Assembly: GCF_039654945.1 (NCBI RefSeq)
Contig: NW_027361696.1
Span: 37,634,001 to 37,698,000, forward strand
Length of the DNA: 64,000 nucleotides
Source of the DNA: Dendrobates tinctorius
Lineage: Eukaryota
Direction of reading: 5' to 3'
Part shown: in pieces, positions 1 to 64,000 of the stretch
Position numbering within the stretch: position 1 is the first letter of the stretch
Layout: every line of letters starts with the position of its first letter
Notes under the pieces: model-generated
Databases searched by the model: none
What the model saw: the letters and a program-made list of their open reading frames with translations, nothing else
What the model was told of the DNA's origin: nothing
Program-made: the position numbers and the translations under genes

Positions 1-1193
1 TGACTGCTGTGGCCTTGCAACGACACCTCAACATTTGCTGCTGTGCTAACCGGTGGGCTTACAGTGGGGGAAACAATGTAGCGTTGCTGACGACCTTCGT
101 TGTGATCAGTTGCACATGTGGCACTTGAGGTTTGGTGTTCTGTCCACGCTTGCAAGTGCATGCTGGTTAAATGTCTAAGCATGCAACTGGTATTCAAATT
201 TTTCAGATTTTTCCCTCGGCTAAAGGTCTTTGCGCACTTCTTACAGATAACCTTGGCCTGATCATGAGGATTTTGTTCAAAAAAGTGCCACACTGCACTC
301 TTCCTACTTTGGCAGACATTTTGCGGCCTAGCACGCTGTGATCTTTTGACCCTCTGGACAAGCTGTCCAGCAACTCTTTTGATGTTTGGAACCTGTCTTT
401 GGAGTGCTCCGGGCCTGCCAGATAACTGCTGTTGCGATGTCGATGTCTGCTGTGGATGCTCCTCATCTGAGCTATTGGAAGCAGCACCCTCTTCCCCCAA
501 TGGATGCCAATCTGGGTCAACAACTGGGTCATCCATCACCTCCTCTTCTATGTCATGTGCACCTTCCTCTGTGTCACCATGTATGGTGGTATAGTGTGCG
601 GGAAGGGGCACCTGAGTCTCATCAGGGTCAGAATCTGGCTCTGTACACTGCGAGGACAATGTAGTGCTCTGAGTGAATGTACCAGCAGAATCATCCATCA
701 GCGGCTGTGCATCAGTGCACTCCATGTCAGATTCATCTTGGCCTGGGTAATTCACCATTTGACTTGATAATCCAGGCATGGTATGTGAAAACAGCTCCAT
801 GGAGTAATCAGTAGTATGGCCTGCGTCATCCTTCAATCTTGGTTGGGGTGAAGGACACAAGGAAAGGTGTGGTTCATGAACATGAGCCTCCAATGACAAC
901 TCAGTGCTTTTACTTTTTACAACTGAAGAAGAGGAGGCGATAGAGCTGGAGGCTGCGTCAGCAATGTAAGACAAAACTTTTTCCTGATGCTCTGGCTTTA
1001 AAAGCGGTTTGCCAACTCCTAGAAAACTAAGCGTTCGAGGCCTTATGTAGCCAGACGATGACGCAGGCTCAACACCTCCTGCATTCGGTCCTATTTTGCT
1101 CTTGCCACTACCATCAGATCCACCACCAACACCATCATTACCAGCTGCCAACCCCCGCCCAATTCCACGGCCTCTTCCACCAGCCTTCCTCAT
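1..1193 (-). CDS. hAT (ZBED-like) transposase, N-terminal part including the BED zinc finger; runs off the window
   Basis: ATG of MRKAGGRGRG at 1193. Collinear with the 46331-49765 ORF, plus a 93-bp in-frame extra segment at 813-905. Confidence 0.85.
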   Translation of the reverse strand, partial: MRKAGGRGRGIGRGLAAGNDGVGGGSDGSGKSKIGPNAGGVEPASSSGYIRPRTLSFLGVGKPLLKPEHQEKVLSYIADAASSSIASSSSVVKSKSTELSLEAHVHEPHLSLCPSPQPRLKDDAGHTTDYSMELFSHTMPGLSSQMVNYPGQDESDMECTDAQPLMDDSAGTFTQSTTLSSQCTEPDSDPDETQVPLPAHYTTIHGDTEEGAHDIEEEVMDDPVVDPDWHPLGEEGAASNSSDEEHPQQTSTSQQQLSGRPGALQRQVPNIKRVAGQLVQRVKRSQRARPQNVCQSRKSAVWHFFEQNPHDQAKVICKKCAKTFSRGKNLKNLNTSCMLRHLTSMHLQAWTEHQTSSATCATDHNEGRQQRYIVSPTVSPPVSTAANVEVSLQGHSS

Positions 1194-1260
1194 TTTTGGT
1201 AGAAATGTAGACAAAATCCAACAAACTATATAGTATGTAAAACAAGGTGTCTATAGGACA

Positions 1261-2955
1261 GGGGAGATTTTGAATTTCTGCACACACTTTTGGACACTGG
1301 ACACTTTTGGATTGTGTGAGGCCCACTGATATCTGAGCTCTATGTGAGAGGCTCGATGGCACAGCTGTGACCTAAGTGACTAGAGAATAAGTGAGATTTT
1401 GAATCTCTGCACACACTTTTGGACACTGGACACTTTTGGATTGTGTGAGGCCCAATGAATATCTGAGCGCTATGTGACAAGCTCGATGGCACAGCTGTGA
1501 CCTAAGTGACTAGAGAATAAGTGAGATTTTGAATCTCTGCACACACTTTTGGACACTGGACACTTTTGGATTGTGTGAGGCCCAATGAATATCTGAGCGC
1601 TATGTGACAGGCTCGATGGCACAGCTGTGACCTAAGTGACTAGAGAATAAGTGAGATTTTGAATCTCTGCACACACTTTTGGACACTGGACACTTTTGGA
1701 TTGTGTGAGGCCCAATGAATATCTGAGCGCTATGTGACAAGCTCGATGGCACAGCTGTGACCTAAGTGACTAGAGGATAAGTGAGAGTTTGAATCTCTGC
1801 ACACACTTTTGGACACTGGACACTTTTGGATTGTGTGAGGCCCAATGAATATCTGAGCGCTATGTGACAAGCTCGATGGCACAGCTGTGACCTAAGTGAC
1901 TAGAGAATAAGTGAGATTTTGAATCTCTGCACACACTTTTGGACACTGGACACTTTTGGATTGTGTGAGGCCCAATGAATATCTGAGCGCTATGTGACAG
2001 GCTCGATGGCACAGCTGTGACCTAAGTGACTAGAGAAAAAGTGAGATTTTGAATCTCTGCACACACTTTTGGACACTGGACACTTTTGGATTGTGTGAGG
2101 CCCAATGAATATCTGAGCGCTATGTGACAAGCTCGATGGCACAGCTGTGACCTAAGTGACTAGAGGATAAGTGAGAGTTTGAATCTCTGCACACACTTTT
2201 GGACACTGGACACTTTTGGATTGTGTGAGGCCCAATGATTATCTGAGCGCTATGTGACAAGCTCGATGGCACAGCTGTGACCTAAGTGACTAGAGAATAA
2301 GTGAGAGTTTGAATCTCTGCACACACTTTTGGACACTGGACACTTTTGGATTGTGTGAGGCCCAATGAATATCTGAGCGCTATGTGACAAGCTCGATGGC
2401 ACAGCTGTGACCTAAGTGACTAGAGGATAAGTGAGAGTTTGAATCTCTGCACACACTTTTGGACACTGGACACTTTTGGATTGTGTGAGGCCCAATGAAT
2501 ATCTGAGCGCTATGTGACAAGCTCGATGGCACAGCTGTGACCTAAGTGACTAGAGGATAAGTGAGAGTTTGAATCTCTGCACACACTTTTGGACACTGGA
2601 CACTTTTGGATTGTGTGAGGCCCAATGAATATCTGAGCGCTATGTGACAAGCTCGATGGCACAGCTGTGACCTAAGTGACTAGAGGATAAGTGAGAGTTT
2701 GAATCTCTGCACACACTTTTGGACACTGGACACTTTTGGATTGTGTGAGGCCCAATGAATATCTGAGCGCTATGTGACAAGCTCGATGGCACAGCTGTGA
2801 CCTAAGTGACTAGAGGATAAGTGAGAGTTTGAATCTCTGCACACACTTTTGGACACTGGACACTTTTGGATTGTGTGAGGCCCAATGAATATCTGAGCGC
2901 TATGTGACAAGCTCGATGGCACAGCTGTGACCTAAGTGACTAGAGGATAAGGGAG
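1261..2955. repeat. 130-bp tandem array (~13 units) in the 5' subterminal region of hAT copy A
   Basis: The unit TAGAGAATAAGTGAGATTTTGAATCTCTGC... recurs at 1381, 1511, 1641 and onward. Confidence 0.95.
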
Positions 2956-3853
2956 ATTGGATTGCTTTTAAAAAAGCAGTTTGCGGAGCAGTGGGTAGAC
3001 AGCAATGCCAGCCTGTCAGGAAGCCTTAAAAGGCAGCCCAACAACCAACACCACTGATACACCACTATATAGCCTCCCCTTGCACTGCACACAGTGACTG
3101 GTGTGTTGTGCAGGCCAAATTGCTATCAGCAGCAGAAGCAGTTTTTTTTTCTTCTCAGCAGGACAAAAAAAAAAATTGGGATTGCTTTTAAAAAAGCAGT
3201 TTGAGGCCCAATGAATATCTGAGCGCTATGTGACAGGCTCGATGGCACAGCTGTGACCAAAGTGACTAGAGGATAAGGGAGATTGGATTGCTTTTAGAAA
3301 AGCAGTTTGCGGAGCAGTGGGTAAACAGCAATGCCAGCCTGTCAGGAAGCCTTAGAAGGCAGCCCAACAACCAACACCACTGATACACCACTATATAGCC
3401 TCCCCTTGCACTGCACACACAGTGACTGGTGTGTTGTGCAGGCCAAATCACTAGCAGCAGAAGCAGTTTTTTGGTCTTCTTCCCTGCCTAACGCTCTCCC
3501 TACAGAATCAGCAGCAACCTCTCCCTATACTGAGATCGGCAGAAGTAAGATGGCGGTCGGCGTGCACGCCCTTTTATACCCCCTGTGACGCCCACCAAAG
3601 CAAGCCAATCACTTGCATGCCCTTCTGAAAGATGGTGGTGACCCGTGCCTATGTCATCACGTTGCCCACAGTGTCCGTGGATCCTGATTGGCTGAAAAAG
3701 AGCGCAAAACAAACTTTTGAAATGCGACTTTGGCGCGTAAGTCGCCGACCTCGTGGCCGACCTCATCCTAGGGTCGGGTTTCGTTTCATGAAACCCGACT
3801 TTGCCAAAAGTCGGTGACTTTTGATTTTTTTCGACCCATTTCGCTCAACTCTA

Positions 3854-5488
3854 CTTGTAGCATAACATTATGGAGGTCACTGTCATTACAGTCCAATTGA
3901 CCTAATAGAATTATCCATAAGAAACAAGAGACACTGCAGAGGTCGCACTTTTGAGGAGCTTTCTAATTCCATCACCAATTTTGCATGAGAAGAGAGGAGC
4001 ACAAACTCAGGATCCACCCAAGCCAACTGTATCCACAGGGCATTTCATATGTTGATGACAGAGTTAACAGCCCCAGGATAAATTACTTGTATGAGGAAGT
4101 ATGTTAATGAAATGGCTACAAAATAAGTTGACGTTCCCCATATATGTTTTATAATCCTTGTCCAAACTCAATAAATGGCTGTATCCTGTCTCTTCCTTCA
4201 CAAAAAACATGTGACATAGGTGGGTAAGTAGATATGAAATAGAAAATAGGCAAATAAAACTGTGTAGATATTCAGTTAGAGCTGATTGCACGTCACAACA
4301 AGTCTGGTAATAGTAAAGAATCCATTGATAATGATTTTCTTCCTCCAAATTAAAAGTCACGGGGATAGAAATTGTCAAAACTCAGTAATGTCAGTGATTG
4401 TGAAGGAATAAATTATTCTGATGAAGAAGCTTGACAGAAAAGCAGGTATTTAACTTTATATTGATATAACCTACAAATCGATACAGTTATAGAGAAAAAC
4501 AACATGGAAAAGAGACAGAAATCAAGCTAATTTTACCTTGAGGTGCATACAAGTGAGATTAATATGAAACACATCAAGTTCTCCAAAAGGAACCCATCAA
4601 TATGAAGAAATTATAATCTATATATCACAACAAGCTCAGAACTCAGCTGAAATTGTTGGCTAGCCTTTTAATTAGACACCATGGCGGTACCCCTTTATTA
4701 AGAAAATTATCACATAGTAACATTAAGATTTTTTTTATCAAAAACAAATAAAATTATATTTTACAATATTTTGTTGGGAAACACTGCAGTAAGTTCAGGT
4801 AGTGCATGTGCTGCAAACCTTAGCCGACCACCTTTCATAATCCCAAAACGTGAAATGATTTAGTATGTCATTATCAAGAAGAATGATTACACCAGAGACC
4901 ATAGAAAGATGTGTCCTTGATAAAACAATGGCAGTTATTAATTTTGATGTTTTAGGTCTTGCATCTTCTACCCTAGATTCATAATTATCTTCCTACCTAT
5001 TTAATAAATGAATTATATATATTACAATTCTGCACTCATGCAAATGAAAATTAGAAGATGTTAGAGAGTAATGACTGCACCAAACTGAGCAACTTTTTAG
5101 CTATCCATTATAAATTCCTGCATAACTTATTGTAATACGCTTTTTACTTATCTTACACATCTATGTTGATTTTCAACTATCAAAAATCAATATTAGCAAT
5201 ATCTCTTACAATATGACACAAAGAGGCATGAAACACATCACATAATTAGTTCCCATTTGTATCAGGCTATTACTTTTTTATATAAATGATAAAAAATGTA
5301 TTATACATATGAGAGAAAGAAAATTTTTAAAAATATTTATAATTCTAAATTTAAACAACATTTATAATTTGTCCCCGTTTCCCTATCCATAAACCAGTCT
5401 GGTATTGGTTGAATAGTTTGCTCTACAGTTCTGTATGTAATTAAGTAATTGACCTGATAGAATAATGCTCAAAACAAAAGAGACTCTG
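3854..5488 (+). repeat. Recent segmental duplicate of 26818-27330 joined to 31253-32373
   Basis: Near base-for-base match once the CR1 insertion is removed from the second copy. Confidence 0.92.
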
Positions 5489-7766
5489 TTACCCTTGTGA
5501 AAATAAAAAATTGTGGGCTAAAAAAATCACTTTTGAGGAAAGAAATGATTTTTTGTTTTCATGTCTCTGCGTTTATAAACTTCTGTGAAGCAGTTGGGGG
5601 TTAAAGTGCTCACCGCGCATCTAGATAAGTTCCTTGGGGGGTCTAGTTTCCAAAATGGGGTCACTTGTTGGGGGTTTCCACTGTTTAGGTACATCAGAGG
5701 CTCTGCAAATGTAGCATGACGCCCGCAGACCATTCCATCAAGTCGGTATTTCAAAACGTCACTACTTCCCTTCCGAGCCACGACTTGTGCCCAAACAGTG
5801 GTCCCCCCACATATGGGGTACCAGCGTACTCAGGACAAACTGGACAACAACTTTTGTGGTCCAATTTCTCCTGTTACCATTATGAAAATAAAAAATGGCC
5901 TAAAAAATCATTTTTTGAGGAAAAAAAAATATTTTTATTTTCACGGCTCTGTGTTATACACTTCTGTAAAGCACCTGGGGTTCAAAGTGCTCACTATGCT
6001 TATAGATATGTTCCTTAGGGGGTCTAGTTTCCAAAATGGGGTCATTTGTGGGGGAGCTCAAAGTGTAGGCAGACAGGGCCTCTCCAAGCACGACATGGTG
6101 TCCGCTAACGATTGGAGCTAATTTTCCATTCAAAAAATCAAATGGCGCTCCTTCCCTTCTGAGCCCTGCCGTGCGCCCAAACAGTGGTTCCCCCATCACA
6201 TATGGGGTACCAGCGTACTCAGGACAAACTGAATAACAACTTTAGGGGTCCAATTTATCTTGTTACCCTTGTGAAAATAAAAAATAGCGGGCTAAAATAT
6301 CATTTTTGAGGAAAAAAATGATTTTTTTATTTCATGGCTCTGGGTTTATAAACTTCTGTGAAGCACTTGGGGGTTCAAAGTGCTCACTACACATCTAGAT
6401 AAGCTTCTTGGCAGATCTAGTGTCCAAAATGGGGTCACTTGTGGGGGGTTTCTACTGTTTAGGCACATCAGGGACTCTGCAAACGCAACATGATGCCCGC
6501 AGACCATTCCATCAGTCTGCAATCCAAAATCACACTCCTTCCATTCTGAGCTCTCCCATGCGCTCAAACAGTGGTTCCCCCCCACATATGGGGTACCAGC
6601 GTACTCAGGACAAATTGCACAACAACTTTTGTGGTCCAATTTCTCCTGTTAGCCTTGTGAAAATAAAAAATAGCGGGCTAAAATATCATTTTTGAGGAAA
6701 AAACATGATTTTTTATTTTCACTGCTCTGCGTTATAAACTTCTGTGAAGCACTTGTGGGTTCAAAGTGCTCACCAGACATCTAGATAAGTTCCTTGTGGG
6801 GTCTAGTTTCCAAAATGGAGTCACTTGTGGGGGAGCTCCAATGTTTAGGTACACAGGGGCTCTCCAAACACGACATGATGTCCGCTAACGATTGGAGCTA
6901 ATTTTCCATTCAAAAAGTCAAATGGTGCTCCTTCACTTCCGGGCCCTGCCGTGCGCCCAAACAGTGGTTTATGACCACATATGAGGTATGGGTGTACTCA
7001 GGAGAAATTGCCCAACAAATTTTAGTATCCATTTTATACTGTTGCCCATTTGAAAATGAAAAAACTGAGGCTAAAATAAAATTTTTGTGAACAAAAAGTC
7101 CTTTTTTTACAGATCAATTTGTGAAGCACCTGGGGGTTCAAAGTGCTCACTATGCATCTAGCTAAGTTCCTTGGAGGGTCTAGTTTCCAAAATGGGGTCA
7201 CTTGTGGGGGAGCTCCAATGTTTAGGCACACAGGGACTCTCCAAACTCGACATGGCAACCACTAAATAATCCAGCATATTTTCCATTCAAAAAGTCAAAT
7301 GGTGCTCCTTCCCTTCCGGGCCCTGCCGTGCGCCCAAACAGTAGTTTATAGCCACATATGAGGTATTGTTGTACTCAGGAAAAATTGCCCAACAAATTTT
7401 AGGATCCATTTTATCCTGTTGCCCATGTGAAAATGAAAAAATTGATGCTAAAAGAAAATTTTTGTTGGAAAAATTAAAATGTCCATTTTTTCCTTCCACA
7501 TTGCTTTAGTTGCTGCGAAGCACCTGAAGGGTTAATAATCTTCTTGAATGTAGTTTTGAGCACCTTGAGGGGTGCAGTTTTTAGAATGGTGTCACTTTTG
7601 GGTATTTTCTGCCATATAGACCCCTCAAAGTGACTTCAAATGTGAGGTGGTCCCTAAAAAAAATGGTTTTGTAAATTTTGTTGTAAAAATGAGAAATCGC
7701 TAGTCAACTTTTAACCCTTATAACTTCCTAACAAAAAAAATTTGTTTCCAAAATTTGTTTCCAAAA
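5489..7766. mobile_element. Fragment of a large non-autonomous repeat with ~400-bp internal subrepeats (possibly piggyBac-like)
   Basis: Recurring TCTAGTTTCCAAAATGGGGTCACTTGTGGG and TACTCAGGACAAA blocks. The same family occurs at 51938-53400 (inverted) and 57590-58420. Confidence 0.6.
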
Positions 7767-7839
7767 TGGAAGACAGCATTTAACACCAGGGACGGGCACT
7801 ATGAATACCTGGTGATGCCCTTCGGGCTCTGTAATGCTC
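7767..7839 (+). mobile_element. 73-bp Ty3/Gypsy reverse transcriptase fragment
   Basis: Translates [24 protein letters not shown], the conserved Gypsy RT motif. Confidence 0.85.
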
Positions 7840-8277
7840 GTGATTGCTGATTTTGTGACGCCACAGTGATCTCGCCAGTGACATCGCTGTGTGTGACCTG
7901 GATCAGCGACCGACCCCCCTGCCGAGTATCGCTGATCGTGCTCCATCGTCCTGGGCCGTTTTTTGATCGTTGGTCTCCCACTGGCCAGCACGCATCGCTG
8001 CGAGTGTGGCTGCATGTGGCTGCGTGTGGCAGCGAGAGACCAGCGATCAGTGACACTGGACGCTGGTTTCCAATGTAAACAGCGGGTATCCAAGAGCTGC
8101 GCGGCTCTTAGATACCCGCTGTTTACATTGGAAACCAGCTTGCTCGCTGGTTCTGATCGCTGGAGGGGCTGTCTATGTGACAGCTCACCAGTGATCAGCC
8201 TAACGATGTCCCAGCGATCCCATCCATGTCGGATCGTTGGTGGGATCGCTGGGACATCGTTATGTGTAACGGGGCTT
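7840..8277. mobile_element. PIF/Harbinger-type MITE, one end missing
   Basis: Inverted homolog of 20192-20638; ends GTGTAACGGGGCT followed by TTA. Confidence 0.75.
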
Positions 8278-8279
8278 TT

Positions 8280-9790
8280 ACTCATGCTGTTCATACTGAC
8301 ATCACTTTCAGTTTCATTAGAACTGATGTCAATGGAATCCACATCTGGGAAGCTAAAGGAGACCCGCCGTTTAGCTACATCAGAGGAACTATGGTTGCGT
8401 TTTTTAAAATGGGGTGAGGAACTTTTGATGTTTTTTGCCATCTCCCCCATTCATACACTTGATCCATCTGGTAATCTCCCAAGTCGAACTGAAACTTATT
8501 GCGCTTGCGATCTATAATAGTTTCCTCTAACTTGGAGACAGATTTTTTTGATATTCAAAAGTTCCTCTTGGTATTTGGCACTATTATTTGTCTCCAAAGT
8601 AATTTTAATCTGATTAATTTCAGATTGAACATCTTTTAGTTTGGTGGACTCATATTTCATAATTAATTGCATTAGCTGTATAGAGCAGCTGCTTAAAATA
8701 CAATTCCATTCTTTAACAAAGTCCTGAGAGTAAATGGTGGTAGGAATTTTTTTAAGCCGCAATCCTCTCAGAATCATATTTTTATGGACATAATTTTCCA
8801 AAGTTGTGAAAACTTTAGTTTCGTTAATCATCATTTTTTCCAATTTATTGACGTCCATTAAAAAAGGATCAGATGCAGAACTACCAACAGAAGTGGGTCA
8901 GTCAGTTGTAAATAATTGAGCCACCTTGCGTGCTCTTTCTAGACTTGTATCCATATTTAAAAAGAAATACTGTAGGACTTAACACAAACACAATGCCAAA
9001 GAGCTAATATGAGCATGCAAGAGAAAATTACTTTTCTACATTAATATAAAACAGCTCTCGGTGTGCACGGCAAAAAAAACTGTGAAACTCAGTATAAAAG
9101 GAAAAAGATAGCCAGCTCACCTATCGGCATGTATTGCGGGAAGCACGGACCACGTGCAGTCATCATGTAGTAGTTAGAACAAAGTGGAATAAAGGTCCAG
9201 TTTCACAACAATTTATTGTATAAAATATAGTCCAGAAACACTAAAATTTACATGCGTAACAAATAGGCTACGCGTTTCGAACAAAAACCTTGTTCTTTTT
9301 CAGAGCTGCTTCCCATTTATGTTACCACACTTTATGTCCATTACCCCCAATAAGATCAAATACAAATCACATGGTGTTCGAAAAGAGAGAAAAAAAAAGG
9401 GAGGAAGCGAAAAAAAGGGAGGGTGGAAAGGAAGACAAAATGTAAAGGAAAAAAAAAACAAAATGCACAAAAGAGCAAATAAAACAGAAAATTATGATAA
9501 TGCAAACTTAAATATAAACATATAAATGCATATCAAAAAATTAATACATATGATAAACATTATTAATGAAACATAATTTATTTTCTGGCATTTAGTCAGT
9601 CGGGAAAACATGTATTCAAGTAAAAAATCCAGTACGCTTCACGTGTCATAAGGTGTTTTTTAAGTCGCCACCTCTCATGTTGCACATCATTCTTTCAATA
9701 CCAGTAACTTGAAAAAATTCAGTGCTTCTTTGATGCTGAGAAATAAAGTGTTTGGATGCAGAAGAAGCGCGACCACTAGTGTATGGGAAT
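8280..9790 (-). mobile_element. Penelope-like retroelement relic: GIY-YIG C-terminus, UTR, then ORF N-terminus (pseudo-LTR order)
   Basis: ORF 8496-8858 (ILRGLRLKKIPT..FVKEWNCILSSCSIQLM) resembles amphibian PLE N-termini. 9600-9760 reads HF..QH..FQVTGIE..RGG like a decayed GIY-YIG end. Hammerhead-like motif at 9267-9306. Confidence 0.65.
9267..9306 (-). ncRNA. Degenerate minimal hammerhead-ribozyme motif (Penelope type)
   Basis: Minus strand GCT-CTGAAAAA-GAACAAGGTTTTTGTTC-GAAACGCGT-AGC: CUGA core, stem II, GAAA and palindromic ACGCGT. The core deviates from consensus. Confidence 0.55.
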
Positions 9791-11474
9791 TCCTAGTCTA
9801 GGAGACCCGTTCCTTTAAATTTGCCATAGTTTTTAATCAGGCTTTCCTCCAAGTCTCATCATTCGCCACCACTAGATCACCAGAGTTAACATGTTCCATG
9901 CTGCTACAGCCAGTGTTGAAATCCTAACAAGGGTGGGGGTTTTGCTGGGCATTAAATACTTGTTAAGGAAAAGGTTGAGATGTACCCCACAGGAAAAAAT
10001 GTTTGTCAGCCCAATACACTTAGTGTAAGGCTATTAGAAGTCTAGGAGACCCGCTCCTTTTTAATGGGACATTTTTTGTTAAGATGCCCTCCTACATGTT
10101 TCTTCCAAGGGAGATTGGGGTTATTGGGATGCATATGACTTGGTAGCAGGGCAGGCCATGCAGTCAATGCATAAGAAAACAGAATGGGAGTACAAAATGA
10201 ATAATGTGAAGTGGATTTTCCTGTGCCCTTCCAGTACCTAGGTTCAAAGGCATATTGGGGTGCAGATGACTTCGCAGCAGGGCAGGCCTTGCAGTCAATG
10301 CATAAGAAAATAGAATGGGAGATCAAAATGAATAATGTTAAGTGGATTTCCCTGTGCCAATCCAGTATGTGGGTTCAAAGGCTTATTGGTGTGCATATGA
10401 CTTGGTAGCAGGGCAAGCCTTGCTGTTAATGCCAAAGAAAACAGAATGGGAGTACAAAATGAATAATGTGAAGTGGATTTTCCTGTGCCCATCCAGTATG
10501 TGGGTTCAAAGGCTTATTGGTGTGCATATGACTTGGTAGCAGGGCAGGCCTTGCTGTCAATTCATAAGAAAACAGAATGGGAGTACAAAATGAATAATGT
10601 GAAGTGGATTTTCCTGTGCCCATCAAGTACGTGTCTTGAAAAAGCTTATTGGGGTGCATGTAACATTGGGGCAAGCTAGGCATTGCATTCAATGCAACAT
10701 TTTTTCTGGAAGCTCTCCTATCTATACCTCTCGTGAAAGGGGTATTGTGGTGCGTCATAATTCTTGGCAGTCCATGCACTCACTGCACAGACAATAACAA
10801 TTTAGGAGACCCACTGTTTAATTATGGCCCTTTAAGAAGATTAATGCCACCTGATGCCCCAGTAAAATAAGCTCTGTGACCTCAAGTGTCCCTCCTTCAT
10901 AAATGAAACAAGATGTGTCTGCTTATGTGTCACACACCACATGGCCAACTATGGTTGTTAAATGTTACAGTGATATTTCCAAGTAAATGCATTTGTAATG
11001 GTTGAAAGCAGTGATAAAGTTGAAAAACGCTTCAAAAACTCTGCATCTGAACATACCTCAAGTGGGGGAAGAACGTTTTGGTCTGAGGTTAATTATTTTG
11101 CCTTATATGCAAGTCATTAACCTGGAAAGGATGTACCTTTACACATTTCCCAGTAAAATCCATTTTGGTATGTTTTTTGGTGCCCCGGTAAAAATGGCAT
11201 GAAACGCTGAAAAAATTGTTTAAATCTGTGAAATAGGAGTCAGGAATGCTTCCAGGGGCGATCCTCATGATGTCCCCGTGTCACTTGATCAGTGTTTCCA
11301 TCATTTTCAGACGTTTTTAGACCTTTAAAGGACCCCCGGGGGGATCTCAGTAAAAATGCTTGTGTCTCCCATAGACTTACATTGGCCTCGTTGTTCTGTC
11401 CGAGTACCTGAATATTCCAATTTATTCGACCCCAGCAACGAGCACCCGAGCATTTTAGTGCTTGCCCATCACTA
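9790..11474. mobile_element. Non-autonomous hAT-derived element (right part) with 131-bp tandem repeats at ~10110-10660
   Basis: Ends in GCCCATCACTA (TAGTGATG.GC-type TIR). Repeats at 10211, 10342, 10473. A homologous right end lies at ~56930-57565. Confidence 0.65.
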
Positions 11475-11482
11475 ATTATTAC

Positions 11483-11685
11483 TAGAGATGAGCGAGTATA
11501 CTGGTTGCTCGGGTTTTTCCGAGCATGCTCAGGTGACCTCCGAGTATTTTGGCATGCACGGATACTTAGTTTCTGTTGACGCAACTGCATGATTTCTGGC
11601 TGCTGGACAACCTGAATACATGTGTGGTATGCCTGTTTGCTATTGGAATTCCCACATGTATTCAGGCTGTCTAGCAGCCTGCACT
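11483..11685. mobile_element. Left end of a hAT MITE (TAGAGATGAGC TIR)
   Basis: TIR begins 8 bp after the previous element. A similar truncated end starts at 18840. Confidence 0.6.
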
Positions 11686-14600
11686 TCACATCTTGTATGA
11701 TGTATCATCTGTATTGCTGTGTATTTGTTGCATTATCCCCCTCACAACATTGGACATATAGGTACATCCAAGTCATGTCTCTCCCTTTAATGCAGTCTCT
11801 GGCGTTCAACCTGTGTATTTCTCTGCACATGACAGCTGATTTGATCTCTTCATCTCTGAGTTTGTTTTCATACATAGACAATATTATTCTTATATGAATG
11901 GGCTCCATTGAAGGATTCAATTAGTTCCATACTTACCCTAATTATATAGACCCTATGGTATAATAAGCTCTGGTTCCTACCCCCAGTTCCTTCATGTTTT
12001 TAAATATGAATGCTTTGATTTCCAATAAAAGGTCAGATACCTGCTTTTACGTCCTTCCTACTGACCTTAATCATCTTTTCCTTGATAGTAGCTTCTATAC
12101 CTGAGGTACGATAACATTTTTACTCATGTAGCCAGTTACTTCGAGGGAAGAAAATCTTTAACAAAGAATCTTTTGCCGTTCCTACACTTGGCATGATGTG
12201 TGATAAGTTTAAAAAAAAAATCTTCAAAATTTTATCTACTTACCTTTTTTATTTCTTATCTAATACTCACCTACATATATCACATGTTTCTTGTTAGACA
12301 AGATTCAGTACACCATTATTCACATTAACCAAATTTGTTGGGATTAGACAAGAATAAAAAGCATACATTCATACGTCACCACGTGTAGTCTTTCATCTAC
12401 AGTTATCCAGTAGTGTTTTAGGGTACCTACTATCCCTAAATCTATCAGTCTTTTTTATAATGATCATCATAAATTATGTGTCTGATACAAGCCAGACTAC
12501 ACAATATCTTCATTTGGCCGCATCCACCTAGTATCCTTCTCTCTGCTGCCTAGCCTGTGGACCTAATTCTGTATTCAATTGACCAATGAATTTGACATAA
12601 ACGTTAGATGTGTCTTTATAACTACAGGCACAGGTTGCACACCCTGGTCTACCCCTTTAACAATTAATGATGGATATATCTGTCTTAAGCAGCTGCTGGA
12701 TCCCACATGAGAGCTAAAACTGATCCAATCAGTTAATGCGCTTTAGATGCCATTAAACTGTGGCATTTAAAGGGTCTGTTATATGGAGGGTCTCCCTCTG
12801 TATGGTCATTGCCACCTGCAACATAATCACAAAGTTTTATAAGGTTAACTTTTCTATACGGTCTAATATATTTTTATTGACCGGCAGGTTATTAATCTTT
12901 TCCAACCACAAGCAGCAATGATAAAAAAAATGGATAGTTTTTTCTTATATATTTTCACAACTCTATCGTGTATATACAGCGGTTCAGATTCATCACCAGA
13001 TATTTACTACAAGAAAGAACTCCATTTTTTTGTTTCTACATAAATAGGTCAGTTTGTAGTAGAACTGGGGTCTCACTATGTAGGAATCCATATCAGGAAC
13101 AGATCCAGTTCTGGACAAGACAGAAAAGGTCTGAAAATACAAAAACACCAAGAGTTAATCAAACATAGTCATTGTCTATGTCATAAGTCTCATTGTGTCA
13201 ATATCCTGTACCCAAAGTACTGGGCTGTCACTGACACTTGGGGTTCAGGATAACAACACACTGACATTTAGGGTACAGTGTAATGACACCAAATTTAAGA
13301 CTGTTGTCATCCTTTACTCCAAGTGCCAGAATTTCATTTTTCTGCACCCCCAAGTGTTGGTTTCATCATCCCATAACTCAAGGTAAGTCATTATCCTGCA
13401 CCAAAAGTGATGGCATTAATATTTCATACATCTAATAAGACACATAGAGAGAGAAAAAATTAATGGAAAGACCTGAAAAGTGAAGAAAAATGAACAGATA
13501 TAAGATAGAGAAAACATTTGAAACAGACAATGCATTTTGTCAGTTTCAATATAATAAATAAATCTATACATCAAGGCACAAAGAAAGATACAGAAAATAA
13601 TATTTGTCTATCATGTATCTATAATTAAAACTTTAGGTCAAATGCATTATTTGTCTTTCTAACTTCCTTTAAACCAGTCTTGTTTTGGGTGCATTGGTCT
13701 GGGATAAATCTTTTAGTTCAAATGAATGATAATGGAGACAGTGTTATTATTATCCAATTGAACTAATAGAATTATCCCTGACATACAATAGACCCTGCAG
13801 AGGTCACACTTGTCCGGAGCCTTGTATCTCCATCAGCCACTCAGCATGAGAAGAGAGGAGAACATACCCAGTATCAATTAAAACTGACTGTACTATATAC
13901 AGAGGGCATTTCATATGTAGATGACAGGGTTAATAGCTGCAAGAAAAACTGTACAGGAAGCTACATGCAAATTAAATGTATACAAAATAAATTTAAGATC
14001 CACATACAGCTCAGGAAAAAAATCAAGTGGTCACAACATCAAAACCCTGTCTTGGGCAGACTATTCTCCAGACCTGAACCTCATTGAAAGCCTCTGGAAT
14101 GTAATCAAGAGGATGATGGATAGTCACAAGTAGAGTTGAGCGATACCGTCCGATACTTCAAAGTATCGGATCGGAATGGATCGGCCGATCTTAAAAAAAA
14201 GTATCGGTATCGCCGATTCCGATACCGGAAGTCCCATTCAAGTCTATGGGACTTCCGGTATCGGAATAAGAAAAATCCTGTTTTTCCCTTGTACAGCCTC
14301 TCTGGGGTCTGTACGGGCCTTTCGGGGGGCTGTGCCGGCCTGCCAGGGGGTCTGTGCAGGCTCCGGTGGTCTGTGCCGGCCTGCCGGGGGGCTGTGCCGG
14401 CCTGCCAGGGGGGCTGTGCAGGCTCCGGTGGGCTGTGCCGGCCTGCCAGGGGGGCTGTGCAGGCTCCGGTGGGCTGTGCCGGCCTGCCGGGGGGCTGTGC
14501 CGGCCTGCCGGTGGTCTGTGCACCCTGTGGGGGGCTGTGCCGGCCTGCCGGGGGGCTGTGCTGATGTCCGGGGGTCTGTGCAAGCATCGTCCGATGGGAC

Positions 14601-14719
14601 TACAAGTCCCATCTGGCGATGCCTGCTACCATGACAGTGATTGACACATTAGCCAATGATGGGACAGTAGTAGTCCCATCATCCGGCTAATGTGTTAAAT
14701 GTTAAAAAAAAAAAAAAAA

Positions 14720-15800
14720 ATACTACATACATACTACATGCATGCTACATACATACTACATGCTACATACATACTACATACATACTACATACATACTACA
14801 TACATAACACATATATACTACATACATACTACATACTTAATACATATATACTACATGCATGCTACATACATACTACATGCTACATACATACTACATATAT
14901 ACTACATACATACTACATACATACTACATACATACTACATGCATGCTACATACATACTACATATATACTACATGCATGCTACATACATACTACATGCTAC
15001 ATACATACTACATATATACTACATACATACTACATACATACTACATACATACTACATGCATGCTACATACATACTACATATATACTACATGCATGCTACA
15101 TACATACTACATGCTACATACATACTACATATATGCTACATACATACTACATATATACTACATGCATGCTACATACATACTGCATGCTACATACATACTA
15201 CATGCTACATACATACCACATATATAATACATACATACTACATGCATGCTACATGCTACATACATACCACATACATACTACATACATACTACATACATAC
15301 TACATGCTACATACATACTACATATATACTACATGCATGCTACATACATACTGCATGCTACATACATACCACATATATACTACATACATACTACATGCAT
15401 GCTACATGCTACATACATACCACATACATACTACATACATACTACATACATACTACATGCTACATACATACTACATATATACTACATGCATGCTACATAC
15501 ATACTGCATGCTACATACATACCACATACATACTACATACATACTACATGCATGCTACATGCTGCATACATACCACATACATACTACATACATACTACAT
15601 ACATACTACATGCTACATACATACTACATATATACTACATGCATGCTACATACATACTACATGCTACATACATACTACATATACTACATGCATGCTACAT
15701 ACATACTACATACATACTACATGCTACATACATACCACATATATACTACATGCATACTACATACAATACATTCATACAATACATACATAGACATACAGTA
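14720..15800. repeat. Compound (TACA/TACATGC/CATAC)n microsatellite, left arm
   Basis: Low-complexity repeat, mirrored at 16410-17311. Confidence 0.95.
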
Positions 15801-16409
15801 CATATAACATAGAGTAACATACTTACCAATACTTGTCACATTGTTCCCCGAAGCCATTGTCTTTTACGGAATAAATATTAACATAACAAACCACAAAAAT
15901 ACTCACCCACGATCCGAAGCAGTCCACGAGTGTGTCCCACGACGATCTTGGGTAGAGAACTGCAGCATCAGCTGTTGCTGCCGTTCTCTACGGGCTGCAG
16001 GAATCCAATGACGGAAGGTAGGTATCCTTCCGCACTGTATTCCTCCGCCACTTAAAAAAAAAAAAAGTCCCTAGTCTCACTGTATGCCATTGCTGTGTGG
16101 GAAATTCCCACGCAGCAATGGCATAAAGTGAGACTAGGGACTTTTTTTTTTAAGTGGCGGAGGAATACAGTGCAGAAGGATACCTACCTTCCGTCATTGG
16201 ATTCCTGCAGCCCGTAGAGAACGGCAGCAACAGCTGATGCTGCAGTTCTCTACCCAAGATCGTCGTGGGACACACTCGTGGACTGCTTCGGATCGTGGGT
16301 GAGTATTTTTGTGGTTTGTTATGTTAATATTTATTCCGTAAAAGACAATGGCTTCGGGGAACAATGTGACAAGTATTGGTAAGTATGTTACTCTATGTTA
16401 TATGTACTG

Positions 16410-17311
16410 TATGTCTATGTATGTATTGTATGAATGTATTGTATGTAGTATGTATGTAGTATATATGTGGTATGTATGTAGCATGTAGTATGTATGTAGT
16501 ATGTATGTAGCATGCATGTAGCATGCAGTATGTATGTAGCATGCATGTAGTATATATGTAGTATGTATGTAGCATGTAGTATGTATGTAGCATGCATGTA
16601 GTATATATGTAGTATGTATGTAGCATGTAGTATGTATGTAGTATGTATGTAGTATATATGTAGTATGTATGTAGCATGTAGTATGTATGTAGCATGCATG
16701 TAGTATATATGTAGTATGTATGTAGCATGTAGTATGTATGTAGCATGCATGTAGTATGTATGTAGTATGTATGTAGTATGTATGTAGTATATATGTAGTA
16801 TGTATGTAGCATGTAGTATGTATGTAGCATGCATGTAGTATATATGTAGTATGTATGTAGTATGTATGTAGTATGTATGTAGCATGCATGTAGCATGCAG
16901 TATGTATGTAGCATGCATGTAGTATATATGTAGTATGTATGTAGCATGTAGTATGTATGTAGCATGCATGTAGTATATATGTAGTATGTATGTAGCATGT
17001 AGTATGTATGTAGCATGCATGTAGTATGTATGTAGTATGTATGTAGTATATATGTAGTATGTATGTAGCATGTAGTATGTATGTAGCATGCATGTAGTAT
17101 GTATGTAGTATGTATGTAGTATGTATGTAGTATATATGTAGTATGTATGTAGCATGTAGTATGTATGTAGCATGCATGTAGTATATATGTAGTATGTATG
17201 TAGTATGTATGTAGTATTTATGTGTTATGTATGTAGTATGTATGTAGTATGTATGTAGTATGTATGTAGCATGTAGTATGTATGTAGCATGCATGTAGTA
17301 TGTATGTAGTA
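16410..17311. repeat. Compound (TGTA/GTATG)n microsatellite, right arm
   Basis: Reverse complement of the left-arm repeat. Confidence 0.95.
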
Positions 17312-18943
17312 TTTTTTTTTTTTTTTTTTTTTTTAACATTTAACACATTAGCCGGATGATGGGACTACTACTTTCCCATCATTGGCTAATGTGTCAATCA
17401 CTGTCATGGTAGCAGGCATCGCCAGATGGGACTTGTAGTCCCATCGGACGATGCTTGCACAGACCCCCGGACATCAGCACAGCCCCCCGGCAGGCCGGCA
17501 CAGCCCCCCGGCAGGCCGGCACAGCCCCCCACAGGGTGCACAGACCACCGGCAGGCCGGCACAGCCCCCCGGCAGGCCAGTACAGACCCCCACAGGGTGC
17601 ACAGACCACCGGCAGGCCGGCACAGCCCCCCGGCAGGCCGGTACAGACCCCCACAGGGTGCACAGACCACCGGCAGGCCGGCACAGCCCCCCGGCAGGCC
17701 GGTACAGACCCCGGGCAGTCCACACAGCCCCCCGGCAGGCCGGCAGAGACCCCCGGAAGGCCCGAAATGACGGCGCATCATGATGCGCACACACCGCGCA
17801 TCATGATGACGTCAGGCTGTCAATCAACTTTGAACTTCCGATTCCGATGCTGACTTCCGATATTGAAAAAATATCGGAAGTCGGTATCGGAATTCCGATA
17901 CAGCAAGTATCGGCCGATACCCGATACTTGCGGTATCGGAATGCTCAACACTAGTCACAAGTCATCAAACAAAGAAGAACTGCTTACATTTTTGTGCCAG
18001 AAGCACTATGAAAGACTGGTGATAAGCATGCCAAGACGCATGAAAGCTGTGATTAAAAATAATGGTTATTCCACAAAATATTGATTTCTGAACTCTTCCT
18101 GAGTTATAAGATTAGTATTATTGTTTATAAATGATTATGAACTTGTTTTCTTAGCATTATTTGAGGTCTGAAAGCAATGTTTTTTTATTTTGACCATTTT
18201 TCTTTGTCAGAAAAAAAAATATAACATTTTTTGCTTGGAAATTTGGAGACATGATGTCAGAAGTTTATAGACTAAAACACAATTTACATTTTACTCAAAA
18301 ATATACATATAAATAGAAAAATCTGACAAACTGAACATTTGAAAGCGGTCCCTTAATTTTTGTCAGAGCTGTATATTGGTTTTGCTTTTTTTTTATTTCT
18401 TTAACTAGCTAATTTTTTACTCATTAAAGTGGTACCGCCTTGGGATCGAATGTAACGTCTATCCCATCCTTTTAGATGAGTTCAGAGATTGTTGTGATTA
18501 AAACTATTTTTTCTTTTATGAATTAACTCCTCTTAAGAACCCTAAGGAAAAGGGGGAATCAATCAATGGTAAAAAAGTCATGTGCTTAACATACATATAA
18601 ATCCCATCTGTTACACTAAAAATCCCAACTTGTGTAAGAAGTAACCAAAAAATGCACAAATAGAAGATGTTTTTTCCAAATAAGTAGCAATTTTTATTAA
18701 AAATTTGTATGAAAACAAACGTTAAATATAAAACATCGTATCCTCAGATGTGACAGACACTATTGGCTACGGACACCTTTAAACACACCCTGCTGGTATA
18801 ATATTTCACAGTAGATTCATATACAATATTATATTTAATTAGTGATGAGCGAGTATATTCATTACTCGAGATTTCCTGAGCATGCTCAGGTGATCTCATA
18901 GTATTTGGATGTGCATAATGGCATACCAACATCATTTGACATA

Positions 18944-19489
18944 CGAGGGGCGTCTGAAAAGTTCGAGGCCCACCCATGAAATCTTTTTTGCATGGTCTTG
19001 TTCTGCAATGCAATATGTTATTTAGTTAGTTGAATGGTCTCATGAGCAATCTGGATTTATTTTTATTTTTTATGTTTCCGTTACAGCATTTTAAAGTTGG
19101 GTCGCAAGGCTGAAATATGGAAATGGAGAAGTTGGCAAAGTTCACACATCGGCTGTTGCAATGGCTGCAATTCCACCTTCCACCAAGGTGCTTTTTCATC
19201 TGTGGGAATAGGTGATAGTCCGAGGGAGCTAAATCAGGGGAATAGGGTGGGTGCTGAAGCAGTTGGAAACCACAGGAGAGAATTGCAGCCAACTTTGCCA
19301 ACTTCTCCATTTCCATATTTCAGCATTGCGACCCAACTTTAAAATGCTGTAACGGAAACAAAAAAAATCAAAATAAATCCAGATTGCTCATGAGACCATT
19401 CAACTAACTAAATAACATATTGCATTGCAAAACAAGACCATGCAAAAAAGATTTCATGGGTGGGCCTTGAACTTTTCAGGCGCCCCTCG
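18944..19489. mobile_element. Mariner-derived foldback MITE
   Basis: TA TSD, ~200-bp inverted arms starting CGAGGGGCG. The centre encodes HPPYSPDLAPSDYHLF (mariner DD34D motif) on the minus strand. Confidence 0.9.
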
Positions 19490-19534
19490 TAGTAACTCTT
19501 TACACATTATAGATTACAAAATGGGTCTGGCTAA

Positions 19535-19934
19535 AGGCCCTTTTACATTTAGCGATGCACCAGCGATCCGACCCGGTCAGGATCGCTGGTGCATCGCTAA
19601 ATGATCGCTAGTGAGCTGTCACACAGGCAGACCTCACAGTGATGCAGCAGTGACGCAGCGCACGATACTCACCTTTCACACACAGCGATCCTGGTGTCCT
19701 CCCGCCTGCCTCCAGCGTCTCTCGTCGTCAGCTTCCTGCTGAGGCTTCCTGCTGTGATGACAAGCGACGTAGAAATAGAGCCTGACATTTTCGCGCGATC
19801 AGCGATGGACAGGGGGGAGCCGGTCGGAGGTAAGTATCACACATAGCGATATCGCTAGCGATATCTCTATAAAGTCACAAAAACGGTGACGTTATAGCGA
19901 TATCGCTAGCGATATCGCTATGTGTAAAACCCCT
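19535..19934. mobile_element. PIF/Harbinger-type MITE
   Basis: TAA TSD, ends AGGCCCTTTTACA...TGTAAAACCCCT, internal AGCGAT/ATCGCT repeats. Confidence 0.8.
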
Positions 19935-20191
19935 TAAGTTCTGCAGCACACTCACTGTCAGCACTTTCTGCAGTATTTTCCAGCAATATTTTTTTGCCTT
20001 TCCTTTATTGCCTTTATTTAAGTTGTGACTATTTTTCAAATAAGTACCACCATGGGGTAAAATATAACACCTATCCCACATTGTGGTTTGAGTTATGAGT
20101 TTGTTTTGATAGACAACATTATACTTTTATGCACGGGCCCCTCTGTAGAATTCAATTAGTGCTATTCCTACCCTAATAATATGGATTCTAA

Positions 20192-20638
20192 AGGCCACGT
20201 TACACATAACGATGTCCCAGTGATCCCACCAATGATGCAACATGGATGGGATCACTGGGACATTGTTAGGCTGATCGCTGGTGAGCAGTCCCATAGACAG
20301 CCCCTCCAGTGATCAGGACCAGCGATCAAGTTGGTTTCCAATGTAAACAGCGAGTGTCCAAGAGCCGTGCGGCTCTTAGATACCCGCTGTCTACATTGTA
20401 AACCAAAGTGCAACATTGCTGATCGCTGGTCTCTCGCTGCCACATGTAGCGATGCATGCTGGCCAGCGGGAGACCAGCGATCAAAAAATGGCCCAGGACG
20501 ATGGAGCGCGATCAGCGATACCCAGCAGGGGGGCCGGTCGCTGATCCATGTCACACACAGTAATCTCGCTGGCGAGATCGCTGTGGCATCACAAAATCAG
20601 TGATCTCGCTGGCGAGATCGCTGTGTGTGACGGGGCCT
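20192..20638. mobile_element. PIF/Harbinger-type MITE
   Basis: TAA TSD, ends AGGCCACGTTACAC...GTGTGACGGGGCCT. Confidence 0.8.
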
Positions 20639-22325
20639 TAAAGTATAATTAGCACTCATTCTTACCCCCAGTTGCAATATGTCTTTATATATAAATGTAT
20701 TAATTTCTGATAAAAAGTCAGATGCTTGCTTTTTCTTGCAGTCTGCAGTCTACTAAACATAATCTTCTTTTCTTTGATAGTAGCTTCCATACCTGAGGTA
20801 TGATAACATTTCTACTCCTGTAGCCAGTTACTTCAAGGGAAGAAAATCTCAAACAAAGGAAAGGATCCTTTGCCATTCCTAGACTTGACATGTTTTGTGA
20901 TAAGTTGAAGAAAAGTCAGTACAGCAGGACACCATTGTTCACATTGACCTAATTTGTTGGGTTTGGACAAGAATGATAAAAATATGTCCATAGGTCACCA
21001 CGTGTGTTCTTTCCTCTACAGTTATCCAGCAGTGTTTTAGGTTACCTTTTATCCCTGAATTTATCTGTCTTTTTTATTCTTATCACTTAAAATGCTTCTG
21101 ACTCCCAGATATTGATTCTATGATGGTGATTGCACTATTTTATCAGGTCGGTGACTCCCATATCTCAAACTCTTTTTTATTTGTGGGCATCACAAGTCCA
21201 GACGAGGCAATCCTCTGTCCTTCGGTGAAATCAAAACATCCATAAATTGATCTAAAAAAATTTGACTAATGTAAATTTGGTAGAAGATCATGTGACATAG
21301 AAAATGTATTGAAATCATGGAGTTCTGCTAGAATTCTGATCCCTAGGAGGAAGACATCTTCTATGAAAATCCGAAAACTTAAAAATATGACTGAAGTGGT
21401 GGGATACACAGATAAGGTCCTAATCAAGGGATGATATCACCATAAATACAAATGTGGGGGCCATGTTTACAACAATTTTTTATTTGAATGGATGTTATCT
21501 TCCTTAATTATTCTTATACATGAGCATTATTATTCTGAATTCATGCACTTCACACCTTATATGATACATATATTTATGTGTTGCTGTGTATTTCATGTAT
21601 TATGCTGATTTATATTGTATCTGCAGTCACTTGTACTTTTATGGATGTATAAATATGAATTATGATCATTTTGGTATTATTATTTTTGCAACTTAGTGAC
21701 CTGTAGAGATGTCTCTATATATTTATCATTAAATATATAGGGACACATACATACAGATAATGCAGGCACCACATATCTACACTAACATAAACCAGTGTCT
21801 TACATGGAGGAGAAGTGGAACTTTTAAATTGGGGGGTATGCAACCAAATACGCATTTCTCGTGCTGTTGTTCAGTCTGCACTGTGTATCGGAATCTTTTA
21901 TGTTTATTTTTGATAACTGATAGAAATAAAGCAAATTATTATTATTTGAAGTATTGATGATATTGGGAATTATCTCACATTTTTATGGATCGATCTACAC
22001 ATTTTTCCATTAGGTCCTTTGATGAATTAATAGCCTAAATACCGATGCACGATGGAGAGAAATACAAAATAATTAGATTAGTTTTGGACATTTATACACA
22101 AGTTTTACTTTAATATCACTTGGATTACTTAGATTACTTAGTAAATAGGTAACAGGAAAGCTAAATGTGTTAAATAATAAAAGATAAGATACATGAGAGA
22201 TAGACAAGCACATGACAGACATATGGCCATGGAGAGAGGTTTGTAGGGAAAATCTTTTCTGAGAAGTTTTGTGTGAGCCATTCTGAACTCTTCTGCTATA
22301 CATCTATCATTGGAAGTAATAGAAA

Positions 22326-23398
22326 ATGGAGAAATTATCAAGACCAGAATCTGTTTCTTCTAACTGTGCCACTGACATAGAGGAAACAGAAGTGATAGTA
22401 TCTGTACAAAACCCTCATACAACTGGGATGGAGGTTGCTGAATAATTGAGATGCTTCTGCACCGTGTTGAGAGGTCCAACCAAGATGCTAAATTGCTTTG
22501 GATTCTGGACCGGGAACTGGTCTTTCATGGTCAGGCTGAGAGAAGACCCGTCCTTTTCTGATGGTGGTCTCATGCATCTGCCAGAACGATGCACATTAGG
22601 AAACTCAGAAGCAATCATTACTTATTCGGACAAGTCAATGAGCGAGAATAGAAGGATGATGGTGGAATATATGGAGGACAACATAACACATCTCTATTGC
22701 AGCTGCCTTCTGCAAAGCAATGTTTTCAAGGACTATTCTAATGTCCTGAAAGAATTCCAAGACAGAAGAAATAAGAAGGCCAAGAAGCATCAGAGAAAGA
22801 GTAACAGGTAAGAGGACAAAGCACTCCACCATTCATTACCTGGATTTTCTAATATCATATATCTGTTCTTGGGACAATTGGGTATCGACCAACTTGATGC
22901 TGACATTAATTTATTGTAATTTTTGTTGCCATCTTCAAATCTTTTAATCTACTGCACAAAATATGAGCCAGTTTTAATTGGGATAAGTTTGGGACAGAAT
23001 ATATTTTATTTCTTTCATTATTATTGAGTCCAATGATATAAAAAATGGGGCCCTTTCTGAAAAAAATCTGATTTTTCAGGCATATTTTCTAAAAATAGTT
23101 ACATTTGACAGTTTTGTCTATTGTTGCATCTCATAGTGATGTAATATCTACATTTTGTCCTTATTTTCCCTCAGATAAAATAATGATTTCCTTGCTGATG
23201 GAGATGACAGAAGAAATGGTGCCATCTGAATTTGAAAACTAATTCTGGATCCGATTTCTATGAAGAGTGCCAATTTTTCCCAAAGCAACTTGTTTATGAA
23301 CACATCAGCATCGGGACTTAGTACCGACAGATGAAACTGTGGACACTTTAATCCTCTGTATATTTTGATCATTTTGTCAAATTTGTTGCTTCAATAAA
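22326..23398 (+). pseudogene. Paralog 1 of the short ZCCHC3/Tx1-ORF1-like gene (pseudogene)
   Basis: ATG 22326 (MEKLSRPESVSSNCAT..). Premature TAA at 22443, where paralog 2 has TAC. The frame continues to 22811 with an eroded knuckle. The TATA region is deleted. Predicted intron 22808-23174, AATAAA at 23393. Confidence 0.82.
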
Positions 23399-26300
23399 AC
23401 TTGAATTTAATCCAGAAATGTCTCTCCCTTGTGTCATGTTTATATTCATCCAAAAGGGAAAAGTTGTTCTCAATGTAAATCAGGCTCCTCCAAATCTGTG
23501 TCTTTTAGGGTTAAAATTGATGGATTTGTATTTCTGCATTATGATAGACTGGGTGCAAATACTCCCACTCAATACTTTTTACAACAATAAAACAAATAAT
23601 GGTTAGATTTTATCTCCTGCATTCTTCTATCTATTTCTTGTATATGAGCTGCTCTGGTCCTCTGTACATGGCAATACACTACATGTGTTCCCAGGTTCTT
23701 CACAAATAAAAATCACAGAGTTGCAGATTCATCTCCAGATCTTTATTATAAGAAAGAATCATTTTTTGTATCTAAAAGCAACATACACATGTGACATTTC
23801 TGTATAATATATACACCCCGCATATCTCTGGGTCGGTTGTGGTAGAACTGGGGTACCCTCCTTGCCGGAATCCAGATTAGAACAAGGCAGAAGAGGTAAA
23901 AAAAAGTACAATAATGCAAAGAGTTAATCCATCAAGTTAGCTGTCCTGTACCCTAAATCTCATTGTGTCAATATCCTGAACCCCAAGTGTCATTGTGCCA
24001 TTATGGGTACAGTACAGTGATGCTCACACTTAAATACTGGATAATGACATAAAGTTTCAGGCTGTTATTATCCTGTACCCCAATTGTCAGCATTTCAGTT
24101 TTCTATACCTCCAATTCTTGTTTTTATCATCGTGTACCCCAAGTTCTAGTGTCATTGTCCAGAACCCCATTTGTCAGTTTCTTTATATTCTGTACCACAA
24201 GTCTCTGCTTCCTCTTTCTCTACTTATTAAAGCCTTTAATATTTCACACATCTATTATGACAGGAAGATATAGAAAAGGAAAAAGAAAGACCAGTCACAC
24301 AGTATAGATAGATTAACCGATATGAGGTAATGATACCAGTTGGAAAAAGATGATGTCATTTTCATTTTATAATTAATACATAAGTCAATACATCAGAAGG
24401 ATGAAGAAAATATTTATACATCATTTATCTGTATTTTAATGTACAGACTGCATAAATCTTAGTCTCCATTGCAATTAGTAAATTATAAGTCATATAATCC
24501 TTGAAGAAACTCAATAAATGTTACTTATTACATAATGAGAATGATGGTGTCGTGATTCTTCCTTGATAAGAAACATGATGTGCCACATGTTAAGTCTGAT
24601 AGCTGTAAATATTCCATTGATTACATTTTTATCCATGTAGCCTATTATTTTGTGGTAAGAAAATAATTGTCAAAGCTCAGTAATGGCAGATATTAGTAGC
24701 CTGACATAAAAGCAGGTACATAGTATATTATCATAAATCGATACAGTTACATGTAAAAACACAACAAAATTGTAGACTGAAACCAGTACTAATTTTACCC
24801 TTGAGTCCATACAAAAAAGGTAATTGTGAAACTCATGGAGTTCATCAGAGTAGCACATCCATATGAAAGAAAATAATTTCTATTTATCACAACAGACTTA
24901 GAATTCAGCTAAAATTGTGGTTTAGCCTTTACACTTGACCCCATCGCGGTTCCCTGGGGTGGAATAAGAGTAGCCAGGACCCCTGGCTCTATAGAGTGTG
25001 CCCTCAGCACCTGATGTATCACATGACATGTGACAATATCCCCTTTGAGATGTGATAGGTCAAGTGTTTAACACAGAGATGCATGTGTGCAAATGTAAGA
25101 CAACAGAGACATCGGTGTGCTACATGGACAATGCAAATTTTTTCTCCTTGTGTACAGTGCTAAAATAGCAATGCTATACCCAGTAGAGGATACTATGTAA
25201 TAAGAAACTATGCTATATATAACAAGAGGAAGTTATATAATATGGGACGGCACTATACATAAAAATAAATGCTACTTAATAAAGCACAGCGGTATATATA
25301 GCAAACTGGAATTGTATATAATTGTTCTTTATGGAAATATCTTTAAGATAAGCATGGATTGGTTATAATGAGGGCTATTAGCGCTACCACCCAGGGCCCA
25401 GATCTCCCATGGGTCCCAGCAATAATGATGATTTGAGGGTGCTAGAGTAGATCATTATGTATTCTGACTAGAGGATGAGTGACAGTAAATTAGGGTGATT
25501 TGAGGGTGGTGGAGAGTAAAGGATTATGTATTGAAGGTGGGGTAGAGCAAAAGATAATGAATTGAGGGTTAGTGGAGAGCAAATGATGAATTGAGGGTGA
25601 AGGAGACCAAATGTTGATGCATTAACTTTGTAAGGTGAGGGACATAAATTATGATCAATTGAGGGTGGGGAAAGCAAATTATGATGAATTGAGAGATAAG
25701 GGTGAGTGAGAGAAAATAATGCTGTTACGGGACCCCTGTGAGTGCCAGGCTCTGAGTAGTACAGGAAATTGCACTAGTTATAAGCCACCCAAGGTGGCAC
25801 CCCTTTATTGGAAAAAAACACTCCTTACCATAAAGATATTTCTATAAAGAACAATTATAAGATGAGCCAACAAATTATTTTTGGGAAATGCTGCTGTAAA
25901 TTCTGGTAGAGAGTGTGAAGGAGAGATTAGTCATCCCCTTTAATAATTGATAAATGTGTAATAATTTAGTATGTATAACAAAATTAGGATTTCATTATCA
26001 AGATTTATTAGGCCAGAGATCATATTAATAGTCAGATAAGTCCTTGATGAAAAGATGGCATATTTCTGAATTTGTGTAGAATCCTGCCCTTGTAAATAGT
26101 TTTTCTGAAAAATATGGATGCCATTCAGGACACAATACAGTGACCTCGTTGTGTCATGTTTCAGGTCTTCTACACAAGATTCATATCTACCGTACTACAC
26201 ATTTAGTGAATGTAATATATATTTAACATTTTTTCTGTCTCACAATGAAAATTAGTACTTAAACCTGGATTATACGTATAAGAAAATAATGATTACACCA

Positions 26301-27416
26301 AACTGGACACACTTGGTAAATAGCCATTATACATCGTACATCACTTATATTGCTTTATGCTTTTTACACATTTTCCTCATAATATTCCCAAGTGTAAGCA
26401 TCATTATCCTGTACCCCAAATTACAGTGTTGTTCAGGACCCCATTTGTCTGTTTCTTTTTATCCTGTGCCCCCAAGTGTCAATGTCATCATTCTCTACTT
26501 ATTAAAGCCTTTACTGTTTCATAAATATACTAAGACAGGGCGATATTGAAAAAGCCGTAGATAGACCACTTATAGAGCATAAATAAATGAACAGATATGA
26601 GATATTGATACAAACTTGAAGCAGATGACATCAATTGTCACTTTCTATGTAATAAATACATTCTTCAGAGGGATAAAGAAGGAGAGAAAATAACATTATT
26701 TTTTCTCTATCGATTATACATAATTTAAGTTCCAGATTAAATATTTGCTAATCATTGCCCTTTAAAAGAACCTGACAGGTTTTGGGCATATTGGTCTGGG
26801 ACACATCTGTTAGTGCACTTGTAGCATAACATTATGGAGGTCACTGTTATTATAATCCAATTGACCTAATAGAATTATCCATAAGAAACAAGAGACACTG
26901 CAGAGGTCACACTTTTGAGGAGCTTTCTAATTCCATCACCAATTTTGCATGAGAAGAGAGGAGCACAAACTGAGGATCCACCCAAGCCAACTGGTTACAC
27001 AGGGCATCTCATATGTTGATGACAGAGTTAACAGCCCCAGGATAAATTACTTGTATGAGGAAGTATGTTAATGAAATGGCTACAAAATAAGTTGACGTTC
27101 CCCATATATGTTTATAATCCTTGTCCAAACTCAACAAATGGCTGTATCCTGTCTCTTCCTTCACAAAAAAACATGTGACATAGGTGGGTAAGTAGATATG
27201 AAATAGAAAATAGGCAAATAAAACTGTGTAGATATTCAGTTAGAGCTGATTGCACGTCACAACAAGTCTGGTAATAGTAAAGAATCCATTGATAATGATT
27301 TTCTTCCTCCAAATTAAAAGCCACGGGGATCATAGAATCATAGAATCATAGAATCGTAGAGTTGGAAGGGACCTCCTGGGCCATCTGGTCCAACCCCCTG
27401 CTCAAAGCAGGATTCG

Positions 27417-30180
27417 CTAAATCATCCCAGTCAGATGTCTGTCCAGCCTCTGTTTGAAGACTTCCATTGAAGGAGAACTCACCACTTCTCGTGGCAGCCT
27501 GTTCCACTCATTGATCACTCTAACTGTCAAAAAGTTTTTTCTAATATCTAATCTGTGTCTCCTCCCATTCAGTTTCATCCCATTGCTTCTAGTCTTTCCT
27601 TGTGCAAATGAGAATAAAGTTGATCCTTCTACAATGTGACAGCCCTTTAGATATTTGTAGACAGCTATTAAGTCTCCTCTCAGTCTTTTCTTTTGCAAAC
27701 TAAACATTCCCAAATCCTGCAACCTTTCCTCATAAGACAGGGTTTGCAGACCGGTCACCATTCTGGTCGCTCTTTTCTGAACTTGCTCCAGTTTGTTGAT
27801 GTCTTTTTTAAAATGTGGTGCACAAAACTGGACACAATATTCCAGATGAGGTCTGACCAAAGAGGAGTAGAGGGAAATAATGACTTCACGTGATCTAGAC
27901 TGTATGCTTCTGTTAATACATCCTAGAATTGCATTTGCCTTTTTTGCTGCTGCATCACACTGTTGACTCATATTCAGTCTGTGATCTATTAGTATACCCA
28001 AGTCTTTTTCACATGTGCTGTCACTTAGCCCTATTCCTCCCATTCTATATATGCTTTTTCCATTTTTATTGCCCAGATGTAGTACTTTGCATTTCTCCCT
28101 GTTAAAAACCATTCTGTTAGTTGCTGCCCACTTCTCCAGTTTATTTAAATCTTTTTGAATCCTCTCTCTCTCTTCTCTAGTATTAGCTATCCCTCCTAGC
28201 TTTGTGTCATCAGCAAATTTAATCAGTTTACCCTCAATTCCTTCATCTAAATCGTTGATAAAGATGTTGAACAATACAGGGCCCAGGACAGAGCCCTGTG
28301 GTACCCCACTTGAGACATTCTTCCAACTGGATGTGCAGCCATTTACGACCACTCTTTGGGTCCGATCACTAAGCCAGTTATGAATCCACCTAACAGTTGC
28401 CTTGTCCATTCCATACTTAGTCATTTTTTCAATAAGGATTGTATGAGAGACTTTGTCAAATGCTTTGCTGAAGTCAAGATATACTATATCTACAGCATTT
28501 CCTTGATCCAACCAATCAGTGATACCGTCATAGAAGGAAATTAAGTTAGTCTGACATGACTTATTAGTTACAAACCCATGCTGACTCTGTTTAATCACTT
28601 CATTCTTATCCAGGTATTGACATACATGTTGTTTAATAATTTGTTCAAAGATCTTTCCTGGTATAGAAGTCAGACTCACCGGCCTATAGTTGCCTGGGTC
28701 CACCTTCTTCCCCTTTTTGAAGATAGGAACAACATTTGCTCTTCTCCAGTCTTCTGGCACTTCTCCTGTTCTCCAAGAATTTTCAAAGATTATAGAGAGG
28801 GGTTCAAAAATTTCTTCTGCTATCTCCTTCAGTACTCTGGGGTGTAATTCATCTGGACCTGGAGACTTGAATTCATTTAGGCTAGCTAAGTGTTTCCTCA
28901 CTATCTTTCTGTTTATAGATATCCTGGATTCTTCTATTCCCTTAATAGGACAGTGAATAACAGTTGATGTTACATTTCCTTTCTGAGAGAAAACAGATGC
29001 AAAATAGGAATTTAAAAGTTCAGCCTTCTCAACATCCTGTCTTACCATTTCATCATTTTCATCCTGTAAAAATCCTATAGCATCTTTGACTTTTCTTTTA
29101 CTTTTGACATATCCCCAAAATCCTTTATTATTGCTTTTGACATCTCTTGCAAGCCTCAATTCATTTTCAGCTTTAGATAATCTGATTTGTGCCCTGCAGG
29201 TTCTGCAGACAGCATTATATTCTTCTTTAGATATGCCTCCCTCTTTCCATTTTATAAACATTTTTTTCTTCCTTTTTAGCATGTGCTTAAGTTCTGTGTT
29301 CATCCATCCTGGTTTCCTTAACTGCTTCCTATTCTTCCCTCTTTTCGGAATTGTTAACAACTGTGCTTTGAGAATTTCATTTTTCAAGATTTCCCATCCT
29401 TCCTGGACATTTTTGTCTTTAAGGATATCCAGCCATTGGATCCCTCCAATTCTCTTTCTGAATCCCTTAAAATCTGCCTTTCTGAAATCTAACCTTGACG
29501 TCTGAGTCTTCACAGGTCTTCCGCCTCTAGTTATCCAAAATTCTAAAATAGCATGGTCGCTACCTCCTAGGGTCCCAGCCACTTTTACCTCCTCAACCAT
29601 TTCCTCCCTGTTTATAAGGATTAGATCCAAGGTAGCAGTTCCCCTTGTTTTCTCCCTTACCTTTTGGAAGATAAAGTTGTCAGCAAGAGAGGATAAGAAT
29701 TTCCTTGACCTGTTAGTTTTGCCTGAGAGAGATTCCCAACAAAAGTCTGGATAGTTGAAATCTCCCATGACAACTATGTCATATTTTTTGGAGAACTTGG
29801 CCATTTGATGCATAAAGAGTTCATCCATAGCTTCAGCTTGCACAGGCGGCCTGTAGTAAATGCCTACAATGGTGTCCTTTCCATTGTTCTGTCCTTGTAT
29901 TCTTACCCAAACAGTTTCCACAGAACTCCCAGTCTCTGAAGCTTCAATCTCTGTGCAGATTTACGCGTTTCTAACATACAATGCGACACCCCCTCCTCGT
30001 TTATCAAGTCTGTTTCTTGCAAATAAGTTGTATCCTTCTAGTCTTGTATTCCAATCATGTGTATTGTCCCACCAAGTTTCAGTGATTCCAATGACATCAT
30101 ATTTCTTTTCCTGTGTTAGTAGTTCCAATTCTCCTTGTTTGTTGCCCATGCTTTGTGCATTAGTACAGAAACATTTTAGT
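27417..30180 (-). pseudogene. CR1 ORF2 (APE endonuclease + reverse transcriptase) with one frameshift near 29961
   Basis: GITETWW and GGGVALYV in 29961-30149; MGDFN, SDH, YLDFSKAFD, GVPQGSVLGP and FADD in 27417-29921. Confidence 0.92.
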
Positions 30181-30328
30181 TTGTGATTGGTTTCTCTTTC
30201 TCCAATATTTTTATTAATTAGATTCTTTCATCTTTGTTCTTCCTTTCCACTTCTAATAGCAGAGTTCTCAATAGCATTTGTCAGGTGTATGGCTTTTTCT
30301 GGTCTTTTGCTTCCCTTCCCATGTTGTT

Positions 30329-31252
30329 CTAGTTTAAACCTCTCCTTACAAGTGTAGCAAGGCGACTTCCAAATACATGCTTTCCAGTCTTAGTAAGGTG
30401 CACCCCATCTCTAGCAAGTAGTCCATCATATAAGTAGTTCACTCCGTGATCCAGAAATCCAAATCGTTGCTGACGGCACCATCGACGTAGCCAGTTGTTC
30501 ACCTGCAGAATCTTATTCCACCTCCTTGTTCCATGGCCATCCACTGGGAGGATGGAAGAGAAGACCACCTGCGCTCCCAGTTCTTTCACTTTCTTGCCTA
30601 AGTCTTCAAAGTCTCTGCAGATGGTTTCCAGGTCGTTTCTTGCAGTGTCATTTGTCCCCACATGTAGTAGCAGGAATGGGTAGTCATCTGTAGGTCTGAA
30701 GAGTCCTGATATCCTGTCAGACACATCTTTAATTTTTGCACCTGTAAGACAGCACATTTCTCTTGAAGTTATATCCGGTCTGCAGATAGCGGCCTCAGTT
30801 CCTCTCAGCAGGGAATCCCCCATGACCACCACTCTCCGTTTCTTCTTCACAACATTTTTCTTTCTCCATCCAGGAGGACTCTGAAGGCGTACAAGGTTGC
30901 TGCTTGTTGGCAAAGTCTTATTCTGATGTATTTCTTCATTGTTTTCCTGCGTGAGAGCCTGGTACTGGTTTCTGAGCAGTATGGGTGCTGACTGCCTCCT
31001 GATCCTCCTGCTTCTCTGGGTCACATGTCTCCATTCCTCTGTTTCTTCAGGTGCACTTTGAATTTCTTCTCTTTCTGTAACATGAAGAGATAATTCTGCT
31101 CTGTCCAAGAACTCTTCACCTTCCTTAATGATCTTCAACGTAGCTAACCTCTCTTCGAGATTTTGCAACTTTTCCTCCAACAGGGACACAAGCTTGCATT
31201 TGTGGCATGTGAAGTTTGGCTTTTCCACTGGTAAGTCTGTGAACATGTAGCA
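30329..31252 (-). CDS. CR1 ORF1 (Zn finger/coiled coil + SGNH esterase-like), slightly 5'-truncated
   Basis: CxxC, GDS, HVGTND and DGVH motifs. Confidence 0.9.
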   Translation of the reverse strand, partial: CYMFTDLPVEKPNFTCHKCKLVSLLEEKLQNLEERLATLKIIKEGEEFLDRAELSLHVTEREEIQSAPEETEEWRHVTQRSRRIRRQSAPILLRNQYQALTQENNEEIHQNKTLPTSSNLVRLQSPPGWRKKNVVKKKRRVVVMGDSLLRGTEAAICRPDITSREMCCLTGAKIKDVSDRISGLFRPTDDYPFLLLHVGTNDTARNDLETICRDFEDLGKKVKELGAQVVFSSILPVDGHGTRRWNKILQVNNWLRRWCRQQRFGFLDHGVNYLYDGLLARDGVHLTKTGKHVFGSRLATLVRRGLN

Positions 31253-32636
31253 AGAAATTGTCAAAACTCAGTAATGTCAGCGATTGTGAAGGAATAAATT
31301 GTTCTGATGAAGAAGCTTGACAGAAAAGCAGGTATTTAACTTTATATTGATATAACCTACAAATCGATACAGTCATAGAGAAAAACAACATGGAAAAGAG
31401 ACAGAAATCAAGCTAATTTTACCTTGAGGTGCATACAAGTGAGATTAATATGAAACACATCAAGTTCTCCAAAGAAACCCATCAATATGAAGAAAATATA
31501 ATCTTTATATCGCAACAAGCTCAGAACTCAGCTGAAATTGTTGGCTAGCCTTTTAATTAGACACCATGGCGGTACCCCTTTATTAAGAAAATTATCACAT
31601 ATTAACATTAAGATTTTTTTCATCAAAAACAAATATAATTACATTTTACAATATTTTGTTGGGAAATACTGCAATAAGTTCAGGTAGTGCATGTGCTGCA
31701 AACCTGGGCCGACCACCTTTCATAATCCCAAAGCTTGAAATGATTTAGTATGTCATTATCAAGAAGAATGATTACACCAGAGACCATAGAAAGATGTGTC
31801 CTTGATAAAACAATGGCAGTTATTAATTTTGATGTTTTAGGTCTTGCATCTTCTACCCAAGATTAATAAATATCTTCCTACCTATTTAATAAATGAATTA
31901 TATATATTACAATTCTGCACTCATGCAAATGAAAATTAGAAGATGTTAGAGAGTAATGACTGCACCAAACTGAGCAACTTTTTAACTATCCATTATAAAT
32001 TCCTGCATAACTTATTGTAATACGCTTTTTACTTATCTTACACATCTATGTTGATTTTCACCTATCAAAAATAAATATTAGCAATATCTCTTACAATATG
32101 ACACAAAGAGGCATGAAACACATCACATAATTAGTTCCCATTTGTATCAGACTATTACTTTTTTATATAAATGATAAAAATTATATTATACATATGAGAG
32201 AAAGAAAAATTTTAAAAATATTTATAATTCTAAATTTAAACAAAATTTATAATTTGTCCCCGTTTCCCTCTCCAGAAACCAGTCAGGTATTGGTTGAATA
32301 GTTTGCCCTGCACTTCTGTATGTAATTATGTAATTGACCTGATAGAATAATGCTCAAAACAAAAGAGACTCTGCAGAGATCACACTTGTCAAGAGCTTTG
32401 TAATTTCATGAGCAACTCAGCATGAGAAGAGACATGAACATCCCCAGGATCCACCCAAGCCAGCTGTAGACACAGAGCATTTCATATGTAGATGACAGGG
32501 TTAATTGTCTGAAAAATAAATGTATCTGAAGCGTGATGTGAAATATATTTAAATAGATGAAAGATCCCCATATGTATTATAATTATTTTTCCAACTCCCT
32601 GATATCATGAATATTATCAGTATCAATCTTTTATTA

Positions 32637-33850
32637 TTGGTGCATACTCAGATTGGTCCAGGGTTACTAGTGGGGTACCACAGGGTTCTGTATTGGGCAA
32701 TCTTTTATTAATGGTGCATACTCAGATTGGGCCAGGGTTACCAGTGGGGTACCACAGGGTTCTGTATTGGGCCCCCTACTATTTAATATATTTATTAATG
32801 ATCCAGTGGATGGCTTACACAGTAAAATATCAGTATTTGCAGATGATACAAAACTATGTAAGGTAGTTAACACAAAGGAGGACAGTTTGCAACTACAGAC
32901 AGATTTGAGTAAATTGGAGAATTGGGCTGAAAAATGGCAAATGAGGTTTAACAGATAAGTGTAAGGTTATGCACATGGGAAGGAGAAACAGATGCTACAA
33001 TTACTTACTAAATGGGAAACTGCTGGGGAATCAGACATGGAAAAAGACTTAGGCATCTTAGTCAATAAGAAGCTAAATTGGAGTGCCCATTGTCAGGCAG
33101 CTGCCACCAAAGCAAATAGGGTCATGGGATGCATTAGGAGAGGTCTGGGGACACAAGAAGAAAACATAATTCTTCCTCTGTACAAATCACTCGTCAGACA
33201 ACACTTGGAGTATTGTGTGCAATTTTGGACACCGGTGCTCAAGAAAGGCATTACTGAACTTGAAAGGGTTCAAAGGCGGGCTACTAAAATGATAAATGGA
33301 GTTGGTTCACTACAATACCCAGAAAGGTTATCAAAATTAGGTCTATTTACTCTAGAAAAGAGAAGACTTAGGGGAGACCTAATATATATGTACAAGTATA
33401 TCAGAGGGCAATACAGAGATCTCTCCAATGAACTGTTTGTACCAAGGACTGTGACAAGAACAAGGGGGCATTCTCTTCGTTTGGAGGAAAGACAATCTCT
33501 GCACCAGCATAGAAGAGGGTTCTTCACGGTAAGAGCAGTGAGGCTCTGGAATTCTCTTCCTGAGGAAGTGGTGATGGCCAACTCACTAAATGAATTTAAG
33601 AAAGGAATGGATGCTTTTCTTGTGAGTAACAGTGTAGAATGTTACAAATAACAGAATATTATAGGTAGATGGTAGCTTAGGGGAAGGAATTTTTTCCCTA
33701 TGGAGAAAATTGGCTTCTACTCTGTGGGTTTTTTGCCTTCCCCAGGATCAACAATGCAGATCAACAATGCAGAATAGCTGCACTAAAAATAGGCTGAACT
33801 AGATGGACATAAGGTCTTCCTTCAGCCTTCAAAACTAGGCTACTATGTTA
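32637..33850 (+). mobile_element. 5'-truncated CR1-clade LINE of a different subfamily, decayed
   Basis: GVPQGSVLGPLLFNIFIND..FADD..LEYCVQFW..LEKRRLRGDL, frameshift near 32955, and a tandem duplication at the 5' junction. Confidence 0.9.
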
Positions 33851-35204
33851 GTTGGGAATCAGGATTGATAGGTAGAAATTGTATAAAGCATATAATATAC
33901 AGCATATCACAATTTTGTCGTTTTCTGAAATCATTACTGTTTCTAATACTTAAAATACAAATTTCAGTTCAAAATTATAGCTGTATGCGTGCACATATTT
34001 TAGGTGATGGATTCCACAGATGTGTAGGTCATTAGAAAAGGATCTTGGGTAGAAGATAGGCAAAAATATTAGATGATAGGTTCAATATATAGCTAGATAT
34101 GAGCGTTTCATACAAGATTGAAGACCTGAGACAGTCTTCAGTTCATCCTACAGTGTCCTGTATAGGGTCTATTTTTTCCAGTATTGCCATTTACCTGGGC
34201 AGAATCCTACACCACTCTGTAAATAATATATCCTCCTTTATCAAGGACATATTTTACTTTCTTACTATGATTTCTGATTTTATTGTTCTTGATAATGGCT
34301 ATGTAATATCATTTGAAATACTAAATCTTCAAACTTCTATGATTCATGACATAGGTTTGGCTAAGTTCATATGACATTATTTTTCAGCAATCATTTCAAT
34401 TTTCTCTTCTTTGATAATTGTTTTAAAAAAATGTCTTTGTTAAGATGTCAAATTTTATTTTAATGAAGGTAATGAAGGGGTACCACAATGGGGTCCAATG
34501 TGATGCTTATCCCAAAATTTCAGTCATTTCTGAGTTGATTACAACATATAGATATTATTTTTCTTACCTGGAAATGGTCAATATTCATTCTTTCTGTGAA
34601 ATTAAAACATCTATAAATTGTTCTAAAATAGAAATGCAAACTAATATAAATGTGATATACGATCGTGTTACAAAGAAAATCCATGGAAATTATGGAGTTA
34701 TGCTAGAGTGCCATTTCATAGGAGGAAGACATCATATATGCATCTCTACCTCCTGAAAAACATAACTGAAGTGGTGGGATACATAGATAAGGTCCTCATT
34801 AACTATAATTGCAAAATGCAGAAGCCACGCTGTCAACACTTTTTATTTGGCAGGATGTCTTCTACTTTAATTATTCTAACACATGAGCATCATTATTATG
34901 AATTTATGCACTTCACACCTTGTATGATGCATCACTGCATGTATTGCTATGGATTTTATATATTTTGCTGATTTATATTATATCTGCATTCGTTTGTACT
35001 TTTATGGATGTATTAATATACGACTTATGATTACTTTTGTATTATTAAACATTTCTACACCTTATTGACCTGGACAGCTACCTCTATATATTTATCATTA
35101 AAATATATAGACAAATTCATACAGATAGTTCAGACACTACATATCTACAATAATATAAACCAGAGTCTTCTAAGGAGAAGAGGAGCTTTATCAGGATGGT
35201 CTGC

Positions 35205-35857
35205 TGTCAGGAACACCGCACTGCACTTGCTCACTGAGCCAGGGCGCGTGTCCTGAGTACAAAGACTGTGCACAAAGATACCTGTGGAGCGAGCAGCAGT
35301 GGTGACAATGCATGCTCCAGGACCTGAATCACGTGACTGCTGGGGGTGTGGCCTAAGCTCCACAGAGCTAGGAGCTGCAGGGAAACTCCTAGAAGGGTAA
35401 CTACAGGACAATGTTACCAAGGAGCATAGACAGAGACAGACACCATATCAAGCCGGGTCAAAGCACGAGATAGCAGGACAGTACCAAAGGGATTAGACAG
35501 AAAGAATAGTCAGGACGTAGCAATAGATCAGAAAACCAGAACAGGTATTAGATGGTACAATAGGGTAAACTGTAACGGAGTAACGATAGCCAAGCCAGGA
35601 GGTCAGAACCAGAAAAGACAATGGTACCAAAAACGAGAGACGGAGTACAGAGTGAAGGAACAAGCCGGGTCATACACGGGAAGCAAACAAACAATGCAGA
35701 GTACACACACACCAGGGGTCAGACACACCAGAATAGCAGTATAACTGACAGAGAATGCCAGTATGGAGTGAGCATAAATACCCCTCCCAGATCCAAAGAG
35801 AGGCCGGCAATGTTAACCCTGTCAGAACAGGACATTAACCATGTCCTAACCATGACA
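35205..35857. mobile_element. Solo LTR
   Basis: TGTCA...TGACA termini with 5-bp TSD TCTGC. Empty site at ~21875 (TCTGCACTGTGTATCGG). Confidence 0.88.
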
Positions 35858-36344
35858 TCTGCACTGTGTATCGGAATCTTTTTTTTTACAACTGATAGAG
35901 GCAAAGCAAATTATTTTTATTTGAATTATTGCAGATATTGGGAACAATTTTATATTTTTGTAGATATATCTATACTTTTTTAATAATAGATCATTTGATG
36001 AACAAATTGCCTAAATATCGATTCACAATAGATATAAATGCAGATTGATTACTGTAATTAAATTAGTTTTTGCCATGTATACACCAGTAAATGATTACTC
36101 AGTAAATAGCAGGAAAGATAAATGTGATAAATAAAAAAAAATAAAAGATACATGACAGATAGATAGAAAAATCCTGACATATGACCATGGAGAGAGATTT
36201 GGAGGGAACCTTTTTTCTGAAAAGTTTTGTGTGAGTTCTTCACCTAATGAATAGACTTTTGCTATGTAAATCATATTTACTCTACCTGATACCCAAGATG
36301 GTGGAGACAATAACAGGAAACCATTCAGCCCCTACTCAGTCTGA

Positions 36345-36378
36345 TATAAAGTGGGTTCTTTGCGCTGCCCTCATACAT
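36345..36378 (+). promoter_or_regulatory. TATA box and initiator of paralog 2
   Basis: TATAAA at 36345 and CTCATAC 28 bp downstream; identical spacing in paralog 3. Confidence 0.7.
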
Positions 36379-36437
36379 TCTGGAAAAAACCCTTAAAAAA
36401 TCTTCTGCTACGCTTTAATCTTTGGAAGGAATAGATC

Positions 36438-36947
36438 ATGGATGAATCGTCAAGACCAGAAACTATCTCCTCTAACTGTGCCACTAACATAGAGGAAATA
36501 AAAGTGATAATATCAGTACGAAACCCTCATACACCAAGGAAGGAGGTTGCTGAATACTTGAGACGCTTCTGCATCGTGTTGAAAGGTCCCACCAAGATCT
36601 TAAATAATTTAGGCTTCTGGACTGGAAACTGGTCTGTCATGGTCAGACTGAGACAAGACCAGTACTTACCTTTTGGTGGTCTCATGCATTTACCAGAAAG
36701 ATGCACAATAGGAGACTCAGAAGCAATAATTTCTTATTCAGACAACTCATTGAGTGAGCATAGAAGGATGACAATGGAATACAAGGAGGACAGCATGACA
36801 AATCTCTGCGGCAGCTGCGTTGTGCAAGACTATATTTTCAAGGACTATCCTGGTGATATCAAGGAAATCCAGGACAGGACATCTAAAGCCCCCGTTACAC
36901 ACAGCAAGATAGCTAGCAATATCGCTGAAACGTCACAGGTTTTGTGA
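36438..36947 (+). CDS. Paralog 2 of the short ZCCHC3/Tx1-ORF1-like gene; C-terminus replaced by MITE sequence (probably disabled)
   Basis: RNPHTP..EVAEYLRRFCIVLKGPTKI.N.LGFWTGNWSVMVRLR..GGLMHLP. Native end at 37247-37280, predicted intron 37277-37642, AATAAA at 37808. Confidence 0.78.
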   Translation: MDESSRPETISSNCATNIEEIKVIISVRNPHTPRKEVAEYLRRFCIVLKGPTKILNNLGFWTGNWSVMVRLRQDQYLPFGGLMHLPERCTIGDSEAIISYSDNSLSEHRRMTMEYKEDSMTNLCGSCVVQDYIFKDYPGDIKEIQDRTSKAPVTHSKIASNIAETSQVL

Positions 36948-37243
36948 CGCAGCAGCGATATTGCTAGCGATATCGCTATGTCTGATACTTACCTGTGACC
37001 GGCCCCCCCGCTGGTTATCGCTGATCGCGCAAGAACGTCCTGGGCGCCGACAAGTGGCGCGTGGATGCGGGCGGGATGACGTCAGGATCGCCGCGTTTGA
37101 CAGGTAAGTAGCGACCCCCGATCGCTGCTATGTTGCTGTTGAGATCTGCCTGTGTGGCAGCTCACAAGCGACCACTTAGCGATGCACCAGCGATCCATAT
37201 CATTGTCTGGATCGCTGGTGCATGGCTTAGTGTAACGGTACCC
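36887..37243. mobile_element. Harbinger-type MITE inserted in the paralog 2 coding region
   Basis: TAA TSD at 36884 and 37244. Removing it restores TSKKAKKQKKSKR*. Confidence 0.9.
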
Positions 37244-38004
37244 TAAGAAAGCCAAGAAGCAGAAGAAGAGTAAAAGGTAAGAGGACAATGTCCTCCACCA
37301 TTCATTGCAAGGATCTCCAGATATCATGTATCTGTTCCTGAGTCAACTATGTAACAATGCACTTGATGTTAAACTTTTATATATTTTGAGTTTTCTTGGA
37401 AGCTACAATCCTTATAATCCACTGTGCACAATATAATGACTCAGAACTGATCTGTATGAGCTTGGGGATGAACATATCTTGTTACAATCACTTATATTGT
37501 GAGCCATCAGATCTAAAACTGGGCAATTTCAAAAAAATCAAGGCTGTCCAGAACATTTTACAAAATTATATATTTCATAATATTTTGCCTTTTGCTGCAT
37601 TTCATAGTAGTGTAATATGTACATTTCTTTTTTGTTCTACAGATAAATTATTTTTTTGCTGGTGGAGATAGCAGAAGGATCGGTGACTCCTAATTTGAGC
37701 CCCATATAATTCTGGATCCAGTTACTAAAGATTTCTTCCCATTTTGATGACACTGACGATACTTGGATCTTTGGGTATTTTCATTATTTTGTGACATTTG
37801 TTATTTCAATAAAACTTTAATTTCAAATAAAAATATGTCTTCCTTATGTCATGTGTCATCTTCATATTCTTCAAAAAGGTACGTTGTAATCATTGTTGGT
37901 CTGGTTCCTCTAAGCCTATCTGTTTTTTAAGTTATGATTGACTTTGGGTACAATGACTGGGGTGCTGAGACTTCAAGGTCATTATGTGCCTAAAGCTCCC
38001 ATCT

Positions 38005-38250
38005 CAAATAGCGAGATCGCTAGCGTGATAGATGTTGCGTCACCGATTTTGTGAAGCAACAGCGATCTCGCTACGTGTGACGAATAGTGGCGATTGGGCC
38101 CCTGCTGCGATGTCACTAATAATAAATATAATAATAATCTTTATATAGCGCTAACATATTCCGCAGCGCTTTACAGTTTGCACACATTTTCATCACTGTC
38201 CCCGATGGGGCTCACAATCTATATTCCCTATCAGTATGTCTTTGGAGTGT

Positions 38251-38281
<31 letters not shown>

Positions 38282-38631
38282 ACGCAAACACGGGGAGAAC
38301 ATACAAGGAAGATGTTGTCCTTGGTGGGATTCGAACCCAGGACTCCAGCGCTGCAAGGTTGCAGCGCTAACCACTGAGCCACCGTGCTGCCCCTAATTGT
38401 GCTCAAATGTCCTGGGCCATTTGACAGGGACAATGACGAATGACCTTAATACTACAGGTTTGAGAGACAGGGTCCCAACGACCATTGTATTGTTCCGTAT
38501 TGTTGCTGCATCGCTGGTGAGATCTGACTGTTTGACATCTCACCAGCAACCACGTAGTGACACACAAGCGATCCCTACTTGGTCATATCATTGTCGAGAT
38601 CGCTGGTGCGTCACCAAGTGTGAAGGTACCC
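38005..38631. mobile_element. Decayed Harbinger-type MITE containing a SINE
   Basis: AGCGAT/ATCGCT motifs; ends GTGTGAAGGTACCC followed by TAA. Confidence 0.6.
38117..38393 (-). mobile_element. tRNA-derived SINE
   Basis: 5' GGGGCAGCACGG, A box TGGCTCAGTGG, B box GGTTCGAATCC, (ATT)n-like tail. Confidence 0.9.
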
Positions 38632-38968
38632 TAATACAAGCCAGGCTGCACAACATATTCATGGGGCCATATCCACCTAATATCCTCCTCTCAGGTTCTC
38701 AGCAGGGAGCTAGGGGTCCCCCATTCTGTATTCAATATTCCTAAGAATTTTACATAACTGTATTCATAAACTACTGTAGTATAAGAGAACATGTGCACAA
38801 AACCACATGGAGGGCTCCCCAGACACATGTTATGCATCCTGATCTACTCCTTTAACAATAAATGATGGATATATCTGTCTTGAGCAGCTGCTGGATCCCA
38901 CATAGGAGACAATTCTGATCCAAGAAGTTAATGTGCTTTAGATGCAAGAGTCAATAGTTGGTTATAAG

Positions 38969-39309
38969 TAGAGATGAGCAAATTTGCTCGGGATCCCTCT
39001 TATTTGGCAAGTTATAGTGCTTGCCGAATAAGCTGCAGAGGGAACCCGGCTTCCTGGATCACATGGGCCAATCAGCTGATCGACACCGCAGCTGCATGTG
39101 TCACAGTCATGAAAAATGCATGAAGAGCCCAACACACAGATTCTCCATGCATGTGTCATGACTGTGACACATTCACAACACATGCAGCTGTGGCGCCGAT
39201 CAGCTAATTTGCTGGTGTGATCCAGGAAGATGGGTTTCTTATGCAGCTTATTCGGCAAGAGCTTTACCTTGCCGAATAAGAGAAAACCCACCAAATTCGC
39301 TCATCTCTA
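38969..39309. mobile_element. hAT MITE
   Basis: TIR TAGAGATGAGC...GCTCATCTCTA, TSD GTTATAAG/GTTGTAAG, palindromic body. Confidence 0.88.
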
Positions 39310-41836
39310 GTTGTAAGGAGGATCTCCCTAAAAATGTTCATTGCACATGCAACATAATCATAAGGTTTTCTAAGGTTGCCTTTTATGTGTGGTTTAACAC
39401 ATTTTTATTGACCGGCAGGTTATTAATCTTTTCCAACCACAAGCAGCCATGATAAAAAAAAGGATAAGTTAATTTTTCTACACATTTTCACAACTTTATC
39501 ATGTAAATACAGAGCTGCAGATTCACCGCCAAAAATTTACTAGAAGACAGAATTACATTTTTTTTTTTTTTCCGTGGTTCGTTTGTGGTTGAACTGGGGT
39601 CCTACCATGTAGGAATCCATATCAAGAACAGATCAGGTTCTAATCAAAACAGAAGAAGCCTGAAAATACAAAAATACCAAGGGTTAATCAAACAAAGTCA
39701 TTGGCTGTATCCAAAGTCTCATTGTGTCAATATCCTGTACCCCAAGTATTGGGCTGTCACTGACACTTGGTGAGAGCAAAATGACTCACTGATATTTGAG
39801 GTACAGAGTAATGACACCAAATTTCTGTCTGTTGTCATCCTGTACCCCGAATGTCAGAATTTCATTTTTCAGTACCCCCAGTTGTTGGTTTCATTACTCC
39901 AAAACCCAAGGTACGTATCATCCTGTACCCCAAGTGATGGCATCAATGACCTGTAGCCCCAATTGTTATAATCATCATACTCTACTTACTTAATGCCATT
40001 AATATTTCATACATCTAATAAGACAGATCGGGAGTTACACAAATGAATGGAAAGACGAGCAAGTGTAGAAAAATAAACAGATATGAGATTGAAGAAAACA
40101 TTTGAAGCAAAGTCTTCAGTCACTTTCAATGTAATAAATCTATACATCAAGGCACAAAGGAGAGATGCAGAAAATAACATTTGTTTATCATGTATCTGTA
40201 ATTAAAGCTCTAGATCAAATAAATAGTTTGTCTTTATTACCCTTTACCTATTATCACAAACAAATTCAGTTATATTTAAAACTTGATGGAAACCAGACCT
40301 AATTTTACCTTAGGGTCAATTTAAATAAAGAAAGTATGGAACTTATCAATTTTTTCAGAGAAGCCCAACAATATGAGGAAAATATTATCTATATGTTACA
40401 ACAAACTCAGAACTTGGCTGAAATTATGGGTCAGCTTCAACATCAGATCCCATTGCGGTACCCCTTTTTCAAACAAAATAAGTCACTCTTTCACAAAGAT
40501 ATTTTCATGAAAAGCAACCATCAGGACAAGCAAAAATGTATTGTTTTATAAAAACTGCTGTGAATTATATTAGTGAGTTCATTTGGATTAAGACATTTGT
40601 ATGTCATTATCAATAATTATTTTCCTAAAATAATTTTTTCAACTCCTCTTATAATTGCTTATTTTTGAAAATTTATTTAAGTAGTTAATTTTTTGTTCAG
40701 TAAAGGGGTACTGCCATGGGACCAAATGTAGTGATGAGATGAGATGAGTTTTGAGATTGTTGTGATACATAGAAAATATTTTTATTTTATGAATAAAATC
40801 CTCTGAAGAGCTGTATGGAAAATTCATTCACATTGATTAAACTTGTTGGATTTTGGAGAAGAATTAAAAAACAGTTATGGCAATAGCACTATTGTATGTC
40901 TGACACTGAAACAATATATAAATCGACTCACAGGATATATTTTATAAAAACACAAGGTACAGAAAAAAGAGTTAAGCAACACTAGCTGTAAAAAAAAGTT
41001 TGGTGCCAAGCGTCACAGGTTTTTAGAAACCCTCACAGTAGAATAGATAGAGGCAACTTTCATTGTGAATGCTCAGTAAGGTGATCTCTGTACTTAGACT
41101 CCAGAGTACCAGGCTGCACCTGTATATCACTGGTTACTAAGGACTTGGTTGGAGAACCAGCAGTAAACAAGCATACACAATTAGCTGAGAAAGACACTGG
41201 GACCAATGTCTATGCTGAGCAGCACTCACAGCGGCCGAGCCCAAATTGGTGGCCACAGAGGCAGATAAGGATTGGGATCTATCTAGTGCAGCAGGAGAAT
41301 CCTAACACCCACTACTGGAAAAATGCAATGTACAGAGCCTTGACTCTCCTCCTGCCTCACCGCCGACAGATTAGTGAGGAACTCTTGTTGCTGGCACCAT
41401 AATTTTAAAAGTTTTCCCCCTATTTTCCTCCCCAAGATTTGTGGTGTGTCTTATGGTCGGTACATCCTTGTAGTCTGAAAAATACTGTAATTTTTTCCCT
41501 ATTTGTATTATGCTATACATTTTATATGGAAAAAATAGTTATGTATAATACATATGAGAGGATGAGAAATGTAACAAATATATTTATGTATAGTTGAAAT
41601 TCTAAATAAAATACTCTGTCCCTATTTTCCTCTCCAGAAACCAGTCAGGTATTGCTGCATTGGTTTGAGTTGTAGCTCCCTCTGTTATTATGTAATTGAC
41701 CTTGGAGAATTGTCCATTAGACATAACAGACTCTTCAGAGTTCACAATTGTCCTGATCCTTGTAATCCCATTGGTAACTTAGCATAAGAAGAGACAAGAA
41801 AATACCCAGGATCCACCTAAGTCTACTGTACATTAA

Positions 41837-42743
41837 GGCTGTGTGCCCACGATGCGATTTTTAAGCGTTTTGCCACGATTTTTGGCGCGAAAATGCTGCG
41901 AAAACGTTTAAAAATTGTGTACAGAACGCCCCCCATGCATTCCTATGGCATTCCGCACATGCTGTGCTAATGCTGCGCTTTTTTCCGCGGCGGAAACGCA
42001 TCTCGGAAAAAATCGCAGCATGCTCATTCTTTTGTGCGGAATCGCAAAGAATTGCCGCGATTCCGCATCCATAGGAATGCATGAGAATCGCTTACTTCCC
42101 GCATGTGGCTATGCCCACTATGCGGGAAGTTAAGCGTCTCATGTGCGGTTGGTACCCACGGTGTGGAGGAGAGGAGACTGTCCTCCAGGCCCTGGGTACT
42201 ATACCCCTGTAAAAAAAAGAATAAAAAATAAAAAATCGGGGTATATTTACCTTCCGACGTCCCGCGCTGCATTCCTGGCCTAAGCGTTCCCAGTAATGCC
42301 TTGCGGCAAGGTCCTGTGATGACGTAGTCTCGCGTGACTCTAGCGGTCTCGCGAGATCACTATAGTAACATGAGAACAACATCATCACAGGTCTCGCAAG
42401 GCATTATTGGGAACGCTGAGGCCCGGGATGGCAGCGCGGGACATCGGAAGGTAAATATACCCCGATTTTTTATTTTTTTATCATTTTTAACATTTTATCT
42501 TTTACTATTGAGGCCGCATAGGCGGCCTCAATAGTAAAAAGCTGCTCACACTTGTCAAACACTATGTTTGACGAGTGTGACCAACCCGTCAATCACTTTC
42601 CAAGCGATGCTTCAAATCGCTTGGAAAGTGCTTGAGAAAATCGCGGCAAAATCGCGAACAGAATCGCGGTAAAATTGCGGTGATTTCTGGGAAGGAGTCC
42701 GGTTTTCACTGTGCGTTTTAAAATGCTACGTGGGCACATAGCC
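41837..42743. mobile_element. Harbinger-type MITE with internal foldback
   Basis: TAA flanks, ends GGCTGTGTGCCCAC...GTGGGCACATAGCC. Confidence 0.78.
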
Positions 42744-42746
42744 TAA

Positions 42747-43152
42747 AGGGGTTTTTCACATAGCGATATCGCTAGCAATATCGCTAAAGCATCACCGATT
42801 TTGTGACGCAGCAGCGATATTGCTAGCGATATCGCTATGTGTGATACTTACCTCTGACCGGCTCCCCCGCTGTCTGTCGCTGATCATGCGAGATCGTGCA
42901 GCTCCATTTCTCATCGGGCGCTTCCCGCTGGACTTCCTGCTGGCACCGACGAGCGGCTCGTGGACGCGGGCGGGAGGACGTCAGGATCGCCGCGTCTGAA
43001 AGGTAAGTAGCGACCGCTGCTGCGTCGCTATGTCGCTTTGAGATCTGCCTGTGTGGCAGCTCACTAGCAACCATTTAGCGATGCACCAGCGATCCTCACC
43101 GGGTCATATCGTGGTCAGGATCGCTGGTGCATTGCTAAATGTAAAGGGGGCT
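42747..43152. mobile_element. Harbinger-type MITE abutting the previous one
   Basis: Shares the TAA at 42744-42746; same family as 19535-19934 and 59351-59755. Confidence 0.8.
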
Positions 43153-44927
43153 TTAGGGTATTTTATCGCTGGATGAATTGGTTAATCAACACAGGAATAG
43201 ACATTATTAAGTGTGATAGATTTACAGATAAGTAGGTACAAAATAAATAAAAGGATTTACATTGATATCCAGAAGGAAATCAGAAGGAAATCAGAAGGAA
43301 ATCATCATTGTTAGGTAAAAATTTTGTAAAGCATATAACACGTAACACATTTGTTTAGTTTGGTGAAATCATAACTGTTTTTAATACCTATAATCCAAGG
43401 TTCAGTTGTAATTTTCAACTATATGAGTGTACAAATTTTAGGTGATGGATTAAACAGATAGGTAGGTCAATAGATGAGGATTTTGGGTAGAAGATACTCA
43501 AAAATAATAGACAAATGATAGGATCAACAGCTAGATAGATATGGTTGCTTGGGACAAGATACAAGACCTGAGACATTAAACAATCCACCCACCAGATCAT
43601 CATATTTGGTCCTGGATGGGGTCCATATTTTCCAGTATAGCCATTTACCTGAATTAGATCCTACATGTATTTTCAAATAATATATTCTCCATTATTATAC
43701 CTTTTACTAGAGTTGAGCAACTTTTGGTTTTTTAGGGTCGCGTTTCGTTTCGTGAAACCCGACTTTTCCAAAAGTCGGGTCGAGCAAGATCGTCCGATTA
43801 TAGGGAAAAGTCGGGGTCGTCCCGAAACACGAAACCCAATGTAAGTCAATGGGGAATAAAAGTCGGCAGTGAGAGGAGGACAGGAAACACACCTACAGTG
43901 CCCATTTGAATGCCAAAAGCATCAATTCTTCTTACTTAAGCTTGTCAACCTTAATTAACTTCATAATACAAGTTACGCACTGAAAAATGGGGGTTATTTG
44001 GCTAAAGTTGTGGGGGGGTAGGGCTGGCTCCAGGTTTTCATGTGCTCTGGGTGAAAGAGCGCCCCTTTAACACATACCACAACTCATCATGCTCCGATAC
44101 GGCAGAGAAATAGCGGTATAGTACAATGAAAAATACCACACTTTTTACATCTCATGACGAGGCCCATTTATTTCTCCATACAGTATCATTGGTCCCATAT
44201 AATGTTTGAAACAGTATATGATGAGGTCCATCCCCATGGATGAAGCTCCACTGTCTTATGGGCCCAAATAATGCTCCACATAATGGGCCCCATTTCTAAT
44301 GCTCTAGTGTATAATGGGCCCTGTAAATGCTGCTCCAGTGTCTGATGTCCACCTTTGGAATGTTCCAGTGTATGGTGGGCACCATCTATCATTCTCCAGA
44401 GTATAGTGCTCCCCAAAAATTGCTGTCCCAACATTGAAAACAATCAAATAAGTCTCCTCACTAGGGAATCCCTGTACTTGTCTGGACTCCTCGTCGTCCC
44501 CATCTTCCATCTCACTGCACAGTATTTCAACTTTGCAAGTGCTGTGATCCTGAGCAAGCGGGGGGGGCCCACTCATTGGCGACGGCACTGGCACAGGGCC
44601 CCTGATAGTACGGTGGTGTGTCTGATGGCGGGTGGGCCGAACCTGCACTTTCATCTGCAGCTTCCTCTTTGTCACCGTGTAAGATGGAACTGTATATGGG
44701 AAGGGTAACCTGAGTTTCATCAGGGTCAGATTCAGGCCGTGTAGCGTGTAGGGGAATGTAGTGGTCTGGGTCAATGTACCAGCAGATTCATCGAGCAGTG
44801 GCTGGGCATCAGTGCACTTGTGTCGCCCCCAGGAGTATGGTTGCCACAGTGGCATTACTTTCTTCCTAGGGAGTGTGATGTCATGCTTGGGAGCAACGAA
44901 CGATCTCTCTAGCAGGTTAACTGATTG

Positions 44928-45400
44928 GGCGGCGTTATTCCCACGAGTCATGACCCTCCAAACAGCGTTCATGAAGGCAAAGTGTTTGTTTTACGTGGGC
45001 AATATGGTTGCAAAGCTGAACCTTAAAGGAATGTCCAGAAGGGCACCACCAGGAGTGGAGCCTACGGTTAAATTCGACTCCACCTGGGAAACCTCAACCA
45101 TGCCAGCTACAGAACAGATGCACACATTGCAAGCTTAATTCCATTAACGAACGAGACTCCGTCATGCCCCGCGGTCCGAGTCCGGCTTACTAGAGGGACA
45201 CGTGAGGCTCTGGCACATGAGATTGGCCAATAACTGGTGTGTCATGCCATTACATGTCCGTGGCTGCATGTGCGCTACACTGAAAAGGCCAGCGTTTGTC
45301 GCTTACAGGTGCAGATAACCCGCTGAACAACGTTAGTGATGGGGATCACTGATTACAATTATTACCCGCGAACAATGATTTCCCAGTAAGTGCAGGTCAA
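44928..45400 (+). pseudogene. Degenerate 18S rRNA gene fragment inside the hAT element
   Basis: Collinear 18S motifs: GCGGCGTTATTCCC, ATGGTTGCAAAGCTGAA.CTTAAAGGAAT, GAAGGGCACCACCAGGAGTGGAGCCT, TAACGAACGAGACTC, TAGAGGGACA, GCGCTACACTGA, GTGATGGGGATC, TTCCCAGTAAGTGC.GGTCA. Confidence 0.92.
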
Positions 45401-45509
45401 CCGCAGTTCCGGAATTAGGCCTAACCGTCATTCCTGAAAAAATGAAAAACTTACGTGTGCAAACCACAGGTGCTGTAGCTTGCTTAACAGCTCGCCAGCC
45501 GTTCTCACG

Positions 45510-45910
45510 CCCAGTATGGATTGCACGTGATTGCACAAAGGTTAGAAAGGGTACCGTATCCCCGGATAACATGTATGGATAGCGTACACATTCAAAATAT
45601 ATGTCTGTACATCAGGAGGCAGGCTCAGACGGTGTTAGGCCCAGTATGGATTGCACGTGATTGCACAAAGGTTAGAAAGGGTACCGTATCCCCGGATAAC
45701 ATGTATGGATAGCGTACACATTCAAAATATATGTCTATACATCAGGAGGCAGGCTCAGACGGTGTTAGGCCCAGTATGGATTGCACGTGATTGCACAAAG
45801 GTTAGAAAGGGTACGGTATCCCCGGATAACATGTATGGATAGCGTACACATTCAAAATATATGTCTGTACATCAGGAGGCCGGCTCAGACGGTGTCAGGC
45901 ACAGTATGGA
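45510..45910. repeat. 130-bp tandem repeat, 3 units, in the hAT 3' region
   Basis: CCAGTATGGATTGCACGTG at 45511, 45641 and 45771. Confidence 0.95.
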
Positions 45911-46330
45911 TTTGACGGCCCAGATTACACAGCGGAGGAGCAGGGAGAGGTAAAGATTGCAAATGCTGGGGCCCTGCCCAAGCAAGGGGGGCCCACTCGT
46001 GGGCGTCGGTACTGGCACTGGGCCCCTCATAGTACGGCGGTGTGTCTGACGGCGGGTGTGCACCACCACCGTCAGAGACACTTGATTGCACTATGAGGGA
46101 CCCTGTGCCAGTGCCCGCACCCAAGAGTCGGCCTACCCACCTGTCCAGGGCAACGGCACTCGCACGATGTCGTGCGCTAGGTGGTGACCCCGGCCATGGG
46201 GGGGAGGCAGCACAGTTAGGGAGTTTTAGAAAGTGGCATATGTTGATGTTGGACATTCAGCTGATGCAAAAGGCGAAATAAGTGAAGTCCCAGGAAGAGG
46301 TGGACCAAAGAAAGCCATTTTTCTGTCACC

Positions 46331-49300
46331 CTATGTGTCATCAGGGGAAGGTGGGACAAAATCCTTGGAAACCCATGCATGGTTCATTTTAATGAAGGTT
46401 AGATCATCCACATTTTGGGTTGACAGACGGGTCCTTTTTTCTGTCAGGATTGATCCAGCTGCACTGAAGACTCTTTCCGATAGCACACTTGCAGCTGGGC
46501 AAGCGAGCTCCTGTAAGGCATATTGGGCCAATTCAGGCCAGGTGTCCAGTTTAGCGGCCCAATAGTCAAACCTGTGTGGGAGAACATCGATATGGGAGGA
46601 AAAGTAGTTTGTAACCATAGTTGACAACTGCTGTCTCTTGTCACTTTCCATCGATGCAGTATTACCAGTTGTGTGAGCGGTATTTGAAAAATCAGTCCAC
46701 AACATTGTCGTAAAACCCCTGTCTCCAACGCCACTTCTGCTGTGTGCACCACGAACACCTCTGCCAAGCTGCCCCCGGCCCGTACGGCTCGTGTGAGAAC
46801 CATCACCGCTGCTGTGTGCTGGGAATGCCTCAAGCAACCGATTTACCAGAGTTGCTTGTTTATTAGCTAATATTAGGTCATGGTTCTCCTGTGGCATGAT
46901 GTACTGTAATTTGCCTTTATAGCGTGGATCCAGGATGCTGGCCAACCAGTAGTCGTCATCGTTCATCATTTTGGCAATGCGTGGGTCCCTTTTTAGGATC
47001 TGCAAGGCATAATCTGACATGTGGGCCAATGTTCCCGGTGTCAATGATGCACTGTGAGTGCTGGGTGGAGGAGCACTTTCTGGCAAATCCACATCCCTCC
47101 AGTCACGCACAAACCCTGTACCAGACCTTGCCACGCCAACATTTTCACTTGCCCCACAAGATGCATCCTCCTCCCCTAAGTAATCATCCCCATCATCCTC
47201 CTCCTCCTCTTCTTCCTCCACCTCGTCCAGGAGAGGTCCCTGAGCAGACAATGGCTGAATGTCATCAAGGATTCCCTCCTCCTCTTCCTCCTCATCAACA
47301 TTGGCTGCAGACGCCTGCTCCTTAAGGTGCGTCAAAGTTTGCATGAGCAGACGCATAAGTGGGATGCTCATGCTTAGGATGGCGTCGTCTGCGCTTACCA
47401 GCCGTGTGCATTCCTTAAAACACTGAAGGACTTTACAGAGGTCTTTCAGCTTCGACCACTGCACACCTGTCAACTCCATGTCTGCTCTCAAAGTGCCTGG
47501 CCGTGTATCCTCCCACAAATGCATTATGGCCTGCCTCTGCTCGCACAGCCGCTCCACCATGTGCAGGGTGGAGTTCCACCTTGTTGCAATGTCGATAATG
47601 AGGCGGTGGTTGGGAAGGTGGAGCAATCGCTGCAGCTTCTGCATACGAACGGAGTGTACAGGCGACCGGCGGATGTGCACGCACAGTCTTCGCACCTTCT
47701 GGATCAGGGCTGTTAACTCCGGATAATTTTTGAGGAAGCACTGCACCACCAGGTTCAAGGTGTGAGCCAAGCAAGGTATATGGCTGAGTTTTGAAAGGGC
47801 TATGGCTGCCACAAAATTCCGGCCGTTATCACTAACTACCTTGCCTGCCTCAAGATGTACACTGCCCAGCCATGACTCAGTTTGTCGCTTCAAGTACTCG
47901 GCCAGCACCTCGGCGGTGTGTCTGTTGCCCAAACATATCATCTGCAACACAGCCTGCTGACGCTTTCCACTAGCTGCTCGATAGGGGGACACATCGTGTG
48001 CAACAGTGGCAGCTGCAGATGGAGTGCTCGTACGACTGCGCTCTGTGGACGAGCTTTCGCTTCTGGAGGAGGAGGAGGAGGAGGGTCGAACGCCTACAGC
48101 CAACTGTTTCCTATACCGTGGGCTAGGCAGCACTGTCCCACCACCGCTGTCCCCTGTGGACCCTGCATCCACCACATTAACCCAGTGCGCAGTGATGGAC
48201 ACGTAACGGCCCTGGCCATGCCGACTGGACCATGCATCAGTTGTGAGGTGCACCTTTCCGCTCACTGACTGCTTGAGTACATGGACAATGCGGTCTTTCA
48301 CATGATGGTGGAGGGCTGGGATGGCTTTGCGAGAGAAGAAGTGGCGACTGGGTAGGTCATAGCATGGTACTGCATAGGCCATGAGTTCGCGGAAAGCTGT
48401 GCTTTCCACCAACCGAAAGGGCATCATCTCAAACGAGATTAGTTTGGCAATGTGGGCGTTCAAACCCAGTGTACGCGGATGAGAGACTGAGTACTTTCTT
48501 GACCTACTCATAGTGTCTGGGAGGGTGAGCTGGACTTGAGAGCTGCATATGGTGGAAGTAGCGGTGGACAGGGCGGACTGAGAGAGGGTTGATGATGGTG
48601 ATGGAGTTGGTGTTCTTTCTGATGGCCTAGAATCAGTCTTTCGTTGATATAACAGTGGGATTCCCTGACTGTTGTGGCCTTGCAACGACACCTCAACATT
48701 TGCTGCTGTGCTAACCGGTGGGCTTACAGTGGGGGAAACAATGTAGCGTTGCTGACTACCTTCGTTGTGATCAGTTGCACATGTGGCACTTGAGGTTTGG
48801 TGTTGTGTCCACGCTTGCAAGTGCATGCTGGTTAAATGTCTAAGCATGCAACTGGTATTCAAATTTTTCAGATTTTTCCCTCGGCTAAAGGTCTTTGCGC
48901 ACTTCTCACAGATAACCTTGGCCTGATCATGAGGATTTTGGTCAAAAAAGTGCCACACTGCACTCTTCCTACTTTGGCAGACATTCTGCGGCCTAGCACG
49001 CTGTGATCTTTTGACCCTCTGGACAAGCTGTCCAGCAACTCTTTTGATGTTTGGAACCTGTCTTTGGAGTGCTCCGGGCCTGCCAGATAACAGCTGTTGC
49101 GATGTCGATGTCTGCTGTGGATGCTCCTCATCTGAGCTATTGGAAGCAGCACCCTCTTCCCCCAATGGATGCCAATCTGGGTCAACAACTGGGTCATCCA
49201 TCACCTCCTCTTCTATGTCATGTGCACCTTCCTCTGTGTCACCGTGTATGGTGGTATAGTGTGCGGGAAGGGGCACCTGAGTCTCATCAGGGTCAGAATC

Positions 49301-49765
49301 TGGCTCTGTACACTGCGAGGACAATGTAGTGCTCTGAGTGAATGTACCAGCAGAATCATTCATCAGCGGCTGTGCATCAGTGCACTCCATGTCAGATTCA
49401 TCTTGGCCTGGGTAATTCACCATTTGACTTGATAATCCAGGCATGGTATGTGAAAACAGCTCCATGGAGTAATCAGTGCTTTTACTTTTTATAACTGAAG
49501 AAGAGGAGGCGATAGAGCTGGAGACTGAGTCAGAAATGTAAGACAAAACTTTTTCCTGATGCTCTGGCTTTAAAAGCGGTTTGCCAACTCCTAGAAAACT
49601 AAGCATTCGAGGCCTTATGTAGCCAGACGATGACGCAGGCTCAACACCTCCTGCATTCGGTCCTATTTTGCTCTTGCCACTACCATCAGATCCACCACCA
49701 ACACCATCATTACCAGCTGCCAACCCCCGCCCAATTCCACGGCCTCTTCCACCAGCCTTCCTCAT
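46331..49765 (-). CDS. hAT transposase (BED zinc finger, DDE RNase H fold, hATC dimerisation domain), ~1144 aa
   Basis: SAVWHFF..CEKC..HLTSMH, HLTTDAWSS, VVSDNGRN, CLAH, TRWNST, SVLSERVFS. Likely start is MRKAGG at 49765. Confidence 0.96.
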   Translation of the reverse strand: MRKAGGRGRGIGRGLAAGNDGVGGGSDGSGKSKIGPNAGGVEPASSSGYIRPRMLSFLGVGKPLLKPEHQEKVLSYISDSVSSSIASSSSVIKSKSTDYSMELFSHTMPGLSSQMVNYPGQDESDMECTDAQPLMNDSAGTFTQSTTLSSQCTEPDSDPDETQVPLPAHYTTIHGDTEEGAHDIEEEVMDDPVVDPDWHPLGEEGAASNSSDEEHPQQTSTSQQLLSGRPGALQRQVPNIKRVAGQLVQRVKRSQRARPQNVCQSRKSAVWHFFDQNPHDQAKVICEKCAKTFSRGKNLKNLNTSCMLRHLTSMHLQAWTQHQTSSATCATDHNEGSQQRYIVSPTVSPPVSTAANVEVSLQGHNSQGIPLLYQRKTDSRPSERTPTPSPSSTLSQSALSTATSTICSSQVQLTLPDTMSRSRKYSVSHPRTLGLNAHIAKLISFEMMPFRLVESTAFRELMAYAVPCYDLPSRHFFSRKAIPALHHHVKDRIVHVLKQSVSGKVHLTTDAWSSRHGQGRYVSITAHWVNVVDAGSTGDSGGGTVLPSPRYRKQLAVGVRPSSSSSSRSESSSTERSRTSTPSAAATVAHDVSPYRAASGKRQQAVLQMICLGNRHTAEVLAEYLKRQTESWLGSVHLEAGKVVSDNGRNFVAAIALSKLSHIPCLAHTLNLVVQCFLKNYPELTALIQKVRRLCVHIRRSPVHSVRMQKLQRLLHLPNHRLIIDIATRWNSTLHMVERLCEQRQAIMHLWEDTRPGTLRADMELTGVQWSKLKDLCKVLQCFKECTRLVSADDAILSMSIPLMRLLMQTLTHLKEQASAANVDEEEEEEGILDDIQPLSAQGPLLDEVEEEEEEEDDGDDYLGEEDASCGASENVGVARSGTGFVRDWRDVDLPESAPPPSTHSASLTPGTLAHMSDYALQILKRDPRIAKMMNDDDYWLASILDPRYKGKLQYIMPQENHDLILANKQATLVNRLLEAFPAHSSGDGSHTSRTGRGQLGRGVRGAHSRSGVGDRGFTTMLWTDFSNTAHTTGNTASMESDKRQQLSTMVTNYFSSHIDVLPHRFDYWAAKLDTWPELAQYALQELACPAASVLSERVFSAAGSILTEKRTRLSTQNVDDLTFIKMNHAWVSKDFVPPSPDDT

Positions 49766-49841
49766 TTTTGGTAGAAATGTAGACAAAATCCAACAAACTA
49801 TATAGTAATGTAAAACAAGGTACAAGGTGTCTATAGGACAG

Positions 49842-51140
49842 GGGAGATTTTGAATTTCTGCAGACACTTGTGGACACTGGACACTTTTGGATTGTGTGAG
49901 GCCCACTGATATCTGAGCGCTATGTCACCGGCTCGATGGCACAGCTGTGACAAAAGTGACGAGATGATAAGGGAGATTTTGAATTTCTGCACACACTTGT
50001 GGACACTGGACACTTTTGGATTGTGTGAGGCCCAATGAATATCTGAGCGCTATGTGACAGGCTCGATGGCACAGCTGTGACCAAAGTGACTAGAGGATAA
50101 GGGAGATTTTGAATTTCTGCACACACTTGTGGACACTGGACACTTTTGGATTGTGTGAGGCCCACTGATATCTGAGCGCTATGTCACAGGCTCGATGGCA
50201 CAGCTGTGACAATAGTGACGAGAGGATAAGGGAGATTTTGAATTTCTGCACACACTTGTGGACACTGGACACTTTTGGATTGTGTGAGGCCCACTGATAT
50301 CTGAGCGCTATGTCACAGGCTCGATGGCACAGCTGTGACAAAAGTGACGAGAGGATAAGGGAGATTTTGAATTTCTGCACACACTTGTGGACACTGGACA
50401 CTTTTGGATTGTGTGAGGCCCACTGATATCTGAGCGCTATGTCACAGGCTCGATGGCACAGCTGTGACAAAAGTGACGAGAGGATAAGGGAGATTTTGAA
50501 TTTCTGCACACACATGTGGACACTGGACACTTTTGGATTGTGTGAGGCCCAATGAATATCTGAGCACTATGTGACAGGCTCGATGGCACAGCTGTGACCA
50601 AAGTGACGAGAGGATAAGGGAGATTTTGAATTTCTGCACACATTTGTGGACACTGGACACTTTTGGATTGTGTGAGGCCCACTGATATCTGAGTGCTATG
50701 TCACAGGCTCGATGGCACAGCTGTGACAAAAGTGACGAGAGGATAAGGGAGATTTTGAATTTCTGCACACACTTGTGGACACTGGACACTTTTGGATTGT
50801 GTGAGGCCCACTGATATCTGAGCGCTATGTCACAGGCTCGATGGCACAGCTGTGACAAAAGTGAAGAGAGGATAAGGGAGATTTTGAATTTCTGCACACA
50901 CTTGTGGACACTGGACACTTTTGGATTGTGTGAGGCCCACTGATATCTGAGCGCTATGTCACAGGCTCGATGGCACAGCTGTGACAAAAGTGACGAGAGG
51001 ATAAGGGAGGTTTTGAATTTCTGCACACACTTGTGGACACTGGACACTTTTGGATTGTGTGAGGCCCACTGATATCTGAGCGCTATGTCACAGGCTCGAT
51101 GGCACAGCTGTGACAAAAGTGACTAGAGGATAAGGGAGAT
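49842..51140. repeat. 129/130-bp tandem array (~10 units) upstream of the transposase
   Basis: GGGAGATTTTGAATTTCTGCACACACTTGTGGACACTGG units. Confidence 0.95.
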
Positions 51141-51937
51141 TGGATTGCTTTTAAAAAAGCAGTTTGCGGAGCAGTGGGTAAACAGCAATGCAGGAATGTC
51201 AGGAAGCCTTAGAAGGCAGCCCAACAACCAACACCACTGATACACCACTATATAGCCTCCCCTTGCACTGCACACACAGTGACTGGTGTGTTGTACAGGC
51301 CAAATCGCTAGCAGCAGAAGCAGGTTTTTTTTCTTCTCAGCAGGACAAAAAAAAAAATTGGGATTGCTTTTAAAAAAGCAGTTTGCGGAGCAGTGGGTAA
51401 ACAGCAATGCAGGAATGTCAGGAAGCCTTAGAAGGCAGCCCAACAACCAACACCACTGATACACCACTATATAGCCTCCCCTTGCACTGCACACACAGGG
51501 ACTGGTGTGTTGTGCAGGCCAAATCGCTAGCAGCAGAAGCAGTTTTTTTGTCTTCTTCCCTGCCTAACGCTCTCCCTACAGAATCAGCAGCAACCTCTCC
51601 CTATACTGAGATCGGCAGAAGTAAGATGGCGGTCGTCGTGCACGCCCTTTTATACCCCCTGTGACGCCCACCAAAGCAAGCCAATCACTTGCATGCCCTT
51701 CTGAAAGATGGTGGTGACCCCTGCCTATGTCATGACGTTGCCCACAGTGTCTGTGGATCCTGATTGGCTGAAAAAGAGCGCAAAACAAACTTTTGAAACG
51801 CGACTTTGGTGCGTAAGTCGCCGACCTCGTGGCCGACCTCATCCTAGGGTCGGGTTTCGTTTCATGAATCCCGACTTTGCCAAAAGTCGGCGACTTTTGA
51901 AATTTTTCAACCCGTTTCGCTCAACTCTACCTTTTAC

Positions 51938-53400
51938 CCCAAAAGGGTGGTTTGCATGTTAATGACAGGCCAATTTTTACAATTCTGACCACTGTCCCTT
52001 TATATAGTAATAACTCTGCAATGCTTCCATGGATCCTGGAGATTCTGACATTGTTTTCTCATGATATTTTGTCCTCCGTGAAAGTGGTACAATTTCTTTG
52101 ATAATACTTGCGTTTATTTGTGGAAAAAAATGGAAATTTGGTGAAGACGTTGAAAATTTTGCAATTTTCCAACTTTGAATTTTCATGCCCTTAAATCACA
52201 GAGATATGTGACATAAAATACTTAATAAGTAACATTTCCCACATGTGTTTTCTTTACATCAGCACAATTTAGGAACCAAAATTTTTTATTGTTAGGAATA
52301 TATAAGGGTTACAGCGATTTCTCATTTTTATAAGTTTTTTTAGTGACCACATCACATTTGAAGTCACTTTGAGGGGTCTATATGACAGAAAATACCCAAA
52401 AGTGACACCATTCTAAAAACTGCACCCCTCAAGGTGCTCAAAACCACATTCCAGAAGTTTATTAACCCTCCAGGGGCTTCACAGAAGTTTTTTGAATGTT
52501 TAAAATAATGAACATTTAACTTTATTCACAAAAAAATTTAATTCAGATACATTTTTTTTTATTTTACCAATCGTAACAGGAGAAACTGGACCACAAAAGT
52601 TATTGTGCAATTTCTCGTGCGCATGCTGATATCCCATATATGCAGGTAAACCACTGTTTGGGTGCATGGCTGGGCTCGGAAGAGAAGGAGCACAATTTGA
52701 CTTTTCAGAGCAAAATTGGCTGGAATTGAGGCACCATGTTGCATTTGGAGAGCCCCTGATGTGCCTAAACAGTGAAAAACACCCACAAGTGACACCATTT
52801 TGGAAAGTAGACCCCATAAGGAACTTGTCTAGATTTGTGGTGAGCACTTTGAATCATCAAGTGCTTCACATAAGTTTATAGCGTAGAGCCGTAAAAATAA
52901 AAAAGCATATTTTTGCACAAAAATGATTTTTTCACCCCCAATTTTTTTTTTCCCCAAGGGTAACAGGAAAAATTGGATGCAAAAGTTGTTGTGCAATTTG
53001 TCCTGAGTATGCCGATACCCCATATGTGGAGGTAAAGCACTATTTGGGTGCATGGCAGAGCTCGGAAGGGAAGGAGTACTGTTTGAATTTTCAACGCAAA
53101 ATTAGCTGTAATTAAAATCGGACACCATGTCGCATTTGGAGAGCCCCTGATGTGTCTAAATGCAGTGATCATTTTGACACCATGGGTGTGTCACAGAATG
53201 TTATGCCATTGGGCAGTGAAGACAAAATAACTACATTTTTACCGTCAACATTTTGTTTTAGTCAAAGATTTAAGATTTTCACAAAAGAAGTGGGTAAAAA
53301 TGGCAGCCAAATTAGTCCCACAATTTCTGCTGAACGTGGCAATTCCCCATATGTGGCTATACAGTGCTACTTAATCATGCAGAGAAACTTGGGAGGAATG
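51938..53400. mobile_element. Large non-autonomous repeat, same family as 5489-7766, inverted
   Basis: Reverse-complement similarity (e.g. AAGTGACACCATTCTAAAAACTGCACCCCTCAAGGTGCTCAAAA). Confidence 0.6.
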
Positions 53401-53796
53401 GAGAGCTATTTCCTATTCAAGAGAATGGGTCTGTGCACATGTCAGTGTGTTTCCGCGGATGGTGTGTTCATGGGCAACACACGCTGACATGTCCATTTTA
53501 TAATGTTAGCATATGCCACAAAACATCCAGCACACGTTCATACACATAACATATATGGATATCATCCATGTGACACGCATCGATGCTGGGAAGAAGAGTT
53601 ACAGTAAGCACTGATCCCCGGCGTCGGGTGCTGAACTTTGCTCTCATCATTGTCCCCAGCTTCTGCCGATTGCTGGCAGAGCAGGGGAGAATGATGAAAA
53701 CCATGTTCAGCACCCAGCGCTGGGGAAAGGCTTCTTCCCTGGCACCCATCCTTGTGGTAGGGATGCAGCACATGCATGCCAGACGTGTGCCACAAG

Positions 53797-56051
53797 TAGA
53801 GTTGAGCGATACCGTCCGATACTTCAAAGTATCGGATCGGAATGGATCGGCCGATCTTAAAAAAAAGTATCGGTATCGCCGATTCCGATACCGGAAGTCC
53901 CATTCAAGTCTATGGGACTTCCGGTATCGGAATAAGAAAAACCCTGTTTTTGCCTTGTACAGCCTCTCTGGGTCTGTACGGGCCTTTCGGGGGGCTGTGC
54001 CGGCCTGCCAGGGGGTCTGTGCAGGCTCCGGTGGTCTGTGCCGGCCTGCCGGGGGGCTGTGCCGGCCTGCCGGGGGGGCTGTGCAGGCTCCGGGGGGCTG
54101 TGCCGGCCTGCCGGGGGGCTGTGCCGGCCTGCCAGTGGTCTGTGCAGTCTCCGGTGGGCTGTGCCGGCCTGCCGGGGGGCTGTGCCGGCCTGCCGGTGGT
54201 CTGTGCAGGCTCCGGTGGGCTGTGCCGGCCTGCCGGGGGGCTGTGCCGACCTGCCGGGGGTCTGTGCAGGCTTCGGGGGTCTGTGCAGGCATCGTCCGAT
54301 GGGACTACAAGTCCCATCGGGCGATGCCTGCTACCATGACAGTGATTGACACATTAGCCAATGATGGGACAGTAGTAGTCCCATCATCCGGCTAATGTGT
54401 TGAATGTAAAAAAATTACATGCTACATTCATACTACATACTACATACATGCTACATTCATACTACATATATACTACATGCAACATACATACTACATATAT
54501 ACTACATGCATGCAACATGCATACTACATATATACTACATGCAACATACATACTACATATATACTACATGCATGCAACATGCATACTACATATATACTAC
54601 ATGCTACATACATACTACACATATGCTACATATATACTACATGCATGCTACATACATACTGCATGCTACATACATACTGCATGCTACATACATACTACAT
54701 GCTACATACATACTACATATATGCTACATACATACTACATATATACTACATGCATGCTACATACATACTGCATGCTACATACATACTACATGCTACATAC
54801 ATACCACATATATACTACATACATACTACATGCATGCTACATGCTACATACATACCACATACATACTACATACATACTACATACATACTACATGCATGCT
54901 ACATACATACTACATGCTACATACATACTACATATATACTACATGCATGCTACATACATACTACATGCTACATACATGCTACATACATACTACATGCTAC
55001 ATACATACCACATACATACTACATATATACTACATGCATGCTACATACATACTGCATGCTACATGCATGCTACATACATACTACATACATACTACATGCT
55101 ACATACATACCACATATATACTACATACATACTACATACAATACATTCATACAATACATACATAGACATACAGTACATATAACATAGAGTAACATACTTA
55201 CCAATACTTGTCACATTGTTCCCCGAAGCCATTGTCTTTTACGGAATAAATATTAACATAACAAACCACAAAAATACTCACCCACGATCCGAAGCAGTCC
55301 ACGAGTGTGTCCCACGACGATCTTGGGTAGAGAACTGCAGCATCAGCTGATGCTGCCGTTCTCTACGGGCTGCAGGAATCCAATGACGGAAGGTAGGTAT
55401 CCTTCCGCATTGTATTCCTCCGCCACTTAAAAAAAAAAAAGTCCCTAGTCTCACTTTATGCCATTGCTGTGTGGGAATTTCCAACGCATGTATGTAGTAT
55501 TTTTTTTTTTTTTAACATTTAACACATTAGCCGGATGATGGGACTACTACTGTCCCATCATTGGCTAATGTGTCAATCACTGTCATGGTAGCAGGCATCG
55601 CCAGATGGGACTTATAGTCCCATCGGACGATGCTTGCACAGACACCCGGACATCAGCACAGCCCCCCGGCAGGCCGGCACAGCCCCCCGGCAGGCCGGTA
55701 CAGACCCCCACAGGGTGCACAGACCACCGGCAGGCCGGCACAGCCCCCCGGCAGGCCGGTACAGACCCCGGGCAGTCCACACAGCCCCCCGGCAGGCCGG
55801 TACAGACCCCGGGCAGTCCACACAGCCCCCCGGCAGGCCGGCAGAGACCCCCGGAAGGCCCAAAATGACGGCGCATCATGATGCGCACACACCGCGCATC
55901 ATGATGACGTCAGGCTGTCAATCAACTTTGAACTTCCGATTCCGATGCCGACTTCCGATATTGAAAAAATATCGGAAGTCGGTATCGGAATTCCGATACA
56001 GCAAGTATCGGCCGATACCCGATACTTGCGGTATCGGAATGCTCAACACTA
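53797..56051. mobile_element. Second copy of the palindromic non-autonomous hAT element, inner right arm deleted
   Basis: Same TIRs, TSD GCCACAAG on both sides. Jumps from the centre (~55487) to the end of the right microsatellite. Confidence 0.93.
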
Positions 56052-56929
56052 GCCACAAGTATTATCAGGGCTTTTTTAGTAAAAAAATATTTTGCCTGTA
56101 CGCATTTCTGATTAATTTCTCACTATTTCAAAAACTTTTAATCCCCACTAATATATCACATTTGGGAAACAACCATGATATCGCAAGTTGTTCTGGATCT
56201 ATAATTGACCACCATTACCCACAGCAGCCAGACAGTTCTGGCAGCTACAGCTGAAGGCAAGGGTTATGAATGCAGGAAGTGGTGTGCTGCCACTTAGAGG
56301 TTTATATATCAAGAGAACTCCTTTTTTGTAAGTCTGAGATTCCAGAGTAGAAGTCACTGTTATAAAGCAGTTTTCATTATGGCACATATATAGGGTCTGA
56401 AGCCTGTGCCACTTTCTATGACATTAAAATACCTCAGTACGTGTAGCGCCAGCATCTCAGCACGTTTCTTCCCTCCACTGGCAGGGACACTGACTCAGTC
56501 ACCGCCACAGCCCCCATCCTGCTATTCCTTCCCTGCCGACTGTTGCCCGGGGTCTCTACACAGCTCGCAGATTCTTACCCTCCGCCACCGCTGCCAGTCC
56601 CTGCTTCTTCCTGCTTTCACCGGCGTCATGTGACAGGCGCAGCAGCAATGACGTCATTGCTGCTGCGCCGGTCATAGCCAGGTACAAGCAGGAAGAAGCA
56701 GGGACTGGAGGGCAGCAGCGGTGACAGAGCGAATGAGGGTAAGAATGAATGCTTTATTATTTTAAGGTGTACAGCAGCACCTTCAGATTTCCGGTACGCC
56801 GTACTGGTGCGTACCGGTGCAAAAAAAGCTCTGAGTAGTATACACACGGACACTGACATCTCTGGTACCGGAATTATGAGGACGTGTGAAAGAGGTGTTA
56901 TACTGGGTTTTATGTTTAGCTGCTGTCAC

Positions 56930-57565
56930 TGTTATTGCTGCCTAATGCCTCTATAAAAATAGACTTTTGTGACTTTCAGAGTCCCTCCTTCATAAAAGAA
57001 ACAGGATGTGTGGTGTCTGATGATATGTCACACACCACATGGCCAGCTAAGGTTGCTAAATGTTAAAATGACATGTCCCTGTGAATGCATTTGCATTGGT
57101 TGAAAGCAATGCTAAAGTTGATAAACGCATCAAAAACGCTAAGTGTGAACATAGCCTAAGTGGTGGAGGCACATTTTTTTGGGTTATTTATTTTGCCTTA
57201 CATTCAAATCATTACCCTAGAAAGTAAGTTCCTTAGCCTATTTCCCAGGAAAATCCATTTCGGTTCTGTTTTTGTATGTTCTAGTGTGCGCCTGTAAAAG
57301 TGACATAACATTCTGACAACATTCTTCACAGCAGTGACCTGGGAGTCAGAAATACTTCCAGGGGTCTTCTCCATGCTGTTCACATGTTATTTCAACACTG
57401 TTTCCATTGATTTCAGATGTTTTGAGATGCTAAAAAGACACCCGGGGGGTTGCTGCAAATTACTCGGGTTTTCCATAGACTTACATTGGGCTCGCTGCTT
57501 GGATCAAGCACTCGAGCATTCCAGTTTGAATGAGCACTCAAGCATTTTAGTGCTTGCCCATCATT
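56930..57565. mobile_element. Right end of a non-autonomous hAT-derived element
   Basis: Homologous to ~10870-11474; ends GCTTGCCCATCATTA. Confidence 0.6.
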
Positions 57566-57589
57566 AGATACTGCCACATTTGGTAAAAA

Positions 57590-58420
57590 ATATATAGCAA
57601 ACTGTAGGTCCATTTTCTCCTATTATCCCTTGTGGAAATTATAAATTTTAAGTTAAAACAGTATTTTAGTGGAAAAAAATGCTTTTTTGCTTTCATATCT
57701 AAATGTTATAAAGTTTTGTGAATAACCTGTAGGCTACAAATGCTAATTTTACCCCTAGATGAATTCCTTGAGGGATGTATGGGGTCACTTTTGGGGGTTT
57801 CTGCTGTTTCACTACCTCACTTCTGCAAATAAGACATGATGTCTGCAATCTATTCCAGACAAATTTATATTCCAAATACCAAACGTCGTTTCTTCATTCC
57901 GAGCCCTGCCGTCGGTAGAAACAGAACTTTTTGACTACATGTTCATTTAAATCTGAATGGGTCCCTAAAGAAACTGGCTTTTTAAATTTCTCTAACATCA
58001 TAACAAAATAAAATTAAATTTGAAAAATTATGCAGTTGTAAAGTAGATTTATGAGAAATGTTATTTATTAATTATTTTGCACAGCATGACTAACTGTTTA
58101 AGGATATAAAGATTGAAAGTTTGAAAATTGCTAACTTTTTCAAAAGTTTTCACCAACATTTATTTTTTTTGGACAATTGAACGCAAAATATATCATCCTT
58201 AATTTACTACTAACATAAAGTACAATTAGTCACAAAAAAATCTCAGAATCACTGATATATGTTAAAGAGTTTCAGAGATGTCACAACACGAAGAGGCATT
58301 GTCTTTGAAGCATGTCTCTGAAGAGGCAATTTGCACAACATGAAGTGACACTGGTCTGATTTAAAAAAAAATTGGCCTGGTCATTAGGGTTAAAATTGTC
58401 TCCTTCACTAAGAGGTTCAT
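57590..58420. mobile_element. Decayed terminal part of the large non-autonomous repeat family
   Basis: Inverted similarity to ~51940-52260 (GGCCTGGTCATTA, GAAATGTTATTTATTAA). Confidence 0.5.
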
Positions 58421-59350
58421 TAAAAGGATAAATAAATCAGTCTGGTTTTGGGTGTATTGGCCTTGGATAAAGATGTTAGTTCAATTGAATAATAATGGAG
58501 GGCACTGTTCATGAGATACAATAGACTGGAAAGGTAACACTTCTATGGAGCCTTCTAATTTCATTAGTAACTCAGCATTAGAAGAGACAAGCACATACCA
58601 GGGACCACCTCAGCCACTTGTAAACACAGGACATTTCTTATGTGAATGACAGGGTTAATTGTCTCCACATATGTTTTGTAATCCTTGTCCATACTCAACA
58701 AAATGTGATCACTGTCTAATGTAAATGAAGGTGTCCTGATTCCTTGACAAGAAACACATGATATGAGTGTGGAAATAGATATGAAATAGAAAAAAAGGTA
58801 ATTAGTTAGAACTTAGATTTTTGTAGACATTGAATTTGAATTTATCACATCTCATGTCATGTCTGGTAACAGCAAAGATTGATAATGACTTTATTCCTCA
58901 AAGTAACAGACCACAGGGATAAGCATTTTCTCAAAACTCAGTAATGTCAGCTATTGTAAAGGAAATACTATTCCCATGAGTAAGTTCAACAAAAAGGTAA
59001 TTAACCTATTACCACAAATCAACACAATTATATTTAAAAACTTGATGGAATGAGAGACGGATCATTTATATGGACCCTAAGATTTAATTAGGTTTGGTTT
59101 CTAAGATTGGAATTCATCAAGTTCTTTAGAAGAGCCGATCACTATGAGTAAAATATCTATATATCAGAAAAAACTCAGAACGCAGCTGAAATTGTGGGTT
59201 AGCCTCTACATTAGACCCCATGGTGGTAAATCTTTATTAAATAAAAAAAAATCACTTCTTAACATAAAGATATTTTCAAAAACAACTATCATAAGTTATT
59301 TTTGGGAAATACTGTGGTAACTTCTTTTAGTGTTTGTGCGGCAGACCTTA

Positions 59351-59755
59351 AGGGGGTTTTACACTAAGCAATATCGCTAGCAATATCGCTAAAACGTCAC
59401 TGGTTTTGTGACGTTATAGCGATATTGCTAGCGATATCGCTATGTGTGATACTTACCAGCGACCGGCTCCCCCGCTGCTCATCGCTGATCGCGCGAGAAT
59501 GTCCGGCTCCATTTCTCGTCGGGCGCTTCCTGCTGGGCTTCCTGCTGTGACGACGAGCGACGCGTGGACGCGGGCGGGAGGACGCAGGATCGCTGTGTGT
59601 GAATGGTAAGTATCGTGCGCTGCGTCGCTGCTGCATCGCTGTGAGATCTTTCTGTATGAAAGCTCACTAGCGATCATTTAGCGATGCACCAGCGATCCTG
59701 ACCGGGTCGGATCGCTGGTTGGATCGCTGGTGCATCGCTAAATGTAAAAGGGCCT
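59351..59755. mobile_element. Harbinger-type MITE
   Basis: TTA TSD; empty paralogous site at ~4818 (ACCTTAGCC). Confidence 0.85.
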
Positions 59756-60461
59756 TTAGCCAACAACCTTTCATATAATCAATAAAAGTGCAATAAGTTA
59801 GTTTGTCGAAAGACATTAATATGTCATTATCAAGAATTATTTCACCAGAGATGATAGTAAGAATGTCAGATGTGTCCTTGATAAAAGTTGACATTTATTA
59901 ACTTGTGTAGGACCCTATATGGTTAAATAGCTTTACTAGAAAACATGGACCCCATCCAAGAGAAAATAAAGTGAGCCGATTGTGTTGTTTCAGGCATTGT
60001 CTTTTCTACTCAAGATTAATAGCTCTCATCCTACCCATTTAGTGAATGTATCTTATATCTAATAATTTTGCACACATGCAATTGAAAATTAGAAGTTAAA
60101 CTTGGATTATACGTATATGAGAGAATTATGACTTTACCAAACTGGACAAACTTGTTAAATAGCCATTATAAATCATTACATAACTTGTTTTGTTATATAC
60201 TTTTTACCTATTTTACCCGTCTATATTGATTTTTATGTATCAAATATCAATATTAGCAAATTCTATGACAATATGAGAAAAACAGACTTAAAACAGAACA
60301 TTTAATTTGTTCCCTATTTGTATCACACGATCACTTAAATGTAAAAAATAATATGTATAATACACATGAGAGGAAGAGAGTAAAATATATATTTATAACT
60401 CAAATCCTAAATAAATTTTACATATTTTCATCATTTTCCACTCCATAAACCAGTCAGTTAA

Positions 60462-60536
<75 letters not shown>
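60462..60536. repeat. (AAT)n(ATT)n self-complementary microsatellite
   Basis: Direct reading. Confidence 0.95.
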
Positions 60537-60673
60537 GACACTTTTACTATTATCCAAATGACTTAACATTGAGGCACAATAGATTCTGCAGAGGTCTCAC
60601 TTGCCCTGATCCTTTTAATCTCTCCAGAAACTCAGCATGAGGAAAGATTAGCATATACCCAGGATCCACCTAA

Positions 60674-61499
60674 AGGTACTGTCACACTTAGCGATGTACC
60701 AGCGATCCCGACCAGCGATATGACGCGGTCAGGATCGCTGGTACATCGCTAAGTGGTCGCTAGTGAGCTGCCACATAGGCAGATCTCACTAGCGACATCG
60801 CTGGGGACGGGGATCGCTACTTACCTGTCACACCAGGCGATCCTGCGTCCTCCCGCCCGGCTCCACGCGTCGCTCATCCTCACAGCAGGAAGCGCCACAG
60901 GAAGCAGACGACGAGAAACAGTCCTGAACGTTCTTGCGCGATCAGCGATAACCAGCGGGGGAGCCGGTCGTAGGTAAGTATCAGACACAGAGATATCGCT
61001 AGCAATATCGCTATAACGTCACTAGTTATAGCGATATTGCTAGCAATATCTCTTAGTGTGACATGCCCTTTAGGCTGGAGTCACACATAGCGACTCACCA
61101 GCGATCCTGACAACGATATCAATGTGTCAGGATCACTGGTGAATCGCTATGTGATCGCTGGTGAGCTGTCAAACAGACGGCTTCACCAGCGATCAGCACA
61201 GCAGCGCCGAGCGCCCGGCGTCGCTGTGCACGTTAGTAACCAGCGCGCTGATGCAGGAAGCTGGTAACTAATGTACACATCGGGTATCTAAGGGACGTAT
61301 GCCCCTTGCATACCCGATGTGTATGTTAGTTACCAGCTGATCACTGGTCTCCCGCCTGTCACACGCAGCGATGCGTGCTGGCCAGCGGGAGACCAGCGAC
61401 CAAAAAATAGTCCTGGCCTTTCCTGCAGCGATCAGCGATACCAGCAGGGGGGCCGGTCGCTGATCGCTGTCACACACAGCACTATGTGTGATGGGGCCT
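60674..61499. mobile_element. Two abutting Harbinger-type MITEs (60674-61069 and 61073-61499)
   Basis: TAA/TTA trinucleotides at 60671, 61070 and 61500, with GTCACAC/GTGTGAC-type TIRs. Confidence 0.78.
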
Positions 61500-62819
61500 T
61501 TAGTGAACTGAACACAAAGGGTATTTATATGTAGATGAATGGGTTTATCACCACAAGAATAGAGATAAAGTCTGATAAATTTAAAATTTATGGCTAGTAT
61601 GGCTAATATGTTTTAGATATAAATGTATTTATTTGTGACAATAAGTAAAATTCCTGCTTTTATATCAAGCTTACTGACAGTGATAATCGCTTGCTTTGCA
61701 GTAACGGCCATTACTGAGCTATTAAAACTTTTTTTTATCCTTTTAGCAAGTTATTTTGATGGAAGATAATCATTAGCAGTGAGCAGTGGATCGTTTGTTT
61801 CTACAAAGTTTTATTCAATTGGTTTTTTTATATCTACTCAAAATGATCATATATTTTTGCCAAGGAAGAGTCAGGACAACATCGTTAACATAATATGGTG
61901 ACCAAATTTATTGGGTTTGGACAAGGATTATGTAAAATTTATGGGAACCTTTCTTCTATCTATTTTGTATCTATTTCATATCTATCACACTTCCTATAGG
62001 AATATTCCTGAGTAAATATGTAATGCCCTATGTATACAGTCACATTGGGTGGATCCAGGTTGTTTGCTTGGCTCTTCTCATGCTGACTAACTACAGGATT
62101 TGGAAGGTTCTGGAAAGGTGTAACTTCTGCCGAGTCCATTGTGTCTCAGGGCCAATTCTATGAGGTCAGTTGGATAATAATAAAAGTTGCCTCCATTATT
62201 ATTCACGTGAACTAATAGATTTATCCCAGAGCAATACACCTAAAGCCTGACTGGTTTACGGAAAGAGCAAGGAAGACAAATTTATTTGATCTGGCTCTTA
62301 AATTATAAATACATGACAGACAAAAATGATGTTATTTTCTGTATCTCTCTTCTTCCCTCTGATTTACAGATTTTTTGGTTGTTTTTGACAATTGATTGAA
62401 ATAAATCAAATTGTCATTATTCTATTGAAAATATTGAAGATATTGGAAATGATTCATTATTTTATAGATATATCTGTACACTTTTATAATGGAAACATTA
62501 ATGAATAAAACGCCTAAATTCAGATGAACAATAGAGAGAAATCCAAATGAATTATATTTCAGATATACACAAGTAGATGACAACTTAGTAAATAGTTAGC
62601 AGGAAAGTGAAATCTGATAATTAATAAAAGATAGGTGACAGATAAATACATAAAAATATATCTAGCCATATGACTATGTAGAGAGATTTGGAGGGAAGCT
62701 CCTTACTTAGATGTTTTCTTTGGTCTTCACCTACTGAACAGACTTGTATTATGTAAATAAGATTAACACCTAAGATGATGGAAACAATGGCAGGAAAAGC
62801 CCTCCCCTTCCCAGTCTGA

Positions 62820-62853
62820 TATAAAGGAGGGTCTTCTCTCTACCCTCATACAT
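62820..62853 (+). promoter_or_regulatory. TATA box and initiator of paralog 3
   Basis: TATAAA at 62820 and CTCATAC 28 bp downstream; conserved with paralog 2. Confidence 0.72.
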
Positions 62854-62923
62854 TCTCCTAATGAACATCTTCCTGGATTCTTCTACTTCATATCCTGCAG
62901 CTACAATCAGAAGAAATAAGATA

Positions 62924-63803
62924 ATGGAGAAGTCTACAACACCTGAATCCCTTTCCACCAACTGCCCAGCTAATACTGATGAAATTGAAATAATTGTAAC
63001 CATGCGAAACCCACAAACACCAGAGAAGGAGATTGCTGAAGACCTAGGAAAGCGCTGCACTGTTTTGAAAGGTCCCACCAAGGTCTTCAATACTTTTGGA
63101 CTTTGGACTGGGAATTGGTCTTTCCTGGTCAGACTGAGAAAAGATGATTCCTCATTTGATGGACTTTGGCATCTACCAGACAGATGCACATTGGGAAACT
63201 CAGAAGCCATAATTTCTAACATGGCTGATTTATTAGAGGACGAGAATCGCAAGAAAAAATATGAACCTTTCTGCTACAGCTGCTTAATGGAAGGCCATGA
63301 ATTTGGGGACTGTCCTGACGATCTGGAAGACCTGGTGATTAGAGAAGCCAAGAAGCTTCTAAAGAAGATGAGTAAAAGGTAAGAGGACAATACACGCCAC
63401 AATCCATCACTAGGGTCTTCACACCTTGCATACATCTGTTTTTGGGACAATTGGGTGACAATCATCTTGATGTCAGACTTTTATTTATTGTGATTTTTGT
63501 AGCAAGCTTGAAAACTTAGAATCTACTGCACACAATATGAACCAGGATTAACCAGGATGAGTTTGGGGCAGAATATATCTTATTACTTTCAATACTATTG
63601 AGACCAATAATATCTAAAATGAGACCATTTCCAAAAACTTGGTGTTTTCCTGTGTATTTTACAAAAATAGGTACATTTGACAATGTTTTGCCTATTGTTT
63701 AATTTCATTGTGGTGTAATATTTACATTTTATCCTTATCTTCCCACAGAAAAAATAAAAAGATCCTTGCTGGTGGAGATGACAGAAGAACTGGTGGCAAC
63801 TGA
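62924..63803 (+). CDS. Paralog 3, apparently intact short ZCCHC3/Tx1-ORF1-like protein with one CCHC knuckle. Exon 1 62924-63378, predicted exon 2 63749-63803; unspliced stop at 63382
   Basis: IIVTMRNPQTPEKEIAEDLGKRCTVLKGPTKV.NTFGLWTGNWSFLVRLR..DGLWHLP..LG, then CYSCLMEGHEFGDC (CX2CX4HX4C). AG|GTAAGA donor and pyrimidine-tract CAG acceptor. An in-frame upstream ATG exists at 62861. Confidence 0.82.
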
Positions 63804-63969
63804 ATTTTGAAAACTAATTCTGCATCCGATCTGTATTTAGAGTCTCTGCCAGTTTTACCTAAAGCAACAAGATTGAACAAATCGGCAGCTGGACTTTGTG
63901 CTGTGGAATGAAACCGAAGACACTTTAATCCTTTGTATATTTTGATAATTTTGTAAAATGTATTACTTC

Positions 63970-63975
63970 AATAAA
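63970..63975 (+). terminator. Polyadenylation signal of paralog 3
   Basis: TTCAATAAAAC context is conserved at 23393 and 37808. Confidence 0.7.
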
Positions 63976-64000
63976 ACAAATTTAATCCAAAACTATTTCT

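Follow-up and report, generated by a model that had tools for sequence, protein, structure and literature searches.

Known vertebrate host genes derived from the first open reading frame (ORF1) of LINE retrotransposons are few. Co-options of L1 on record are likewise few (PMC12129022), and the standard vertebrate example of a host gene from a LINE ORF1 is L1TD1 (PMC11925450). ORF1 proteins that combine RRM-like domains with CCHC knuckles form 'type I' in the classification of Khazina and Weichenrieder, as outlined in PMC5203782. ZCCHC3 is a vertebrate nucleic-acid co-sensor that restricts LINE-1 and HIV-1 (PMC10351740, PMC9580041, PMC10879702); the human protein binds retroviral LTR RNA through its fold domain and Gag NC through its knuckles (PMC10879702). 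In the literature that we searched, neither where ZCCHC3 came from in evolution nor frog mini-genes of the kind described here are discussed.

We analysed a 64,000-nt stretch of the Dendrobates tinctorius genome (assembly GCF_039654945.1, contig NW_027361696.1, positions 37,634,001 to 37,698,000), hereafter the window. We propose that it contains a small cluster of host genes, restricted to a few frog lineages, whose source was probably ORF1 of an L1/Tx1-type LINE. On its sequence features, recruitment of a transposon ORF as a host gene is plausible at this locus.

Three tandem loci with common gene signals

When copies 2 and 3 were used as tblastn queries, exactly three loci were found in the window, all on the plus strand (Table 1). 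All three match Pfam PF23058 (RBD_ZCCHC3_2nd) with scores of 55-68 bits against a gathering cutoff of 27, so that the match lies far beyond chance. The duplicated unit extends over several kb, with flanks, promoter, intron and 3'UTR all homologous in blastn comparisons, and judged by these alignments the loci are segmental tandem duplicates. A splice donor (exonic AG, then GTAAGAGGACA) is common to the three copies and opens a predicted terminal intron of ~370 bp in each; beyond it lie a short second exon and AATAAA. TATAAA is present in copies 2 and 3 and absent from copy 1. A gene conversion signal was detected: exon 1 pairs copy 1 with copy 2, and the intron and 3'UTR pair copy 1 with copy 3.

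Hallmarks of dispersed insertion were not seen within the window, where the copies stand in tandem with flanks in common. No A-run lies 3' of AATAAA in any of the three copies, and there is no target-site duplication at the ends of the duplicated units. Nor does an L1/Tx1-type ORF2 adjoin any copy: the RT ORFs of the window belong to a CR1-type LINE (APE+RT ORF2 of 834 aa, esterase-type ORF1 of 311 aa) and to a fragment (32992-33651), and tblastn with two ORF2 queries gave as its sole match in the window the CR1-type RT (minus strand, 28236-29069). A 1191-aa hAT ORF with zf-BED and hAT dimerisation domains is, like the CR1-type LINE, an unrelated neighbour. This layout bears out a sequence-only reading of the window, which had listed three collinear plus-strand paralogs, TATA boxes in two of them, an intron-like segment and AATAAA in all, and neither an attached ORF2 or RT nor a poly(A) tail, and had set against a host gene family the dispersal with target-site duplications of ordinary transposon fragments.

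Table 1. Positions of the three loci, their gene signals and neighbouring transposons in the window
Feature	Position	Strand	Evidence or remark
Copy 1, pseudogene	22326-23398	+	Pfam E 1e-14, tblastn
Copy 1 deletion junction	22268-22290	+	blastn blocks, promoter alignment
Copy 1 exon 1	22326-22807	+	
Copy 1 in-frame TAA, codon 40	22443-22445	+	TAC in copy 2
Copy 1 intron	22808-23174	+	
Copy 1 exon 2	from 23175	+	
Copy 1 AATAAA	23393-23398	+	
CR1-type LINE between copies 1 and 2, unrelated	27417-31264	-	APE+RT ORF2
Copy 2 TATAAA	36345-36350	+	within CTGATATAAA
Copy 2	36438-37813	+	Pfam E 7e-19
Copy 2 exon 1	36438-36886 and 37247-37276	+	split by MITE
MITE-like insertion, 357 bp, in coding basic tail of copy 2	36887-37243	not assigned	
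Copy 2 intron	37277-37642	+	
Copy 2 exon 2	from 37643	+	
Copy 2 AATAAA	37808-37813	+	
hAT transposase ORF between copies 2 and 3, unrelated	46331-49906	-	
Copy 3 TATAAA	62820-62825	+	sequence read, promoter alignment
Copy 3 exon 1, 151 codons + 2 nt, intact	62924-63378	+	ORF
Copy 3 RRM-like RBD_ZCCHC3_2nd domain	62996-63208	+	Pfam E 5e-16
Copy 3 CCHC knuckle C-x2-C-x4-H-x4-C	63272-63313	+	alignment; weak zf-CCHC_4 match
Copy 3 predicted phase-2 intron (GT...AG)	63379-63748	+	donor common to copies 1, 2 and Rhinoderma
Copy 3 exon 2, coding part	63749-63803	+	sequence read
Copy 3 AATAAA	63970-63975	+	sequence read

Copy 3, the intact member

The start codon of copy 3 has an A at -3 and a G at +4 and thereby a strong Kozak context, the ORF is likewise open in DNA contigs of a close relative, and the predicted spliced product is 169 aa long. 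Among sequencing runs screened for the locus, these DNA contigs matched and no RNA run did, a result that does not bear on expression. The TAA that terminates copies 1 and 2 has been lost, which adds 17 residues. Looking up the exact ORF sequence across public assemblies returned no record. An ATG at 62861 (173-aa reading) was considered as the start and rejected: it is AAG in the close relative, Rhinoderma lacks an in-frame ATG over the aligned stretch, and the corresponding stretch of L007, another assembly with a relative of the mini-genes, has no ATG, the sole in-frame start there being a GTG picked by the gene caller. The stretch at 62861 is evidently a relic of RBD1 coding sequence.

An AF2 model of copy 3 built on an alignment reached a pLDDT of 83, and of about 94 in the RBD part; a single-sequence model (pLDDT 38) was discarded. 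Every top PDB match in a structure search with the former was an RRM (Z 6-7), and a sequence search of the PDB yielded only spurious repeat-protein matches and weak knuckle matches. An RRM-like fold of copy 3 is supported by the model. Among the three copies only this one carries a complete knuckle, which in the alignment corresponds to knuckle 2 of the three in ORF1. The protein is mildly acidic overall (computed pI 5.8) and so is its knuckle region; this acidity is atypical for a strong nucleic-acid binder and counts against the explanation that we favour.

Copies 1 and 2, the damaged members

Copy 1 is dead because it combines a premature stop codon with loss of its promoter: ~160 bp of copy 2 (36236-36397, TATA box included) are missing from it. 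Its exon 2 completes AGA, and the next codon is TAA. In copy 2 the MITE lies within the coding tail, so that the final 21 residues are transposon-derived. This element ends in 14-nt terminal inverted repeats (inverted-repeat search), and TAA, at 36884-36886 and again at 37244-37246, is its target-site duplication; blastn located relatives of it in the window at 19543-19927, 59548-59762 and 60701-61022, and the tail residues of copy 2 match many further places there (tblastn).

The knuckle of copy 2 has degenerated to C-x2-C-x4-Y-x4-Y. Its His and last Cys are gone from copies 1 and 2 alike, a loss that, from the sequences, preceded their separation. CCHC ligands are present in copy 3, the close relative and Rhinoderma. 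Since the knuckle is degenerate in copies 1, 2 and L007, it is dispensable within the mini-gene clade.

Relatives and selection

The closest database relative is XP_075696976.1 of Rhinoderma darwinii (P0001, LOC142662650; E 4e-64, 50% identity). A word-based homolog search with the mini-clade alignment as query retrieved P0001 and P0007 only, and copy 3 alone gave no match in it; only two further members were found among 1.8 billion representative proteins. TATA box, 5'UTR, Kozak context and donor are kept across three taxa including Rhinoderma and L007, and the sequence CTGATATAAA around the TATAAA of copy 2 recurs in copy 3, Rhinoderma and L007. In Rhinoderma the gene 5' of the relative belongs to the BTG family, and it matches nothing within the 64-kb window.

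Is the whole cluster simply the decaying relic of a segmentally duplicated ORF1-derived gene, functional in the past or not at any time, with all copies drifting and copy 3 merely spared so far? The nonsense codon and promoter deletion of copy 1, the MITE of copy 2 and the knuckle ligands gone from both are what such decay would leave. The RBD of copies 1 and 2 compares at a dN/dS of 0.47, the region after the RBD at 0.4-0.9, and under neutral simulation the ORF of copy 3 stays open in 4-17% of cases, and in only that many, at 10-20% divergence. Against this, RBD dN/dS between species is 0.17-0.41, and codons 1-93 of copy 3 differ from the contigs of the close relative by a pN of 0.009 versus a pS of 0.062, pN lying below the noncoding divergence of 0.04. 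The promoter, leader and donor kept in three taxa, and the CCHC ligands retained by copy 3, the close relative and Rhinoderma, also speak against drift, and we regard a mere relic as unlikely. For the knuckle and tail region of copy 3 the comparison with the close relative gives a pN of 0.099 versus the same noncoding 0.04. These substitution measures indicate purifying selection on the RRM-like domain, whereas the C-terminal third is fast-evolving and does not share that constraint.

Origin from a LINE ORF1

In L002, L003, L004, L005 and L006, a protein with RBD1, RBD2 and CCHC knuckles is separated by 40-50 nt from an APE+RT(+zf-RVT) ORF2 that follows it. P0030 and P0057, of the same architecture, precede APE+RT ORF2s by 44-51 nt, and an ORF2 follows the frog relatives P0006, P0004-like and P0026 in Pelodytes, Rhinoderma and Mantella in each case; the ORF2s 3' of P0030 and P0006 were identified by Pfam and tblastn. 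The 'ORF1-RT fusion' gene model of P0026 spans 11.7 kb and is ambiguous alone, and tblastn resolves it into an ORF1 and then an RT. In phmmer comparisons copy 3 matches ORF1 P0030 at E 5e-8 and the frog ORF1 P0006 at E 2e-20. The mini-gene clade is supported at 99/93 and nests within an anuran ORF1 clade, its nearest sister being P0016 of Dendropsophus (85/69). The 5'UTR and ATG of the mini-genes align with the '...ICRRYWE-M-VK' of ORF1, that is, with the end of RBD1 and then an internal Met, so that ~12 relic codons of the RBD1 C-terminus are left in the 5'UTR. PF23057, the first RNA-binding domain, has no match in any of the three copies; the three tandem CCHC knuckles are reduced to a single intact one, which copy 3 alone possesses, and knuckle 1 of ORF1 is replaced by a linker. 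The ORF2-linked homologues, the nesting in the frog ORF1 clade and the 5'UTR/ATG alignment together support descent from an L1/Tx1-type LINE ORF1.

The cluster might instead descend from an already domesticated ZCCHC3-like paralog that lost its N-terminal region, RBD1 and two knuckles. Several frog relatives are named 'ZCCHC3' or 'ZCCHC3-like' in databases, including a 196-aa X. tropicalis RefSeq 'Novel protein' (NP_001297036.1 / CAJ82497.1); the anuran clade is an unresolved polytomy that does not separate the two origins; a bona fide ZCCHC3 ortholog of frogs did not come to light; and P0016 is outside the set of relatives examined for ORF2. However, an ORF2 follows every full-length anuran relative with examined context (Pelodytes, Rhinoderma, Mantella; P0016 excluded), and many such relatives form near-identical multi-copy clusters. 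This descent seems to us quite improbable. That the copies are mobile pieces, whether of a non-autonomous retroelement with ORF1 only or as a fragment within some other transposon, accords with LINE ORF1s as the closest full-length relatives but is very hard to square with tandem copies in one orientation with several kb of common flanks, a predicted intron, the lack of poly(A) tail, unit-end target-site duplication and ORF2, a promoter and UTR kept between species, and only two relatives in protein libraries.

Recruitment from a LINE ORF1 agrees with the identity that the sequence-only reading had assigned, a ZCCHC3- or Tx1/L1 ORF1-like one, now backed by PF23058 in all copies, ORF2-linked ORF1 homologues and RRM structure matches; the dN/dS near 1 that it had named as contrary evidence did not appear in the RBD between species. 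Other parts of that reading hold in part. Products of ~150-170 aa with one RRM-like module and one knuckle describe copy 3, and the RBD is indeed in all three copies, but a TAA interrupts copy 1, copy 2 ends in MITE-derived residues and the knuckle is complete in copy 3 only. A lineage-specific host gene family fits the tandem segmental duplicates with conserved promoter, 5'UTR and intron; 'expanded' overstates one intact copy in three and two further members.

A model for the mini-genes

On the evidence above, an internal piece of ORF1, running from the last RBD1 codons through RBD2 (RRM-like) to the zinc knuckles, became a gene and acquired its own TATA promoter, a predicted terminal intron and a poly(A) signal. 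Tandem duplication came after the split from the Rhinoderma lineage and was followed by gene conversion and birth-and-death turnover of copies. With two of the three copies damaged, the cluster may be dying.

What could the surviving copy do? The predicted protein of copy 3 would combine a single RRM-like domain with one CCHC knuckle and a helical tail rich in Lys and Arg, and would be expected to bind RNA. By analogy with ZCCHC3, which restricts LINE-1 (PMC10351740), the likeliest targets would be retroelement or viral RNA, or their ribonucleoproteins, and the copy 3 protein could tie these up or act as a competitor of the parent LINE's own ORF1 protein. The putative parent family is still present in frogs as full-length tandem arrays. 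A bolder version, which we hold to be doubtful, sees in copy 3 and its orthologs half an ORF1 protein that frogs domesticated independently. The product would then be a decoy or a poison subunit directed at the parent LINE family, with the RBD held constant and the knuckle and tail engaged in an adaptive arms race.

The locus records recruitment in detail, with the breakpoint in ORF1, an internal Met as start and a new promoter and intron, and it also records tandem duplication, gene conversion and copy decay. For annotation it matters that many frog entries named 'ZCCHC3-like' or 'uncharacterized protein' in public databases represent the ORF1 of LINE arrays. Should copy 3 be expressed and its protein act on the RNA of LINEs or viruses, the locus would offer a minimal, tractable model of ZCCHC3-type restriction from a transposon's own protein.

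Comparison with known systems

The RBD2 and knuckle of L1/Tx1-type ORF1 proteins are homologous to those of the mini-genes, with the motifs N-P, WTG-W, V-R-L and H-L-P in both. In contrast to the LINE proteins, the mini-genes are without RBD1, have at most one knuckle and no ORF2 3', have their own TATA promoter and predicted terminal intron, and, as seen within the window, sit in tandem at a single locus rather than dispersed. XP_075696976.1 of Rhinoderma resembles copy 3 in start context, TATA box, 5'UTR, donor motif, the 'NWS' and 'RCTLG' signatures, one intact knuckle and a basic tail. It differs in an internal RBD2 duplication (282 aa), in a stop just 5' of the donor and in being a single gene in 20 kb, whereas a cluster is found here.

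ZCCHC3 has the RBD_ZCCHC3_2nd domain and CCHC knuckle in common with the mini-genes, and retroelement-RNA binding is a reasonable analogy. However, ZCCHC3 is about 400 aa long, begins with a disordered region and has RBD1, RBD2 and three knuckles, whereas the mini-genes encode 150-170 aa with one RBD and zero or one knuckle, and their place is among frog LINE ORF1s rather than beside a demonstrated ZCCHC3 ortholog. The RNA-binding cleft of ZCCHC3 has been described between residues of the whole middle fold, of which the mini-genes keep half; this counts against binding. L1TD1 is large, arose in another lineage from a Transposase_22-type ORF1 protein and has no sequence relationship to the mini-genes, yet the two would share the concept of a LINE ORF1 turned host gene whose product still handles LINE ribonucleoproteins (PMC11925450).

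Three tandem mini-genes, one of them intact

The window is AT-rich and crowded with vertebrate-type transposons, and its closest protein relatives come from frogs throughout. A tblastn search of it with the c2 and c3 proteins (c1, c2 and c3 denote the three mini-gene copies) returned exactly three loci, all on the + strand, and each scores 55-68 bits (E 1e-14 to 7e-19; gathering score 27) with Pfam PF23058, 'ZCCHC3, second RNA-binding domain' (RBD2). None of the copies has an L1/Tx1-type ORF2 nearby within the window, and no A-run was seen after their AATAAA signals; tblastn, Pfam and inspection of the sequence uphold the three + strand paralogs, devoid of ORF2 and poly(A) tail, described in the sequence-only reading. 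Blastn among the three regions revealed 72-82% DNA identity extending beyond the ORF to more than 1 kb upstream, the intron-like segment and the 3' region. As this homology is interrupted solely by transposon insertions, the units are segmental tandem duplicates. The spacers hold unrelated elements, including a hAT element and a CR1-type LINE that may be a recent insertion.

Positions of mini-gene features, spacer elements and repeats in the window
Feature	Location	Strand	Remarks
TATAAA	c2 36345-36350; c3 62820-62825	+	absent from c1 (about 160 bp deleted)
Start ATG	c1 22326; c2 36438; c3 62924	+	
Exon 1 end	c1 22807; c2 37276; c3 63378	+	predicted
Exon 2 start	c1 23175; c2 37643; c3 63749	+	predicted
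AATAAA	c1 23393; c2 37808; c3 63970	+	
CCHC knuckle	c3 63272-63313	+	intact in c3; degenerate in c1 and c2
Damage			c1, TAA at codon 40 and promoter lost; c2, MITE in coding tail; c3, none seen
MITE family	19543-19927; 36887-37243 (in c2); 42756-42857; 59548-59762; 60701-61022		termini GTTACAC...GTGTAAC; TAA target duplication
CR1-type LINE	27417-31264	-	open 834-aa APE+RT ORF2; 311-aa esterase-type (GDSL/OSK-like) ORF1
hAT element	46331-49906	-	open 1191-aa transposase ORF; zf-BED and hAT dimerisation domain
Tandem repeat	50090-51116		period ~132 bp; adjoins hAT transposase; reads as repeated ORF
Tandem repeat, 130-bp period, listed with long TA/CA-rich low-complexity tract	1421-2895; 54397-55187		repeat surfaced as periodic weak tblastn matches; overlapping Tyr-, Thr- and His-rich ORFs in the tract

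A look through sequencing runs found the locus in no RNA run, and the mini-gene promoter, splice sites and poly(A) site are therefore predicted from conserved sequence. All three start codons carry G at +4 as well as A at -3, exon 1 terminates, in phase 2, within the motif AG/GTAAGAGGACA (the slash marks the exon end), and a common predicted intron of ~370 bp splits the last codon. The earlier claim of a TATA box in two copies, and of an intron-like segment and AATAAA in all, was borne out, the TATA boxes being those of c2 and c3. In c1 and c2 exon 2 supplies one base and then TAA; c3 has no such TAA and gains 17 residues, for a predicted product of 169 aa. Judged from its sequence, c3 is intact: exon 1 is open, a TATA box is present and the C-x2-C-x4-H-x4-C knuckle (CCHC zinc knuckle) is complete. 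Copy c1 is dead, as it has an in-frame TAA (22443-22445) and is missing the ~160 bp that in c2 hold the TATA box. Copy c2 is damaged, though its TATA box and open frame are retained: a 357-bp MITE, with terminal inverted repeats of 14 nt and flanked by a TAA target-site duplication, splits its Lys-rich tail, so that the final 21 residues of the ORF are transposon sequence, which recurs at other sites in the window. By its target site the MITE family is PIF/Harbinger-like. Both c1 and c2 have lost the last knuckle Cys (KDY for KDC), a common loss that is therefore older than their separation, and the knuckle is dispensable within the mini-gene clade. To speak of an expanded family was an overstatement: there is one live gene beside two decaying copies, and public protein data add two relatives.

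The ORF finder's choice of c3 start, ATG 62861, was rejected, since a close relative's DNA has AAG there, the matching stretch of Rhinoderma darwinii has no ATG, and the sole in-frame start in L007, a contig from another assembly, is a gene-caller GTG. A conserved 5'UTR pyrimidine tract leading to CAG/TAG lies ~25-30 nt before the ATG in c3 (62899 region), in the Rhinoderma mini-gene DNA (L001, ~9975) and in L007 (~404); it could be the splice acceptor of an unseen upstream exon or, equally, a coding leftover of the first RNA-binding domain (RBD1).

Probable origin from a LINE ORF1

Where did the mini-genes come from? Searched exhaustively with phmmer, a set of 1.8 billion representative proteins yielded 98 matches. 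The RBD1 + RBD2 + CCHC proteins P0030 and P0057 are LINE ORF1s: the former is followed after 51 nt by a 1141-aa ORF2 (Exo_endo_phos, RVT_1, zf-RVT) and the latter after 44 nt by an APE+RT ORF. The full-length frog proteins nearest to the mini-genes are ORF1s too. A tandem array in Pelodytes (L005) shows alternating P0006-type and APE+RT ORFs, in Rhinoderma (L006) ~40 nt separate the end of a P0004-like ORF1 from a full-length ORF2, and in Mantella (L002) ORF1 is followed by RT. GenBank and RefSeq name these frog ORF1s 'uncharacterized protein' or 'ZCCHC3-like'.

In the maximum-likelihood tree P0007 joins c1-c3 and the two halves of the Rhinoderma protein (P0001) in one clade (99/93), which is nested within the anuran ORF1 clade (90/92). 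The breakpoint inside ORF1 can be read off an alignment in which the Rhinoderma 5'UTR, translated in frame, matches the RBD1 end ('...ICRRYWE') and the mini-gene start codon falls on an internal ORF1 Met ('RRYWE-M-VK'). A linker replaces knuckle 1, the remaining knuckle aligns with ORF1 knuckle 2, and the 'DCPKR' end of knuckle 3 is still visible in the Rhinoderma relative. The proposal that the mini-genes are ZCCHC3-like and derived from a retrotransposon ORF1 is supported, at the level of sequence, by Pfam, the ORF1-ORF2 neighbours of the relatives, the tree and the breakpoint alignment. We consider it improbable that the parent was an already domesticated ZCCHC3-like paralog instead of an active LINE, two parents with which the tree is compatible.

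Shared derived features point to a single origin of the mini-genes before the species split. The window copies, Rhinoderma and L007, a genomic contig from another sample that holds the second relative, have in common the CTGATATAAA box, the 5'UTR and the Kozak context; the exact donor motif and the exon 2 GCTGGTGGAGAT motif are found in Rhinoderma and the window copies, the L007 donor being merely similar. Within the clade c1, c2 and c3 are mutually closest (100/99), and they arose by duplication, or were homogenised, once the Rhinoderma lineage had branched off. The Rhinoderma relative, XP_075696976.1 (282 aa), has an internally duplicated RBD2, whose tandem duplicates (L001:10001-10849) differ at dN/dS 0.18. 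Its stop codon falls ~10 nt before the conserved donor, and its exon-2 region (L001:11200-11390) carries an expanded GGTGGAGAT (Gly-Gly-Asp) repeat.

Full-length L1/Tx1-type LINEs, with a ZCCHC3-like ORF1 and then an APE+RT ORF2, form head-to-tail tandem arrays in Pelodytes ibericus (L005:5031-22820, period ~6.4 kb) and in Rhinoderma darwinii (L006:1-58851), where two diverged subfamilies contribute at least 9 ORF2 copies to 59 kb. Public annotation presents these array ORF1s as 'uncharacterized protein' genes, sometimes with several copies fused (the P0002 model spans 38 kb).

Selection and probable gene conversion

Between species, purifying selection is evident in the RBD (dN/dS 0.17-0.41) and not in the post-RBD part (0.4-0.9). 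Contigs 93-97% identical, from public DNA sequencing of a close relative, cover c3 with the frame open and with 4/4 zinc ligands identical. Codons 1-93 gave pN 0.009 and pS 0.062, and codons 94-151 pN 0.099 and pS 0.059, against a noncoding divergence of about 0.04, which pN in codons 94-151 exceeds (Fisher p ~0.01), in a comparison with five further differences unlisted, some changes clustered and the contigs possibly from a paralog. Under neutral simulation at 10-20% divergence the c3 frame survives in only 4-17% of replicates. On balance the evidence points to a constrained RBD and a fast-evolving C-terminal third.

The affinity of c1 switches along the unit, as expected if gene conversion or unequal crossing-over has acted on the tandem family. 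In exon 1 the site patterns (22326-23420, 36438-37835 and 62924-63995 compared) group c1 with c2 (46-48 sites vs 14-19), in the intron and 3'UTR they group c1 with c3 (61 and 38 sites vs 7-36), and in exon 2 c1 is nearest c3.

Half of a ZCCHC3 fold

A confident c3 structure model, based on 38 homologs, has a mean pLDDT of 83, and ~94 across residues 20-100. Its top Foldseek matches in the PDB are all RRM domains (E ~0.03, probability 0.99), and an exhaustive VIA search of the PDB likewise puts only RRMs at the top (Z 6-7, rmsd 2.6-3.3 Å over 70-75 residues); the scores are middling and the list of matches is uniform, so that the 'RRM-like module' predicted earlier holds for modelled c3. Beyond the RBD the chain runs through a linker helix and the knuckle into a C-terminal helix rich in Lys and Arg, and the mini-protein is mildly acidic overall (pI 5.8).

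What might such a protein do? The c3 locus is plausibly an ORF1-derived host gene of an already known kind, and an innate-immune or anti-transposon role is a hypothesis by analogy with ZCCHC3, which restricts LINE-1 (PMC10351740, PMC9580041). In human ZCCHC3, retroviral LTR RNA is bound by the middle fold and Gag NC by the knuckles (PMC10879702). However, that middle fold consists of both RBDs and the mini-protein retains only half of it. The two RBD2s per chain of the Rhinoderma protein might rebuild a two-lobed fold like that of RBD1 and RBD2.

What the first reader, a model, noticed from the sequence alone, without database searches (positions are those of the whole stretch)
63377..63803. 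Conserved intron splits the last codon, and paralog 3 gains a new tail by losing the exon-2 stop
Seen: the ORF stop AGG TAA GA overlaps a strong donor AG|GTAAGA in all three paralogs. 366-370 bp later each has a pyrimidine tract ending in CAG (23174, 37642, 63748). In paralogs 1 and 2, splicing gives AG|A TAA, the same Arg-stop as the unspliced form. In paralog 3 the codon is AAA, adding KNKKILAGGDDRRTGGN*. Inference: an intron in a retro-derived gene argues for domestication, and intron retention would switch the C-terminus of paralog 3.
Basis: partly seen in the sequence, partly recalled or inferred. Interest (0 to 1): 0.72.

Follow-up and report, generated by a model that had tools for sequence, protein, structure and literature searches.

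The report
Putative stop-overlapping intron, ORF1-derived gene
A small frog gene family derived from a jumping-gene protein ends its reading frame on a well-conserved splice-donor signal, so splicing would add 17 amino acids in one branch of the family, but no RNA data could be found to show that splicing happens.

Summary
The sequence observation is correct. In all three window paralogs the stop (AGG TAA) lies inside a consensus donor (A/C)AG|GTAAGA. A pyrimidine tract ending in CAG follows 366-370 nt later. Joining them gives AG|A TAA in paralogs 1 and 2, and AG|A AAA plus 17 codons in paralogs of type 3.

I examined 63 copies genome-wide, in two clusters on one contig plus one unplaced contig.
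- GT is kept in 62 of 63. The single loss is in a truncated pseudogene.
- A YAG acceptor is seen in 62.
- Intron positions +2..+12 are the longest unchanged run in the whole non-coding alignment (P about 1e-3 for that pre-specified place).
- TAA after the acceptor is ancestral (three lineages). AAA is derived, and 22 of the 23 copies that carry it keep the tail frame open.

The gene descends from LINE ORF1: 39% identity to the ORF1 of an element with an endonuclease/reverse-transcriptase ORF2. It was copied as DNA. It has a conserved TATA box, and 43 of 63 reading frames are intact.

Splicing itself is untested. No RNA run holds the locus and no contig showed a joint. Two of the three window paralogs are pseudogenes.

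Verdict: a plausible real 3'-terminal intron (about 0.55), and an ordinary kind of feature.

The parts
62820..62825 (+). TATAAA box of paralog 3, inside the block CTGATATAAAG conserved across the lineages
   Evidence: It lies about 100 nt upstream of the conserved ATG. A contig of run X16 begins at 62844, which is only a weak hint of a transcript start.
62924..63382 (+). Coding sequence of paralog 3 from the conserved ATG (152 aa plus stop TAA at 63380-63382). It holds the ZCCHC3-type second RNA-binding domain and one CX2CX4HX4C zinc knuckle.
   Evidence: Pfam PF23058, E 5e-16. The start is conserved in all lineages. The Kozak context is gataATGg.
62861..62923 (+). In-frame upstream extension of the mechanical ORF, probably 5' UTR rather than coding
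   Evidence: The ATG is missing in the paralog-4 lineage and followed by a TAG in the 95%-identical copies. Its Kozak context is poor.
63376..63390 (+). Putative 5' splice site AAG|GTAAGAGGACAA overlapping the last codon (AGG) and the stop (TAA)
   Evidence: GT is kept in 62 of 63 copies and GTAAGA in 61 of 63. Positions +2..+12 form the longest zero-change run of the alignment.
63379..63748 (+). Putative phase-2 GT-AG intron of paralog 3 (370 nt)
   Evidence: Lengths are 359-372 nt in copies without insertions. Insertions of about 100, 335 and 710 bp sit inside it in L005, L024 and L025.
63704..63748 (+). Candidate branch-point zone (GTGTAATATTTACATTTT), pyrimidine tract and CAG acceptor
   Evidence: The tract is at least 76% pyrimidine over -20..-4 in every copy, and CAG is invariant. 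The branch zone shows 0.40 changes per site against 0.68 in the intron interior.
63749..63803 (+). Start of the putative terminal exon. Its first base completes the Arg codon, then come 17 codons (KNKKILAGGDDRRTGGN) and TGA.
   Evidence: The frame is open in 22 of 23 paralog-3 and paralog-4 copies; one copy (L022) has a 1-nt insertion.
63749..63995 (+). Putative terminal exon (3' UTR) with AATAAA at 63970-63975
   Evidence: AATAAA lies 218-221 nt after the acceptor in the paralog-1, -3 and -4 lineages and 165-166 nt after it in paralog 2.
22808..23174 (+). Homologous putative intron of paralog 1 (367 nt). Splicing would give AG|A TAA.
   Evidence: This window copy is a pseudogene: the promoter/start segment is deleted and the frame is open only from 22446.
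37277..37642 (+). Homologous putative intron of paralog 2 (366 nt). Splicing would give AG|A TAA.
   Evidence: The coding frame already ends at 36947 because of the repeat insertion.
36889..37243 (+). Insertion of a dispersed repeat, about 355 bp, in the coding sequence of paralog 2. Boundaries are approximate.
   Evidence: Alignment gap. The same repeat occurs elsewhere in the window. An intact relative without it is L025.

Best explanation
Paralog 3 is an intact member of a family of small host genes derived from a LINE ORF1 protein. The family has about 63 copies and was amplified at the DNA level.

Each gene has a TATA promoter and one exon holding the whole reading frame: the ZCCHC3-type second RNA-binding domain, a single zinc knuckle that is retained or lost, and a basic C-terminus. 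A real U2-type GT-AG intron of about 370 nt follows, then a terminal exon of about 245 nt with the poly(A) signal.

The intron is phase 2 and its donor contains the stop, so unspliced RNA ends at ...SKR. In the ancestral state, splicing rebuilds Arg-stop (AG|A TAA) and the protein is the same either way. In the common ancestor of the paralog-3 and paralog-4 3' regions, a T-to-A change removed that exon-2 stop. Spliced mRNA of those 23 copies would therefore encode 17 extra residues.

Shown: the sequence anatomy, its conservation, the direction of the change and the origin of the gene.

Inferred: that transcripts exist, that they are spliced at these sites, and that the tail is made.
For: - Geometry and frames are as stated.
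- The donor matches the vertebrate consensus at 8 of 9 positions (the consensus is from established knowledge). The acceptor has a long pyrimidine tract, and a YTNAY-type branch candidate (TTTAC) lies about 24 nt upstream.
- Across 63 copies in five lineages (pairwise non-coding divergence up to K of about 0.44), GT is kept in 62. The only GT loss (L064) is in a truncated pseudogene. The YAG acceptor is seen in 62.
- In a 56-copy alignment the longest zero-change run of about 590 columns is TAAGAGGACAA at intron +2..+12. The chance for 11-12 pre-specified sites is about 1e-3.
- The branch zone shows 0.40 changes per site against 0.68 in the intron interior, and tract changes keep the pyrimidine content.
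- Large insertions are tolerated inside the interval in L005, L024 and L025.
- The terminal exon ends with a conserved AATAAA.
- It behaves like a gene: TATA box conserved, 43 of 63 frames intact, and dN/dS of 0.25-0.5 in the RNA-binding half.
- The tail frame is open in 22 of 23 copies, with 3 synonymous changes against 1 non-synonymous.
Against: - No RNA evidence of any kind. No listed run holding the stretch is on record as RNA. Laid contigs gave no joints, and the one run covering the intron also covers the promoter and flanks, so it behaves as DNA.
- No matching protein or gene call is on record.
- Consensus donors are common in this window.
- Intron and exon 2 are no better conserved than the 300 bp beyond the poly(A) site, so most of the similarity is shared descent.
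- The conservation statistic has low power (0.67 changes per site). A zero-run of 12 or more somewhere arises in 13% of shuffles.
- No spliced retrocopy exists in the genome. All protein matches of 47% identity or more, and all intron/exon-2 DNA matches, lie in the clusters.
- One tail copy is frameshifted (L022).
Confidence: 0.55

Rival explanations
1. There is no intron. The gene is a single-exon unit with a collinear 3' UTR of about 620 nt. The GTAAGA at the stop and the pyrimidine-CAG downstream arose by chance in the founder copy and persist because the copies are young DNA duplicates. The conserved GGTAAGAGGACAA block is then a 3' UTR or stop-context element. The 17-residue tail is never made.
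For: - No junction evidence.
- The paralogs share homology far beyond the transcript.
- The intron is as diverged as the untranscribed flank.
- Consensus donors occur 11 times in the window, several of them in repeats.
- The parent ORF1 and ZCCHC3-type genes are typically intronless (established knowledge; not tested here).
Against: - The donor is the single most conserved non-coding stretch in 56 copies, and the one GT loss is in a pseudogene.
- A donor matching consensus at 8 of 9 positions, with a strong acceptor 370 nt away in a short two-exon layout, is the kind of pair the spliceosome normally uses (inference from established knowledge).
- The pyrimidine tract and CAG are kept through lineages with K of about 0.4.
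Confidence: 0.28
2. The family is not expressed as protein-coding mRNA at all. It would be a silent or decaying amplicon, or a source of non-coding or small RNA, so the question of splicing and of the tail does not arise.
For: - No RNA run and no protein record were found.
- 20 of 63 copies are broken.
- dN/dS is near 1 in the C-terminal half between paralogs 3 and 4.
Against: - 43 frames of 152-161 codons stay open across lineages with dS up to about 1.
- dN/dS is 0.25-0.5 in the RNA-binding half.
- The TATA box and a good-Kozak ATG are conserved.
- Contigs about 90% alike over the coding region occur in three small runs from other organism labels. Their kind is unknown.
Confidence: 0.1
3. 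The donor is real but pairs mainly with a different acceptor, either a further exon downstream or an acceptor in a neighbouring unit. The CAG at 63748 would then not be the partner, and the C-terminal outcome would differ from the one proposed.
For: The donor is more strongly conserved than the acceptor region. The units lie in dense tandem arrays, so read-through splicing is conceivable.
Against: A conserved AATAAA lies 165-221 nt after the proposed acceptor in four lineages. The acceptor CAG and tract are kept in all copies examined. No other conserved exon-like block was seen in the 500 bp beyond.
Confidence: 0.07

Closest known systems
Phase-2 spliceosomal introns whose donor (AG|GTAAG) reads as an in-frame TAA when retained, including 3'-terminal introns that switch a protein's C-terminus by retention versus splicing
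   Same: A consensus GT-AG pair, a stop created by the donor itself, and a last exon that carries only a few codons plus the 3' UTR and poly(A) signal. Because the new stop lies in the last exon, neither form should be an NMD target (inference from the 50-55 nt rule, established knowledge).
   Different: Removal of the intron has not been observed here. In most of the family both forms encode the same protein, so the 'switch' exists only in the 23 copies that lost the exon-2 TAA.
ZCCHC3 (vertebrate host gene; Pfam PF23057 + PF23058 + CCHC knuckles). It is reported as a zinc-knuckle protein that restricts LINE-1 (PMC10351740, PMC9580041).
   Same: It shares the second RNA-binding domain (PF23058, E 5e-16 to 7e-19) and a CX2CX4HX4C knuckle in the paralog-3, paralog-4 and L024 lineages.
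   Different: It is only 152-161 aa and has no first RNA-binding domain. It has one knuckle or none instead of three, about 63 tandem copies, and a putative intron. It is closer to a resident LINE ORF1 (39% identity) than to anything in the protein database.
LINE ORF1 proteins with RNA-binding domains plus CCHC knuckles (locus L033 in the same genome: ORF1 followed by an endonuclease/reverse-transcriptase ORF2)
   Same: It aligns over the second RNA-binding domain and the first knuckles, E 4e-29.
   Different: No ORF2 follows. Copies are not dispersed. Homology between copies extends about 460 bp upstream and about 500 bp past the poly(A) signal, so they spread as genomic DNA and not by retrotransposition.
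L1TD1, a host gene domesticated from L1 ORF1p (PMC11925450)
   Same: A host gene derived from the ORF1 of a LINE, with an RNA-binding function retained.
   Different: It descends from a different ORF1 type (L1 coiled-coil/RRM/CTD type against the knuckle type here). L1TD1 is single-copy in mammals, whereas this is a lineage-restricted tandem family.

Membership tests
U2-type GT-AG spliceosomal intron | 5' splice site close to MAG|GTRAGT | tested here: met
   AAG|GTAAGA or CAG|GTAAGA, 8 of 9 consensus positions. It is present in 61 of 63 copies.
U2-type GT-AG spliceosomal intron | Polypyrimidine tract followed by YAG | tested here: met
   The tract is 76-88% pyrimidine over -20..-4, and CAG is found in every copy where the region could be located (62 of 63).
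U2-type GT-AG spliceosomal intron | Branch point 18-40 nt upstream of the acceptor | tested here: inconclusive
   A YTNAY match (TTTAC) lies about 24 nt upstream, in a block that is better conserved than the intron interior.
U2-type GT-AG spliceosomal intron | Removal from RNA (exon-exon junction in transcripts) | not testable with these tools
   No listed run holding the stretch is on record as RNA. The one read-laying run gave no joints, and the only run covering the intron behaves as DNA.
U2-type GT-AG spliceosomal intron | Splice signals conserved above the local neutral background | tested here: met
   The donor at +2..+12 is the longest zero-change run (11 nt) in 56 copies, with P of about 1e-3 for that pre-specified place. 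The power is modest.
ZCCHC3 family (orthologue-level membership) | First and second RNA-binding domains plus three CCHC knuckles | tested here: not met
   Only PF23058 is found. There is one knuckle in paralog 3 (weak Pfam hit, motif intact) and none in paralogs 1 and 2.
Active or dead LINE copy (ORF1 of a retroelement) | ORF2 downstream, dispersed copies, and homology ending at a poly(A) tail | tested here: not met
   There is no ORF2. All copies lie in two clusters and one unplaced contig. Homology runs about 500 bp past AATAAA.
Domesticated transposon-derived host gene | Reading frame maintained under purifying selection after loss of mobility | tested here: met
   43 of 63 frames are intact. 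dN/dS is 0.25-0.5 in the RNA-binding half at dS up to about 1.
Domesticated transposon-derived host gene | Expression from a host-type promoter, and orthologues in other species | tested here: inconclusive
   The TATA box and a good-Kozak ATG are conserved. Coding contigs about 90% alike occur in runs of three other organism labels, but their kind (RNA or DNA) is unknown.

The most novel reading that the evidence does not exclude
A lineage-restricted family of about 63 tandem copies of miniature LINE-ORF1-derived RNA-binding genes acquired a stop-overlapping terminal intron. In one young sub-branch (23 copies), loss of the exon-2 stop turned regulated intron retention into a switch between two C-termini. 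That end of the protein is also where the paralog-3 and paralog-4 types are most diverged: the last 160 nt of coding sequence differ by about 26%, against about 1.5% in the adjacent intron. This may reflect an ongoing conflict, for example with the parent retroelement.
Probability: 0.15. Interest if true: 0.6.

Novelty: new member of a known kind. Interest (0 to 1): 0.35.

Why it matters
If the intron is real, it is a clean small example of how a gene born from a retroelement protein picks up host gene architecture. It would also show how one base change after an acceptor can create a new protein end with no cost to the old one.

The practical value is for annotation. Gene finders will probably either miss these 152-161-codon genes or call them as single-exon ORFs. 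The 23 paralog-3 and paralog-4 copies would then be given the wrong C-terminus.

The kind of feature (a terminal GT-AG intron, with a donor that doubles as a stop) is well known, so this is ordinary unless RNA data show regulated use. The surrounding family is the more interesting object: about 63 copies, mosaic divergence and a fast-changing C-terminal half.

Tried and rejected
- RNA evidence. Two run searches found no run on record as RNA that holds the stretch. The single read-laying run used X17, X16, X15 and X1 at 85% likeness and gave no joints. X1 covers promoter, intron and flanks alike, so it is DNA-like. X15-X17 each gave one contig of about 230 nt over 62844-63166 only.
- Protein database. 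Word searches with the 173-aa ORF and with the first 100 residues found nothing. Exact look-ups of four family proteins found no gene call.
- Spliced retrocopies as indirect proof of splicing. None were found. Every protein match of 47% identity or more, and every intron/exon-2 DNA match, lies within the clusters.
- A foreign origin of the intron and exon 2 from another host gene. No match was found outside the family.
- Region-wide constraint as evidence. I rejected this because intron, exon 2 and the flank beyond the poly(A) site diverge alike. The coding and 3' parts also give different relationships (paralog 1 is nearer paralog 2 in the coding sequence but nearer paralog 3 in the intron), which indicates exchange between paralogs.
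- The bacterial promoter/terminator scan is irrelevant for a vertebrate gene, and I ignored it.
- The idea that the 95%-identical copies are pseudogenes because of '1 TAG'. I rejected this because the TAG lies upstream of the conserved ATG.

Full report
**1. What is there**

The window is G000:C28:37634001-37698000 of a 6.36-Gb genome. An earlier follow-up note of this scan calls it a poison frog; I did not check that.

- Paralog 3: ...AAA AG|GTAAGAGG at 63378/63379 and ...cttatcttcccacag|AAAAAATAAAAAG at 63748/63749, an intron of 370 nt.
- Paralog 1: 22807/22808 and 23174/23175, 367 nt.
- Paralog 2: 37276/37277 and 37642/37643, 366 nt.

Unspliced, all three read AGG TAA. Spliced, paralogs 1 and 2 read AGA TAA. 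Spliced paralog 3 reads AGA followed by KNKKILAGGDDRRTGGN and TGA at 63801-63803. An AATAAA lies at 63970-63975.

**2. What the gene is**

All three proteins hit Pfam PF23058, the second RNA-binding domain of ZCCHC3 (E 5e-16 to 7e-19). Paralog 3 also keeps a CX2CX4HX4C knuckle.

The nearest relatives found in the same genome are LINE ORF1 proteins. Locus L033 has an ORF1 with both ZCCHC3-type RNA-binding domains and CCHC knuckles. It is followed by an ORF2 with endonuclease and reverse-transcriptase domains. Paralog 3 aligns to that ORF1 at 39% identity, E 4e-29. So 'retro-derived' holds.

The copies did not spread by retrotransposition.
- Homology between paralogs starts about 460 bp upstream of the ATG and runs about 500 bp beyond the poly(A) signal.
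- No ORF2 follows.
- Every protein match of 47% identity or more lies in C28 37.58-37.93 Mb, C28 46.28-47.29 Mb (opposite orientation) or the unplaced contig C412.
- The intron and exon-2 DNA occurs nowhere else.

**3. Gene model**

A block CTGATATAAAG (TATAAA at 62820-62825) is conserved across lineages.

The conserved start is the ATG at 62924, in context gataATGg. The mechanical ORF start at 62861 is lost in the paralog-4 lineage and followed by a TAG in the 95%-identical copies. The product is therefore 152 aa in paralog 3, 155 aa in paralog 4, 156 aa in L024 and 161 aa in paralogs 1 and 2.

**4. Census**

I examined 63 copies in five lineages:

| Lineage | Copies |
|---|---|
| paralog 3 | 15 |
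| paralog 4 | 8 |
| L024 | 1 |
| paralog 1 | 22 |
| paralog 2 | 17 |

- 43 copies keep an intact frame from the conserved ATG.
- In this window only paralog 3 is intact.
- Paralog 1 lacks the promoter/start segment and is open only from 22446.
- Paralog 2 carries a dispersed repeat of about 355 bp in its coding sequence (about 36889-37243) that ends the frame at 36947.
- Intact versions of both types exist elsewhere, for example L031 and L025.
- dN/dS between lineages is 0.25-0.5 in the RNA-binding half and 0.5-1.2 in the C-terminal half.

**5. Are the splice signals more than inherited letters?**

- GT is kept in 62 of 63 copies and GTAAGA in 61.
- The single GT loss (L064, GT to TT) is in a truncated, broken copy.
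- The single +6 change (L025, A to C) leaves GT intact.
- The YAG acceptor was located in 58 copies automatically and in four more by eye: L024 behind a 335-bp insertion, and L061-L063. It was not found in L045 within the stretch fetched.

I aligned the 56 copies without large insertions and counted parsimony changes per column on their own tree.
- The overall mean is 0.67 changes per site.
- Donor +1..+6 has 0.17, and +7..+13 has 0.29.
- The branch zone -40..-21 has 0.40, against 0.68 in the intron interior.
- The longest zero-change run of the roughly 590 columns is TAAGAGGACAA at +2..+12. The next longest run is 8 nt.
- With 54% of non-coding sites unchanged, 12 pre-specified sites are all unchanged with P of about 6e-4. 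A run of 12 or more somewhere arises in 13% of shuffles.
- The pyrimidine tract does change (0.85 per site) but stays 76-88% pyrimidine in every copy.

Against this:
- The intron as a whole is no better conserved than the 300 bp past the poly(A) site. For paralog 3 against paralog 1, K is 0.24 in the intron, 0.18 in exon 2 and 0.24 in the flank.
- Consensus donors are not rare. There are 11 MAGGTAAGW in the window, several of them in repeats.

**6. Direction of the exon-2 change**

ATAA follows the acceptor in paralog 1, paralog 2 and L024. AAAA occurs only in paralogs 3 and 4, whose 3' regions differ by about 2%.

The tail frame is open in 22 of 23 such copies; L022 has a 1-nt insertion. The substitutions seen in it are three synonymous and one Ile-to-Phe. 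That is too few to show selection.

**7. RNA**

- No listed run holding the stretch is on record as RNA.
- X1 covers the promoter, intron and flanks evenly, so it is DNA-like.
- X15, X16 and X17 are small runs from other organism labels. Each gave one contig of about 230 nt over 62844-63166, about 90% alike.
- The X16 contig begins 24 nt after the TATA box. That is compatible with a transcript start but proves nothing, since contigs cannot show ends and the kind of run is unknown.
- Protein word searches and exact look-ups were blank.

**8. Reading**

The anatomy is a TATA box, one coding exon, a strong donor, a short interval, a strong acceptor and a terminal exon of about 245 nt with AATAAA. 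Together with the excess conservation of the donor, this makes a real terminal intron the best single explanation. I put it at about 0.55.

The collinear-UTR rival stays at about 0.28, because nothing shows removal of the interval.

If the intron is spliced, the stop lies in the last exon in both forms, so neither should be an NMD target. The broken paralog-2 copies are an exception: their stop 329 nt upstream of the junction would make them targets (inference from established rules).

The proposed 'switch' of C-terminus applies only to the paralog-3 and paralog-4 copies and is hypothetical.

**9. Side observation**

Paralogs 3 and 4 are a sharp mosaic.
- From the TATA box through the RNA-binding half, they differ by about 6%.
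- In the last 160 nt of the coding sequence they differ by about 26% (dN 0.23, dS 0.21).
- From the first base of the intron onward they differ by about 1.5%.

Two readings remain open. One is exchange between paralogs with a breakpoint at the coding end. The other is rapid change of the C-terminal region. The raised dS favours a different history for the segment, while the boundary at the donor is striking.

Noticed in passing
window 62760-64000 against L017 (G000:C28:37583355-37586873): Paralog-3 and paralog-4 types are a three-level mosaic. They differ by about 6% from the TATA box through the RNA-binding half, by about 26% in the last 160 nt of coding sequence, and by about 1.5% from the first intron base onward. 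The switch falls within a few bases of the donor. Paralog exchange or fast C-terminal evolution could each explain it; this is not resolved.
   Followed up: partly
G000:C28 37.58-37.93 Mb (+), 46.28-47.29 Mb (-) and contig C412: The family forms two large arrays in opposite orientation about 9 Mb apart, built from repeated units of about 90-135 kb that each hold several paralog types. Some units are 100% identical over the gene (L001, L002, L003), which points to very recent segmental duplication or assembly-level redundancy.
   Followed up: partly
window 36889-37243, also about 19531-19925, 42740-43156, 59359-59747 and 60675-61073: A dispersed repeat of about 400 bp interrupts the coding sequence of paralog 2 and of most paralog-2-type copies genome-wide. 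It carries consensus splice donors (CAGGTAAGT) on both strands, at 36987(-) and 37101(+).
   Followed up: no
L033 (G000:C65:1155300-1160300), and L036: LINE copies that look intact. ORF1 has both ZCCHC3-type RNA-binding domains plus CCHC knuckles, and ORF2 has endonuclease and reverse-transcriptase domains. Many further copies with long open frames were listed on C65 and C574.
   Followed up: partly
L025 (intron), L015 (coding end), L061-L063 (exon 2): Insertions ending in (ATGATTCT)n / (ATAGAATC)n, the tail repeat of the CR1-type LINE also present at window 27417-31264. They hit the intron, the coding end and exon 2 of different copies, so this element was active after the family expanded.
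   Followed up: no
window 14100-17850 and 53500-56250: Long low-complexity arrays giving artefactual ORFs (HTYYI... and PAGRHSPP... repeats) in inverted pairs. They also occur just past the window end, after paralog 3.
   Followed up: no
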